From Malacoraja senta (taxonomy: Eukaryota), in contig CM075988.1 of assembly GCA_038087875.1 (NCBI GenBank), forward strand, positions 19,718,001 through 19,782,000: 64,000 bases of DNA, written 5' to 3'. The position numbers and the translations under genes are program-made. Of the stretch, positions 1 through 64,000 are shown one piece after another. Under the pieces are notes generated by a model, which was not told where the DNA came from, made no database searches, and saw only the letters and a program-made list of their open reading frames with translations. Positions within the stretch are counted from its first letter, which is position 1. Every line of letters begins with the position of its first letter.

Positions 1-9
1 ATCATGGAC

Positions 10-590
10 TCATACAGCTATACAGCACGGAAACAGGCCCATTGGTCCACCTTGTCCATGTGTCTAAATTGGCATTCTGGACTAGTCCCATTTGCTTGCA
101 TTTGTCCCATATCCCTCCAAACCGTTCCGATCCTTGTATGGTGCAATATTTATGAAAGTCCTAACTACATTCGCTTCAATAGCTTTCTCTGGCAGCTCAA
201 TGCAGATACAGACCATACTCAGAGTGAAAACGTTACCTCTGAGGTCCCTCTTAAATCTCTCTTGTCTCACTTTAAGTCTAGTTTTAGAATCCTCGACCCC
301 AGGGAAAGAGACTGTGAGCATTCATAGGGTCATACAGCTCAAAAGCAGGTCATCGGCCAAACTTGCCCATATCCACAATGACGTCCTATCTACACTAGTC
401 CCACCTGCCTGTGCTTGGCCCACATCCCTCTAACTGTTTCCTATCATTCATTTGATCAATACCCCCTCGTGATCTTGAGAACCTCAAAAGGGTCACCTCT
501 CAATCTCCTACACTGGAATAGAAAACATCCCACGTCTCCCTGTAACTCAATCCCACAAGCCCGGGTGACGTCTTGGTGAATTTTCTGCCA
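10..590 (-). mobile_element. Two stacked, decayed CR1/HER1-type LINE 3' fragments
   Basis: Matches the CR1 3' text repeated across the window (catacagcacggaaacaggcc..., cctcttaaatctctc, rc of RRLRGDPFEVLKI); related copies at 28020-28460 and 51970-52180. Confidence 0.75.
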
Positions 591-676
591 ATTAATGTTA
601 TTGGTTGGTAAATATTTAGCAAAGCACCTGTGATTATCTGATAAACCTACTCTTACTGGGAACCACAAAGAACGCA

Positions 677-825
677 GAAGATGGACACAAAATGATGGAG
701 TATCTCAGTGAGGCAGCAACTGAAGAAAAGGAATGAGTGATGTTTCTTCAGAAGAGTCAGAAGAGCTACTGCAGCAATTTTGTGTCCATCTTCAGTGTAA
801 ACCAGCATCAGCAGTTCCTTCCTAT
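677..825. mobile_element. Short inverted Penelope-derived terminal-repeat insertion
   Basis: gaagatggacacaaaa...ttttgtgtccatcttc inverted arms and aaaccagcatcagcagttccttcct end; flanked by cacaaagaacgca (664-676) and cacagagaatgca (826-838). Confidence 0.7.
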
Positions 826-1629
826 CACAGAGAATGCATCACTGGATAAACTAGGCTGAAACTACACTTAATGATCAGGAAAGGAACTCAAATTCACAAG
901 CCTGTTACTCAGATGAGAAACCACCACAGCATCGGGCCTGAAGTGGTGCGAGACAGCTCGAGCTTAAGTAAGCAGACTGATATGAATTCACTGCATGAAC
1001 AGAGGTCTGCCTTCCTGAGGCTCACATCACTAAGGTATTATCAGCAGTCAACTCTAGTTCTCAAAGCATTATGGCAAAACAATGGCATTTTTCTGAAAGC
1101 CAGTTCTAATTTAATTTTCAATTTACAAAATGTTCATCCCTAATCCCAAGACTCAATCTGCAGTCACAGTCACTCCAGCATTTCCCTTTAGAACCTCAAA
1201 GTGTGTGTGAGGATCTTTATTCTGCAACCTCCAGAGACATACATTTTCAGCGCACATCAAACATTTATTAACACGTATCAATGGTGCCGCAGTAACAATG
1301 CAGCCACCAGATAAGATGATGATTACAATGCCGATGGAGTACTTCAGCCATCCTGCCCCTGTTCTCCAACCCCCTGTGAATCCACTGCAGGAGGCATTAG
1401 CTAAAATATAAAAGGATTAATGAGTACAAGTCAGTTTTGACAAGACAGAAAGTACAATAACTTAATAAAGCTTTAATTCTTCCATGCTGCGTTAACCTTC
1501 AGTGAATTTTTAGTGCTTTGATAAAGTAGTTAATTTAAATCTTAAAGTTTAAAAAAATTAAGCACTTTAGATAGGATTAAGTGGAAACAAAATGGGATAG
1601 AAATTGGTGTACAGCGCACCTCGTTTTGG

Positions 1630-1840
1630 AAGCTTACATTTTTCTGCATCTTTTTCAGAATGTTCCAAGGCACTTTGCAGTTTAGGGAGTGCTGGCTGTT
1701 GTAGTAAATCCTACATCCGATCTGTGTACAAGTCCCTGCAAACGGTAACGTGATAGTGACCAGATTATCTGTTCCCGTCACGCTGAGCGTTGGGCACAAC
1801 ACCGGGGAGCATTCTTGTTCTTACTGAAAAGAGCACCAGA
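1630..1840 (-). mobile_element. DeuSINE-family (SacSINE1/AmnSINE1-like) relic, 3' half
   Basis: rc reads ctccccggtgttgtgcccaac...acagataatctggtcactatcacgttaccgtttgcagggacttg...aaagtgccttggaacattctg, resembling the Deu domain and tail. Confidence 0.6.
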
Positions 1841-2914
1841 GAAACACATTCAGAGAGAGGTCTTTCCAGAGAGATACAGCACCCTTTGGCCCAACTTATC
1901 CATGCCGACCAAGATGCCCCATCTAAGCTAGTCCCATTTGCCCCGTATCCCTCGAAGCTCAAGGGAGTGAAAGGCCCCTCACTGTGCTGTTACAACTCAA
2001 TTGTGACAATAACGTATTGAATTATGAATGGATAATTTTCACGTTGTGGCAATGCAGTAACCGTGACATAATCATCAATAAACCTTAATGAATGGCACTA
2101 TTGTCAGTGACAGCCGAGGCAAAAATATTTACTCTAAGAGCTCACTAATTCAACTTCCCACTCGAGAAAGTCTTACTTTGATTTATTCAGAGAAACTCTT
2201 CCAGGCATGAAGGCAAGAAATATCTTTAAACATCTTGTGGGTTGGCCTCTCTCAAACACCGAATCTTGGTAACATATGTGACTATAATAACCCTAAACCT
2301 ACATTCTCTGTCTTTATTTAATTGTATCGTCAGCAGTGCACCTTATTTTGTCTACAATACACAAGCACTGCTTCTTTCAGATGTTTCTTTTGAGAAATAA
2401 GCTCTGCCAAATTAAACGCATTTGAAGATATCATTTCTTGGCACCCAGCAGGCTTGTGCTGAGATGCTTGCACTGAATTGGCAGCAATAGAGATACAGTA
2501 GTCGCTGGCAGATGCACCGCTTGCAACATCTCAGCCTGGTCAGTTTTCCCCAGCAACTGAGTCAGAAACTGTAGCAGGATCACTTAAAAGAGATATCATT
2601 GCAGCTTCACACTGCAATGGCTCGAGTACAGCTTGTAAGGTGGCAGGTCCCAAACAGGTTGTTGACATCTACTGGTATCTTCTTCCTTTAATAAGGCTGC
2701 CTGGATGTAGCAGCTGCCTCATTATAACATTTTTGTACGACTCAGAGCTGGATTGCTTTAAACATGAAAGTTTTGTTGAAATGACATGGTGTATTCTGCG
2801 CCAGGCAGTGTTCGAGTGAACAGGCTTGTATACAATATGTCCCTCCGCCACGACATCTTGTGCTGTCATATCGATGCATGTTCCATTTGTGCTACTTCCA
2901 AACATTCTTGTACC

Positions 2915-2997
2915 AGGGGCGGCACAGTGGGTCAGCTGGTAGAGCCGCTGCCTCACAGAACCAGAGACCCGGGTTCGATCCTGACCTTGGGTGCATT
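2915..2997 (+). mobile_element. V-SINE (HE1-like) tRNA-derived head
   Basis: ggcacagtgggtcagctggtagagccgctgcctcacag...ccagagacccgggttcgatcc with pol III A/B-box-like motifs. Confidence 0.8.
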
Positions 2998-4114
2998 CAG
3001 GGTTGTAAATATCGGCCCTGTCCTTACATTCCTATGCTTTGACTTTGTCCCATCAACTGTTTTAATGATCTGTTCTGCTACCTTTAAGGAACAATGGAGC
3101 AGCTTTGCTGATGCCTCTGTCATCCCACAGCATACAATGTACTCCCATTTCCCCACCTATATCACCTCACATTTCTCCGGATTAAATTCAATATGCCATT
3201 TTTCTGGCCAGATCCAGCCCACCTACATCTTCCTATTGTCTATGACATCCCCCCTCACCATCAACCTGAGGGCCAGTTTTTTATCTCATCAAAGGTCGAC
3301 CCTGGAAATGTTAATACACCTTCCAATGGCTAACCTTAACCCTAATGTAATTGGCAGGAAAGGATGGCTAGGTCATTCCCCGTCTGAGAACGGATCAAGG
3401 CTTCAGGGACAGTGCTGGAAAGAACTTTGTAATTAAGAAAGTTGTCCGCCATTGAGAATGGAGGTTTGACAGAACATTCCCGAGGAAGTAGCTGAGATAA
3501 ATCAGCTCACTATTCCGTACGCCTTGAACAATAGCAGAACCCACACATGCGATTAATTTATAATTAGCATTCCAATAAACATCCTCTCTATAATGTGACC
3601 TCTATTATCCAAATATGCAGTAACGGCATATATGCTAGTTCCATTGCTGGAAATGTATGCCTTTGCTGCAAGTTTGTAAGGAGTTCTGGTTAAGATCCTA
3701 GTCCCACATTCCCAATCCGCTCCTGAAAATATAGCCACAGGAAGAGAGAAGCCCAAGAAATTATCTGGCTCATGTTACTGAAGCTCGCCATCCTCCATCT
3801 GCAACTCAACCACTTGACCGCTTGCAGGGAGCCTGGTACAGTTTCCTGCTAATGCATTGCCTGCTGGGGATAGATTTTAATTCCATTGTGTTATTGGACC
3901 GTTTATTAGATTGGACTTTCTCTGCAGCTCTATTGCTCCAGATTTTAACCACTCCATTATTGAGGGCCATACTCTGAGTTCCCCTGTTTCAGTTGCTCTG
4001 AAACTCCCTCCCTAGACAAATCCATACAATAGATACAATCACAGGAATATCTAACAAAGGAAGGTCATCAAAAGGATACTTCTGAGAATCTCTTCGCAAA
4101 TAATAAGCATTAGA

Positions 4115-4416
4115 GTTGTGCAGTGGTAGAGTTGCTACCTTACAGCGCCAGGGACCCTGGTTCAATCCTTACTGATTGAACCAGTCTGATTGAACCTGGT
4201 GCTGTCTGTATGGATTTGACATTCTCTCTGTGGCCATATGGGTTTTCTCAGGGTGCTCCCAAATCCCAAAGATGTGCAGGTTTGTCGGTTAATTGTCTTC
4301 GGCAAATTGTCCCTAGTGTACAGGACAGAACTAGTGTACGGGTGGTCGCTAGTCAGCACAGACTCAGTGAGCCAAAGAGCCTGTTTCCACGCTGTATATC
4401 TAAACCAAACTAAACT
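4115..4416 (+). mobile_element. V-SINE (HE1-like)
   Basis: tRNA-like head, V-domain-like core (ggtgctgtctgtatggatttgacattctc...cccaaagatgtgcaggtttg), CR1-derived 3' end and (aaact)n tail. Confidence 0.8.
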
Positions 4417-4510
4417 CAGAGCTAAAACTCTATTAGAAAATATGTTGGAGAGAAAATGAGTTTAATAGAGTGGCAATGATTGTAAAAAGTGGTTCTGTGT
4501 TCTTTCTTTG

Positions 4511-4882
4511 ACAATAGACAATAGACAATAGGTGCAGGAGTAGGCCATTTGGCCCTTCGAGCCAGCACCGCCATTCAATGTGATCATGGCTGATCATCCC
4601 CAATCAGTACCCCGTTCCTGCCTTCTTCCCATATCCCTTGACTCCGCTTTTATTAAGAGCCCTATCTAGCTCTCTCTTGAAAGCATCCAGAGAACCTGCC
4701 TCCACCGCCCTCTGAGGCAGAGAATTCCACAGACTCACCACTCTCTGTGAGAAAAAGTGTTTCCTCGTCTCCGTTCTAAATGGCTTACTCCTTATTCTTA
4801 AACTGTGGCCCCTGATTCTGGTCTCCCCCAACATCGGGAACATGTTTCCTGCCTCTAGTGTGTCCAAGCCCTTAACAATCTT
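4511..4882 (-). mobile_element. CR1/HER1-type LINE 3' end, well preserved
   Basis: ORF 4604..4867 GHSLRIRSKPFRTETRKHFFSQRVVSLWNSLP is the CR1 ORF2 C-terminus; (ctattgt)n tail seen as acaatagacaatagacaatag. Confidence 0.9.
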
Positions 4883-5704
4883 GCGTGTTCAGAATTGAGT
4901 TACTTAGGCAAATGCTAAGCAAACACTTTCTGAAGCTATTACAGTCAATAACAAGTTACAGAACCTTGACTGCAACTGGAACGCCACTCATTAAAGCAAT
5001 TGTCTGTCTTCAGACATTGATTACAAGATGTCACTTTCCACATTAACATTAACTAAAACAAATGAAATCAGATCTTGAAACTCAATTGATGCTGGTCTCC
5101 TGGAACTTCAGGACACTCTGCTGCAGTTATGGTGAATGGTGACACTTGGTACAGCTACTCATTTCACACAACATCCCTATCACACACTTAGAGAACCAAC
5201 ACGTACAAGAGTCAAAAAAAAAGATTAGGACAAGTGGTGAACCAGCTGATACAAAGGGAAAAAAAATGACAAGATGGTTTGGGCATGCAGCCCTTAAAAG
5301 CTGAGAAAGAAAGAACAGAGTAATACTTCAAGAACATTGGTATTAGAAATGGTTTTTTTTCAATGGTACGTTATTGTCATCCTTTTTTCTATACAGTTCA
5401 GTGACAATCCTACTATACTTGTTGTGCTGTCCATTGTCGTGTCGTGCTGCTCCATTGTTCCTAAAGGCAGCAGAACAGATCGTTGAAACAGTTGAAGGAA
5501 CATACAGGATCCTCTCCTCTTTAACTGACTCTTTAAGCAACGAATATAAGATCAGGGGTGTTATTTACCAGCACTGAATACAACCCTTGCATGGTCAAAC
5601 ACTAAGCCTCCATCATTAAAAGTATTCAAGATGTCCTCTTCAGTAGGTGGTAGGCATCTGTGGTTAGAAATACTCGCTGAGTTTACCAGAGTACCCGAGT
5701 GTGG

Positions 5705-6201
5705 CCTGGATGCTGACCGGTTGCATCGTGGCTTGGTTCGGCAACTTGAGTGCCCTGGAGAGGAAAAGACTACAAAAAGTAGTAAACACTGCCCAATCCA
5801 TCATCGGCTCTGACCTCCCTTCCATCGAGGGGATCTACCACAGTCGCTGCCTCAAAAAGGCTGGCAGCATCATCAAGGACCCACACCATCCTGGCCACAC
5901 ACTCATCTCCCTACTACCTTCAGGTAGAAGGTACAGGAGCCTGAAGACTGCAACGACCAGGTTCAGGAACAGCTACTTCCCCACAGCCATCAGGCTATTA
6001 AACCTGGCTCGGACATAACACTGAACTTTACTAGCCAATACTGTTATTTGCACTTTATCAGTATATTGACCATTGTGTATATATTTATAGAATGCCTTGT
6101 AGTAAATGCCTACTATGTTCTGTTGTGCTCAAGCAAAGCAAGAATTTCATTGTCGTACCAGGGACACATGACAATAAACTCACTTGACTTGACTTGACTT
6201 G
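5705..6201 (+). mobile_element. Rex1/Babar-type LINE 3' fragment
   Basis: ORF 5701..6018 LTGCIVAWFGN...RLQKVVNTAQSIIG...IIKDPHHPGHTLISLLPSGRRYRS...RFRNSYFPTAIRLLN; 3' tail tgacaataaac plus (cttga)n. Confidence 0.85.
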
Positions 6202-6204
6202 ATC

Positions 6205-6590
6205 AGAGTATTAGTCACAAGGTAAGGCTGGACAGGCTGTGATTGTTTTGTCTGGAACATCAGAGAATGAGTGAAGACCTGATAGAGGTTTACAAAATTT
6301 TGAGGCATAGATAGGGTAGACAGTCAAAATCTTTTTTCCTGAGATGGAAATGTTGAAGATTAGTAGGCATAGCTTTCAGATGAGAGGGGCAAAGTTGAAA
6401 GGAGATGAGCGGAGCAAGTGTTTTTATACAGAGGATGGTGGGTGCCTGGAACATGCTGCCAGGGGTGGTGATTGAGGCAACAGTGGCATTATTGATGCTT
6501 TTAGATAGGCACATGGATATGCATGGAATGGAGGGATATAGATTGCGTGCAGGCAGAGGAGATTAGTTTAACTTGGCATTATGTTCAACG
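6205..6590 (+). mobile_element. Decayed CR1-type LINE 3' fragment, interrupted, resuming near 7000
   Basis: gacctgatagaggtttacaaaattttgaggcatagatagggtagacagtc...ggtgcctggaacatgctgccaggggtggtg. Confidence 0.75.
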
Positions 6591-6611
6591 GCCCAACCCA
6601 GGCGAATGTGT

Positions 6612-6742
6612 TTAAGAAGGAACTGCAGATGCTGGAAAATCGAAGGTGGACAAAAATGCTGGAGAAATTCAGCGGGTGAGGCAGCATCTATGGAGCGAAG
6701 GAAATAGGCAACGTTTCGGGTCGAAACCCTACTTCAGACTGA
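6612..6742 (-). mobile_element. Penelope-derived terminal repeat with decayed hammerhead core
   Basis: Perfect 13-bp direct repeats caggcgaatgtgt (6599-6611, 6753-6765); rc contains ctgaagtagggtttcgacccgaaacgtt. Confidence 0.8.
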
Positions 6743-6869
6743 TCCACACATTCAGGCGAATGTGTGCCAGTCACAGAAGTGGAACTGCAATCACGCATTA
6801 TAATTGCTCCACTCTTTTAACTCTCTACTCCTACAGCAACATTTCACATTATTCTCTTTATCATGTATC

Positions 6870-6998
6870 TCTACACTGCGAATGGCTCGATTGTAATCAT
6901 GTATTGTCTTTCCTCTGACTGGTTAGCATTCAACAAAGGCTTATCACTGTACCTCGGTACACGTGACAATAAAACTACAAAAAACTAAATTAAACTGA
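6870..6998 (+). mobile_element. Rex1/Babar-type 3' tail (shared by copies near 39405-39620, 49190-49407 and 63350-63458)
   Basis: gattgtaatcatgtattgtctttcc...tcactgtacctcggtacacgtgacaataaa(act)n. Confidence 0.7.
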
Positions 6999-7798
6999 AC
7001 GTTGTGGGCCGAAGAGCCTATTCCTGTGCTGTACGCCCTGCTATAAAGGCACCTTTCTGAGCAGCTACTTGTTTCTGAAATTGAGTTCCATTGACTTCAA
7101 ACTTAGGAATCCATCAGCAGAACTCCAGATATCCCTCCCTGTGAGCTTTGTGGACTTCCCCCAGAGCTCAGAGGTATGCTGCACATAATTGGGTTGTCAC
7201 GAAGGATAAAAGCTATATGCCACTCCAATATAAAATACACATTGGTGGAAAGATGACAGCAAAATGTTATTCTGATAGACGTGCGGAAAGGTGGCTAACG
7301 GAACAAGTGGCTGGCTCCACTGTTCATGACAGCTTAGCTATAATAACTACTCCTTGACAAAGTAAAAGCTCCACATTGTGGTCACCTCATAGATTGACCC
7401 TAACTGCCTCTGTTAGCTGAGACAAAAAAAAAATTCTCTCTGATTTTGAGAACAAAATCACTTTTGTTCAAAGCGGGCAGCCTTTTAAACTGACAGTCAT
7501 TCCCAAATGCTTCTGGCAGGTAAACACCATTTGACTTAATTGAGACTGTCATGGACACGTTTGCTGATCTTTAGCTGGAGACTCAGCTTGGCAATAATTT
7601 TGGCCGGCTTGAAATGACCTTCATTCCTCAGCCGTTATCAATAGGTCCTCAAAGAATAAAAGGACCAAACTCAATCACCCGCTTTAAATTGAATCTGATT
7701 AACTTCAACATGAAATTTCCACCAGAGCTTCCTTCATGTTGGACATTTTTTCCCTGTTTACATTCAGGATAATGTTAGTGGAACATTACATGTGAGAG

Positions 7799-8462
7799 CT
7801 AGACACAAACTGCTGGAGTAACTCAGCGGGACAGGCAGCATCTCCGGAGAGAAGGAGTGGGTGACGTTTCTCGGGTCGAGACCCTTCTTCAGACTGGTTA
7901 GGGATAAGGGAAACGAGAGATATAGACGATGAGATTACTTGACGCGGAGAGATAAAGAACAATGAATGAAAGATATGCAAAAAGTAACGATGATAAAGGA
8001 AACAGGCCATTGTAAGCTGCTTGTAGGATGAAAATGAGAAGCTAGTGCAACTTGGGTGGGGGAGGGGTAGAGAGAGAGGGAATGCTGGGGCTACCTGAAG
8101 TGGGAGAAATCAATTTTCATACCACTGGGCTGTAAGCTGCCCAAGTGAAATATGAGATGCTGTTCCTCCAATTTGCGTTTAGCCTCACTCTGACAATGGA
8201 GGAGTCCGAGGACAGAAAGGTCTGTGTAGGAATGGAAAGGCAAGTGGAGAATTATTGGAAGAACAGCATCTCATATTTCGCTTGGACAGCTTAGAGCCCA
8301 GTGGTATGAATATTGATTTTCTCACTTCAGGTAGCCCCGGCATTGCCTCCCTCTCTATCCCTCCCCCATCCAAGTCGCGCTAGCTTCTCATTTTCCCGCT
8401 GAGTTACTCCAGCTTTTTGTGTCTATCTTCGGTTTGAACCAGCATCTGCAATTCCTTCTTAC
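7799..8462 (-). mobile_element. 5'-truncated Penelope-like element (Neptune-type) with inverted terminal repeat
   Basis: rc of 8090-8205 encodes LLHCQSEAKRKLEEQHLIFHLGSLQPSGMKIDFSHFR (GIY-YIG C-terminus); inverted copy 8255-8462; perfect 16-bp TSD acattacatgtgagag (7783-7798, 8463-8478). Confidence 0.88.
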
Positions 8463-8664
8463 ACATTACATGTGAGAGGTTTAAAAGGGACCTCAGAGGC
8501 AACTTTTTCACTCAGAGGGTAGTCTGTATCTGGAATAAGCTGCCAGAGGAAGCTATAAAAATGGGTACAATTATGATGTTTAAAAGGTGTTGGACCGATA
8601 TATGATTGGGAAAAGTATGGAGGGATAAGGGCCAAATGCAGGCAAATGGACTATCCCAGAATGC

Positions 8665-9720
8665 CAACTCTTTAAATCCAGGCAGCATTCTGGTAAACCT
8701 CCTCTGCACACTCTCGAAAGCCACCACAACTCTCCTGTAATGGGGTGACCAGAACTGCACGCAACACTCCAAATATGACCTAACCAAAGTTCTTTAGAGT
8801 TGTATCATGACTTCTTGACTTTTATACACTGCCCCTAGCAATGAAGGCAAGCATACCACATGCCTTCTTTACTACCCTATCTAATTGTGCTGCCACCTTC
8901 AGTGAGCTATGAATTTGTACTCCAAGACCCCTCTGCACATCAATGCTGTTAAGGGTCTTGCCATCAACTCTTCCCTTACATTCAACCTCCCAAAGTACAA
9001 CACCTCATACTTGATTGGGTTTAACTCCATCTGCCATTTTTCTGCCCGTTTCTGCAGCTGATGAACATCCCACTGAATCTTCTGACAGCCTTCTTCACAG
9101 TCTGCAACTCCTTCAACTATGGTGTCGTCAGCAAATTTACTTACCAACCCATCTGTCATTTGTCGGCACTGGGCTTGTACTCGCTGGAGTTTAGAAGAAT
9201 GAGGGGGGACCCCATTGAAGCATACAGAATAGTGAAAGGCTTGGATAGAATGGATGTGGAGAGGATGTTTTCACTAGTGGGAGAGTCTAGGACTAGCGGT
9301 CACAGCCTCAGAATTAAAGGATGTTCTTTTAGGAAGGAGATGAGGACAATTGTATTTAGTCAGAGGGTGGTGAATCTGCGGAATTCTTTGCCACAGAAGG
9401 CTGTGGAGGCCATCAGTGGATATTTTAAAGGCAGAGATAGATATATTCTTGATTAGTACAGGTGTCAGAGGTTATGGGGAGAAAGCAAGAGAATGGAGTT
9501 AGGAGAGATAGATAGATCAGCCATGAAGGGTGGAATAGACTTGATGGGCCGAATGGCCTAATTCTATCCTATCATGTAACCTTATGATCTACATTTATGT
9601 CTAGGTCATTGATATATATATATATATATATATATATCACAAACGGTAGAGGTCCCAGCACAGATCCCTGCAGAACTCCACTGGTCACAGACATCCAGCC
9701 AGGCTATTATCCTTCCACCA
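8665..9720 (-). mobile_element. Decayed CR1 RT fragment with a nested plus-strand CR1 3' fragment (~9160-9590) and an expanded (AT)n at 9612-9637
   Basis: ORFs 8899..9159 (SKFADDT...WQMELNP) and 8512..8787 (LECCVQFWSPHY); nested ORF 9061..9456 LYSLEFRRMRGD. Confidence 0.85.
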
Positions 9721-11739
9721 CAAAAACCTTCCACCTTCCTATTATATTATTAATGTGTTATTGGCCCCCAAAACTGCAGAAGTAACAATTTGCGTTGCCA
9801 GTACATATGACAATTAAACACCCTTGACTCTTGCACGGTAACCTCAGTTTAAAGTGTGGTCAGCAAGTTGCACTTAGTGCCTCGGATAAACCCACTTGGC
9901 AGGGACACCGTTCCTTTTTATTTTCAAATGTTGAGCAAATAACAAGATGTAAGTGCCTTTGACACTGCAAACGGACAGCTTGACTGATTTGGGGAGAGAT
10001 TCATCTGAGTAAGTTGTCTACCCTGAATTAAAACCACCCCGCTATGCTACTCTTTACTTCTTAATGGCTTCCTTTATCTGAGCAGTTGACGGGAAAGGTG
10101 AAAGAATAATTCTTTACTGCCTTGGAAACTGGCTCCAGTCACTTGGGATAAGTGGAGCCTTTGATTTATCAAATTCATCCACAGAGGACTATAATGGAAT
10201 GGATGATAAAACTTACTAAACACAGTTAAAAGGCAACACATCAGAATTTTCAACAAGCAAACTTTAGTGATGTACACTCATTCTTGCCTGGGAAGTGGAA
10301 TGCTGTGCATTCCTAATTGCAGCAACACACATGGCATCATTGGAAAAATTGCAGGGAATGTTCTATACTCCTCCGTCAAATTCCAGCATGAAATTCCTTG
10401 GTTTCCTGACTTTGAATCTCGTTCTGTGCAGACTGAGATACCTTTGACCAGCATGATATGGAATGCATTGTGATATTGTGAAAAGCTCTGATTGATGTAG
10501 GAGCTATGTTGGCCTGCTAATGTGGGACTATTGCCAGGACTTGATCAGTTTCCACACAGTCATGGAATAATTTGTTTAAGATAACATTGCAACCTTAATT
10601 TTCCATGCCACGATATTGACTGAGAACATTTTTTTCTAATTTCAACGAGCATTGGAAACCTGTTTAAACACAGGAAATGATGGAAAGCAGCTCCGGAGAG
10701 AGCGATGGAATTAATGTCAGCAGATCAGGTTAACAATTCCGTTCCAGCAGCCCACGCAGGGGGCTCAAAAGGCAGAGCAGTCATTAGCATCTCGCCAAGG
10801 CCCTGAGACCACAGAGGCAACATTGGAACAGACCGAATGACTGCAACATCAGAAATTATTTCATGGGAACAAGAGTCCAAGCTGGGGATCAGAACTGTTT
10901 ACTTTTTCCTTCACAGGCTTGCCGTTGCACTGACAAAACCAGCATTGACTGCCCGTTGCCCAGTGCCCCATCACTGGGTGACCTTCTGAGCCATTTCCAA
11001 CTGCAGACTAGAGGCAGCCTCAGTACTATGGACCCAACACCACGCATGAACCAAACTGGATATTACCCCGAAAGGACACTTATGATGGGTTTTTGCAACA
11101 ACTCTCCAGCTTTACATTCTCTTCTCCTCTTCTCTCCTTATCTGACACCCTTTGTCCCTTACTCCACCCATCTGCCAATCGAACCCCCCCCCCCCCCTCC
11201 CCTGTAACCGCCTATCACTCGTCAAGCCTTGTCCTGGCCCCACCTCTCTTTTCCACCTTTCTGCCCCCTACGCCAATCAGTCTGACAAAGGGAAGATAGA
11301 CACAAAAAGCTGGAGTAACTCAATGGGACAGGCGGTATCTCTGGAGAGAGGGAAAGAAGGAATGGGTGACAACTACATCTTTGGAGAGAAGGAATGGGTT
11401 GACAGGTAGCATCTCTGGAGAGAAGGTCCAGACCCGTAACGTCATCTGTCCATTCCCTCCACAGATGTTGCCTAACTCACTGTTCCTTCAACACTTTGTG
11501 CTTTAATCAGCTAGGTACTTGGACAATGGCACTGGGTTTTAAAGGAGTTTATTTAACAAGTGGACATGTTATGATCAGGTTTGTTCTCTAATCATTAGTC
11601 CAATCTCTGGATTACTGGTTGTCTAGTCTGCATTGAGGAGAGCCAAGTCATTGTGATATTTAAATCAGGCATTTCTGAGCAATCTTTGTCTTTTGACTGA
11701 AGCGGTTTTCATATAAAATAAAATATAAAAATATATAAA

Positions 11740-12410
11740 ATCATGAGAGCCATATATAGGGTAGGCAGTCAGAACATTTTTCCCTTGGTGGAAATGTTAA
11801 AGACTAGAGGGCATAACTTGAGGGGCAATCTTCAAAAGAGATGTGCAGGGCAGTTTTTTTTAACACAGAAGCATGGCGTTTGCTTGGAACGTGCTGCCAA
11901 GAGTGGTGGTAGAGGCATATATGATAGTGGCATTGGAGGCTTTTAGATAGGCATATAGATATGGAGGAATGGATCACATATGCAGGCAGAAATTAGATTA
12001 TCTTGGCATCTTTTCTTGGAAAAATGCTCCTGACTTTGGGGGAGTCCAGAAACAGTGGTCACAGTTTAAGAATAAGGGGTAGGCCATTTAGGACTGAGAT
12101 GAAAAACTTCTTAACCCAGTGAGTTGTGAATCTGTGGAATTTTCTGCCACAGAAGGCAGCGGAGGCCAATTCACTGGATGTTTTCAAGAGAGATAGATTT
12201 AGCTCTTAGGGCTAAAGGAATCAAGGAATATGGGGAAAAAGCAGGAACTTGGCACTGATTTTTGATGATCAGCCATGATCATATTGAAGGGCCGAATGCT
12301 CGAAGGGCCAAATGGCCTACTCATGCATCTATTTTTCTATGTTTCTATCATGTTCAGCATGGACGTTGTGGACTGAAAGGCCTGTTCCTGTGTTGTATAG
12401 TTCTATGATC
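11740..12410 (+). mobile_element. Decayed CR1 3' fragment with a younger CR1 3' end nested at ~12025-12348
   Basis: gactagagggcataac...; inner ggtcacagtttaagaataaggggtaggccatttaggactgagatg ending in ttctatgtttctat. Confidence 0.8.
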
Positions 12411-12585
12411 TAAGAATGGAACAAGCCAAGGAGACTCCGCACTTGCTGGCCTTCCCATGGTTTAAAGTAGCCATGTACTATCGGTGCATGTACAGAGGGT
12501 CTAAGCCTAGACAAGCATGAGAACCCTTTTACCTCACTCCTGTTCCCAGGAATTAGGCAAAACCAACAAATAATAGAATGAGGAA

Positions 12586-15558
12586 TAGAAACATAGAAAC
12601 ATAGAAAATAAGTGCAGGAGTAGGCCATTCGGCCCTTCCAGCCTGATCATATGATCAGCCATTCAATATGATCATGGCTGATCATCCAACTCAGTATCCT
12701 GTACCTGCTTTCTCTCCATACCCCCTGATCCCTTTAGCCACAAGGGCCACATCTAACTCCCTCTTAAATATAGCCAATGAACTGGCCTCAACTACATACT
12801 GTGGCAGAGAATTCCAGAGATTTACCACTCTCTGTGTAAAAAATGTTTTTCTCATCTCAGTCCTAAAAGATTTCCCCTTTATCCTTAAACTGTGACCCTT
12901 GTTCTGGACTTCCCCAACATCGGGAACAATCTTCCTGCATCTAGCCTGTCCAACCCCTTAAGAATTTTGTACGTTTCTATAAGATCCCCCCTCAATCTAC
13001 AAAATTCTAGCGAGTACAAGCCGAGTCTATCCAGTCTTTCTTCATATGAAAGTCCTGACATCCCAGGAATCAGTCTGGTGAACCTTCTCTGTACTCCCTC
13101 TATAGCAAGAATGTCCTTCCTCAGATTAGGAGACCAAAACTGTACGCAATACTCCAGGTGTGGTCTCACCAAGACCCTGTACAACTGCAGTAGAACCTCC
13201 CTGCTCCTATACTCAAATGCTTTTGCTATGAATGCTAACATACCATTCGCTTTCTTCATTGCCTGCTGCACCTGCATGCCTATTTTCAATGACTGGTGTA
13301 CCATGACACCCAGGTCTCGTTGCATCTCCCCTTTTCCTAATCGGCCACCATTCAGGTAATAGTCTACTTTCCTGTTTTTGCCACCAAAGTGGATAACCTC
13401 ACATTTATCCACATTATACTGCATCTGCCATGCATTTGCCCACTCACCCAGCCTATCCAAGTCATCTTGCAGCCTCCTAGCACCCTTCTCACAGCTAACA
13501 CTGCCCCCCAGCTTCGTGTCATCCGCATTTTTGAGATGTTGCATTAAATTCCCTCGTCCAAATCATTAATATATATTGTAAATAGCTGGGATCCCAGCAC
13601 TGAGCCTTGCCTGCCATTCTGAAAAGGACCCGTTAACTCCTACTCTTTGCTTCCTGTCTGCCAGCCAGTTCTCTATCCACATCAATACTGAACCGTGTGC
13701 TTTAAGTTTGTATACTAATCTCTTATGTGGGACCTTGTCGAAAGCCTTCTGAAAGTCCAGATATAACACATCCACTGGTTCTCCCTTATCCACTCTACTA
13801 GTTACATCCTCGAAAAATTCTATAAGATTCGTCAGACATGGTTTACCTTTCATAAATCCATGCTGACTTTGTCCAATGATTTCACCATTTTCCAAATATG
13901 CTGCTATCACATCTTTAATAACTGACTCTAGCAGTTTCCCCACTACCGACGTTAGACTAACTGGTCTGTAATTCCCCGTTTTCTCTCTGCCTCCCTTTTT
14001 AAAAAGTGGGGTTACATTAGCTACCCTCCAATCCTCAGGAACTACTCCAGAATCTAAAGAGTTTTGAAAAATTATCACTAATGCATCCACTATTTCCTGG
14101 GCTACTTCCTTAAGTACTCTGGGATGCAGCCTATCTGGCCCTGGGGATTTATCGGCCTTTAATCCATTCAATTTACCTAACACCCGGCTAACCTGGATTT
14201 CACTCAGTTCCTCCATCTCATTTGACCCGCAGTCCCCTGCTATTTCCGGCTGATTAATTATGTCTTCCTTAGTGAAGACAGAACCAAAGTAGTTATTCAA
14301 TTGGTCTGCCATGTCCTTGTTCCCCATGATCAATTCACCTGTTTCTGACTGCAAGGGACCTACAAATGTTTTAACTAATCTTTTTCTCTTCATATATCTA
14401 TAAAAACTTTTACAGTCAGTTTTTATCCCTGCCAGTTTTCTTTCATAATCTATTTTACCTTTCCTAATTAAGCCCTTTGTCCTCCTCTGGTGGATCTGAA
14501 TTTCTCCCAGTCCTCTGGTAGGCTGCTTTTTCTGGCTAATTTGTATGCTTCATCTTTTGTTTTGATAATATCCCTGATTTCCCTTGTTATCCACGGATGC
14601 ACTACCTTCCCTGATTTATTCTTTGGCCAAACTGGGATGAACAATTGTTGTAGTTCATCCATGCAGCCTTTAAATGCCTTCCATTGCATATCCACCGTCA
14701 ACCCTTTAAGAATCAATTGCCAGTCTATCTTGGCCAATTCACGTCTCATACCCTCAAAGTTACCTTTCTTTAAGTTCAGAACCATTGTTTCTGAATTAAT
14801 TATGTCACTCTCCATCCTAATGAAGAACTCAACCATATTATGGTCACTCTTGCCCAAGGGGCCACGCACAACAAGACTGCTAACTAATCCTTCCTCTTTA
14901 CTCAATACCCAGTCTAGAATAGCCTGCTCTCTCGTTGGTTCCTCTACATGTTGGTTTAGAAAACTATCCCGCATATATTCCAAGAAATCCTCTTCCTCAG
15001 CACCCCTGCCAATTTGATTCACCCAATCTATATGTAGATTGAAGTCACCCATTCTAACGGTTTTACCTTTGTTGCACGCATTTCTAATTTCCTGTTTGAT
15101 GCCATCCCCAACTCCACTACTACTGTTAGGTGGCCTGTACACAACTCCCACTAGTGTTTTCTGCCCCTTAGTGTTTCGTAGCTCTACCCATATCGATTCA
15201 ACATCCTCCAAGCTAATGTCCTTCCTTTCTATTGCGTTAATCTTCTCTCTAACCAGCAACGCTACCCCACCTCCTTTTCCTTTCTGTCTATCCCTCCTGA
15301 ATATTGAATATCCCTGGATGTTCAGCTCCCAGCCTTGGAGTTGTCTCCGTGATCCCAACTATATCATAGTCATTAATAGCTATCTGCACATTCAACTCAT
15401 CCACCTTATTACGAATGCTCCTTGCATTGAGACACAAAGCCTTCAGGCTTGTTTTTACAACACTCTTACCCCTTATACAATTATGTTGAAAAAATGGCCC
15501 TTTTTGATTTTTGCCCTGGATTTGTCTGCCTGCCACTTTTACTTTTCACCTTGCTACC
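12586..15558 (-). mobile_element. CR1/HER1-type LINE with near-complete but frameshifted ORF2 (APE endonuclease plus reverse transcriptase)
   Basis: Successive ORFs: LCLNARSIRNK...GITET; RRDRQKGKGGGVALLV...YRPP...MGDFN...SDHN; KSPGPD...NYRPVSLTSVVGK...QHGF...YLDFQKAFDKVPH; ADDTKL...LEYCVQFWSP; 3' (tttctatg)n tail. Confidence 0.97.
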
Positions 15559-16048
15559 TGGATCTGCATAAGACATAGTACAGTCCAACACAGGAACAGT
15601 CCCTTTGGCTCTCCATGTCTGCACTGTCCATGACGTTAATGTTCACTTTGCATCTAATGTAATGCAAAAACAATATGGAAAATAAGAGAGGGACTACAGA
15701 TCTGGAACGTAACACTGAGAGACTAATATTGAATTCCAGCTGGATCTTGAACTTCACGTACACAAAATTCTGAAACGGAGAGAACAGTGGAAGTAAGCCA
15801 TTTAGCAGTTTGGAACTGCCATTCAATACTATCAGACTGCCCCATTATCACAATGCTATATTCCCACTCTCTCCATATCACTTGATGTCTTTTGAACTAG
15901 AAACGTTGGTACCTCCTTCTTTGTCATATTCAGACTTACTTTGAGAGCTGACATTAAGAGGCTAAAACTAATGATTAAGCACAAACTTTGCACAGTGTTT
16001 GTTATTTAAATTGTGGCTGTTCAGAAACTGCCTCAGTTTCTTCAGTAA

Positions 16049-17153
16049 AGGGCCTGTTCCACTTGGCCATCATTTGCGCGCCATTTACGCGACCTCCAAA
16101 AATTTGGTCGTCGCGTGGTAACGCACGGGTAGTGTGTGGGTAGCATGGGACGGGCGCATGGAAAGGCATGGAGGAGTGTGGAGTTGTGCGCGGTATCGCG
16201 CGGCGCTCCAGGATTTCATCCTGCATGAAATCTTTGTGCGCCACTGGCGTGGCGTATCGCTTACGCACGCGGACGTACTGCGGTCGCACGCTGACGTCCT
16301 GACCTCATACATGTAGTGCGTGGTGACGCATGATTACATCACCGTGCGTAACCATGTGCCGCCGTGCACCGCCCATACGCAGTCGGCCCGCCTTTTACTC
16401 GTCACGGATAAATTTGCACAGTTTCGTAGAGAAAACTACGTGGTGAACACCAAAATAGACGAAACCGGAAAGTGCAAAAGTGAATTGATGCTTCACTTGC
16501 AATGACTGCTTGGGTCCCTGGATTGTGGGTAAGGAAGAGGTTAAAAAGAAAAATGTTGTATCTCCTACAGCTGGATGGGCGAATTACATGAGAAGGGGTG
16601 CAGTTGGTAGAAATGGAAGAGCAAACCAGATAAGTGATACAAAATGCTGGAGTAACTCAGCGGGACCGGCAACATCTCTGGAGAGAAGCAATGGGTGACA
16701 CTTCGGGTCGAGACCCTTTTTCAGACTGAAGAAGAGTCTCGACCCAAAACATCATCCAGCCCTTCTCTCCAGAGATGCTGCCGGTCCCGCCGAGTCACTC
16801 CTGCATTTTGTGTCTATCTTCAATTTAAACCAGCATCTGCAGTTCCTTCCTACAGATTAATTTGGTTTGCAGCTTGCTACTTTTCTTTCACCTCTTTTTT
16901 TGAATAGGGGCATTACATCTGCAGTTTTCCAATTGCTAGCATCACTCAAGAAACTAGAACATTTTAGAAAGTCACCATAAGTATCATAAACTGGGTAAAT
17001 ATCATAAACTGGATATTCAAATGACATCACGCACTCCAGACGGCTGTGCTGACGCATGAAGACGCGTGATGACACGCGCTACATTTGCGCGACTGTCGCG
17101 CGACAGTCACTACCGGCCTGTCGCGTAAATAACGGCCAAGTGGGACAGGCCCT
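16049..17153. mobile_element. Non-autonomous PIF/Harbinger-type element with foreign interior
   Basis: TIRs agggcctgttccacttggcc / ggccaagtgggacaggccct; TAA on both sides (16046-48, 17154-56). Confidence 0.85.
16633..16853. mobile_element. Palindromic Penelope terminal-repeat pair with decayed hammerhead cores on both strands
   Basis: Arms of ~90 bp centred on ttcagactgaa (~16720-16730): tcgggtcgagaccctttttcag | ctgaagaagagtctcgacccaaaac. Confidence 0.85.
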
Positions 17154-17499
17154 TAAGATGCTGAAGCATAGCAGATAATTTAAACAAGTGCTTTGTTAAA
17201 CACAAAGATTTAGAGTAGCGAGCACAATTTCTACACCTTACTCCCAACAATGGCAAATCAGCTCTGCAGCAAAGCATGGGCAGCGAAATACAGAGAGCAA
17301 TTAGGCACACACAATAATTCTTAAAAGGGCGATACAGCCAGTATTACAATGGATTGTGATGCATTGGATACCCAGCTAACGGAGGCAAAAGATGGGGCCC
17401 ACCCTGTTTGGCAATAATGGCTCATTTATTAATAAGGGAGATTTCCTTATTTCAAAGGAGACCTTGGGAATTGTCAGTCTTTTGGTATTGGTTTATCAT

Positions 17500-17935
17500 T
17501 ATCACATGTACCAAGATATTGAAAACCATTGTTTATGTGCTATCCAGTCAAATTAAACTATACGTGAATAGAAATCAAGTTTAACAGGTAGTGCAAAGAG
17601 AAAAATACCAGAGTGCAGAATATGGTGTTCCAGTGTTATATGTTAGTTACAGAGAAAGTGCAGATTTTTTTGAAGAGCAAGGGCCACACAATGAGGTATG
17701 TTGGGAGATCGGGACTGCACCCAAGCTTATGTGAGGACCATTCAGTAGTCTGATAACAGTGGGGAAAAGCTGTCCCTGCATCTGGTGGTACGTGCTTTCA
17801 AGCTTTTGTATCTTCTGCCCGACAGTATAGAGGGGCCGAGGGAACCAAGGGGTGTAAAATGTCCTTGATTATGTTGGCTGTTTTTCCGAGGCAGCGTGAA
17901 GTATAGATGGAGTTGATGGGGAGGAGGCGTGTTTG
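17500..17935 (-). mobile_element. Rex1/Babar-type LINE 3' fragment
   Basis: ORFs 17742..17951 and 17798..17998: SIYTSRCLGKTANIIKD, SGRRYKSLKARTTRCRDSF. Confidence 0.8.
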
Positions 17936-17989
17936 CATAAGTACACCCCATTGAAATATGAGAGTACGAATCGCATGGTTTTTCACATC

Positions 17990-18930
17990 AAAAGACACAA
18001 AGTATTGGAGTAACTCTGTGGGTCAGGCAGCATCTCTGGAGAACCATGGAGAGGGGATGTTTTGGATTGGAGCCCTTCTTCAGTCTGATTATAATGGGGA
18101 GGGGGAGAAAGCTGGAAGAGTGGTTGGGGCGAGGCAAAGCCTGGCAAGTGATCGGTGGATACAGATGAGGGGGGTTATCAGCAGATGTTTGGGAAAAGGC
18201 CATAGACAAAAAGACAAATAACAAGGGCAAAAAATGAAAAGACAAAAAGTGTGAGATAAGGATATAAGAAGTGTGAATTGTGAAGCCAGAGGAAGGAATA
18301 TAGGTGGAAGGGACCGTGGAAGAGGAGAGGGGAGAAATGGATGCCAATCTAGGTAAGGGGAAGGGGTTTGTAAGTTAGTTACGTAAAATTGAAGAATTGA
18401 ATGTTCATAGCATTGGGTTGTGAGCTACCCAAGCAGAATATGAGGTGCTGTTCCTCCAGTTTGTGTGTCCTCACTCTGGCAATGGATCCAGGTCAGTAGG
18501 ACAGAAAGGTCAGTATGGAAATGGGAAGGGGTGCTCAAAGAATGGTGTGCTGGTTGCAGAGGCAGGTGGGTGTAAGGTGAGGACCAGGGCAACTCTACCC
18601 TTGTTCCGTCTGGGGGGAGGGGGAGTGAGAACCACCACAATCAGTCTGAGGAAGGGTCCCGACCCGAATAGTTACCTATCTACATTGTCCAGAGATGCTG
18701 CCTGACGCGCTGAGTTACCCCAACACTTTTTTGTCTTAGCCTGTCTCTAAAGTCCTCCCTCCCCCTCCTCCACCTGTCACCATTCTCCCGTCGTACAACA
18801 CCTGCTTCCACCTATCATCCGCCAGACCTGGTCTCACCCCTCCCTCTCATCTCCATATACCTGCTGCCTGACCTGCCAAGTTCCTCCAGCACATTGTACC
18901 TTTTATTGTAAACCAGCATCTGCAATTCCG
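17990..18930 (-). mobile_element. Decayed Penelope-like element with inverted terminal-repeat pieces
   Basis: acccaagcagaatatgaggtgctgttcctccagtttg (GIY-YIG C-terminus, rc); terminal repeats at 17990-18090 (minus) and 18640-18730 / 18860-18930 (plus). Confidence 0.75.
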
Positions 18931-19819
18931 TGCCCCCATTTTTCACATCCACGCTTAATTCATTTTCGCCCAGCTACGCCAGCTGAAAATGCAAGCTGTG
19001 AAAGTTTGAATTCTCAGAGTCTGCAGGATTGATGCACTATGCAAATGCTTGCTGCCATGGTTTACACCACTTAAATCGATTACTACCCTGCAACCCACAA
19101 TGCACAATCCATCACCTAGAGGAAACATTCTGAAATATGTTATTACATATATACCATTTATGTCAGGAATTTTCCAAGCCTCAACAATTATTTTTTGTTT
19201 CTGATTAATGTTAGGTTCTTGAGTAGCTTTACTAAACCGCCAGTAACTGGAGAGGGCCAGTTGTGCTGCAGCATAATTGAAGAGCTTCTGCTGCAGAAAA
19301 TGACACATCATTTCCAATTCCACACACTGTCTCCACAGCTGTCTTAGCGATGAAGCTGGCAACAGTGGATTAACCTCCCGAGAAAGCCAAGGTATTGCAG
19401 TTTATTCTGAGGACTTAAACCTCTTCAAGATGTAATTCATTCACCTGAGCATCATTGATCTTCAACCACACTTACTTTTTCCATTTGCGATCATATTTTT
19501 TTTGTTCGCTTGTCCCCTGGCTGCAGATTTCTACTGCGATGCGAAGAAATAGAAACGAGGAGCTTAACTACTCCGAAGGAACTGTTAACACAGTTTCGGG
19601 CAACTTAATGAGGCTGATGGTTAAAGAGGGCCCTGGATTTCCCATGGAGAAAGCAAGGCGGTGGAGAATTGGCTCGTTGTCAGGTGAATTGGAAGTGGAA
19701 GTGAATCAGGTCTTGGTAGACCAGTTTGATCATCACTGGCGTGCTGATCCAACCTATGAACCTGAGATTTTGTTCTGGAGCTTGGAATAGTGGAAGGCCA
19801 ATGAATTGAAATTAATTAA

Positions 19820-20136
19820 ATGGCACAGTTGGTAGAGCTGTTGTCTCACAGCGCCAGAGACCCGGGTTCAATCCTAACTTTGAGTGCTGATTGTGTGATA
19901 TTTGCTCCATCTCCCTGTGACTACGTGGGTTTACTCAGGGTGTTCTGGATTCCTCCCACATCCCAAAGACATGTGGGTTTGTTGGTTAACTGGTCTTTGT
20001 AAATTGTTCCTCGTGTATAGTAGAGTGGATGTAAAAGTGAGCTAACATAGAACTAGTGTGAATGGGTTATCGATGGTTGGTGTGGCCTCAATGGGCGGAA
20101 GGGCCTGTTTTCATGCTGTAACCCTAAACTAAACTA
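19820..20136 (+). mobile_element. V-SINE (HE1-like), near full length
   Basis: tggcacagttggtagagctgttgtctcacagcgccagagacccgggttcaatcc, V-domain, (taaac)n tail. Confidence 0.88.
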
Positions 20137-20669
20137 ATTGGGAAGGATACTACATCTGGTGGCATTAGCTGGTGCAGCGCAGATTCTCATCTGCCATTCA
20201 CATTGACTCACGGGAATAAAATATGGAGAGGTTAAATTCAAAACCAGGTACAAGGGCTGCAATTAACAACTAACCTGCTCCTGATTGCAATGCATGCAGG
20301 CAAACCCCTTTCTGTTGCCTACTTATTATAGGTGTCCCCAGAGTGAAGTACTCTGACCACTGGTTGCCCTTACCATCACAGAACAAAGAACTGCAGATGC
20401 TTAATAAGGACACGAAGAGCTGGAGTAACACAATGGTGGATGTCAATGTGAAGGTCGTATGTTCTCCCTGTGACCACGTGGGTTTCCTCCGGGCGCTCCT
20501 GGTTCCTCCCACATCCCAAAGGCGTGCGGTTTTGTAGGTTAATTGGCCTCTGTAAAATATCTATCTCTCTGTGTCCTCATATATATTTGTTCAATACTGC
20601 TCCCACATCTGGTTTTTCTCCAAGCTGAAAAGTTCATCTGAGTTAGTAACCTACTTTCTCTTTTAAAGA

Positions 20670-20802
20670 ATGTTTAAGAAGGAACTGCAGATGCTGGCAA
20701 ATCGAAGGTCTGAAGAAGGGTTTCGGCCCGAAACATTGCCTATTTCCTTCGCTCCATAGATGCTGCCTCACCCGCTGAGTTTCTCCAGCATTTTTGTCTA
20801 CC
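20670..20802 (+). mobile_element. Mini Penelope-derived insertion with hammerhead-like core
   Basis: TSD-like ttctcttttaaaga (20656-20669) / ttctcttttcaaga (20803-20816); inverted tail fused to ctgaagaagggtttcggcccgaaacatt. Confidence 0.8.
20706..20741 (+). ncRNA. Minimal type I hammerhead ribozyme-like motif
   Basis: aggt-CTGAAGA-a-GGGTT(tc)GGCCC-GAAAC-att-gcct: conserved core, helix II, and a possible 4-bp helix I (aggt/gcct). Confidence 0.6.
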
Positions 20803-22472
20803 TTCTCTTTTCAAGATGTGCCTGACCTGCTGTGCTGTCCTCGTGGTTTCTGTTTGCATTTCAGCTTCCCAGCATTTATGGTTTTTCTTTTCATCTCCGA
20901 TGGAGATATCTATCTGCTCTCTTTGCAGGTGATGGTCCTTGTCGTGGTAATCGGGCAAGGACCATGGTTGTGCGACCAACTAAATTTAATGACCTGCAAA
21001 AGGAGTCCGTGACGTTAACTCAGAGAACACTGACCGCGGCACATCCCAGGATGGCGATGATTGGCATGAACCACAAAGGGGAGCTTCATTTTCCTTGAAG
21101 AATCTTACACCTTTGCATGTTGCAAGCCCCAATGCGTGCAAGATTGGCTTTCCTCTTTGAAGCGAATCCACTGGCCGACATCTCACATGGAGAACGGCCC
21201 TGATTAGCCACACATGACTGGCTAAGATCATCAGCAGACAAAACAGATGGAGCGTCGTGACAGGTCTCAGCTCCCACTGATCTTCACAAGGTTAGCAAGA
21301 AAGATCCGCAGCAAGTATTTTGTGGCAAGTTGTCAGCTGCGTGCAACTAACAAAGGAACTTTGAAGGACTTTTGATCTTCCTTTCTCTTTAATCAGATTT
21401 GCCGGAAAGCTTTCAGCTGCTGCAGAGTTGGAGTGGTGACATTCCCCTTGAACCGAGAAGGTTGAGAGGAGATGTGATGGAAGCGGACAAGATCACGATA
21501 GGTTTGGGCAGTAACGAGGTGGAAACCTTTCCGATTAGTGGGTGATGTAAGAAATCCGGGAATAGAGTTTCAAAATTGGAGGCAAAACGTAACGAGGGGA
21601 AAGTGAGGAATATCTTTTTTTTTAACGCAGAGAGTAAATATTCACCAGATATAAGGGTAGCAGAAAGAGAATCCATCAAGAGAGATTTGTACAGGCAGCT
21701 GAATAGAAACAATTTGATGTGGCAGACGGTTTAGAGAATGGGACTGATGGGATTAAATGCCGGCATCCAGGGTGGCTGGCCAAATTATCTCCTTCTCTGC
21801 AGTTGCAATTCAATAATTTTAAATTGTCTTGTTTGCCTGCAACATGATGGGACCCTTACAACAAACATCTGGGAACATAACATAGAAGTTTTCTTTTAGC
21901 ATTTAGTGATTGTGTGAAAACCCCAGCTTTAGCACACATATTTGGATGAGGGTAATTTGACCAAAGATCACAGGAGTAAGATTTCAAAGTAGTTTTAACA
22001 TCCTTTATTCATTGTGGTAATTTATGGACCACTATGATGATTTTTTTCTCCTGCAGAATAATATGGATTATAATTTGTTATTTAAAACTGAAATAATCAG
22101 GCATCTGCTAATTAACCTTTAATCCTCAGGATAAAAGGCTCTATTAAAAATAATTAGTAATTTGTTTGAAAGAAAATCATGGGAAATATCTCCTGTTGAG
22201 AAATGTGATTGAAAGCACTTTGGAGCTTTCAAATGCACGAACGTACTGAAGAGTGGGCTCCGTTAAATTGCCCCAGTAAATTAACATTCCATGGGACTGA
22301 ATTTTAGTAGAGCCAACTGCTTGCAAAAGTTGATAATGTTTCATTTATTTGTTCACTCCCATGATAGAGCCAGGGAAATATGCTTGATGCAATGACTCAG
22401 AGGAGGACATGTTCCATGGACAACAAAACCCTGCATATAAATAGCAACTTGAAGGTTTAGAGAAAATGCGAG

Positions 22473-22640
22473 CAGCTGGTAGCGCTGCTGCCTCACAGCA
22501 CCAGAGACTCAGGTTTGATCCTGACCTTGGGTGCTGCCTGTGTGGAGTTTGCACCTTCTCCCTGTGACCGCATAGGTTTCCTCCAGGTGCTCCAGTTTCC
22601 TCCCACATCCCAAAGACATGTGGTTTTGTAGGTTAATTGG
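22473..22640 (+). mobile_element. V-SINE (HE1-like), 3'-truncated
   Basis: ctggtagcgctgctgcctcacagcaccagagac...tgtgtggagtttgcaccttctccctgtgaccgcataggtttcctccaggtgctcc. Confidence 0.85.
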
Positions 22641-23982
22641 TTACGCTAGTCCCATTTGCTTGCATTTGCCAACTCTATTCATTTCCTATTCATGTAACTG
22701 TCTAAATATATCATTTAAAAGTTATAATTGTATCTGCTTCTGTAGCTTCCACTGGCAGCTCATTCCAGATACGGACTCCCCTCTGAGTGACTTTGTGTTG
22801 TTTGTTTCAGCTGTAAAACTGGTCCACATGCTCTAAAAATAATCACACATATTTCATTTTTGTTTGAGAAGTAATGTACCACATGGACAGCAACAGGTCT
22901 GCTCTCTGACCAAGGAAATTAATTCCCAAAGAAAGACTGAAACAACATCTTCCTCACACCACCCATACCTAAAACAGAGTCATAGTCATACAGCAGGGAA
23001 ACAGGCCCTTCGGCCCAACTCGACTATGCTGACCAAGATGCTCCAACTGTCTTTTAAATGTTGATTAGTAAGGGTGTCAGGGGTTATGGGGAGAAGGCAG
23101 GAGAGTGGGGTTGAGAGGGAAAGATAGATCAGCCATGATCGAATGGCAGAGTAGACTTGGACTAAATCTGCTCCAATAACATGAACTTATGAAATGTTGT
23201 TACCGTGCTTGACTCATCTCCCTCCTTTGGCAGCTCGTTCCATATATCCATCACCATCTGTGTGGAAAAAGTTGCCCTTCAGGTTCCTAGTAATCTTTCC
23301 TCTCTCACCTCAAAACTTTCAGTTTCCACTCACTGTGAAATCTGGGAAAATTGCAACATCCTCAGAGGGAGAACAGCTCAATTTTTCTAGCTGTTCATCA
23401 TTTGCTTTCATTAATGGCTCACCATCGTCAGTTCACCGGATCTCAATGGAGAAAAAAATACAGATGCAATGCTTTTATGTAATTGTGCTCACAGTGTGTG
23501 GATTACAGCAAAGAAGCAGCACTACAGTATGTTCTTGTTAGTGGGCGGTGAGCTCGTCAAATCTCACTGAGTCATACTGGAGAGCTTTGGATGCACATTG
23601 GCAGAAATCATTGTTCTCTTTTATCATTTTCAGATCATTATTAATACTTTTAATGGTCTGGACTAGTGGAGGTGCCCTACCAGAAAGGTAAAATTAATGT
23701 AAACATATGCCAGGCTACAGCCAAAGACTGAAAGCTTGCTTATAGTCAAGCATTTACTTCATGTATTGTAAGTCTCACTGACATCAAATGAGCAAACCAG
23801 AATAAAGGAGCATGTTTCCTTCAATAACAGCAGGCAAACTCACTCATTCGCTTTTTTGAAGTTGAGACAGAGGGTCAAGGTTTACACAATAGCAACACCA
23901 CAGTGCTGACTGTCAAGCAACCCTCAGTTTCCTCACAGAAAGCAGCGTGCATTGTTCTTATGTTCTATGGCTTGTGGAACAT

Positions 23983-24030
23983 TGGTGGTGGTGGTGGTGG
24001 TGGTGGTGGTGGTGGTGGTGGTGGTGGTGG
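23983..24030 (+). repeat. (TGG)16 microsatellite
   Basis: Perfect trinucleotide run. Confidence 0.97.
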
Positions 24031-24059
24031 AGGAAGAGAAACAATTGCTTCTTGCTGCT

Positions 24060-24348
24060 TTTAGTTTAGAGATACAGCGTGGGAACATGCTTGTCGGCCC
24101 ATCGTGTCCACGCTGACCATCAATCCCCACACACTAACGCTATCCTACACACTGGGGACAATTTACAATTTTTACCGAAGCCAATTGACCTCCAAACACG
24201 TACGTCTCTGGTGTGTGTGAGGAAACCGGAGCACCCACGCGGTCACGGGGGGGCAACGTACAAACTCTGTACAGATTGTGCCCATAGTCAGGATTGAACC
24301 CGGGTCTCTGGCGCTGTAAGGCAGCAAATCCTCCGCTGTGCCACCGTG
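24060..24348 (-). mobile_element. V-SINE (HE1-like)
   Basis: tcaggattgaacccgggtctctggcgctgtaaggcagc...gtgccaccgtgc is the rc of the head; tttagtttag tail. Confidence 0.88.
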
Positions 24349-25872
24349 CGGTTGTGTACTCTACCTACACACATCCCTCGGTAGGCCATTCAAGAATTAG
24401 TGGGTTTCCTTTTGTATGGAGAGTCCGAACATACAGATAGTACAGATTTTTGTAAGTGTTTAACAAAAGGGACCCTAACGGACAGCAACAGGACAAGTCA
24501 TGGACACTAAGAACTGCAGATGTTGGTTTACAAAAAAAACACAATGTAATGGAGTAACTCACCTTGTGTTTTTTAGATATGATGGGAATAAGGAAATGGC
24601 TAAGGAATTATAAACAAATATGTTTACCATTATTGAATGCAAATTTGAGTGCAGGAGTCAAGAAGTCTTATATATTGTGATGCATTTATATGTTGTTTAC
24701 TCGAGTTTAGAAAAACAGCATGAAAACAGGCCCTTCAGCCCACGCCAACCATCGATCATCCATTCACATTACTTTTATATTACCTAACTTTCTCATCCGC
24801 ACGAGGACAATTTACAGAGGCCAAATAGTTCAGATTAGTTCATTGTCATGTGCATCGAGGTACAGTGAAAAGCTTCTTTGTTGCGTGTTATTCAGTCAGT
24901 GGAAAGGCTGTACATGATTACAATCAAGCATCCACAGTATGTAGATACAGGATAAAAGGTATAATGTTCAGTGCAAGATAAAGTCCAGCAATAGTCTGAT
25001 GGTCTCCAATGAGGTATATGGTAGGTCTTTGGGATGTGGGAGGAAACCAGTGCACCTGGAGGAAACCCATGCTGTCACTGGGAGAACATGCAAATTCCAC
25101 ACAGGTAGCACCAAATGTCAGGACATGTCCCCTGGATGCGGAGTCTCGAAGCAGAAGTCATAATCTCTGAAGAGTGGAGGCATTTAGGACAAAATGATGA
25201 GAAATGTCTTTACATAGAGTGTGGCGAATTGTTGAAGTTCTCTGCCCCATAAAGCTTGGGATACTCAGTCACTGATTTCATTCCATGGATGGATTTCTGA
25301 ATATTAAGAATACAGAGGGGTAAGGGGACAGTACTGGTAAATAACGGTGGTCAAAGATCGGGTATGATCTTAATGAATGGGAGAGTGGGCTTAAAGGACC
25401 TATGGCCTGAATCAAAAGTCAGGAGTGTTTAATTGACACATGTACCAGCAACAGAACAATGACATTCTTATATGCTGCAGTTTAAACATAATAACTCACA
25501 ATTAAATGTTCATACAATGTTAAAAAGCAGTAATACCAGGTAACATTAATAATGCAAAACTCAGGCCCTTAGTGGAACCAAAGACACAGTCCATTCAAGA
25601 TCATAGTTGTTGGGGTTAGTGTTCAAAAGCCTGATGTTTGCTGGAAAATAGTTGTTCTCTTCCTGGAGGTCAGGGTTTTCTGGCTCTTCCCAAAGGTAGT
25701 AGCGAGATGAGAGCATGCTTAGGGTGGTCTAGGTCTTAGCTGATGAATAGAATGACTACTCCTTTAAACTGTGCTACAGCCAAGTTATTGTGCTGCCCAA
25801 CAACATATCAAGCATGGGGACTGTGCATTAAACACTCGTACCATCTTCAATGGGAACTTGAACTTGACATGT

Positions 25873-26079
25873 GTAGGAAGAAACTGCAGATGCTGGATTA
25901 AACCAAAGACAGACACAAAAAGCTGGAGTGACTCAGAGGGACTGGCAGCATCTCTGGAGAGAAGGGATGGGTGACGTTTCACGTCAAGACGTCTGAAGAA
26001 GCGTCTCGACCCGAAATGTCACCCATCCCATCTCTCCAGAGATGCTGCCTGTCCCGCTGAGTTACTCCAGCATTTTTTG
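25873..26079. mobile_element. Palindromic Penelope terminal-repeat insertion
   Basis: Long inverted arms around 25985; plus-strand core ctgaagaagcgtctcgacccgaaatgtc; TSD ttgaacttgacatgt (25858-72) / ttgaacttcacatgt (26080-94). Confidence 0.85.
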
Positions 26080-26737
26080 TTGAACTTCACATGTTTGTAT
26101 TTCATTATCAGCGGGTATTATTTTTTGATCATTTAATTTAAAAATGCATTCGGTGTTATTCACAATCTCAGTCACAAGTTCAGAAGCAAATCTCGCAGAA
26201 CACAAGGCAAACCTATTGTTCCGCACTAGCTAACCCTCATCGTTACCCCACCCTATGGCCAGCCCCTGCTCCTATCCCAGCCTCACCTTTACCAGCATTT
26301 GTTACCTTCAACGAAAATGCAGGCTGCGTACATCATCAACCCCCTCGATCACCCCTGGAAGAACATTACCATAACAATAGGTGACCTTTAGGAACTGTAT
26401 GAATTCCATTTCTAGACTGCTGCTTCAGTTTGGAAAGAAACGTAGAGAAAACAAAGAACATTTAATGAAAGTAGTTGTCATAAGGTTAATGATGCAGCTT
26501 GAAATGATTTGGTGAATTGATTACAATTATGATAATTATAATTCTGCAATGCGCACAAAGGCTTTGATTCTAAGAATAGAATGCTTTGGAACAGACTTCC
26601 CTGTTTTTGACATTTGAAGAGTTCTCAAGAGTGTAGAACAAATAATGGTTGCTGTGGGCTCCAAGGGATATATCTCCAGCGTAAAAGTTCTTGTTGCGAC
26701 GAGGATTCTTCAGCATGTTTTTGAAGCAATGACTTTT

Positions 26738-27020
26738 ACTTTAGACATTAGAGATGCGGTGCAGAAACAAGCCCTTCGTCACCCCCCCCCCCCCCGCACC
26801 AATCACCTCATACACTAAACTACACACACTTGGAACAATTTTCCAACTTACCAAAGCCATTTAACCTACAAACCCGCATATCTATGGAGTGTGGGAAGAA
26901 ACCGGAGCACCCAGAGGAAACCCACGCGGTCAAAGGGAGAACATACAAACTCCTTACAGACAGCACCTTTAGTCAGGAATGAACCCAGATTTCTGGTGCT
27001 GTGAGACCGCAACCCTACTG
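26738..27020 (-). mobile_element. V-SINE (HE1-like)
   Basis: gtgggaagaaaccggagcacccagaggaaacccacgcggtc...aaactcc...gacagcacc is the rc V-domain. Confidence 0.82.
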
Positions 27021-28019
27021 TAGCCCCATTTTCTGGGAAAGGACACTGAGATTAAATTTGGGGGATTATGTGTCGACAACGGGGGATTATGTGTCGATTA
27101 TGTGGTACCAACCTGAAGCAGTTGGTGTAGGTAGTCCAGGTCACAGGAGCATATGGAAGGGCAGGCATCACTGCCATCAGGTACATCATCAATTTCATGT
27201 CAATCCTAAGATCTTGTTCTCCAATCGTCCTTTTCCTCAATGAACGGTAGACTGTGCTGGTGTGTGGAGGGTGGTTGGGTGGGTGGATGGGCTGAATCGT
27301 GCTCTCAGCCTCCACCATGCCTCGGGACCCCTGCACATCCAAATCTTTGCCCTCCTGCAACACACACCCATGAGTCTACCGAGGGACCAGTGAAGAAGGC
27401 CTCCTTGCAAAAACATCCACTCCTCAACCCGCTGCTAGTAAGGGCAGCGAAGTGAATGGAGATTTCCTACATTTCTGAGGTGGGCAAGTGGAGGTCACTG
27501 ATACTGTTGGCAAAAGGTGAATGTTTAATGGATACACCAGGTAACTACAGATGCTGGATTCCTGACCCTTCTTCAGGCTGACAGGTCAGAGTTTGATTAT
27601 GGGTCACGACTTGACATATTGTTTGTCCATTCCCTCCACAAATGCTGCTTGACCCGTTGAGTTCCTCTTTTGCTTTTTGCAGTAAAATGTTTAAATTATT
27701 TTACTTTATTTAGAGTTTAGAGATACAGCATGGAAACAGACCCTTCGACTCACCAAACCCTTCGAGTCAGAATTGAACCCTGGTCTCTGGCGCTGTAAGG
27801 CAGCAACTCTACCGCTGCGCCACTGTGCTGCCCCACCATTGATATTTTGAAGCCTTGATATTTTAATTTAACTTTTAACTTTTAAAATATTTCAAATATT
27901 TGTTATTGCTTCCTCCTTATTCAGATGTATTGCATTTAAATGTTGGACCATTCGTGACATCACAAAAAAAATTGCAAAAGCCTTTGGTCTACTGTGCAAA
28001 GCACCATGGATAGCCACAG

Positions 28020-28460
28020 TGTCATACAGCATGGAAACCGACCCTTTGGCCTAACTTGCCCATGCCAAATTAGATGCTCCATCTACACTAGTCCCACCTG
28101 CATGCACCTGGCCCACATCCCTCTAAACCTTTCCTATCCATGTATCTGTCCAAGTGTCTTTTAAATGCTGTTAAAGTACCTGCCTCAACTACCTCCTCTG
28201 GTACCCTGTTCCATATACCCACCACCCTCTTTGTGAAAAAGTTGCCCCTCATGTTCCCATTAAATCGTTCCCCTGTCACCTTATACCTATGTCCTCTGGT
28301 TCATGGTTCCCCAACTCTGGATAAAGAGTACGCTGTGTTCCCCTCATGACGCTATACACCTCTATAAGATCACCCTCAGTCTCCTGCACATGACAGAACA
28401 AAGTCCTAGCCTTCCCAACCTCTCCCTATAACTCAGGCCCTCGAGTCCTGGCAACATTCT
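28020..28460 (-). mobile_element. CR1-type LINE 3' fragment
   Basis: ORF 28088..28279 MRGNFFTKRVVGIWNRVPEEVVEAGTLTAFKRHLDRYMD. Confidence 0.88.
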
Positions 28461-29334
28461 AATAAGTCAACAGGACCTGCAGTAGTCAAGGTCTCAGTAG
28501 CCACTGCCTGATTCTCAGCCTTCTCCCCCTTTACAGTGCAGAACGCAATCTATTCACCCCTCCGCATCCAGAGGCAGCAAGTCTTCTGAGGTGGGCTCTT
28601 GGGCTATAGGACAATGTCTTTCCCTATGTCCCACTACCCAAACCTGCTGTGTGTATGCGACTCTAACGCATCAGCCACAAACTGGAATTCCCACCTGAGT
28701 CTGACCAAGCTCATTTCTCTAGTTTAGTGGAGACCTTTTTACAATAATTATGCTTGATGGTGTTTTAATCTTTTTTTGTAATATAATGGGAATATTGAAG
28801 AACTTACTTTGTCATTTATTAGCTGCAGAAAAACATTTGTTTAACATGAACAATCAGCTAAAAATCAAGGCCGACTAAATTACATTATTCCAGAGCAATT
28901 CAAGCCTGCGTTTCCCTCCCACCAAGTCTGACAGGTTGAAAGAAATTATACTATATCTTAGCAGCCGCAGCAGGACATTACTGTCACAAAGCAATTGCAT
29001 CTGTCCTTGAGAGAAGGCCTGATTGCTTGCATCCAGCACTTTCCCTCAAAGTTTAAAAAAAGTCTCCATGTTGTATTAAATCCTGGCAAAATGGAACATT
29101 TAAATGCATAATCTCGCTCTTCAAAATCAAAGAGAGCTCAAACATTGAACTACTTCTAGTATCAATTAAAGCAACATCGGTTTGATGAGTGGCAGATGCT
29201 CAGCTGAAATTACTCCATGCCTTGTTTTCATTTTCCCTGTAATAGAACAATTGTACCTTGATTATAATTGCTGATGAGATTAAAGCTCTCTTCCTATTAC
29301 ATGTTTTTTTTCCCCTCTCTTCTCGATACTCCAG

Positions 29335-29367
29335 AGGCGACTAATTCACACAGTGCGTTGGCCAAAG
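29335..29367 (+). other. Candidate 33-nt cassette microexon of an unidentified host gene
   Basis: Long polypyrimidine tract plus CAG acceptor (tttttttcccctctcttctcgatactccag), AAG|GTAAGA donor, length divisible by 3, at the end of a repeat-poor block. Confidence 0.4.
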
Positions 29368-30246
29368 GTAAGAATGAAAGTTCAGGTACTTGAAAGCCAT
29401 AAGCTCAGACCACAAAGTTGCTGCACCATAAACCACCCATCGGCTCTATCTACACCCCCTGGCCGTAGAAAAGCAGTCAACATAATTAAGGACCACTTTT
29501 CACCTTGGTCATTCCCTCTTCTCACCTCTCCCATCAAAAGATGCAAGAGCTTGAAACCATGTACCACCAGATTCAGGAAAAGCTTTTTCCCTGCTGTTAT
29601 CAAAGGTCCTTCTATAAGCTAATGTGTGTAGTACTGGTCGCCCTTTTCCAGGAAGGATGTGGATGCTTGGAGAACGTGCAGAAGAGGTTGCCAGAAAGCT
29701 GCCTGCATTAAAGAGCATTAACAACATGGAGAAGTTGGACAAAGTTGTATTGTTTTCTAGGGAAAGTCAACGTTTTTTTCGGGGGGACCTGAGAGAAGAT
29801 TAGAAAGTTATGAGAGGCCCCCTGTGGAAAGAAGTTCCAGAAATTCAACAGTTTCGGCAAGTTGTCTGTGTGCACTGCAGCTTTAATGACCAACCCTGAT
29901 CTTTAACTATGTGCTTTGTTCAAGATTCTGCCAGTGGAAACATCTTCACATCTACCTGTCAAGTTCCCTCAGGATCCTATACATTTCAATAAGATCACCC
30001 TTCATTCTTCTAAACTCCTGATAATATAAATAGTATTTCTTTCGCTGCTCATGATGGGAAAACGCACTTGTTGCAAGAATTAGCCGAGTGACGCTAATTT
30101 TGAGCGCCTTTAATGGCAGTATGTCTTTCTTATGTCAGGAGACTAACTCCAGATACAGTCTCATCAACACGTTATACTGTTGTAGCAATATGTCCCAATT
30201 TTTAAACTCCAATCCTCCTGTTGTAATGGCCAATATGCTATTTGCC

Positions 30247-30430
30247 ATCCGCGGGAGGAAAGGAGGAAAGATGATAAGACTTTATTGCCTTCCATCACAG
30301 TGGGGAATGTGGAGGAGCCGCTGTGGTGGATGTTTATGTCAAATGTTTAGGTAGTTGTGTGAATTGTTACTTTTTTGGTATGGCAAACCAAATTCCTCAT
30401 ATGTTGGAAAACATACTTGGCTAATAAATT

Positions 30431-30466
<36 letters not shown>

Positions 30467-30493
30467 ATGATTATTATTATGATTATTATTATG

Positions 30494-30540
<47 letters not shown>
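30247..30540 (+). mobile_element. Non-LTR 3' fragment with expanded (GAT)n/(TAT)n tail; related copies at 30950-31170 and 33668-33935
   Basis: Shared actttattgccttccatcacagtggggaat...gctgtggtggatgtttatg block; flanked by ctatttgcc (30238-46) / ctattttgcc (30541-50). Confidence 0.7.
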
Positions 30541-30781
30541 CTATTTTGCCCACTGGACTGTGGTAATTCTTGCACAAACCTAGATCCCTCTGTCTGTTCC
30601 TCATCTGCAATGTTTCTCCATTTATCTAACGGTCTGCTTCTTGATTCCTCTTGTCAAAATGCAGGACCTCACACTTTCCCACATTCAACTCCATTTGCCA
30701 AGTTTACACCCACTCACTCAACCCATCTATATCCTGTTGCAGAGTTGACATGTCCTTGTCACAACAACCTTCTCTCTATCT

Positions 30782-30912
30782 GTCTGAAGAAGGGTCTCGA
30801 CCCGAAACATCACCCATTCCTTCTCTCCAGAAATGCTGCCTGTCCCGCTGAGTTACTCCAGCATTTTGTATCTAAATTCCATTTAAACCAGCATCTGCAG
30901 TTCTTTCCCACA
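30782..30912 (+). mobile_element. Solo Penelope terminal repeat starting at the hammerhead-like core
   Basis: gt-CTGAAGA-a-GGGTC(tc)GACCC-GAAAC-atc at 30784-30811, then the canonical tail to aaaccagcatctgcagttc. Confidence 0.82.
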
Positions 30913-33667
30913 CAAACCTCTCTAAACCATTTTTAGTGACATCAGGAAAATTGGGCGCCTTACACTGAACAAAGGAGGAAGATGACTGAACTTTATTGCC
31001 TTCCATCACCATGAGGAATGTTGATTCCACGGTGGTAGATGTTTATGCTAAACTTTATTTAATGTGCTGTGTGTATTATTGCTTTTTACTTAGTATGGTT
31101 GCATTGTAACTCAAATTTCACTGTACCTTAATTGGTACATGTAACAATTAAATTGAATTTTGAATCTTGACCACTCTTCAAAGTTAATAAAAACAACTTG
31201 TAAGTAATGGAGGACCAAGACCAGACTGGTAGATAGATAGAAAAGGTTTAGATGGATATGGGCCAAATGCGGGCAAATGGGACTAGCTGAGATAGAGAAT
31301 CTTGATTACCATGGAGAAGTTGGGCCGCAGGGCCTGTTTCCGTGCTGTATGACTCTATGACCTGTTATTTGGAGCTCTCCATATCCTTTGAGTTTGAGAA
31401 AACCCATGTATTCCAACTCCCTCATCTGCAATCTTAGATCTACACAATACTCCCATTGCCTCTCTCTTTGTGCACCAACTTTCATTGCATCTTGTCAAAT
31501 GCCTTCCAGAAATCCAAATATTTGTACAGGTTTCCCTCTATCAACCCTGCCTGTTACAAGCTTGACAAACTCTTGCAAATTTGTCAGACATGATTTACTT
31601 TTCAGAAAACCATGTTGACTTGGTTTGATTACATTATGCTTCTCCAAATGACGAGCTGTTTCTTCCTTAATTATAAAATCCATCATCTTGCCAATAACGG
31701 ATATTAACTGTGCTTCTCTTTGTCTTTCTGCCTTCATGAAGAATGGAGACATATTTGTGGTCTACTGCAACTTTCTAGGCTCTCTGAGTATCGATAACAT
31801 TCAATCTGTGTTTGCACTACACTCTTTGTAGCCACATCCACTGGGCCCGTTCAGAACTACCTATCAGGTCCTGGTGATGTCATGGACTCATGCAGCGTGG
31901 AAACATGTCCATCGGCCCAACTTGCTCACGCCGTCCCACCTGCCTGCATATGGCCCATATCTCTCTAAACCTAACCTATCCATGCACCTGTCCAAATGAT
32001 TTTAAAATGTTGTTATGGTACCTGCCATGTTATGAACATCCTCCTCCAGCAGCTCTTTCCATATATCTACCATCCTTTGTGTAAAAAGGTTGCCCCTTTG
32101 GTTGTCTGCCCTTAGCCATTTAGTTCTTCCAATATCTTGTACCTTATTCCAAGTTCCTCCACCTTGTTTGAAACTTGCCCTAAACATATCTTTGGGATAT
32201 TTGCGGTGTCTGCACTGTGACGACTGATGCAAAGTCTTGATGTAAATTATCCACCATTTCCTTCTTTCCTGCTACGAACAGCCATACCCTCTAAAGGTCA
32301 CACACTTAACCTAGACCACCTCTTCCTATTTACCTATGATTAGTTGCCTTGCTCTTTGTTCTAAAATATTACTAGTCAGTTTTCTTTCATTCAATTTCTC
32401 TCCTCCTTTATACTTCCAGTTGCTTGTTCGTGTAAAATTCCCACTCCTCCCATCCATCTAGCTCTTAATTTAACATTTTGCCTGACTTCCTTTGTTGTTT
32501 TTTTATCAGGATGCAGTCTGGATTAGTGGGTATTAGCTATAAAGAGTGGATGTACAAACTTGGATTGTTTTCTCTAGAATGTCAGTTTGAGGAAATGGAC
32601 AAAAATGTATTAAATGATGAGAGATATAGATAGGGTAGACAGTGAGAATCTTTTTCCCTGGGGGGGAAATGTCAAAGATGAGAGGACATAGCTTTAAAGT
32701 CAATGGGGGGAAATGTTAAAAGGGATGTGCGGAGCAACTTTTTTTTAACCGAGTGTGGTGGGTAGCTGAAACTCATTGCCAGAAACAGTGGTGCAAGCAG
32801 GTCCTGGTGATGTCATAGACTGATGCAGCGTGGAAACATGTCCATCGACCCAACTTGCCCACGCCGACCAACATGTCCCAGGCATTTAGGAGGCTTTTAG
32901 ATGGACACATAAATATGCAGGGAATGGAGGGATATGGATCATGTGCAAACAGAGATTAGTTTAGTCTTGTATCATGTTCAGCACATACATTGTGGGCCGA
33001 AGAGCCTGTTCCCATGCTGTACTGTTCGATGTTCCAACCAAAGATGGTACTTCTTTCTCCTGGAGACCTTTTCTCTAATTGGGATGTTTCTGCTGGAGGT
33101 TATGAGCTAGAAGTCCCTTCTGACATGATTTTCATATTTCCCCAATTATGCTTTCTCCTTTCGAGAAGCAACATCTTGTGGACCTCCACACCCCTGCTAT
33201 TCATTGCTTCCACCCAAACGGATTCTACATCTGGGTGATGTAGACTGTACCTACATCACCCAGCGGTATCCTGTTAAAATTCAGCCACTGTGATATGAAC
33301 CTGGAGAACGACGGGGTTCACTTCTTGAAAGGAAATCAGACACTCACTTAATGGAAGCTCTTGAACTAAGAATTATGGCTTTAAAATGCATGACAGGGGA
33401 AATAATCACAGCAGCTCTTTCAGAACTCTGCTTGGGATCCAAGTGCTGAGACACAGAAATGCAATGCATTAAATTCTGTAGCAAAGTACAAATAAATAAC
33501 TGCTGATAATTCTGTGGCACGCTGTACTTTATTTCCTCTGCACCTGCGTTTTGCAAAAATGGTTTTGCAACAGGGCAATCCAGAAAACATCGTTCAAACC
33601 GAGTTTGTGACAATACAACCGGGGTTTTTACAGCATGTTTCTAATTTATAAATTTCTAGGTTTCAAG

Positions 33668-33935
33668 GTATAAGCCGCAGGAGCTTCGACCGCCCCGACA
33701 CGGGAGCTTCGATCGCCCCAACTGCGGATGGTTCGCCTGCCCCGACCGTGGGAGAATAAAGAGGAAGAAGCTTATAGACTTTATTGCCTTCCATCACAGT
33801 GGGGAATCCGCTGTGGTGGATGTTTATGTTAACTTTTAGGTAGTTGTGTGTCGTGTTGCTTTTTCTTGTATGGCTGTATGGTAATTCGAGTTTCACTGTA
33901 CCTTAATTGGTACACGTGACAATAAACTGACCTTT
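33668..33935 (+). mobile_element. Non-LTR/SINE-like 3' fragment with internal ~22-bp repeats and Rex-type tail
   Basis: ggagcttcgaccgccccgac repeated about 3 times; ends tttcactgtaccttaattggtacacgtgacaataaac. Confidence 0.7.
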
Positions 33936-34574
33936 GCACTTTTAATCAGAAACTTCTAAGCTAATCAGTGAGAAACAAGTATTGGAGGTTGAAGAGGTTG
34001 AGAACCGAGGCTTTAATTAGAGATTAGAAACAGTCTTTCAGGAGGGACATGGAGCAAAAAACAGGTGCAAGGAGCTGGTTCACTTCTCAGCCACAATCAC
34101 ATTGAATGCTGGAGCGGGTTCCTCTGAAATAAGTGGACGCAAAATAGAATAGAAATCTAAAAGGAAGCCTTTCAGTCCAACCAGTCTATCCCAGCTCGTT
34201 GTAGAGCTATCATATTGGTCCCTTCCCTCTGCTCTAACTCCACAGTTCAGCAGATTACTGTACATATCTAACCAAAGCTCCAGTTGATGGGCAGCCAGTT
34301 CTGAAGCCAAGATGTATGATTTCTCCACAAATATTATCCCTGTCGGAGCTTTAAACTATGGAAAAAGAAGAAAGAGAGGCAGGAGTGTGACATCTTGTCT
34401 CTTGAGTCTCTCCACATTCAGTCCTGTGGCAGATCTTTCTCATTCTCTTAGAGCATCATTTTTTTTATCACAGTCTTAAATAACTGAGTATACACAGCGC
34501 TCTTGAGGATAAGAATTTTAAATATTCACGACTGAGTAAAGACATTTCTCCCCAATCTGATCTTAAATAGCTTA

Positions 34575-35020
34575 CCTGGAATTGCAGAGAGTTGTGGATG
34601 TAGCCCAGCTCATCACACAGATCTAACTCCCCACCATTGACTCCATCTACACTTCAGGCTGCCTCGGGAAAGCAGCCAACATAATCAAGGACTTTTTTCT
34701 CCCCTCTCGCGTCATGCAGAAGATACAAAAGCCTGAAAGTGTGCACTAACATTCTTAGGAACAGCTTCTTTTCCACTGTTAACTTCTGAATGGGCCTTCC
34801 ATAAATTAGGTATAGTCCTGATTATCCAACCAACCTCATTCTGTACATTGGCATTTTCTCTGGAACTGTAACATTACAATGTTGAGAAACTATATTCTGC
34901 GCTCTCGTATTTTTCTCTGTTGTACTTTCGTTTGGCTTGATTGCATTAATGTATTGCATTCATCTGATTCGCTTTTCACTGGATCTCGGTACAAGTGACA
35001 ATAATAAACCAATACTAATA
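34575..35020 (+). mobile_element. Rex1/Babar-type LINE 3' fragment, decayed
   Basis: ccattgactccatctacacttcaggctgcctcgggaaagcagccaacataatcaaggac...cggtacaagtgacaataataaacc. Confidence 0.78.
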
Positions 35021-35570
35021 CCATGCACATGAATTCTTGATTCTCAAACTGGGTGCAATATCCTCCCAATATCCACCTTATCAAGGCTGGTGTGAATGTT
35101 CCTGGTTTCAATGCAATAAGCAGAATGAATGTGAAAGCAAAAGGAGCTTTAAGAGCACCACAAGCATTAACTAATTAATGGGATATCAAACGTAGAGAAG
35201 AACAGTTTAAGAACAGGCACTTCAACCCATTATCTGCACCTACCATGATGCCAAACTAAACTAATCCCATCTGTTTGCACACACTGCAGATGCTGTAATC
35301 TTGTGTGAAATGCAAAGTTTTGGAGTGTAGCTCAGTGGGTTACACAGCATCTGTAGTGGGAATGGACAGGCAATGTTTTGGGTCAGGATTTTTCTTCATG
35401 GTTTGTATTCCTCTATTTCCTGCCTGTTTGTGTTTAAATGTCTCTTAAACATTGCTGACATGTCTACTTCCACCACCGCCCCTAGCAACATGTTCCAGCC
35501 ACCATCCACGCTGTGTAAAAAAAGTCTCACAAATTTCCTTTAATCTTTCCCCCTCTAAGCTATACCTTAA

Positions 35571-35888
35571 TAGCCCTGTCCCACGGTACGAGTTCATTCC
35601 AAGAGCTCTCCCGAGTTTTAAAAAAATCAAACTTGTGGTAAGCACGGAGAATGAATGTAGCGGGTACATCGGAGCTCGGGGACGTCTCTTAGCGCTAACG
35701 GCAGGTACTCGGGAAGACTCGCTAACGGCAGGTAAGCACGGGAAGACTCGTGAAGATTTTTTAACATGATGAAAAATGTCCACGAGCCCCGAGTACCGAC
35801 GAGTGGCCATTACCGTAAATCTCCGAGTTCGAATAAGGGCTAACTCGGGAGAACTCTTGGAATGAACTCGTACCATGGGACAGGGGTT
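35571..35888. mobile_element. PIF/Harbinger-type MITE
   Basis: ~50-bp imperfect TIRs (ccctgtcccacggtacgagttcattccaagag / ctcttggaatgaactcgtaccatgggacaggg); TAA TSD; removal restores host CR1 ccttaaagctatgccctctag. Confidence 0.88.
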
Positions 35889-35889
35889 T

Positions 35890-36930
35890 AAAGCTATGCC
35901 CTCTAGGAAAAAAGGATTCTGGTTGTATATGCTATCTATGCATATACTTGGATCAGGTCTTCCCTCAACTTCCAAAGTAAACAATCCAAGTTTATCCAAC
36001 CTTTCCTTACATCTAAAAAACTCCAGTCCAGAAAACTTTCTGGTGCACCTGTACCTCTCCAAAGACTCCACATCCTTCCTGTGGAGGAACAAACAGAACT
36101 GCCAACAATAATCTAAATGGGGCCCGAACATACTTTTATACAGTTGCAACCCGACTTGCCAACTTTATACCGGATGCTCCGATCAACAAAGATAAAAATA
36201 GTATATGCCTTCTACACCACCCTGTCCACTTGTGTGGACACTTTCAGCGAGTTACCGGCCTGTCCCACTTACGCAATTTTTTCGGCGACTTGCCGGCACC
36301 CGTCATAGTCTCAGCAGGGCGCCGCGTCGCGAGGTAACGCCTGTATGGTTGTGAGTAGTCGCCCAAAGAGTCGTACCTTTTTCTGGTCGACGCTGGATTT
36401 TCAACATTTTGAAAAATTTCGGCGACTTGCTGCGACTATGACGGGTGCCGGCAAGTCGCTGAAAAAATCGCGTAAGTGGGACAGGCCCTTTAAGGACATT
36501 CTCCCCAAAAGTCTATAACTCTCTGAAAGTGTCCACACAAGTGGAAGAAAGGTCTCGACCCAAATCGTCACCCATTCCTTCTATCCACAGATGCTGCTTG
36601 TCCTGCCGAGTTACTCCAGCTTTTTGTACCTTCTCCCCAAGAATCCTCCGTACATTAATTTTATGTGGGGTTCTGCCACTTACTGTATACTTTCCTCTAA
36701 CATTTGACTTCCCAAAGTGATAAAAATCACATTTGTTTCGATTAAATTCCATCTGTCATTCTTCTGCCCAAATTTCAAATTGCTGTATCCTATGACAATC
36801 TTCATCACTATCTACAACTCTACCAAATTTTGCGTCTTCTGCAAACCTACTAATCAAATCATCTACATTTTCATCAGAATCATTAATATATATTATAAGC
36901 AACAGATGTCTTGGCACAATCCTTGTGGAA
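35890..36930 (-). mobile_element. Decayed CR1 RT fragment hosting nested MITE and Penelope insertions
   Basis: ORFs QLYKSMFGPHLDYCWQF, IYINDSDENVDDLISRFAED and MEFNRNKC. Confidence 0.82.
36255..36489. mobile_element. PIF/Harbinger-type MITE, largely palindromic
   Basis: ~55-bp inverted arms ggcctgtcccacttacgc...gcgacttgccggcacccgtcatagtc; TTA TSD (36252-54, 36490-92). Confidence 0.88.
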
Positions 36931-37985
36931 CACCAGCCAGAGAAACACCCCCTCCACAACTATCCTTCCTCCCACCCATGCAAGAATTCTGAAGATGGGT
37001 CCTGACCCAAAACATCACCTATTCATGTTCTCCAACGATGCTGCCCTGAGTTATTCCAGCATTTTGTGTATTTCCTAGATAGTCCAGCATCAGCAGTTTC
37101 TTGTTTCTACCCTACGATCAAGCCATGAAATGTAACAAGAAACATCTTCAAAGCAAAGCTTTACTTTGATCAATGGAATATCATTTTATCACAAGGAATA
37201 ACTAACGATGAGGGAGTTGTTGGTGCTTATTTTAACAGCAATTCATTGCACATACAGATGGGTAAACCATCAATCACTTTGATGGGCAGCCCCCCAAACC
37301 TCTTTGGTGACACCAGGCAAGTGACAAGGTGACATTAGTCAGCCTGCTCGCTGATGTCTGGGGAAGGGCAGAGGACCTGAAGACTGACCTCAATTTGTTG
37401 TAAATACATAGCAGTCAGCAACTGGGAAACAGCTGAAGATTTATTTGAATGTGTGCAGCCTCTGCTAAACAATAGCAAGCTGGAGAGTGGATGGACAACA
37501 AAGGAACGCTGCACAAGGCACCGGCTCCCTCTTAAGAAAACACAACAACCCTTCAGATGCCACTCAGCTGAAGGTTGGCGAGTATGCAGATTTAATTTTT
37601 ATTGGTCTTACTAATCATTCAAAACTCTCAGCCTTTTCAATTGACCTTTAATTGCAGATGCTTCCAGCCTGAGTGCAGAGTGACAGCATGAAGGAACACA
37701 GGCTTTTTCAGCTCTTGAGACTAGATTTGAATTATTGCCAATGAAGGGAAAATAACAATAGGGCTCTCAGCTGGCTGCTCTTGGGTGCAGCTAAATAAAT
37801 AATAATGTTCATCATGGGAATATATCCATACTTCGGCATGCTAATTGGCATTAGTTCATTAATCTTACCATGAAAAGGCAATCCAAAAATAAGTTTCAAG
37901 AAAGGGCATTGTGTCATAAGTGCAGCAGTGTAGATCAAACAGTGCACAATTATCAACTGTTGTTGGAACCATCAAAGTACTTTAG

Positions 37986-38266
37986 AGGTGGTGCAGTAGT
38001 AGAGTTTCTGCCTTACAGCGCCAGAGACCCGGGTTCGAACTTGACAACCGGTGCTGTCTGCACAGAGTTTGCACGTTCTCTCCACGACCGCGTGGACTTT
38101 CCCAGGGTGTTCCTGTTTCCTCACGCTCCACAAACGTACACATTTGTATGTTAATTTAGCTTCAATAAAAATTGTAAATTGTCCCTAGTGTACAGGAATC
38201 GCTGGTCGACGCGGACTAGGTAGGTCGAAAGGGCTGTCTCCGCCCTGTATCTCTGAACTAAACTAA
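37986..38266 (+). mobile_element. V-SINE (HE1-like)
   Basis: gccttacagcgccagagacccgggttcga...gagtttgcacgttctc...aactaaactaaa. Confidence 0.85.
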
Positions 38267-38384
38267 AGTTGCATGAAACATATATCAGAATTTTTCTTCA
38301 TCATTGGATATAAAGTTATTATTTGAATCAATTATCTGCAAATATCGAATTAAACTCTGTACAAAACAACCAAATAAAAATGCA

Positions 38385-39850
38385 TGGAGATACAAGGGAC
38401 TGCAGATGCTGGAATCTGGAGCACAAATCCAACGGCTGGAAGTACTCAACAGGTTAAGCAGCATTTGGGGTAGCAAAGAGAGAGTCCACGTTTCAGTTTG
38501 AGTCCCTACATTAGGACCGAGGCTGCAGAGGGAAGATAGCAGGTATAAGGAGATGAGAGGGAGGGGTGAGACTGGGGCTGGTGAATGATAGGTGGAAACA
38601 GTTGGGGGTCAATGGGAAGATGGTGACATGTGGAGGAGGGGGGGGGGGGGGAGAAATTTAGAGACAGGCTAAGCCACAAAGTGTTGGGGTAACTCAGCAG
38701 GTCAGGTAGCATCTCTGGAGATCATGGACAGATGATGTTTCAGGTTGGGACCCTTCTTCACACTGATATAGGGGGGAGAAAGCTAGAAGAGGGGTGGGGC
38801 AGGACAAAGCCTAGCAGTTAATAGACTGATATCAGCGAGCGGCTTTTTTTGATAGACATGATGGACCAACGGCAGAAATGAAAAGACAGAGGTGTGAGAC
38901 AAAAGGATTGAAGAGTGTGAATTGTGAAGGTAGAGGTTGGAATGTAGGTGGAAGAGGCTGATGGAAACAGGTAAGTAGGGGATGATGGGCAGATGGAACT
39001 AGATAGTGGGGAGGATAGGAATGGTGAACAATGGGAGAAGAAAGGTACACAAAAATGCTGGAGAAACTCAGCGGGTGCAGCAGCATCTATGGAGCGAAGG
39101 AAATAGGCAATGTTTCGGGCCGAAACCCTTCTTCAGACAATGGGAGAAGAAATCCAGGTGGATAGGTGTGTGGGTGATAGACTGATGGAACCAGGTAAGA
39201 AGGTAACAAAGTTAGGTAATGTTAAGGAGGGAATGGAAAAGGTGAACAAAGAAAGCAAGAACCATGTGAACCATAGATAGGATTTGTAATAGGATATGGA
39301 GGTGGGGTTACCTTAAAGTTGGAAATTCAATGTTTATGCTATTGGGTTGTAGACCGCCCAATTGAACGGTAAGGTGTTGTTCTTCTAGTTTGCAGAGAGC
39401 AGTGCTGAACTACCATCTATCTCTTTGGTGACCCTGGGACGATCCTTGACTGGATTTTGCTGGCTTTACCTTATACTAAACGTAATTCCCTTATCATGCA
39501 TCTATACACTGTAAATGGCTCGATTGGAGTCATGCATTGTCTAACGACTGACTGGTTAGCACGCAACAAAAGCTCTTCACTGTACCTCAGTGCACGTGAC
39601 AATAAACTAAACTGAACTGTTGGTCTCACAGTGACATTTGGGAATGCCGTGGAGTCAGGTCGTAGAAGGAATGGGAAGGAGGTTTAAATGACGTACAACT
39701 GGAACCTCGAGATTGCTATTGGGGACAGAGTGCTCACGTCAGCTAAATGGTTGCCTCGTCGATGCTCGGGCTTGTCGACATAGGGGAAGCCACATTGATA
39801 GCACCGAATGCAGTAGACGAGGTCAGGAGAGATACTTAATGGACCTCCAA
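38385..39850 (-). mobile_element. Composite decayed Penelope (Neptune-type) element including the GIY-YIG endonuclease N-terminus
   Basis: ORF 39684..39938 DLVYCIRCYQCGFPYVDK (GIY-YIG with CxxC); C-terminal piece at 39310-39390; terminal repeats at 38385-38500 and 38670-38765; Rex tail nested at 39405-39620. Confidence 0.8.
39044..39136 (-). mobile_element. 93-bp Penelope-derived mini-insertion with hammerhead-like core
   Basis: Perfect 16-bp TSD acaatgggagaagaaa (39028-43, 39137-52); rc begins exactly CTGAAGAAGGGTTTCGGCCCGAAACATT. Confidence 0.88.
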
Positions 39851-42800
39851 CCCTAATGCACATGTACAGGATGGTTTTCTTTAGCAAGAAATCACAACCC
39901 CAGTGAAAAGCTATTTTCAAGCAAGGACTCAAAGACAAACAGAATATGATGGAAAAAGAACAGGCAGGCAGCTTCTGTGGAAAGAAAGCATTTTCTGGGT
40001 TTTATTTCAGATTTCCAGCATTTGCAGTTTGATTTTTCAAAGAGTCAGATTTTGTTTGACAGCTGACCTCAAAGTTCCAATTACTTTTCCCAATGGCCAC
40101 TGTCAAACGAATCCTTTGCCAAGTATTAGCCCGAGCCTCAAGGAGCTGCCAATGTTCGTAAAATATTGTGATAAACAGCTCACCTGCTCGCAAACTATAA
40201 TTCTTTTTTACATTTAAAATATTTCCAGAATTCACAGTAATGATCGTAAAAAGCTTGTACAATTAAGATGGAATCTGGTATATCTTAATTAATATATTTT
40301 AAAATATTCTTGTATTTTTAAATATTCTTATATTTTGAAATCCTTTCCTGATGGTTTATTTATTTGAGGAAGACACAATGCAGACAAAATTCACGGGTCA
40401 GCTTCGGATAATTAGTTGGGCAGTAAATTATATTTTATAACACATTAATTAATGCCCGATGAAATCATGTATTTTGTAGTGAGACTAATTCATAAATGCC
40501 TGAAATTCAGATCAGTGACTTCTCGGAACTGCAAGCAAATGCAATGGACATTTTCAAGATCATTGACAGCAGCATAAGGATTGTGTTGAACTACGCATAA
40601 ATGATAACCCCAAAGTTACTAACGGTTTCATTGAATAAAAATATGATCACAGTTCATAACCACAGCTATTATGTGTCACGTAACTCTGGAACATAGAACA
40701 GTACATCAGAGGAACTGGCCCACAAGTCCATACTGAACATGATGCCAATTTAACTAATCTCCTCTGTCTGCAGAGATCCGTATCCCTTCATTCCCTATGT
40801 ATCCAAGTGCCTTTCCACAAGCTACTTAAATGTCCCAATCCTATCTGCCTCCACCACCACCCCCGGCATCACCCACCACTCTCTGTGTACAAATTCCCCT
40901 CTCACCTTGAGGCTCTGCCTTCTCTAGTCTTTGACATTTCCACCCTGGGAGAAAGAATCTACCTGTCTAGAATCATTGCGTCTTTGTAATTTCTGAAATT
41001 GTGTATTAAAAGCCAGACATCTTTCTCCATAATCAACTTGGGTTCTAATCTGAAACAGATTAGAGTTATATCCGACCATTCATCGCTAATACAGAGGTGC
41101 ACATATATCGGCAAAATTAGTTCATCACACTACAGTGAGTGGAACTATTACAAGGAGTGTTTGAAAAAGGTGCAGAAAGGTCAATGAAGGTGAGCTATTA
41201 TTAAGATTATCAGAGTTATGATAACTCCTTCACAATAATCTACTCACATTTGGCACTTCATGTAGCAGTAATCTAATTATTAACAAAATACCTCACCCTC
41301 AAATGCATCACATTGGAAATTCTTCAAGTACACGTTAGACCTGTGATATGAGCTTCTAACATTCCTGCAAATGTGTAGTTTGTTGTCAGGTTTGTTATTT
41401 GTAAGAATTCTTTTCACTAATTTGCCGGGCAATCAGTGCGATGAGGTCCCAGCTTGGAATTGATAGGGAAACCACATGAACTAATGTCTGACAGTAACAG
41501 CTATTGGAAAAGGTTGCAGCATTTTTAGGGAACTGCAATTATTGAGGTCAGCCAACATCGGAGTCCTTTATTGACAATGGTATATGCTGGAGTTGTGATT
41601 CCTTTTCACACCAAGTACATTGAGGTTTGGTTTAGCAACTTATACAATAAACCACACATATACAATATAATACAAAGTACAAAGTGCTGGAGTAAATCAG
41701 CGGCTCTGTGAAGGGAATAGACACGCAATGTTTTGTGTCCAGACCGCTCAGGACCTTCCCTCAGTCAAATACCAGAGACACAAGATACCCCAGACCCCAG
41801 TGTGAAGAAGGGTCCAATCCTGAAACATCATTTGTCCATTTTCTCCACTTACATTGCCTGATATGCTGAGTTACTCCAGCACTTTGTGTTTTGCTCATGA
41901 TTCCAGTATCTGCAGCCTCTTGTGTCTCTACAATACAAAACACTGGCGGCAAAACCACCACATCACCCCAACTTCCAGGCACATACTGCTTTGACGTAAT
42001 CTTTGCCTATTCACTTAACTGCTTTTAATTGTGGTAGATTATTCAACCCACAATCAAATGCCAGGTGCAGTTTTCAATAATGTGCTGCTTTCAAGGGTGA
42101 TGATTTTATTTAAAATGTCACCTTCCATGAAGAAATGGTTATTATGCTGTCTTAAATATTATTTTTGTGGTTTCTGCAAACAGGTTTTGTATTCTAGGGA
42201 TGCGATAGAACTACAGCTCAAGGAAACTAATTGGTAAATGCAACTTCACATATATACTTTGTTAATAAAAGTAGTGTACCAAATAGTGTCAAAATATAAA
42301 TATACATGAGAAACCTCTTGAGTGAAGATAATAGATTTTGAAATAAATTAACTTTATTGAAATGCAAACTAATACTGGGGAATATGGAAGTTACTGGAGA
42401 AAAATCCACATTGAATTCGAAGAGTTAGATCTGCAAAATATGATTTATGTACCAGTTTCAAAACATTGCTCAATGCATATTAGTATGAATAGATTAGAGG
42501 CACATTTAAATTTGCAGAAGATGCAAAAGTGTGCAGAATAGAAGTGACAATAAAAAAAGGCTGAATACCTAAAGGTAAGAATTGGCAAGTAGACTTCAGT
42601 GCGAAGTAATGCAAATAGGATTCGGCACCATTAATCTGGCGTGCAAAATGTGAGGAAACATGTACAATGAAAATACAAATGAGAAAGACTGATGGTGAAA
42701 CTTGATAGTTTATTACAATTCTACCCATTATGTAAGGCGCAGTACGAACGAAGGAAGCGAAACACTAAAGGCTATAGCAAGGGATGGAAAAGGCTGAAGA

Positions 42801-43214
42801 GGGTAATTGAGGCTCTCGTCAGGAAAAATATGGAGGTGTGGGTCAGGTATAGGCATCTGGGATCAAATCTATCTCTGGAGAAATTTAGAGGATTGAGAAG
42901 TATGCTTAAGAAGAAAATCAGGAGGGCAAATGGGGTGCATGAGATAGCTCTGGCAGTTAAGATTATGGAGAATACAAAGAGATTTAAGTATATTAATATT
43001 AAAGGGAAAAGGGTAAAATAGGGCCCCTCAGAAACCAAAGTTTCTATGAATGAAATGAGTGAATTAAATTTGTTCTGATTACATTAAACAGAAAAAGTAA
43101 TCATCATTGCATGTGGATATTCATCGTTGTAAAATACTGACCTTACAAATAAGGTGTAGGAAGGAAATGCAGATGCTGGTTTTATCCAAAGATAGACACA
43201 AAAAGCTGGAGTAA

Positions 43215-43785
43215 AGGGCCTGTCCCACGAGCATGTGACTGCATGCGACTAGCGCGACCTAACGTGGTCGCGCTAGCCGTGCGGCCTCGCGGGGCCGGTC
43301 CCACTTTGATCGCCGGAGCCGCGTGGAGTTGTGCGGAGCTGGTCCCGACATCGCGCTCCGAAAAACTGACAGTGTTCAAAAATTCCGCGCGGCAAAGGCC
43401 TGTTGGCCCGCTGCCGCATGGAGGCCGCATGGAGGCCGCACGCACCGACTCGACGCCGCACCCACCGCCTCGAAGCCGTACGCAGCGTCTTCACAGTGCG
43501 CAGCGTCTTGATGGCGTACACCTAGCGCGTGGCGTTGCGCGATGACGTCACCACCCGGCGTGCCATTGCGTGATGACGTTACGGCCCGACGCCGTGCGAC
43601 GTCCAAATTCAGTCGGCCCGCCTCCTGCCCAGCTGATTGGTGAGTATGATGTCGGGACCAGCTCCGCACAACTCCATACGGCTCCGCAGTTGGAAGTGAG
43701 ACCGGACCCGCGAGGCCGTACGCCTCAAGCCACCACGTTTGGTCACGCTAGACGCATGTAATCGCATGCTCGTGGGACAGGCCCT
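43215..43785. mobile_element. PIF/Harbinger-type MITE, CpG-rich
   Basis: Perfect agggcctgtcccacgagcatg TIRs; TAA TSD; removal restores ggagtaactcagc, seen intact in other Penelope copies (e.g. 7815). Confidence 0.93.
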
Positions 43786-43829
43786 TAACTCAGCAGACCA
43801 GACAGCATATCCAAAGAAAAAGAATAGGT

Positions 43830-43857
43830 GACGTTTCGGATTGTGACCCTTCTTCAG
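43830..43857 (-). ncRNA. Minimal hammerhead ribozyme-like core with intact GAAAC-GTC
   Basis: rc reads CTGAAGA-a-GGGT(caca)ATCC-GAAAC-GTC; helix I weak (2 bp). Confidence 0.55.
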
Positions 43858-44689
43858 ACTGAGAGTCAGAGGAAAGGGAAATGAGAGATATAGATGGTGA
43901 TGTAGAGAGATATAGAACAGAGGAATGGAAGATATGCAAAAAAGTATCGATGATAAAAGAAACGGGCCATTGTTAGCTGTTTGCTAGGTGTGAACGAGTA
44001 CAGACAATGAGACTCAACAAGATGACCTTGAAGCTGGTACGACTTGGGTCGGAGAGGGATGGAGAGAGAGGGAATGCAGGTGTTACTTGAAGTTGGAGGA
44101 ATCAATATTAATACCACTGGGTTGTAAGCTGAGCTAGCAAAATATGAGATGCTGTTCCTCCAATTTGCATTTAGCCTCACACTGACAATGGAGGAGGCCT
44201 TTTGTGTCTATTTTGCTCTGACAATGGGGAAGGCTTTTTGTGTCTATCTTACAAATAAGATGCTCATTATGGAAATGACATGACTTTCATCTTCATTGCT
44301 ATCCATTTCTATCATGGGTTCTTACCCACAACACCAGTTAGATGTCCAGAAGACAAAATAAAATCTATCCCAATGCCTCATCGGAAATAAGATCTGATTT
44401 TATTTAATATATTGACAATCAAACTAGTGAAAATCAAACTAGATTCATTTGGAATTTTAATTTTTATGGAAAGGAGGACATCATGCTCTTCTGAAGCCTG
44501 TGGGTCCTTAAACTGCCAAGAAAGTTTTTATTGCCAGTCTCCGTGGATTAGTTGTCTGCTCTACTCTGTCAAATACCCGTTGAAATGCTGTGAAAAATGT
44601 ACTGGTGAAATTCCAATTTGGCTCTGATAACTACATAATGCTCAATACACCCATCGTGTACTCTTTGCCAATTCTTGTAAACAACATTC

Positions 44690-45080
44690 GTCTGAAAAAC
44701 ATGCGTAATCGACTGCGAGACCTGACCGTCACCGAGGCTCCCATTGCTGCCGAGGCCCACGTTGCTGCCGAGGCCCCGCTGCCACCGAGGCTACCACTGC
44801 CACTGAGGCTACTGCTGCCGCCGAAGCACCCGCTGCCGCCAAGCCTCCTGCTGCTGCTACTGCCAAGGCTTACATCGCCGCCACCTCTGAGGCTCCTTCG
44901 GCCCAGACAGGCCTCGCCGCCCAACTTCAGCACAGTCCCCTGGGAGGCCTGTAGGGCGCAGCGGGCCTACCGGAGCGCGTTCCAGTCGTTACTTGTCATT
45001 CTGGTGGCCGGTAGCGCGGTTGTTCGGCGGAAACCTCCCGCCGCGCACGGGGCTCCCCGGATGTATGGTATAGAACTATT
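44690..45080. repeat. Unclassified GC/CpG-rich insertion with degenerate ~18-bp tandem repeats
   Basis: About 8 units of gc(t/c)gccgaggc.cc at 44730-44900; abrupt return to AT-rich DNA after tatggtatagaactatt. Confidence 0.6.
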
Positions 45081-46018
45081 TCTACAGTTAAAGATGAAGT
45101 AAAACTATCGATTTCCCCCCAAAAGCGAAAGTTCCTCTCTTGCAAAGATAACAGCCATCCACATCACACATCATGCTCCCACAGGTGCGAGAGGTGGAGT
45201 TTTGCAAACCGTGGTGAAGTTGCAGCAGTGAAAGCAGTCTAATCTCAAAGGGTTGAACTTCATCCACATGTTATTGATATGGTCTTATTATTTTCTCGTG
45301 TACTGAGATACAGTGAAATGCTTGCAGTGGTAAGGGTTGGGCAAAGCCTGGCAAATGATAGGTGAATACAAATGTGGGGGTGGCGATTGATAGTTGCATG
45401 GAGTTAGTGACAAAGGCTAGAGCACTTACTGTCCCTACAGCACTTTGTGTTTTGCTCATGGTTACAGCATTCCCAAAGATTCCAGTTTATTGTGCCTTAA
45501 TTATAAAGGGAGCTACATGCAGTGAGCCTCCCTCGATAGCCTGCACATTGACTAATTCCCCCATAATTTGTAGCTGTGGCCATATTTCAGAAAGTCATGA
45601 TTCAGCTCCCTAAAACAGGAGATATGGGGAGAAGGCAGGGACGGGGTACTGATTGTGGATGATCAGCCATGATCACATTGAATGGCGGTGCTGGCTCGAG
45701 GGGCCGAATGGCCTACTCCTGCACCTATTGTCTATTGACATTGTTTCTGCTGGATTTGTAGTAGTGTTGTGCAGTTGCCGTTGCCCCATTACACGAAGGA
45801 TGTGTCGGCATTGGAGTGGGTGCCCAATGCTGCCTGCATTACGGAATGTTAGCTACAAGGAAAGATTGGACAGATTTGGATTATTTCCTCTGCAGTGCCA
45901 GGGGATGAAGGGAGACCTGATAGACATGGAAAATTATGAGAGGCATAGATAGGGTGGAGAGTCAGGACTTTTTTTCCCAGGGTGGAAACATAGAAAACTA
46001 GAGGGCATTAGTTTAAGG

Positions 46019-46589
46019 CACCCAAAGAAGTTAAGATCCAAGCATATAAAATCCGTGTATGTCCACATGTTGAATATTGCTGCACCGTGTGGGATCCTTT
46101 CACTCAAGGGAACATCAATAAGATCCAGGCAGTGCAAAACATAGCAGCAAGGTTCATATCTAACAACTACAAGTGGCAGAGCTCAGTCTCCAGCATGATA
46201 AGGGACCTTAAACTTCATCCACCTACTACTCGTCGCAAGTTCATCAGACTGACAACATTCCACAAGATCAAGAATACGACTATTGATTTACAGAGGACCA
46301 CATCCAGTTAATCCAAGCACCCATAGACATGTCAACCAGAAGCTACCAACCTGGAAATTATTTCATTCCGCACGGCACTTCATTAGCTCTTTCTAACTCG
46401 TTTTTCTTCAAGACAGCAAGGGATTGGAATACCCTACCAGCCAGCATCAGAGATCTCCAAAACATCAAGACATACAAAGATGCAACTCCAAAAGCATCTC
46501 CATCTCGACTAGCATGTCCACCCCATCATGGTGCTGAGTGATGCTCCACCTAGAGCTTTTCAGCGTATTACATCCAGATCCAGATCCAG
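46019..46589 (+). mobile_element. RTE-X-like LINE 3' fragment nested in a CR1
   Basis: PKEVKIQAYK...VEYCCTVWDPFTQGNINKIQAVQNIAARFISNNY...SSVSSMIRDL...SFFFKTARDWNTLP; (atccag)3 tail; AAGG duplicated (46015-18, 46590-93). Confidence 0.7.
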
Positions 46590-48779
46590 AAGGTGAGAGG
46601 CAGAACGTTTAAAGGAGCTGTGCGGGGCAAGTTAGCACACTGTTCCTGCACTGTATCTCTAAACTTAAACCAAACGAGGGTGGTGAGTGCCTATAACATA
46701 CTGCTGGGGGCAGTGGCAAAAGCAAATACAACAGTGGCTTTTATAAAGCCTTTCAATGGGCACAGGGATATGCAGGGACTAGAGGCATTTGGATCACATT
46801 CAGGCAGAAGAGATTAGTTTATCTTGTTCGGAACAGACATTGTGGGCTGAAGGGTCTGTTCCTGGGCTGCACTGTTCTATGCTCTATGTGCTGCCTCATC
46901 ACAGTTAACTGAATGCAGGACAGGCTTCACTTGCAACAAAAGCGTTGACATTAAGATATTTTTTAATCCTAAGGAAAAATATAACAGTCGTCATGACCTA
47001 TGAAAGTGAGGCATTTGATCTCATTCCACGATCTGGTGAGAAAGTACAAGAATTTTAGAGCCTTGCTTAAATGTTACAAAGATAATACTTGCTATTGTTC
47101 TTAAAGGTCACTTTTCATCATTTCCCAGCATGTATTCTCTTTACTTTTCAACTGACGCCAAAGTTTCCCAACAACAGGAAAGGTTTGTAAAAGTAAGTCA
47201 TAATTTCATTTTTTACAGACTCCTATATCAACATGGATACACAAGATCCAGCAGGTGCTAGATTCTGGAGCAAAACACAAGGTGTTGCAAGAACTCAGGC
47301 ATCATCTGTGGAGGGGGGAAGGAATTGCCGACGTTTCGTGTTGAGACCTTAGAAGTCAACTATTCATTCCCACCCCCGCTTTTTGTTCCTTTCTCATTGT
47401 GTTCCACGGGAAGGGAATCTCTTGGGACCTCTGCTTCATTTCTGCCCCTATCATAACAAAGGCTAGTTTAAAAATTCAACCGTGATCCAGATATTGATCC
47501 AGAGTTACATATGGATCAGATCAGGAAAACACAACAGTTTTCTTCCCTTAAGGACATGAATTAATTAGTTAACTTTTTACAATGAAAATACAGTAGTTTG
47601 AAGTCACCACTACAATCTTGGTAGTAGTATTGTCACATTTACTAAGATACAATGAAAATACCAGAGTGTAAAAATCTATCTCTTAGCAATGTAGCGTGAC
47701 AATTCCAGAGAAAAAAGGCTAATGTGGGCAGTGAGATGTTTTGAACGCCATCCTGCCAAATCACACTATGCATGAGTACAGTTAAGCCATGCATGGACAA
47801 CAGGTAGTGCAAAGAGAAAAATACCAGAGTGCAGAATATAGTATTGCAGCATTATAGCATTAAAATCACAGAGAAAAGTTCAAGCTCCACAATGGGGTAG
47901 ATTGGAAAATCGGGAATACATCCTCGTTTATGAGAGGTCCGTTCAGTAGTCTGATTACAGCGGGACAGAAGCTGATCCTGAATCTGGTGATACATACTTT
48001 CAACCTTTTTTAACTTCTTCCCACCGAGAGAAGGGAGAAGAGGGAATGACCTGGAAGAGTGACCTTCTTTATTCCGGCTGTATTTATATTCCCCATTGCC
48101 ATAGTGAGACTTGAATGCATGACCCGGGAACATTGATTGGAGCCTTTGCTTTCGTGATCAGATTCAAGTTGGTACTTCTTTTTCCTGGATTAATTCCAGT
48201 GACAATCAGTGGGCCCTTATCGTCTGAACAAAGAATTGGCGCCATAAACTTTAAACAGGAGCCTATTCCCCACATGGAATAGGATCAGGCATGGACATCC
48301 TTTGTCTGGAGAAGTCAGACTGTGGCTTGTTGGCAGCAGGTGGATCTGTCAGATTGATCATAATCTGACTTCAACAGAACTCATCTTTTCAATTCTTCAC
48401 CAAAATCGCTGCTGGGGCCCAGAATGTAATTCCTGTCTGTGGTTCCAGAATTAGTTGCTTTAGGTTTAGGTTTATTATTGTCACGTGTACTGAGGTACGG
48501 TGAAAAGATTGTTTGCGTGCTACCCAATCAGATCAGATAATCCTATACAGCAATACAATCAGGCCTAACTCAAGTAAAATAGGCAGAGTAAAGAGAAAAA
48601 TACCAGAGAATGTAGTGTGACAATTCCAGAGAAAAAAGGCTAATGTGGGCAGTGAGATGGTTTCAGTGGGTGGTCAAGAGTCAACCACTCTCTGTCTTTG
48701 GTGACAGACTGAGCTGGAGCCTGGAGCTCTGTCTAAACAGATTGGCAGACAGGGTATGGATGGCAAATTCACTCCCATA

Positions 48780-49455
48780 GAGTCATAAAGTCCTTCAGCC
48801 CAGCTTGACCTAGGTGCCCCAACTACACTAGTTCCACCTGCCCTCGTTTGGCTCATATCCTTCTCAACCTTTCCTATCCATGAACCTGTCCTAATGCCTT
48901 TTAAATGTTGTTATAGTTTCTGCCCCAACTATCTCCACCAGTTGCTCATTCCATATATCCACTTCCCACTATGTGAAAAAGTTGCACCTTAGTTTCCTAT
49001 TAAATCTTTCCCCTCTCACCTTAAACCTATGTCCTCTGGTTCTTGATTTCTCTACTCTGGATAAAAGGCTCTGTTCATCAACCCTATCTATTCTCCCCAT
49101 GGTAATATACACCTCTACAAGATATTCTCTCATCCTCCTGCACTCCAAGGAATAAGGAACCATCCTATCACCAACTAAAGAGTGGTCCTGACCTATCATC
49201 TATCTCATCGGAGACCCTCGGACTATCCTTAATCAGACGTTACTGGACTTTATCTTGCAATAAACGTTATTCCATTTATCCTGCATCTGTACACTGTAGA
49301 CAGCTTGATTGTAATCATGTATAGTCTTTCCACCGACTGGATAGCACGCAACAAAAAGGCTTTTCACTGTAGCTCGGTACATGTGACAATAAACTAAACT
49401 AAACTAAAGTCCTAGTCTGCCCAACCTCTCCCAACCTAGCTCAGCTCCTCAAGTC
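48780..49455 (-). mobile_element. CR1 3' fragment with a nested plus-strand Rex-type tail (~49155-49407)
   Basis: ORF 48969..49199 YSLECRRMREYLVEVY...SRTRGHRFKVRGERF. Confidence 0.8.
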
Positions 49456-52188
49456 TTGATTATGACTCTATTCGCTCCCCTGAAGATCAATGGTGAACCA
49501 ACTGGGATTTGGACAATCTGGTGAACTCATCATCACTATTCCTGCCACAAATACTTGGAGCTTGTTTTCCACGGGAGGTCAAGTCGATATTGTCACTTCA
49601 CATGATCATCCAAGGTCAAATTTATCCCCGACCACTTTAAATATGTCAGAATCAGCCTGGTCTCAGAGTTACATGTTACCTGGGAGCAATTTACAAGCAA
49701 ATGTTCATTTGACTTGGAGAGAAAAACTACACAGGTAATTGAGTTTACCGACAAGTCCTTCACAAAATGAAATATGAATCAATAAACAAAATAAGATTGC
49801 TCTTTATCTCAGGCACATACAGTATTATGTATCTATTGATAATACAGATTACCAAGTAAAGTTTCATTATACACATTAATCATGCTTCATGATATAAATT
49901 ATATTGAACAACAGGCAGACCATATGGAGTCTGAGAACAGGCAGCACTACAGACCAAGCTGGGGAATACAAAGTATGGGGAAAAAGTGGCACATAGTGTG
50001 AACTTTAGTTTAGTTATTTTTTGTGATCCGGGCATCATTGGAAAGGTCAGCATTTATTAGGGATGTGGGGAGGATCTGAAGCACCTGGAGGAAATCCACA
50101 CGGTCACAAGGAGAACGTGCAAACTCCACACAGACAGTGTCCGAGGTCAGGATGAAACCCGGGTCTCTGGGTCGCTGTGAGGCAGCTGGTAGAGTTTCTG
50201 GTCAATGGCTATGTCAGGGTTTTAGTAATCCTATGAAATATCAAGGGTCGGTGGCCAAATTCCAGCTGGTCATTTCCTGGCGCTGCTGTGGCATGAATGT
50301 CCCTCATTTCGTATCAGCCCTGCCTGAACGTTGTCTTGGTCTTGCTACACGCAGCCAAGGGCAGCTTCAGTTGCTGAAGAGTCGAGAATGTAATTAAACA
50401 TTGCACAATCATCAGCTCATCTCACCATAGAACATAGAACAGTACATCACGGGAATAGGCCATTCGGCCCACAATGTCCATGCCAAACACGATGCCAAGT
50501 TAAAGTAATCTCCGCGCCACATCCTTCCACTCCCTCTGAGTCTTTTTTTGTAAACAGGCATCTGTAGTTCCTTGTTTCTCCAGACACGATTAGACATAAG
50601 ACGTACTATGACCGATGCGATTAAACAATTAAAGAGAAATTAGAAAAAATAATGATTGAATTTGTGTTTTGTTATTTTGTTGCCAATTAAATGTGTTTCT
50701 GATTTACAATATTTCAAAAAGAAAAGTCGTCGAGAAACCAGAGTACAATTCATTATAACTGTCCTAACACGGGAATTGCTAATACGATGCCTCAATAAAC
50801 ACTAACAGTGTTCCTGTAACTCTGTGCATGTGCGTGAGAGAGAGAGAGAGAGATATGTTTAAGATAACATCAATCAAGAACACCACCATAAGGCAATCTT
50901 GCTAAATGAAACAGTGCAGGACAGGAACAGGCCTTTCAGCCCACAATGTCTGTGCTGTACATGATGCTAATGTCATCTGCCTGCACATGATTCATATCCC
51001 TCCATTCCCTGTGTATCTGTGTGTAATATCCCTCATCATATTTGTTTTCCCTTTACATGAATGGTAGATATATTAGAACTAAGAAATATGTAAAAATAAT
51101 TGGTGCACAAAGGAAAAGCTCGAAAGCTCGGATGTTGAAGAGAAAATGCAACACAGAAGTACCCTGGATTCTGTTCCTTTGCCAGTTGTAGGCTGTTCCA
51201 CGGGATGTTCTACAGCAACATGAACAGCCCTGGCACCAAGTGCAGATGAGTGAACCGTCTTCAATGAGAGTCTCTCCTCAATATTTGTCACAACTAAAAT
51301 ATTTTAATATTTATTATAAACCTGCCATGCTGTGAATAATTTATCCTAAGATATGACAGAAATAGAAGAGAATAGCACTGATAATGTCAGATTGATTTCA
51401 AAGCTGACAAATCCATCTAACATGAAACACAATACACTTTTCATTTCATTTACTTGTCTGTGTACTGGGGCCCATTATCATTTCTTCATGGGGTGCTGTA
51501 ATGGAAATTCAGCCAGAAGCTCAGAATGTCATTACCATTATAAGTGAAGAAATACATTAGTTATTTAATCTTCTCGCCTGCACATTGCTTTTAATTTTTG
51601 CCTGTCAGCAAAGGATGAGCAGAAAGTGGGAATCAATGGGGACATGCCTTAACAACCACTGGTATAAAGCGAGCAAGCATTACTGAATTCAAACCCTTTA
51701 ACAACTTCTCAATTAATTTAGCAAAACACAAAGTGCTGGAGTGACTCAGTGGATCAGGCAGCATCTGTGGGAGGGACAGATGTAGTTTCAGGTCAAGAAC
51801 CTTAAGATCCACTGGTATAAAACAGGAATGCATAAATAAATGTTAACACTTCATGAACTGTGTAATGAATCATTAATTTTCTGCATGGATTAAAATTATC
51901 ATAAGCAATGTTAAATCTTTGAACACAATTGCAGCTGGTTAAAATTAAACTATGAACTTATTGAGTCAGAGTCATACAGCATGGAAACAGGTCCTACAGG
52001 CCAACTTGTCCTTACTGACCAACATGCCCCATCTACACTAGTCCCACCTGCCTGCGTTTAGCCCATCTCCCTCTAAACCTGTCCTATCCATGTACCTGTC
52101 CAAATGTTTTTTTAAACATTGTGATAGTACCTGCCCAACAACCTCCTCTGGCAGCTCGTTCCATACACTGTACCTACCACCCTTTGTG

Positions 52189-53230
52189 TAGGTATGTTAC
52201 AATACGTACCTTCAGCGGCGCTGCAATTCTGCCACTGGCCATGTGCGCGATTTTGGCGCCTTTAAGGGGGGGGCGGGTTAAAACGCAGGTTTCTCCTACC
52301 TTGTCCTGGTTAATATTTCGTTGGAGTACAAGCGTTTGCTGAAAAATCGTTCCTACGGGCGTTTTGTGTATTTTTTATTTTTATTGGATCGACAATGTCA
52401 GCGCTGGAGTCATTTTAAAATCAGCTTCTGAAGCCATCAACGCCGACAATGGGGACGGATTTCACACACGGGACAGGTAAACGAAAGTAGTTTATTTTAA
52501 TGTATAAAAGTGCTTCTTAAGAAGCCTTTAATTCACATTTTTTAATGCGAAACGGTCATTCTTTTCCCCGAACTAACGGCAGAATTTTTCATGCCGATAC
52601 GGGGTTAAATTCACCGCAAATCAACGTTCCAATTGATCGCGTTCCAGAAATCCCCATTCGCAAGATGATATAAATGCCCATTAATTTATAGGTATTAAAC
52701 ATTAAATTTCTTCCATTTGGCCTATAAATCCATGACAATGAGATAAAAAAATTATGTTATATTGTGAATTCTTGTGTGAATGTTATTTGGACACTTAGGC
52801 TATTAAAAAATGTTAATCTATTCTTAAGAAATTGATAGATGTTTAGATCTAGTAATTGAATTTTGTAATTAGCTACAATTAGGTAACTAACTAATTATAT
52901 GCTTTAATTTCATGTCATCTAAGTAAAATTGTTTCATATTTGTTTCAGAATGCTTCAATCTATAATAACTGAAAATTTCTTTCAGTGCTCTTAATTTTTA
53001 AGAAAGTTATGGGCTTTTGACTGTCCTCGATCACAGCTTTTGAGTTAAATCAATGGAAAAGCAATAGGGAACAATATGCTAATTTCCGAGTATGAAAATG
53101 GCCATAACTTTTTTAATACTGAAGATATGAAAGTGAATTAGGTGTCAAATTAAACTTCTTTTTATGCTTTATCTGATGGGATAAATTACAGACTTTATTT
53201 TTAAAATCTCAAAATTTTGTAACATTGCTA
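52189..53230. mobile_element. Non-autonomous hAT-like DNA transposon
   Basis: TAG...CTA termini; imperfect 14-bp TIRs taggtatgttacaa / ttgtaacattgcta; direct repeat ctttgtg (52182-88, 53231-37); removal restores host CR1 ccaccctttgtgtaaagttgcc. Confidence 0.8.
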
Positions 53231-53819
53231 CTTTGTGTAAAGTTGCCGCTCAGGTTCCTATTAAATCTTTGTTTGCTTTACAGTTTTTGGTTTATGCACT
53301 ATTATGGCTGATTAATATTACAGTTATTAGTTTATTGATGTTTTGGATTATTATATTTTATCTGTGTGCATTGTATTTACAGGCCAGTTAAGCTGCTGCA
53401 AGTAAGAACTTCATTGTTCTGTTGTCGGTGCGTATGACAATGAAATGCTCTCAACTCTCTTGTAGAACCTTGTACTGGCATTCAAGATTATGTGCGGCAT
53501 CATGTAAACAAGGAAAAGAATGGCAAAAGTAGGCCACATGGCACCACAAACCTGCTATCCTGTTCAGTAAGATAATGACTTGCTTTGCAAAACCTATCAT
53601 CTTCTCTCTTATAAATATATAAAGACTCTGATCACACTGCTCTCTGACGAAGAGAGTTCCAAATCATCATGACTCTCTGAAGAAAATAAGTGTGTCACCA
53701 GTTTTTGTTACCTTCCTCGTTCCTGGGTGTTCATTACTGGGTTCATGTTCATGGGTGAGCACTTCTTTTTAAACACTATCTCTAGTTCACTTTACAAATT
53801 ACCTTCTTACCTAATTTTG

Positions 53820-54945
53820 TTTTATCAGTTATACAACATGTTGATGAGGCTGCTCTTGAAATAGCATGTTCAGCTTTGGTCACCCTGCTGCAGGAAAGAT
53901 GCCATTAAGCTGGAAAGTGTGCAGAACAGATTTACGAGGATGTTACCACCTACCAGGATGAGGCCTGAGCTGGAGGGAGAGGTTTGGGCAGGCTAGGACT
54001 TTATGCCTTGGAGTGCAGAAAGATGAGGGGTTATCCTATAGAGATGTATAAAGTCATTAGGGGAATAGATAGAGTAATGTGTAAAGTCTTTCCCCCAGGG
54101 TAGGAGGATCAAGAACCAGAGGGCATATGTGTAAAGAATGAGGAGAAGGATTTACTAGGAACCTAAAGGGCCTGTCCCACTTAGGCGATTCTGTCGGCAA
54201 CAGTCTGAAAATAGGCTGTCGCCACGTGGTCGCGGGGTGACGCAGGTTGACGCCTGTACTGTCGGGAGTTGTCTCCTCAAGTGTCGTAACTGTCAAAATG
54301 TTCCAAATTTCAGCGACAGTGGGCTTGACGTTGCCTGTCTTCTCATGTCGTAGGTGCTTTCGTAGGTTGTCGTGGGTTGTCGGCAGGATGACACCAGGTG
54401 ACGTTGTGCCGGGTGATGACTCCGGTGATTTCCATTGGCGACAATCTACGCCATCCTACGTCAACCGGCGACAGTACCGGCGTCAAGAGAAGTCTTCATT
54501 TGTCGCCGCCAGGATCGCAGCTTGTCGTAGATTGTCGTGGCTGGAGGTAGGTTGACTTCGGTTGTCGTAGGTTGTCGCCTGTGTGGTCGAAGGTTGTTGT
54601 GGGTGTGGTGGTTGTCGTAGGTGTGGTCGTAGGTGGACGTCCCAAGTCCAAGGAATTGTGTCGCCGGTTGACGTAGCTTGTCGTAGCTTGACTTCAACTA
54701 GGTGGTAGCTTGTTGGAGACATTGTCGTAGGGTGGGTCCATTTTGGCGTCCCGCTACGACTGTGACTGTCGCCAGCAGTCGCCTAAAATATCGCCTACGT
54801 GGGACAGGCCCTTAAGAGGTAATATTCGCACACGGAAAGAGGAGGGTATTAGCTACAAGGAGAGGTTTGACAAACTTGGAGTGTTTTCACTGCAATCCCG
54901 GAGGCTCACGGGACACCTGAGAGCAGCATATAAAATGATGAGAGA
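53820..54945 (+). mobile_element. Decayed CR1 RT/3' fragments hosting the MITE at 54167-54812
   Basis: gtttcagctttggtcaccctgctgcaggaaagatgccattaagctggaaagtgtgcag-like text...ctaggactttatgccttggagtgcag. Confidence 0.75.
54167..54812. mobile_element. PIF/Harbinger-type MITE with internal (gtcgtaggtt)-like repeats
   Basis: agggcctgtcccacttaggcgat / atcgcctacgtgggacaggccct TIRs; TAA TSD (54164-66, 54813-15). Confidence 0.92.
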
Positions 54946-54978
54946 GAGTGTCCCATTCCCTCCACAGGTGCTGGCTGG

Positions 54979-55040
54979 CTGAAGAAGGGTCTCGACCCGA
55001 AACATCACCCATTCCTTCTCACTGCCTGTCCCGCTGAGTT
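54979..55040 (+). mobile_element. Penelope terminal-repeat fragment starting at the hammerhead-like core
   Basis: CTGAAGA-a-GGGTCTCGACCC-GAAAC-atc followed by tgcctgtcccgctgagttactccagc. Confidence 0.78.
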
Positions 55041-56725
55041 ACTCCAGCATTTCTGTCTAGCTTCGAAGAACATAATACGTTGGGAGATGGAAAAATCAAA
55101 GACCACTGAGCCACTTTACATCTATGCGAGATTCTATCGAGTAGCAAATGCCTCCCTAGTTGCTGTTACCTAAGTTGGAAGTGAATGTTCTCATTCACCC
55201 TTGGGTGGAGATTTCAGTAACGGTACACACCATCATTATGACAGTAAAGCAGGCAGTTTTACAGTTTAACTACCGCATAGCTCCATGAAATCGTAACGCG
55301 TCAGCTGCCTGGAAGATTTATTTTTGTTCTCCATCGCGGTTCTCAATTGCCTTCACTCGCACTTTGCTATCCCAACAGATCCATTGCAGCAAGCGACCGG
55401 CACAATTTATTCCATAACCACTGTTCACAACCCATTCACAGGCACTGAGATGGAACTTGATTGTGGTGATAAATTGTTGTCAGTCTCTCTCCTCTGCTGG
55501 TGTTGCTAGTAACTTGGTGTGTTGTAGCATTTAAGAAAGAATTTATCTTAATCTGAAGCAAAGGTCTCCATTCATCAGCAGCTCACTTTGGGAACTCCTT
55601 GGCTGGTGAGTTCATCTTTAGTAAGTAGACATTTCATGATTTGTGGCTGTCTATGCAGTAGACTGAAGTGGCAGTGTAGAATCTCCAATGCACTCGTGCC
55701 CTTGATGTTTTGGATTCAAGGCAAGTCCAGAGACTTGCTCTCAACAATCAAAAGTTGTCTCTAGCTTGTTGCCTGGGAAGTACTACACTGTTAGAGATCT
55801 TCTCTTCACCCGAGACATCAAATCAAGAGCGAGGTTCAATGGCAGACAAGATAGTAGCCTCAGTATGACACTGCTTCAAGAAGTTGACTTCTTCAAGATA
55901 CTTCGTCAGTCTAAGAAAGCATTCCGGCATAAAACATCACCAGTGTATTCCCTCCACAGATGCTGCCTGACCCGTTGAGTTCTTCCAGCAATTTGTGATT
56001 TGCTCAAGATTCCAATACCTGCAGTTCCTTGTGTCTCCAACATACTAGCCTTATGACTGCCCTTATTGACCAAGGTGTAGGCCACATGAATAGGGAGATC
56101 TTGCTAGGTTTGTAAAAAACACTAGTTAGCCACAGTTGAGCAATTTTGGTCAACAGGTTGAGGAAAGAGATGATCAGACTAGATAGTTCACAAGGGACAA
56201 TTACAAGGATACCACCAGGGCTGAAGAATTAGAGTTATGAGGAGAAGCTGGCAGAATGGAGTTATTTCTTCCTGCGGGATAATGGAAACTGTGGGGAGTT
56301 TAAGTTTAGATATGTAAATGAAAAGCGGGTGAGCTGAATGGTCATTGTCCATGAACAGAGATATCAATCATTGGAGAATATCGATATTAATTGAGAAAAG
56401 TATTAGAGGGGAGATAAGAAAATATTTTTTTCAGCCTGTAGGTGGTGGGAGGCCGGTACTTAAAGCTTAAAAGGGTGGTAGAGGTGGAGAGTCTGCCGAT
56501 AGGCCTTCACTTTATCCATGGTCCTCATCATGATCTTTTGTTGTTAAACAGTGTCTAATTCGCAAACACTGCCAGTATATTACCTCAAATCCCATCTATT
56601 GTCATTTTATTTAATGAATTTGAGTAAATTGATTGTCTCGGATGCATTCCCATAATTAAATAAGAAAGATGCTGTGGAATGTGCTCAATGTAGAAGGAAG
56701 GAGCTCGTAGCATGCACACCCTAAT

Positions 56726-57042
56726 GTTGGTAGAGCTGCTGCTTCACAGTGCCAGAGACCCAGGTTTGATCCTGACCTCAGGTGCTATCTGTGTGGAGTT
56801 TGCACATTCTCCCTCTGACCGCATGGGTTTCCTCCAGGTGCTCTGGTTTCTTCCAACATCCCAAAGATGTGCGGATTTGTAGGTTAATTGGCCACTGCAA
56901 ATTGCCCTGCGTGTGTAGGGAATGGTTGCAAAAATGGGATAAGATAAGAACTAGTATGAATGGGTGCTCGATTGTCAGCATGCAATCGGTGGGCCGAAGG
57001 GCTTGTTTTTCCATGCTGTATCTCAAAACTAAACTAAAAACT
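56726..57042 (+). mobile_element. V-SINE (HE1-like), near full length
   Basis: ggtagagctgctgcttcacagtgccagagacccaggtttgatcc, V-domain, CR1-derived end, aaactaaactaa tail. Confidence 0.88.
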
Positions 57043-57477
57043 AACAGGTCTCCATTCACTCCACATATGTTGCCTGAGTTACTCCAGTATTTTATGTATT
57101 TAGGTCAACTACCAACAAACTTCACGGAAGCTTTTAGGTAAGTGTTGGATATATCGTATATATTTTTGCAATTGCAGGGCCCTGGGTAAAGTGTTGAGGT
57201 GGGAAGAGTAATTGTAAACACCTTTGCAGACAGGGAGACATACAGTAATTGTTTTCAGATTGAAGAAACATATTACCAGAAATTCAATGAAGGAAATAAT
57301 GAGGAACAAAAGGAATAATTTGGGATTTTGTTCCCAATTAACTAAATCGCATAAATGAAATAAGCTGCTCCCAGTCACACACACATTCAGGTACATGCAC
57401 AAACTGTACATACACCATATAAAGGAAAGTCATCTGCTCACACCAGAATGACTACAATGGATTTATTCTGAAAAGAA

Positions 57478-57930
57478 CTGAGTGCTGGAGTGACTCAGCG
57501 GGTCAGGCAGCATCTCTGGAGAACAGATGGGTGATGTTTTGGGGTTTTACAATGGGACTGTTCTTCAGACTGATTGGGAAAGGGTGGGGGGAGTAAGAAA
57601 GAGAGAAGAGACAGGACAAAGTATGGCAGCTTCTTCTGCGTATGGCATGCACGGCCTAAAGTAGAGGGTCAACTTGTTCTATTTGATCTTGTTTGTGCAC
57701 GTTGGGTTGATTGCATTAATCGAAACAGGGTGGACCCACGTGATGGTTGCAATCTCCCATCCCAGTATGGCAGCTAATAGGTAGACACAGGCGAGGTAGA
57801 TTGTTGGAACAAAGGCCAGAGATAAAAGCAGAAGGTGTGAGACAGACTGATGGAAGAATTGCAAATTGTGAAGCCAGAGGAAGGAATGTCAGAGGAAGGG
57901 AAGGGGAGAAATAGGTGAGAATACCGTTGG
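57478..57930 (-). mobile_element. Penelope terminal repeat / 3' UTR with a nested unrelated insertion at ~57620-57775
   Basis: gtgctggagtgactcagcgggtcaggcagcatctctggag...aattgtgaagccagaggaaggaatg; agtatggcagct duplicated around the inner piece. Confidence 0.65.
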
Positions 57931-59652
57931 GGCGCAGGGAAGGGGAAGATTCCTTCTGTATGGGCTGATAGACACAAGTAATTGGAGTAGTTGTTGCATT
58001 GTAGTTAAGAGAGACTAAATATATTTTGAAAGCAAAGATCAAGTAAAAGATTTCAAAACCCTTAAAGAACATTTTTAATTCCACTGATCATTTCAATAAT
58101 CTAAATCTTATTGCTGTCAAGTCTGTGCTCTCATTACTGCAAAAACATAAAAACATTTCCTAACTGTGAAACTATTGGTGAGCATGGTTTCTTTTTTTTA
58201 ATTCATTGTCCGACAAGCACAGGACTCCATCCTTTATCGTTTGAGCTCCCTTCATTACACAATACAATTACTGGCACATTTTGATAAGCAATTCACTGCT
58301 TGTCCTGAGCATTGATTTAGTGGTGAAGCATTTATGTTCTTTGTAACAGAAATGGTCGGAGTTTCTTAATCACATTAATCATCAAACTAAAAAGGAAAGT
58401 AGCCTCAGTTTAAGCAAGTGGGGATGCAAAGAGTCTTTTACCTAGGGTAGGAGAATCAAAAACGGAGGACATGGGTGAGAAGATAAAGATTGAATAGGAA
58501 CCTGATATACAACTTTGAAATCAGAGGGTGATAGGTCGATGGAACGAGCTGCCTGAGGAGGTAGTTCAAGCAAGTACAATAACAATATTTAAAAGACATT
58601 TGGACAGGTAGAGTCTCCTTATCAATGAGTAGATGGATGTACAATTGAGGGACTGCAACAAAGACTGGATTGAAATAGACTTGAACTGTATTCTCTAGCA
58701 TTTCAAAGAATAGGAGGACATTCATCAGAATTTATGAAATCCTTGATGGGCTTGTACGGCTAGGTGGGAGGATGTCGTCCTTAACTGAGGCGTCATCGAC
58801 AGGGAGGACAGTTCAAGATTTAGGCATTTTAAGGACAGAGATGAGAAATTTCTTCACTCAAAGAGCAGTGAAACTTTGCAATTGTCTAGAGACAGAGTTG
58901 GCAGATGCTGGAATCTTGAGCAAGAAAATAAAGTGCTGGATGAACTCCCCTGTCAGGCAGCATCTGTGGAGGGAATAGACAGGTGCCATTTCAAGTCTGG
59001 ACCCTTCTTTCAGACTGATCTGAAATGTTGTCTGTTCATTCCCTCCACAGATGCTGCCTGACCCATTAAGCTTCTCCAGCACTATGTTTTTTTTGCTTTA
59101 TCTACTTCATTCTTTTATGTTCATCTAACATACAGTAGGAATTGATATATTTCTGAACATTAAAGTATCGAGAGATAAAAAAAAAGCTTCAAGGGGATAT
59201 TGACAGGCTGTATGTGAACAATCATGATTTTAATGACTGATCGAGCAGGGTTAGAGGGCCAAAGGCACCACCACTGCTGCTAATTCTTATGTTCTCAACA
59301 GGTTATTTTCCCAGTGAACCAGACTATCCATTCACCTGAAGCACTCAGCATGTCACGCAGCATCTGTGGGCCAAAATTGACGATACCTCATCAAAACTGT
59401 GATGAAAACAAAAGTGAGAAGGCAAGCATGTTTTGAAGAGTGGAGGAGATGGGGGGGAATAGTGGGAATGTCTGTGATAATATGCAGACCCAAGTTGTTT
59501 CAGGTTGTACTCAATTATTTTATTTTCCCCAACGTATATGATGAAGGAATGGGGGAAAAAAGCATTCTTTGGTTTTTCGTGCTGCATGTATATGTGCACT
59601 GACCTCCACACATTCATTCTTCCAATGTACTGGGATGGGCAGAGAGGAGTTT

Positions 59653-60319
59653 TAGAAACATAGAAACATAGAAAATAGGTGCAGGAGTAGGCCATTCGGC
59701 CTTTCGAGCCTGCACCGCCATTCAATATGATCATGGCTGATCATCCAACTCAGTATCCCGTACCTGCCTTCTCTCCATATCCCCTGATCCCCTTAGCCAC
59801 AAGGGCCACATCTAATTCCCTCTTAAATATAGCCAATGAACTGGCCTCAACTACCTTCTGTGGCAGAGAGTTCCAGAGATTCACCACTCTCTGTGTGAAA
59901 ACGTTTTTCCTCATCTCGGTCTTAAAGGATTTCCCCCTTATCCTTAAGCTGTGACCCCTTGTCCTGGACTTCCCCAACATCGGGAACAATCTTCCTGCAT
60001 CTAGCCTGTCCAACCCCATAAGAATTTTGTACGTTTCTATAAGATCCCCTCTCAATCTCCTAAATTCTAGCGAGTATAAGCCAAGTCTATCCAGTCTTTC
60101 TTCATATGAAAGTCCTGACATCCCAGGAATCAGTCTGGTGAACCTTCTCTGCACTCCCTCTATGGCTATAATGTCCTTCCTCAGATTTGGAGACCAAAAC
60201 TGTACGCAATACTCCAGGTGTGGTCTCACCAAGACCCTGTACAACTGCAGTAGAACCTCCCTGCTCTTATACTCAAATCCTCTTGCTATGAAGGCCAACA
60301 TACCATTCGCTTTCTTCAC
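59653..60319 (-). mobile_element. 5'-truncated CR1/HER1-type LINE, same young subfamily as 12586-15558
   Basis: Open ORF 59750..60343 through to the natural stop (GYGEKAGTGY); near-identical to 12586-13260; (tttctatg)n tail. Confidence 0.95.
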
Positions 60320-63300
60320 CAGAGGCAAGTACAATAACAACATTTAATAGACACTAGGACAGGTACATGGATGGGAAAGGTTTCAAGGGATATGGGACAA
60401 ACGTAGGCAAACACGACTAGCATAGATGGGGCATCTTGGTTGCCATGGACGAGTTGGGCCGAAGGGGTTGTTTTGTACTGTATGACTCTATGGCACCATG
60501 ACCTCTTACTCGCATTCAGGGCCAGCGGTTAAAGGCAAATTTCCTCTCCGTCCTACAGGGCAATTTTTCTTGGGACTCCACAAATACTAATGGTCCAAGA
60601 TGCCCAGAAGATCAACAGCCCCAAGGCAGACATACGTCTGTGCTTGTCTGTTAAAAGGGAAAGAGCAGACTTCCCATTCTCAGATGATCAAAACTATCTA
60701 TTAAAGGTGGAGGATATCTTTCACATCCAGCCTGTCATTGTTACTTAGAAGATGCTACAGTCAAGGCACCAGGATTCGCAAATGAACGCTGAACTTTGAA
60801 ATGACACTGGTGACTTGCATCAAATGAGCAGCTACAATGATTGGGTAAAGAGAGAAGCATAATACGTTTTCAAATTTCATACAGGGAGCAATTGTCAATG
60901 TCTGGATGACAATAAATAGAAGTAACTAGAGTAATTTAATATCTAATGTGCAACCACCAAAATCCAATGAGGACTGACAATGAATGTTATAGAACAGCAT
61001 TCTACAAGATATCATTCAGCTCAAGGCAATTACTCCTGCGTAATCTCAGTATTGAGTCTGTTTCTTTCCCTCTGTGTTTGCTGTGTCATGCACACACAAA
61101 AAAATGGAAGCTTCAGAACCACCCAGTATTTTCAGTTTGATGACTCCACCACACTTCACGCGGGCAGCTCCTGGTTATTAAACGTCCCGTCCCCCCCCCC
61201 CCCCCCCTCTGCAGGGAATTGTCAGTGGGGATGGGAATGATGTAATCTTTACTGTCACCGCGTATCAACAGATGGCAATCCTGGGCGGCTGCAAGAGAAT
61301 AAAACATCACTGCTCCGCGCTCAAAATGACAGGAAGGGCGTAAATTATATTACAGTAACATTACAGAAGTGACTTCACTACAAATGGATGTGATTCTGGA
61401 AACAGATGTCAATGCTGAAGATCTGTGCACCTCAAATCGGCAATGCTGTCCCAATTGCAAATCCATTGAGCTCAGTCTGTGTGGTAGCTGGAAAATATAC
61501 AAAATATATCCACAACTCCTCCATCCATAGATCACCCACCCCCGCCTACCCGCGTCCCCTATTTTTCCTCTATATTCCTATTCCCTTCTACCCACCATCT
61601 GATTCTATGTTTCTCTGCCCACTTTCCTTCCTTATCATATTCTATCATTTCCACATCACCTCCAGCCTTGGTTACCATCTCCACCCTTCTCACCCTCATC
61701 TCTCAAACAACCTCACCTTACCCAGATCCGCCTACCACCTGCCTGGTCTTGCCTCACCCCTTCGCCTTGCCTCTTTCTACCCACTTTCTCACCACTATTC
61801 CATAACTGGAGAAGGGTCCTAACCCGAAACATCGCCTGTCCGTGCCCTCCGCAGATACCGACCGTCTGTCCCGCTGAATTCCTCCAGCAACTTTGGTGCA
61901 AAACATAATGATTGTTTAAGAAGGAACCGCAGATGCTGGTTTAAATCGAAGAAAGGAGATGAGGAGGAATGTCTTTAGTCAGAGGGTGGTGAATTTGTGG
62001 AATTCATTGCTGCAGAAGGCTGTGAAGGTCAAGTCAATTAATATTTTTACGGCGGAGATTGATATATTCTTGATTAGTGCAGGTTTCAGGGGTTATGGGG
62101 AGAAGGCGGTAGAATGAGAAGGTGGTAGAATGGGATTGGACCCACTCACCGCGCTGCTGGGAGGAACATAGAACACTGCGGCACAGGAAGAGGCCCTTTG
62201 GCCCACAATGTTTGTGTCCAACATAATCTCATCAACCTGAAGATGATCCATATCCCTCTATTCCCTGCACTTCCATGTGCCTATCTAAAAGCACCACTAT
62301 CATATCTGCCTCCACCACCACCTCTGCCAATGCATTCCAGGCCCCCACTGTGCCCTGCACATCTCCGTTAAACTTTCCCCCTCTCACCTTAGTGCTTTCC
62401 TGAGAAAATGATTAGTGTATTTATTTACAAGTTGGGGGTGTGTGACAGGGAGAGGAGACTGTGATTGGTGATGAGCCATGCACCAGTTCTTACAGGTGGG
62501 AGCGTTGTTGGGATTCTGAGATTTTTTTTTAAAAAAGCAAAAAACAGAAATTGCCGAAGGAAAATCATTTAATACTCTATTGGTTTTTCTACCAAAGAGA
62601 TTTCAAAGCCAGTAAAGTGAGTAATTGGTAACTGTCAGTGTGACTAATACGGGTCGTATATGTTACTTGTTTTAGTTTAAAGCAAGTCCCAAGTCAAAGC
62701 TTTGGAGGAGACATCCAAGAGAAGAGAAAATAAGGTGGACAAGAAACCTTCTTCTGTAATATAGACTTAACTGCAAAAACCTTACAGAAATAGCATTTAT
62801 TAGCCATGGACAGACAACAATTTAAAAAAAACATGTTCTGACATGCTCACACATAAACAGATTAGGATTTTCCATTATTGGTAGAAACAGAAAATTGGAT
62901 TGAGGAAAAACCTCTACAAATTTAAGTTGATCTAATTTCAGCATTCATTCCTGCAGATGGGCTTGTTTTCTGGGTTGTGTGTGTTTTTTTGAGCAAGCAC
63001 ATATCTGTGAAATAAATGCATTCGGCAGCGTTGTGGTCCCTTGGGTTAATGTGGGAGAGTGGCTTTAGCACCAGCAGTGTGGGATATTCGATGTGGCTCA
63101 GCAGATGTGGTCTTGTCTGATTTCATTGCGTTTGTTGGAATGGACAATGTTCTCAGATTACAAAAGCTGGTCAACGGTTGAACCTTCCCTTTTAAGAATT
63201 GGTTTCCCCAAATGATATAAAAATGTATCAGGAGAGAAAGAGCCCAAACTTCACATTATTTTGTAGAAATACAGATCAAATCAAAAGGAGCAGACACCGA

Positions 63301-63599
63301 AAGATTAATTGGAATGCTGGGCATGACTGAAAATATTTGCCCCACTGCACACTGGTGATGGCTCGATTGTAATCATGCATTGTCTTTCCGCTGACTGGTT
63401 AGCACGCAACAAAAGCTTTTCACTGTACCTCGGTACACGTGACAATAAACTAAACTAAAAATATTTCCTTGTATAACAGCTCGGAGGTAAACCCTGGTTG
63501 TCCAGTTGTGAATCTCCACAATGATGCCTCTGGGCAGCAGGTAACAGTGACGTGAACTGTCCAGGGAGGGAAGGTCAAACAGCACTGGACTCTGTTCCA

Positions 63600-63900
63600 C
63601 CGGGCAGTGCTGAGCGGGTGCTGCACCATCAGACATGCCACCTGTAAGACCAAGGACCTACTGCTCTTTCAAGATGGTGTAAAATGACCTAGTGATCCAA
63701 TGGCATTTTCCAAAGTAGTCCTTGGTCTCAAAATCAACATTTATCCCTCAGGCTTTGACTGGAATTATCACCTTGCAACGTGTGGCAGCTTGCAGTGTGC
63801 AAAGTAGTCACCACATTTCCAACGTTACCAAGATGATGCATTTCATAGACTGATGGAGAATGTGCATCATTCGCTCAGAAGCCATTGTGATGAATGTCAC
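63600..63900 (+). mobile_element. DeuSINE-family relic
   Basis: gcagtgctgagcgggtgctgcaccatcaga...gatccaatggcatttt...caacatttatccctca...ttatcaccttgc...tgtggcagcttgcagtgtgcaaa resembles the Deu domain. Confidence 0.62.
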
Positions 63901-64000
63901 TTGCGGCTGGCTCGTGTGTGTCCAGTCAGAGCCAATAGTACGATTGTAGCCAATCTGATATATCATCTCAACAAACAAACGGGAAACTATAATTAGAGCA

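Follow-up and report, generated by a model that had tools for sequence, protein, structure and literature searches.

A motif resembling the core of a hammerhead ribozyme recurs on both strands of a 64,000-nt stretch of Malacoraja senta DNA (GCA_038087875.1, contig CM075988.1, positions 19,718,001 to 19,782,000; hereafter the window), which raises the question of what carries these motifs and whether they are ribozymes. The repeated units are very probably dispersed, mostly 5′-truncated end pieces (a pseudo-LTR with an optional tail) of GIY-YIG Penelope-like elements (PLEs), likely of the Neptune type, in nearly all of which the hammerhead is probably dead. Direct support comes from the sequence, the position behind the endonuclease stop codon, the anatomy of tails and inversions, the target duplications and the CpG decay.

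The motif belongs to a ~95/135-nt repeat, of which 35-36 pieces lie within the 64-kb window. With nhmmer, a profile of the repeat matched the window 50 times at E≤10; the 35 matches with E≤0.001 include 17 that had served as seeds of the profile itself. A core-independent model of the downstream part only gave 36. Removal of three partial copies reduced the alignment from 24 rows to 21 copies spanning the whole core, 11 on the plus strand and 10 on the minus strand; all per-copy counts below come from the window alone. The first-pass annotation had counted about 20 repeats, which is correct if core-bearing copies are meant. The seven sites that it had called clear all fit the core pattern (20710, 25993, 30784 and 54979 on the plus strand; 7867-7892, 39113-39136 and 43834-43857 on the minus strand), and its 11 decayed sites all fall inside profile matches, that at 16700-16750 being two copies back to back. 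The three rows (of 21) that make up the GTT subfamily it had proposed form a clade with support of 100/99. No host exon was identified among the DNA of the window, and no RNA record was listed for 20000-24000, a result without bearing on expression.

The core is short, and 4 of the 11 matches to the core pattern in the window are unrelated to the repeat, as would suit chance matches or an assembly artefact. However, five strict cores were observed, against a mean of 0.015 and a maximum of 1 in 200 second-order Markov control sequences, and the copies have 95-135 nt of context in common. Moreover, the sequence is present on 138,245 contig records in the best run and on 138,465-173,672 in the runs of three other organisms, figures that reflect depth and not copy number. 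Chance or artefact is thus practically impossible, and this explanation is already refuted. The features of the window are as follows.

647..746, minus strand; 47256-47349, minus strand; 51710-51803, minus strand; 57051-57106, plus strand; 59343-59370, minus strand: partial pieces.
6609..6743, minus strand: tailed solo unit of the GTT type between the copies of a 14-nt target duplication, which has 1 mismatch; C3 at 6737.
5′ junction of the 6609..6743 unit, minus strand: inverted 8-nt target copy.
7790..7897, minus strand: tailless unit of the GTC type with a complete set of core letters but a 2-nt insertion ahead of GAAA; C3 at 7892 and predicted cleavage after 7863.
7898..8090, minus strand: pyrimidine-rich 3′UTR of the parent, ending CAG/T right before the core.
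8091..8261, minus strand: C-terminal end of a PLE GIY-YIG endonuclease with stop codon; 62% identity to P0003.
8255..8464, plus strand: inverted arm with the last endonuclease codons, partial UTR, a deletion, and the 3′ half of the unit with tail.
11285..11500, unstranded: decayed inverted pair with short internal reiterations; both arms without tail.
16636..16853, unstranded: head-to-head pair; centre 16725 on TCAG-A-CTGA; tail on the plus arm only.
17993..18625, minus strand: long arm with an ORF remnant including the endonuclease C-terminus (18385-18468), 3′UTR and unit; C3 at 18083; without tail.
18638..18932, plus strand: inverted arm with a unit (C3 at 18646), truncated UTR and a second-unit piece with tail; the same partial tandem is seen in the 38761 copy.
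20664..20803, plus strand: GTT-type unit without tail; C3 at 20710; inverted 45-nt tail piece ahead; 14-nt target duplication around the whole.
25871..26080, unstranded: head-to-head pair with a GTCT microhomology joint; C3 at 25993; tail on the minus arm only.
27564..27667, unstranded: decayed inverted pair, both arms short.
30779..30912, plus strand: tailed solo unit of the GTC type; C3 at 30784; CpG decay has removed G16.2.
35280..35399, minus strand: old decayed unit with tail.
36540..36635, plus strand: tailless solo unit whose start falls within the CUGA box; a target duplication is possible.
36988..37108, plus strand: decayed unit with tail.
38388..39400, minus strand: partial tandem with endonuclease C-terminus (39311-39400), UTR, unit 1 (C3 at 38761), truncated UTR and unit 2, which is heavily decayed (C3 at 38514) and has a tail.
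39033..39138, minus strand: tailless solo unit of the GTT type, inserted into the UTR of 38388..39400 with a 15-17-nt target duplication; C3 at 39136.
39738..39830, minus strand: decayed GIY-YIG core with two internal cysteines; other DNA lies between this core and its C-terminus.
41667..41930, unstranded: inverted pair with short spacer; C3 position 41802; tail on the plus arm only.
43155..44235, minus strand: long copy with endonuclease C-terminus (44086-44226), UTR, intact-letter core (C3 at 43857) and tail at 43155; its 3′ half is interrupted by an inverted-repeat element at about 43215-43785.
54975..55066, plus strand: GTC-type unit without tail, behind an older-unit piece; C3 at 54979.
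55907..56036, plus strand: old decayed unit with degenerate tail.
57471..57900, minus strand: unit with interrupted UTR, without tail; C3 at 57568.
58901..59090, unstranded: head-to-head pair; centre 59012 on TCAG-A-CTGA; plus arm without helix II; tail on the minus arm only.
61640..61895, plus strand: old unit with UTR; C3 at 61806.

The family majority has the CUGANGA and GAAA boxes, U16.1 and H17, all in type I order. An extra base follows A9 (A in 20 of 21 copies), the 10.1-11.1 pair is G-C in 14 of the 21 copies and G·U in four, and the palindromic 15.2-16.2 positions, which lack a helix III loop, read C-G in four copies and CpG-decay forms in 16. The extra base, G10.1-C11.1 and palindromic C15.2-G16.2 agree with the published consensus, and the comparison of sequences supports the assignment of the motif to the minimal type I hammerheads as published. 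In support, the loose-end consensus regained CG at 15.2-16.2 in all four runs, each from a different organism. Among single copies, all 13 core letters are retained in 2/21, and the other 19 have lost at least one, mostly by CpG decay (16/21 copies at 15.2/16.2 and 7/21 at G12). A hammerhead sequence is therefore present, but the claim of a ribozyme-bearing system was overstated, since nearly all copies are mutated and probably inert.

Helix II is paired at 84.5%, compared with 16-43% when the whole structure is slid, and helix I at 78.6%. Helix I, which had been put at 2-4 bp, is 2 bp long in the main families, and 3-4 bp were noted only in the old compensated copy at 38514. A 5-bp helix II leaves a 2-nt loop, and we prefer a 4-bp stem with a 4-nt loop. 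This helix does vary, as had been observed, but its changes are one-sided (G·U wobbles and transitions) and not compensatory: we detected one two-sided change versus 2.5 after shuffling, with 498 of 500 shuffles as high. Helix pairing overall was 76.8% versus 77.9% in the shuffled alignments, a comparison of little power with 21 decayed copies. Compensatory changes are supportive of membership in the minimal hammerheads (min-HHR), not a requirement. Core identity (0.93) is hardly better than that of two downstream blocks (0.88-0.90), so that selection on catalysis is not demonstrated; an initial contrast between core and flank (0.93 vs 0.77, p=0.001) was discarded because the copies had been chosen by core and the flank had unaligned ends. 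An Rfam search returned no hammerhead match in the window, none of its models catching the motif. We rejected a match to MIR533 (41 bits, below the gathering score of 80), since it represents the inverted pair at 25930-26063.

Folding predictions assigned helix II a probability of ≤0.15 in 8/10 copies and helix I ≤0.13 in 10/10; the predicted ground state differs from the ribozyme fold. It is possible, though not probable, that the motif is a vestige whose letters were kept by descent or as a protein-binding signal while cleavage was lost in every form. The absence of covariation in the helices, a helix I of only 2 bp whose 3′ strand lies in the most variable segment (0.70), the predicted pairing of the core with the downstream pyrimidine tract, and the in vitro activity of the anole element, described as not needing cleavage, are consistent with such a loss. 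In contrast, the core letters are common to all subfamilies where adjoining sites differ, helix changes between subfamilies stay paired through wobble, the old copy at 38514 has a different, compensated helix I (GGTC/GACT), and published members with a 2-bp helix I also exist.

The parent is very probably a PLE, as had been proposed, on the evidence of the endonuclease C-terminus upstream, the tail and inversion anatomy and the match to the published consensus. A PLE GIY-YIG C-terminus was found at five places in the window. It lies upstream of four copies, the best two of which match P0003, the closest relative, with 62% (E 3e-16) and 55% identity (E 4e-10), and in these four the hammerhead motif lies downstream of the GIY-YIG stop on the coding strand, as the annotation had stated, at distances of 199, 226, 299 and 547 nt. 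All named matches of the endonuclease fragment are from batoids. GIY-YIG Pfam matches were obtained in 7 of 12 relatives, all under the curated cut-off; the window fragments on their own gave none. Neither an RT relic by tblastn nor an intact RT or complete element was found in the window. P0003 joins a YIDD RT to the endonuclease and carries a CX4CxxC linker and a CxxC inside GIY-YIG, and in the window the decayed GIY-YIG core at 39738-39830 has two internal cysteines (CxxC). A linker relic at 16540-16590 shows the three Neptune Cys positions, decayed. A CX2-5CxxC linker together with CxxC in GIY-YIG is described as a mark of Neptune and Nematis (bioRxiv 10.1101/2021.04.23.441226). The parent thus probably belongs to the Neptune type and not to Penelope or Poseidon in the narrow sense.

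The nine inverted pairs have a tail at one end only in seven cases, at neither end in two and at both in none, and a tail at one end of an inverted pair has been described for PLEs. At 55911, a degenerate tail escaped the tail test. Of 22 copies tested, 3 have a target duplication of 14-17 nt and one more may have one; three of seven candidates (18083, 38761 and 59013) were discarded because their matches were internal or of low complexity. A decayed partial tandem carries two cores 247 nt apart in direct orientation (38388..39400), and a head-to-tail joint of an 88-nt unit was present in 4/4 runs (10, 5, 6 and 3 contigs). A pLTR with an optional 30-40-nt tail, head-to-head pairs tailed on one arm, such target duplications and a partial tandem are all usual in described Penelope-like elements. 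A TCAG-W-CTGA palindrome that overlaps the CUGA box forms the centre of two inverted pairs (16725 and 59012).

What sets the 5′ boundary of the short pieces? Only 2 of the 36 core-independent matches start near the cut site, which is in line with uncut RNA as the template, as for the anole element. Eighteen short ones start at -8 to +3, the ribozyme 5′ edge, and six long copies read through into the UTR upstream of the core; no short piece was seen starting further up. These starts, together with solo units that have their own target duplication, would fit a non-autonomous, SINE-like ~95/135-nt element copied at full length by the PLE enzyme from an initiator, TCAGTCT, at the ribozyme 5′ edge. 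The initiator consensus is YYANWYY, with which TCAGTCT agrees, and Inr-like motifs have been described for rotifer pLTRs. This origin is nevertheless doubtful: TCAGTCT would equally suit a 3′ splice site or a fold-back palindrome, the upstream edge of four copies rests only on missing likeness to the UTR, the GTT-type UTR lacking a reference, and a boundary common to subfamilies with different UTRs suits a property of the parent.

A fold-back of the cDNA, or annealing between cDNAs, at TCAG-W-CTGA could instead prime the second strand and yield head-to-head pairs, which we rate as a possibility short of probable. An odd palindrome with 4-bp arms, a feature of 0.5% of window positions, lies at the centre of the 16725 and 59012 pairs, the arms at 25993 meet 1-2 nt from that place through the GTCT microhomology, and rotifer PLE palindromes at inverted junctions have been interpreted as self-priming. 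Against this, other inversions break elsewhere (8255, 11415 and 20709), a palindrome arises from any exact head-to-head join, and a strand-switch joint at the palindrome was absent among the 15 listed of 589 joints. Splicing would be an unlikely cause. In Drosophila virilis Penelope, an intron is described as ending at helix I, and here CAG/T before the core might serve as a 3′ splice site, spliced RNAs giving copies that start at -1/-2. Seven pieces start at -2 to 0, CAG occupies -4 to -2 in 15/21 copies per column, and the upstream pyrimidine fraction is 0.77-0.89 in the six long copies. However, the entire UTR is pyrimidine-rich, the joined form skipping the UTR was absent among the 15 listed of 589 joints, and a search for exonised sense-frame peptides gave one unnamed protein, whose start lies elsewhere.

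The preferred explanation, dispersed PLE end pieces, can be put as a sequence of steps modelled on other PLEs. In the parent, RNA cleavage by the hammerhead would depend on dimer formation or on the protein of the element. The RT-endonuclease would nick the target DNA, and uncut element RNA would be copied from one of two adjoining start points, namely the end of the ~95-nt core or the end of the ~35-40-nt tail. Copying would mostly halt early, often with inversion, so that single units or head-to-head pairs remain. The large number of copies would then follow from an RT start site right behind the ribozyme and not from selection on each ribozyme. We also put forward a bolder proposal, which is speculative and rather improbable as a whole: the hammerhead 5′ edge, not the cut site, would be a programmed boundary of PLE copying, at which the palindrome in the CUGA box or an initiator releases a SINE-like ~95/135-nt unit; by the density of this one window, a batoid genome would hold some hundreds of thousands to a million copies, and rare young head-to-tail or partial-tandem pairs would still cleave host transcripts.

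With this family, skates and rays would join the hosts of PLE minimal hammerheads. So many insertions would allow genome-wide mapping of 5′ ends, inversion points and tail use, and such maps bear on how PLEs are copied and on the stage, ahead of reverse transcription or following it, at which the ribozyme acts. Our literature search, which stopped short of the bioRxiv supplements that may list the family, found no description of it, only a retrozyme count for one chondrichthyan.

As a sequence arrangement, a hammerhead in a PLE end piece has been known since 2014, when minimal hammerheads were described in the pLTRs of metazoan PLEs (Cervera and De la Peña, 2014, PMC4209133). The skate motif resembles these min-HHRs in type I order, CUGANGA with an extra base, G10.1-C11.1 and GAAA-C-G-U-H without loop III, as well as in its pyrimidine-rich 5′ flank, the several families per genome and the prevalence of dispersed single motifs from truncated elements with some close opposite-strand pairs. 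Here, helix I has 2 bp, whereas the consensus has 3, and helix II has 4 bp; a 2-bp helix I is published for Culex, D. virilis and Oikopleura, and no chondrichthyan is among the motifs in Fig. S3 or Table S1 of that paper. The density of 21 cores per 64 kb is far above the 4,000-9,000 descriptor hits reported per coelacanth or Xenopus genome, which were counted differently.

In PAc, the Poseidon of Anolis carolinensis (Frangieh et al., 2024, PMC11167929), the two RT start points, which delimit the tail, likewise lie ~100-130 nt downstream of the hammerhead, and the account reports that neither genomic nor RNA ends fall at the cut site, a likeness that here concerns genomic ends alone. PAc differs in its clade, in an ORF start within helix II and in an active, protein-assisted ribozyme, compared with a predicted ribozyme in a probably Neptune-type element here. 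Non-LTR retrozymes derived from PLE pLTRs (Li, Clavereau and Pollet, 2026, bioRxiv 10.64898/2026.07.22.740005), reported in the sole chondrichthyan genome sampled there, are also units with a type I hammerhead that occur as dispersed monomers. They are defined by tandem arrays of at least two complete hammerheads, whereas the window holds no such array and only the decayed partial tandem. Nematis, which shares the Neptune linker, is a possible alternative, and in our material the linker comes from P0003 only. The likeness to the Neptune-clade EN+ PLEs (Craig et al., 2021, bioRxiv 10.1101/2021.04.23.441226) consists in the C-terminal GIY-YIG with internal CxxC, the CX2-5CxxC linker in P0003, the partial tandems, the inverted 5′-truncated copy and the one-end tail.

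Positions within the unit are counted from hammerhead C3 (0), which places the predicted cut between +27 and +28. All seven places that the first-pass annotation had called clear carry the core pattern, as do four unrelated places in the window, and every hammerhead-like site of that annotation lies inside a profile match. A strict core, defined as CUGANGA, one base, a stem of at least 4 bp and GAAA, occurs five times in the window, whereas 200 Markov control sequences contained 0.015 on average. The profile built from 17 copies detected 35 unit pieces in the window at E<=0.001 and 50 at E<=10, and a core-blind, downstream-only profile detected 36. The whole core is spanned by 21 copies (11 on the plus and 10 on the minus strand). 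In the tree of these copies, the GTT type, named after its predicted cut-site triplet, forms a supported clade (3 rows, support 100/99), while support is weak for the two remaining groups, a younger GTC one of 8 rows and an older mixed one of 10. The motif was not detected by an Rfam search of the window. The unit is abundant in contigs from sequencing runs of four organisms (X1, X2, X3 and X7), with 138,245 to 173,672 matching records, a figure that is not a copy number.

The reading of these repeats as Penelope-derived sequences with a minimal hammerhead-like core proved essentially right, as indicated by the endonuclease (EN) upstream, the anatomy of Penelope-like elements (PLEs) and the fit to the published consensus. 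The motif had been placed downstream of the GIY-YIG stop on the coding strand in longer copies, and this holds for four copies, in which the stop codon of the conserved peptide lies 199, 226, 299 and 547 nt upstream of the unit. The PLE protein relics in the window are as follows.

PLE protein relics in the window
8094-8261: EN C-terminus (tblastn)
8255-8320: EN C-terminus (tblastn)
18385-18468: EN C-terminus (tblastn)
39311-39400: EN C-terminus (tblastn)
44086-44226: EN C-terminus (tblastn)
39738-39830: decayed GIY-YIG core (tblastn)
about 16440-16600, minus strand: decayed PLE linker and EN start, cut by an inverted-repeat element (tblastn near 16450-16541, sequence comparison)

No RT relic was found in the window by tblastn, and the window's own EN fragments gave no Pfam match. 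The 51-residue piece at 8094-8246 matched 17 proteins among 51 candidates, and all six species-named ones come from skates or rays, which points to a batoid host. The longest informative match, the Mobula protein P0003, combines YIDD with a CX4CxxC linker and a GIY-YIG that has two cysteines inside it; GIY-YIG was matched by Pfam in 7 of 12 relatives, each time under the curated cut-off. Craig et al. (2021, bioRxiv 10.1101/2021.04.23.441226) describe the linker motif as a mark of Neptune and Nematis, not of Penelope/Poseidon. The parent element likely belongs to this linker-marked clade (Neptune/Nematis rather than Penelope/Poseidon), and only likely because the three linker cysteine positions are decayed in the window's relic. 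The relic at 16440-16600 (minus strand) adjoins a palindromic unit pair, and about 12 nt flanking the pair on each side are mutually inverted. PLE EN pieces also appear as exons in batoid gene models, namely P0001 (neuromedin-U receptor 1), P0014 (DCC isoform X2) and P0015 (myocardin isoform X3). Two of these exons share LQ(P/S)S as their end point, suggestive of a splice donor at this place in the PLE EN.

The 3′ end of the unit lies near +85 to +95 or, with the tail, 35-40 nt further on. Among nine inverted pairs, the tail is present at a single end in seven, at neither in two and at both in none. Firm target duplications of 14-17 nt were found in 3 of the 22 copies tested (6737, 20710 and 39136, named after the window position of C3), and a possible one at a fourth, 36542. 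Copy 6737 has a further feature at its 5′ junction (6745-6766, minus strand): after the target duplication come 8 nt that repeat the target in inverted orientation, a pattern expected if the end of the target had folded back prior to joining. A partial tandem is common to copies 18646 and 38761; it is composed of a unit, a truncated 3′UTR of the parent element and a second unit with a tail, with 247 nt between the two cores in 38761. At 11351-11426, a 34-nt unit is reiterated 2.3 times within a decayed inverted pair; in this single case the reiterations restart near +26 to +28, approximately the predicted cut site.

The core-blind matches reach -5 to +3 in 24 of 36 cases, including six long copies continuing into the UTR; seven others start at +4 to +21, two at +22 to +33 and three further down, and the profile is blind to pieces starting beyond about +60. 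Short copies start at the 5′ edge of the ribozyme, not at the cut site, as judged in four copies solely from absent likeness to the UTR. These starts are in line with uncut RNA as the template, as described for the anole element (PMC11167929). The boundary could be set by an initiator at the ribozyme 5′ edge, where the letters are compatible with the initiator consensus. Fold-back priming at TCAG-A-CTGA would also fit: this palindrome, in which the catalytic CUGA supplies the right arm, forms the centre of head-to-head pairs 16725 and 59012, a third head-to-head pair is joined adjacent to it via microhomology, and such priming has precedent in the PLE literature. None of the three papers listed by our literature search dealt with such a palindrome at the CUGA box. 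A 3′ splice site just ahead of the core would fit as well and has precedent in D. virilis (PMC4209133), but support for it was absent from the run joints listed (15 of 589) and from the peptide and protein searches.

All four runs (10, 5, 6 and 3 contigs) contain a head-to-tail joint in which about +85 of one unit meets -2 of the next. In X1, X2, X3 and X7 alike, it goes back 88 nt over 7807-7894, that is, the tail-less unit is repeated from a start two bases before C3, possibly via GTCT microhomology. Such a joint would supply the dimer context of retrozyme-like arrays; the 64-kb window holds no retrozyme-like head-to-tail array.

All 13 core letters are intact in 2 of the 21 copies, one of which carries a 2-nt insertion ahead of GAAA. 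CpG-type loss affects 16 of 21 copies at 15.2/16.2 and 7 of 21 at G12. Because the loose-end consensus restores CG in all four runs, the core CpG losses reflect decay after insertion. Helix pairing is 76.8% in the copies vs 77.9% in shuffles. The first-pass annotation held that helix II varies while keeping pairing; its variants are wobbles and transitions, and two-sided helix changes are not in excess (1 observed vs 2.5 expected from shuffles). The non-CpG core identity is 0.93, that of two downstream blocks 0.88 and 0.90, and that of the helix I 3′-strand segment 0.70. The predicted probability of helix II is <=0.15 in 8 of 10 folded copies and that of helix I <=0.13 in all 10, and the G8-A9/helix II 5′ strand tends toward predicted pairing with a downstream pyrimidine tract. 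The decay, pairing and folding results count against an active ribozyme system in the window copies. They would be compatible with ribozyme activity of the parent element, because published minimal hammerheads are described as cleaving weakly and as dimers, and cleavage by the anole hammerhead as requiring the element's protein (PMC11167929). In copy 38514, which is heavily decayed, helix I differs from that of the family but is compensated and 3-4 bp long, a single hint of what may be selection between families.

The window also contains the following repeats.

Other repeats in the window
43215-43785, also 16050-17153, 36256-36489 and 54168-54812: inverted-repeat element with ends AGGGCCTGTCCCAC
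12885-15358 and 59750-60343 (minus strand), 8899-9456 and 35445-36164: broken LINE relics
30428-30545: simple repeat (ATG)n running into (ATT)n
23983-24030: simple repeat (TGG)16
44732-44857: 18-nt GC-rich array

The inverted-repeat element, presumably a PIF/Harbinger-type MITE, splits a PLE unit at 43215-43785 with duplication of TTA. The LINE relics, which we take to be CR1-like, include Pfam APE endonuclease and RT matches at 13569-15355.

The family motif consists of CUGAAGA, an extra A, a 4-bp helix II opening with G-C, GAAA, C-G, U and then C or U, with a helix I of 2 bp. It agrees with the consensus that Cervera and De la Pena (PMC4209133) gave for minimal hammerheads and with the features they list, and a 2-bp helix I also occurs among their motifs; neither Fig. 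S3 nor Table S1 of that study includes chondrichthyans. PLE minimal hammerheads are a kind known since 2014, and a count of retrozymes in a chondrichthyan was reported in 2026 (bioRxiv 10.64898/2026.07.22.740005). In the anole element, the tail has been shown to lie between two RT start points (Frangieh et al., 2024, PMC11167929). The units of the window resemble PLEs as described in the literature, whose signature combines truncated copies in inverted orientation, tails on one side only and partial tandems, all three of which are present here.
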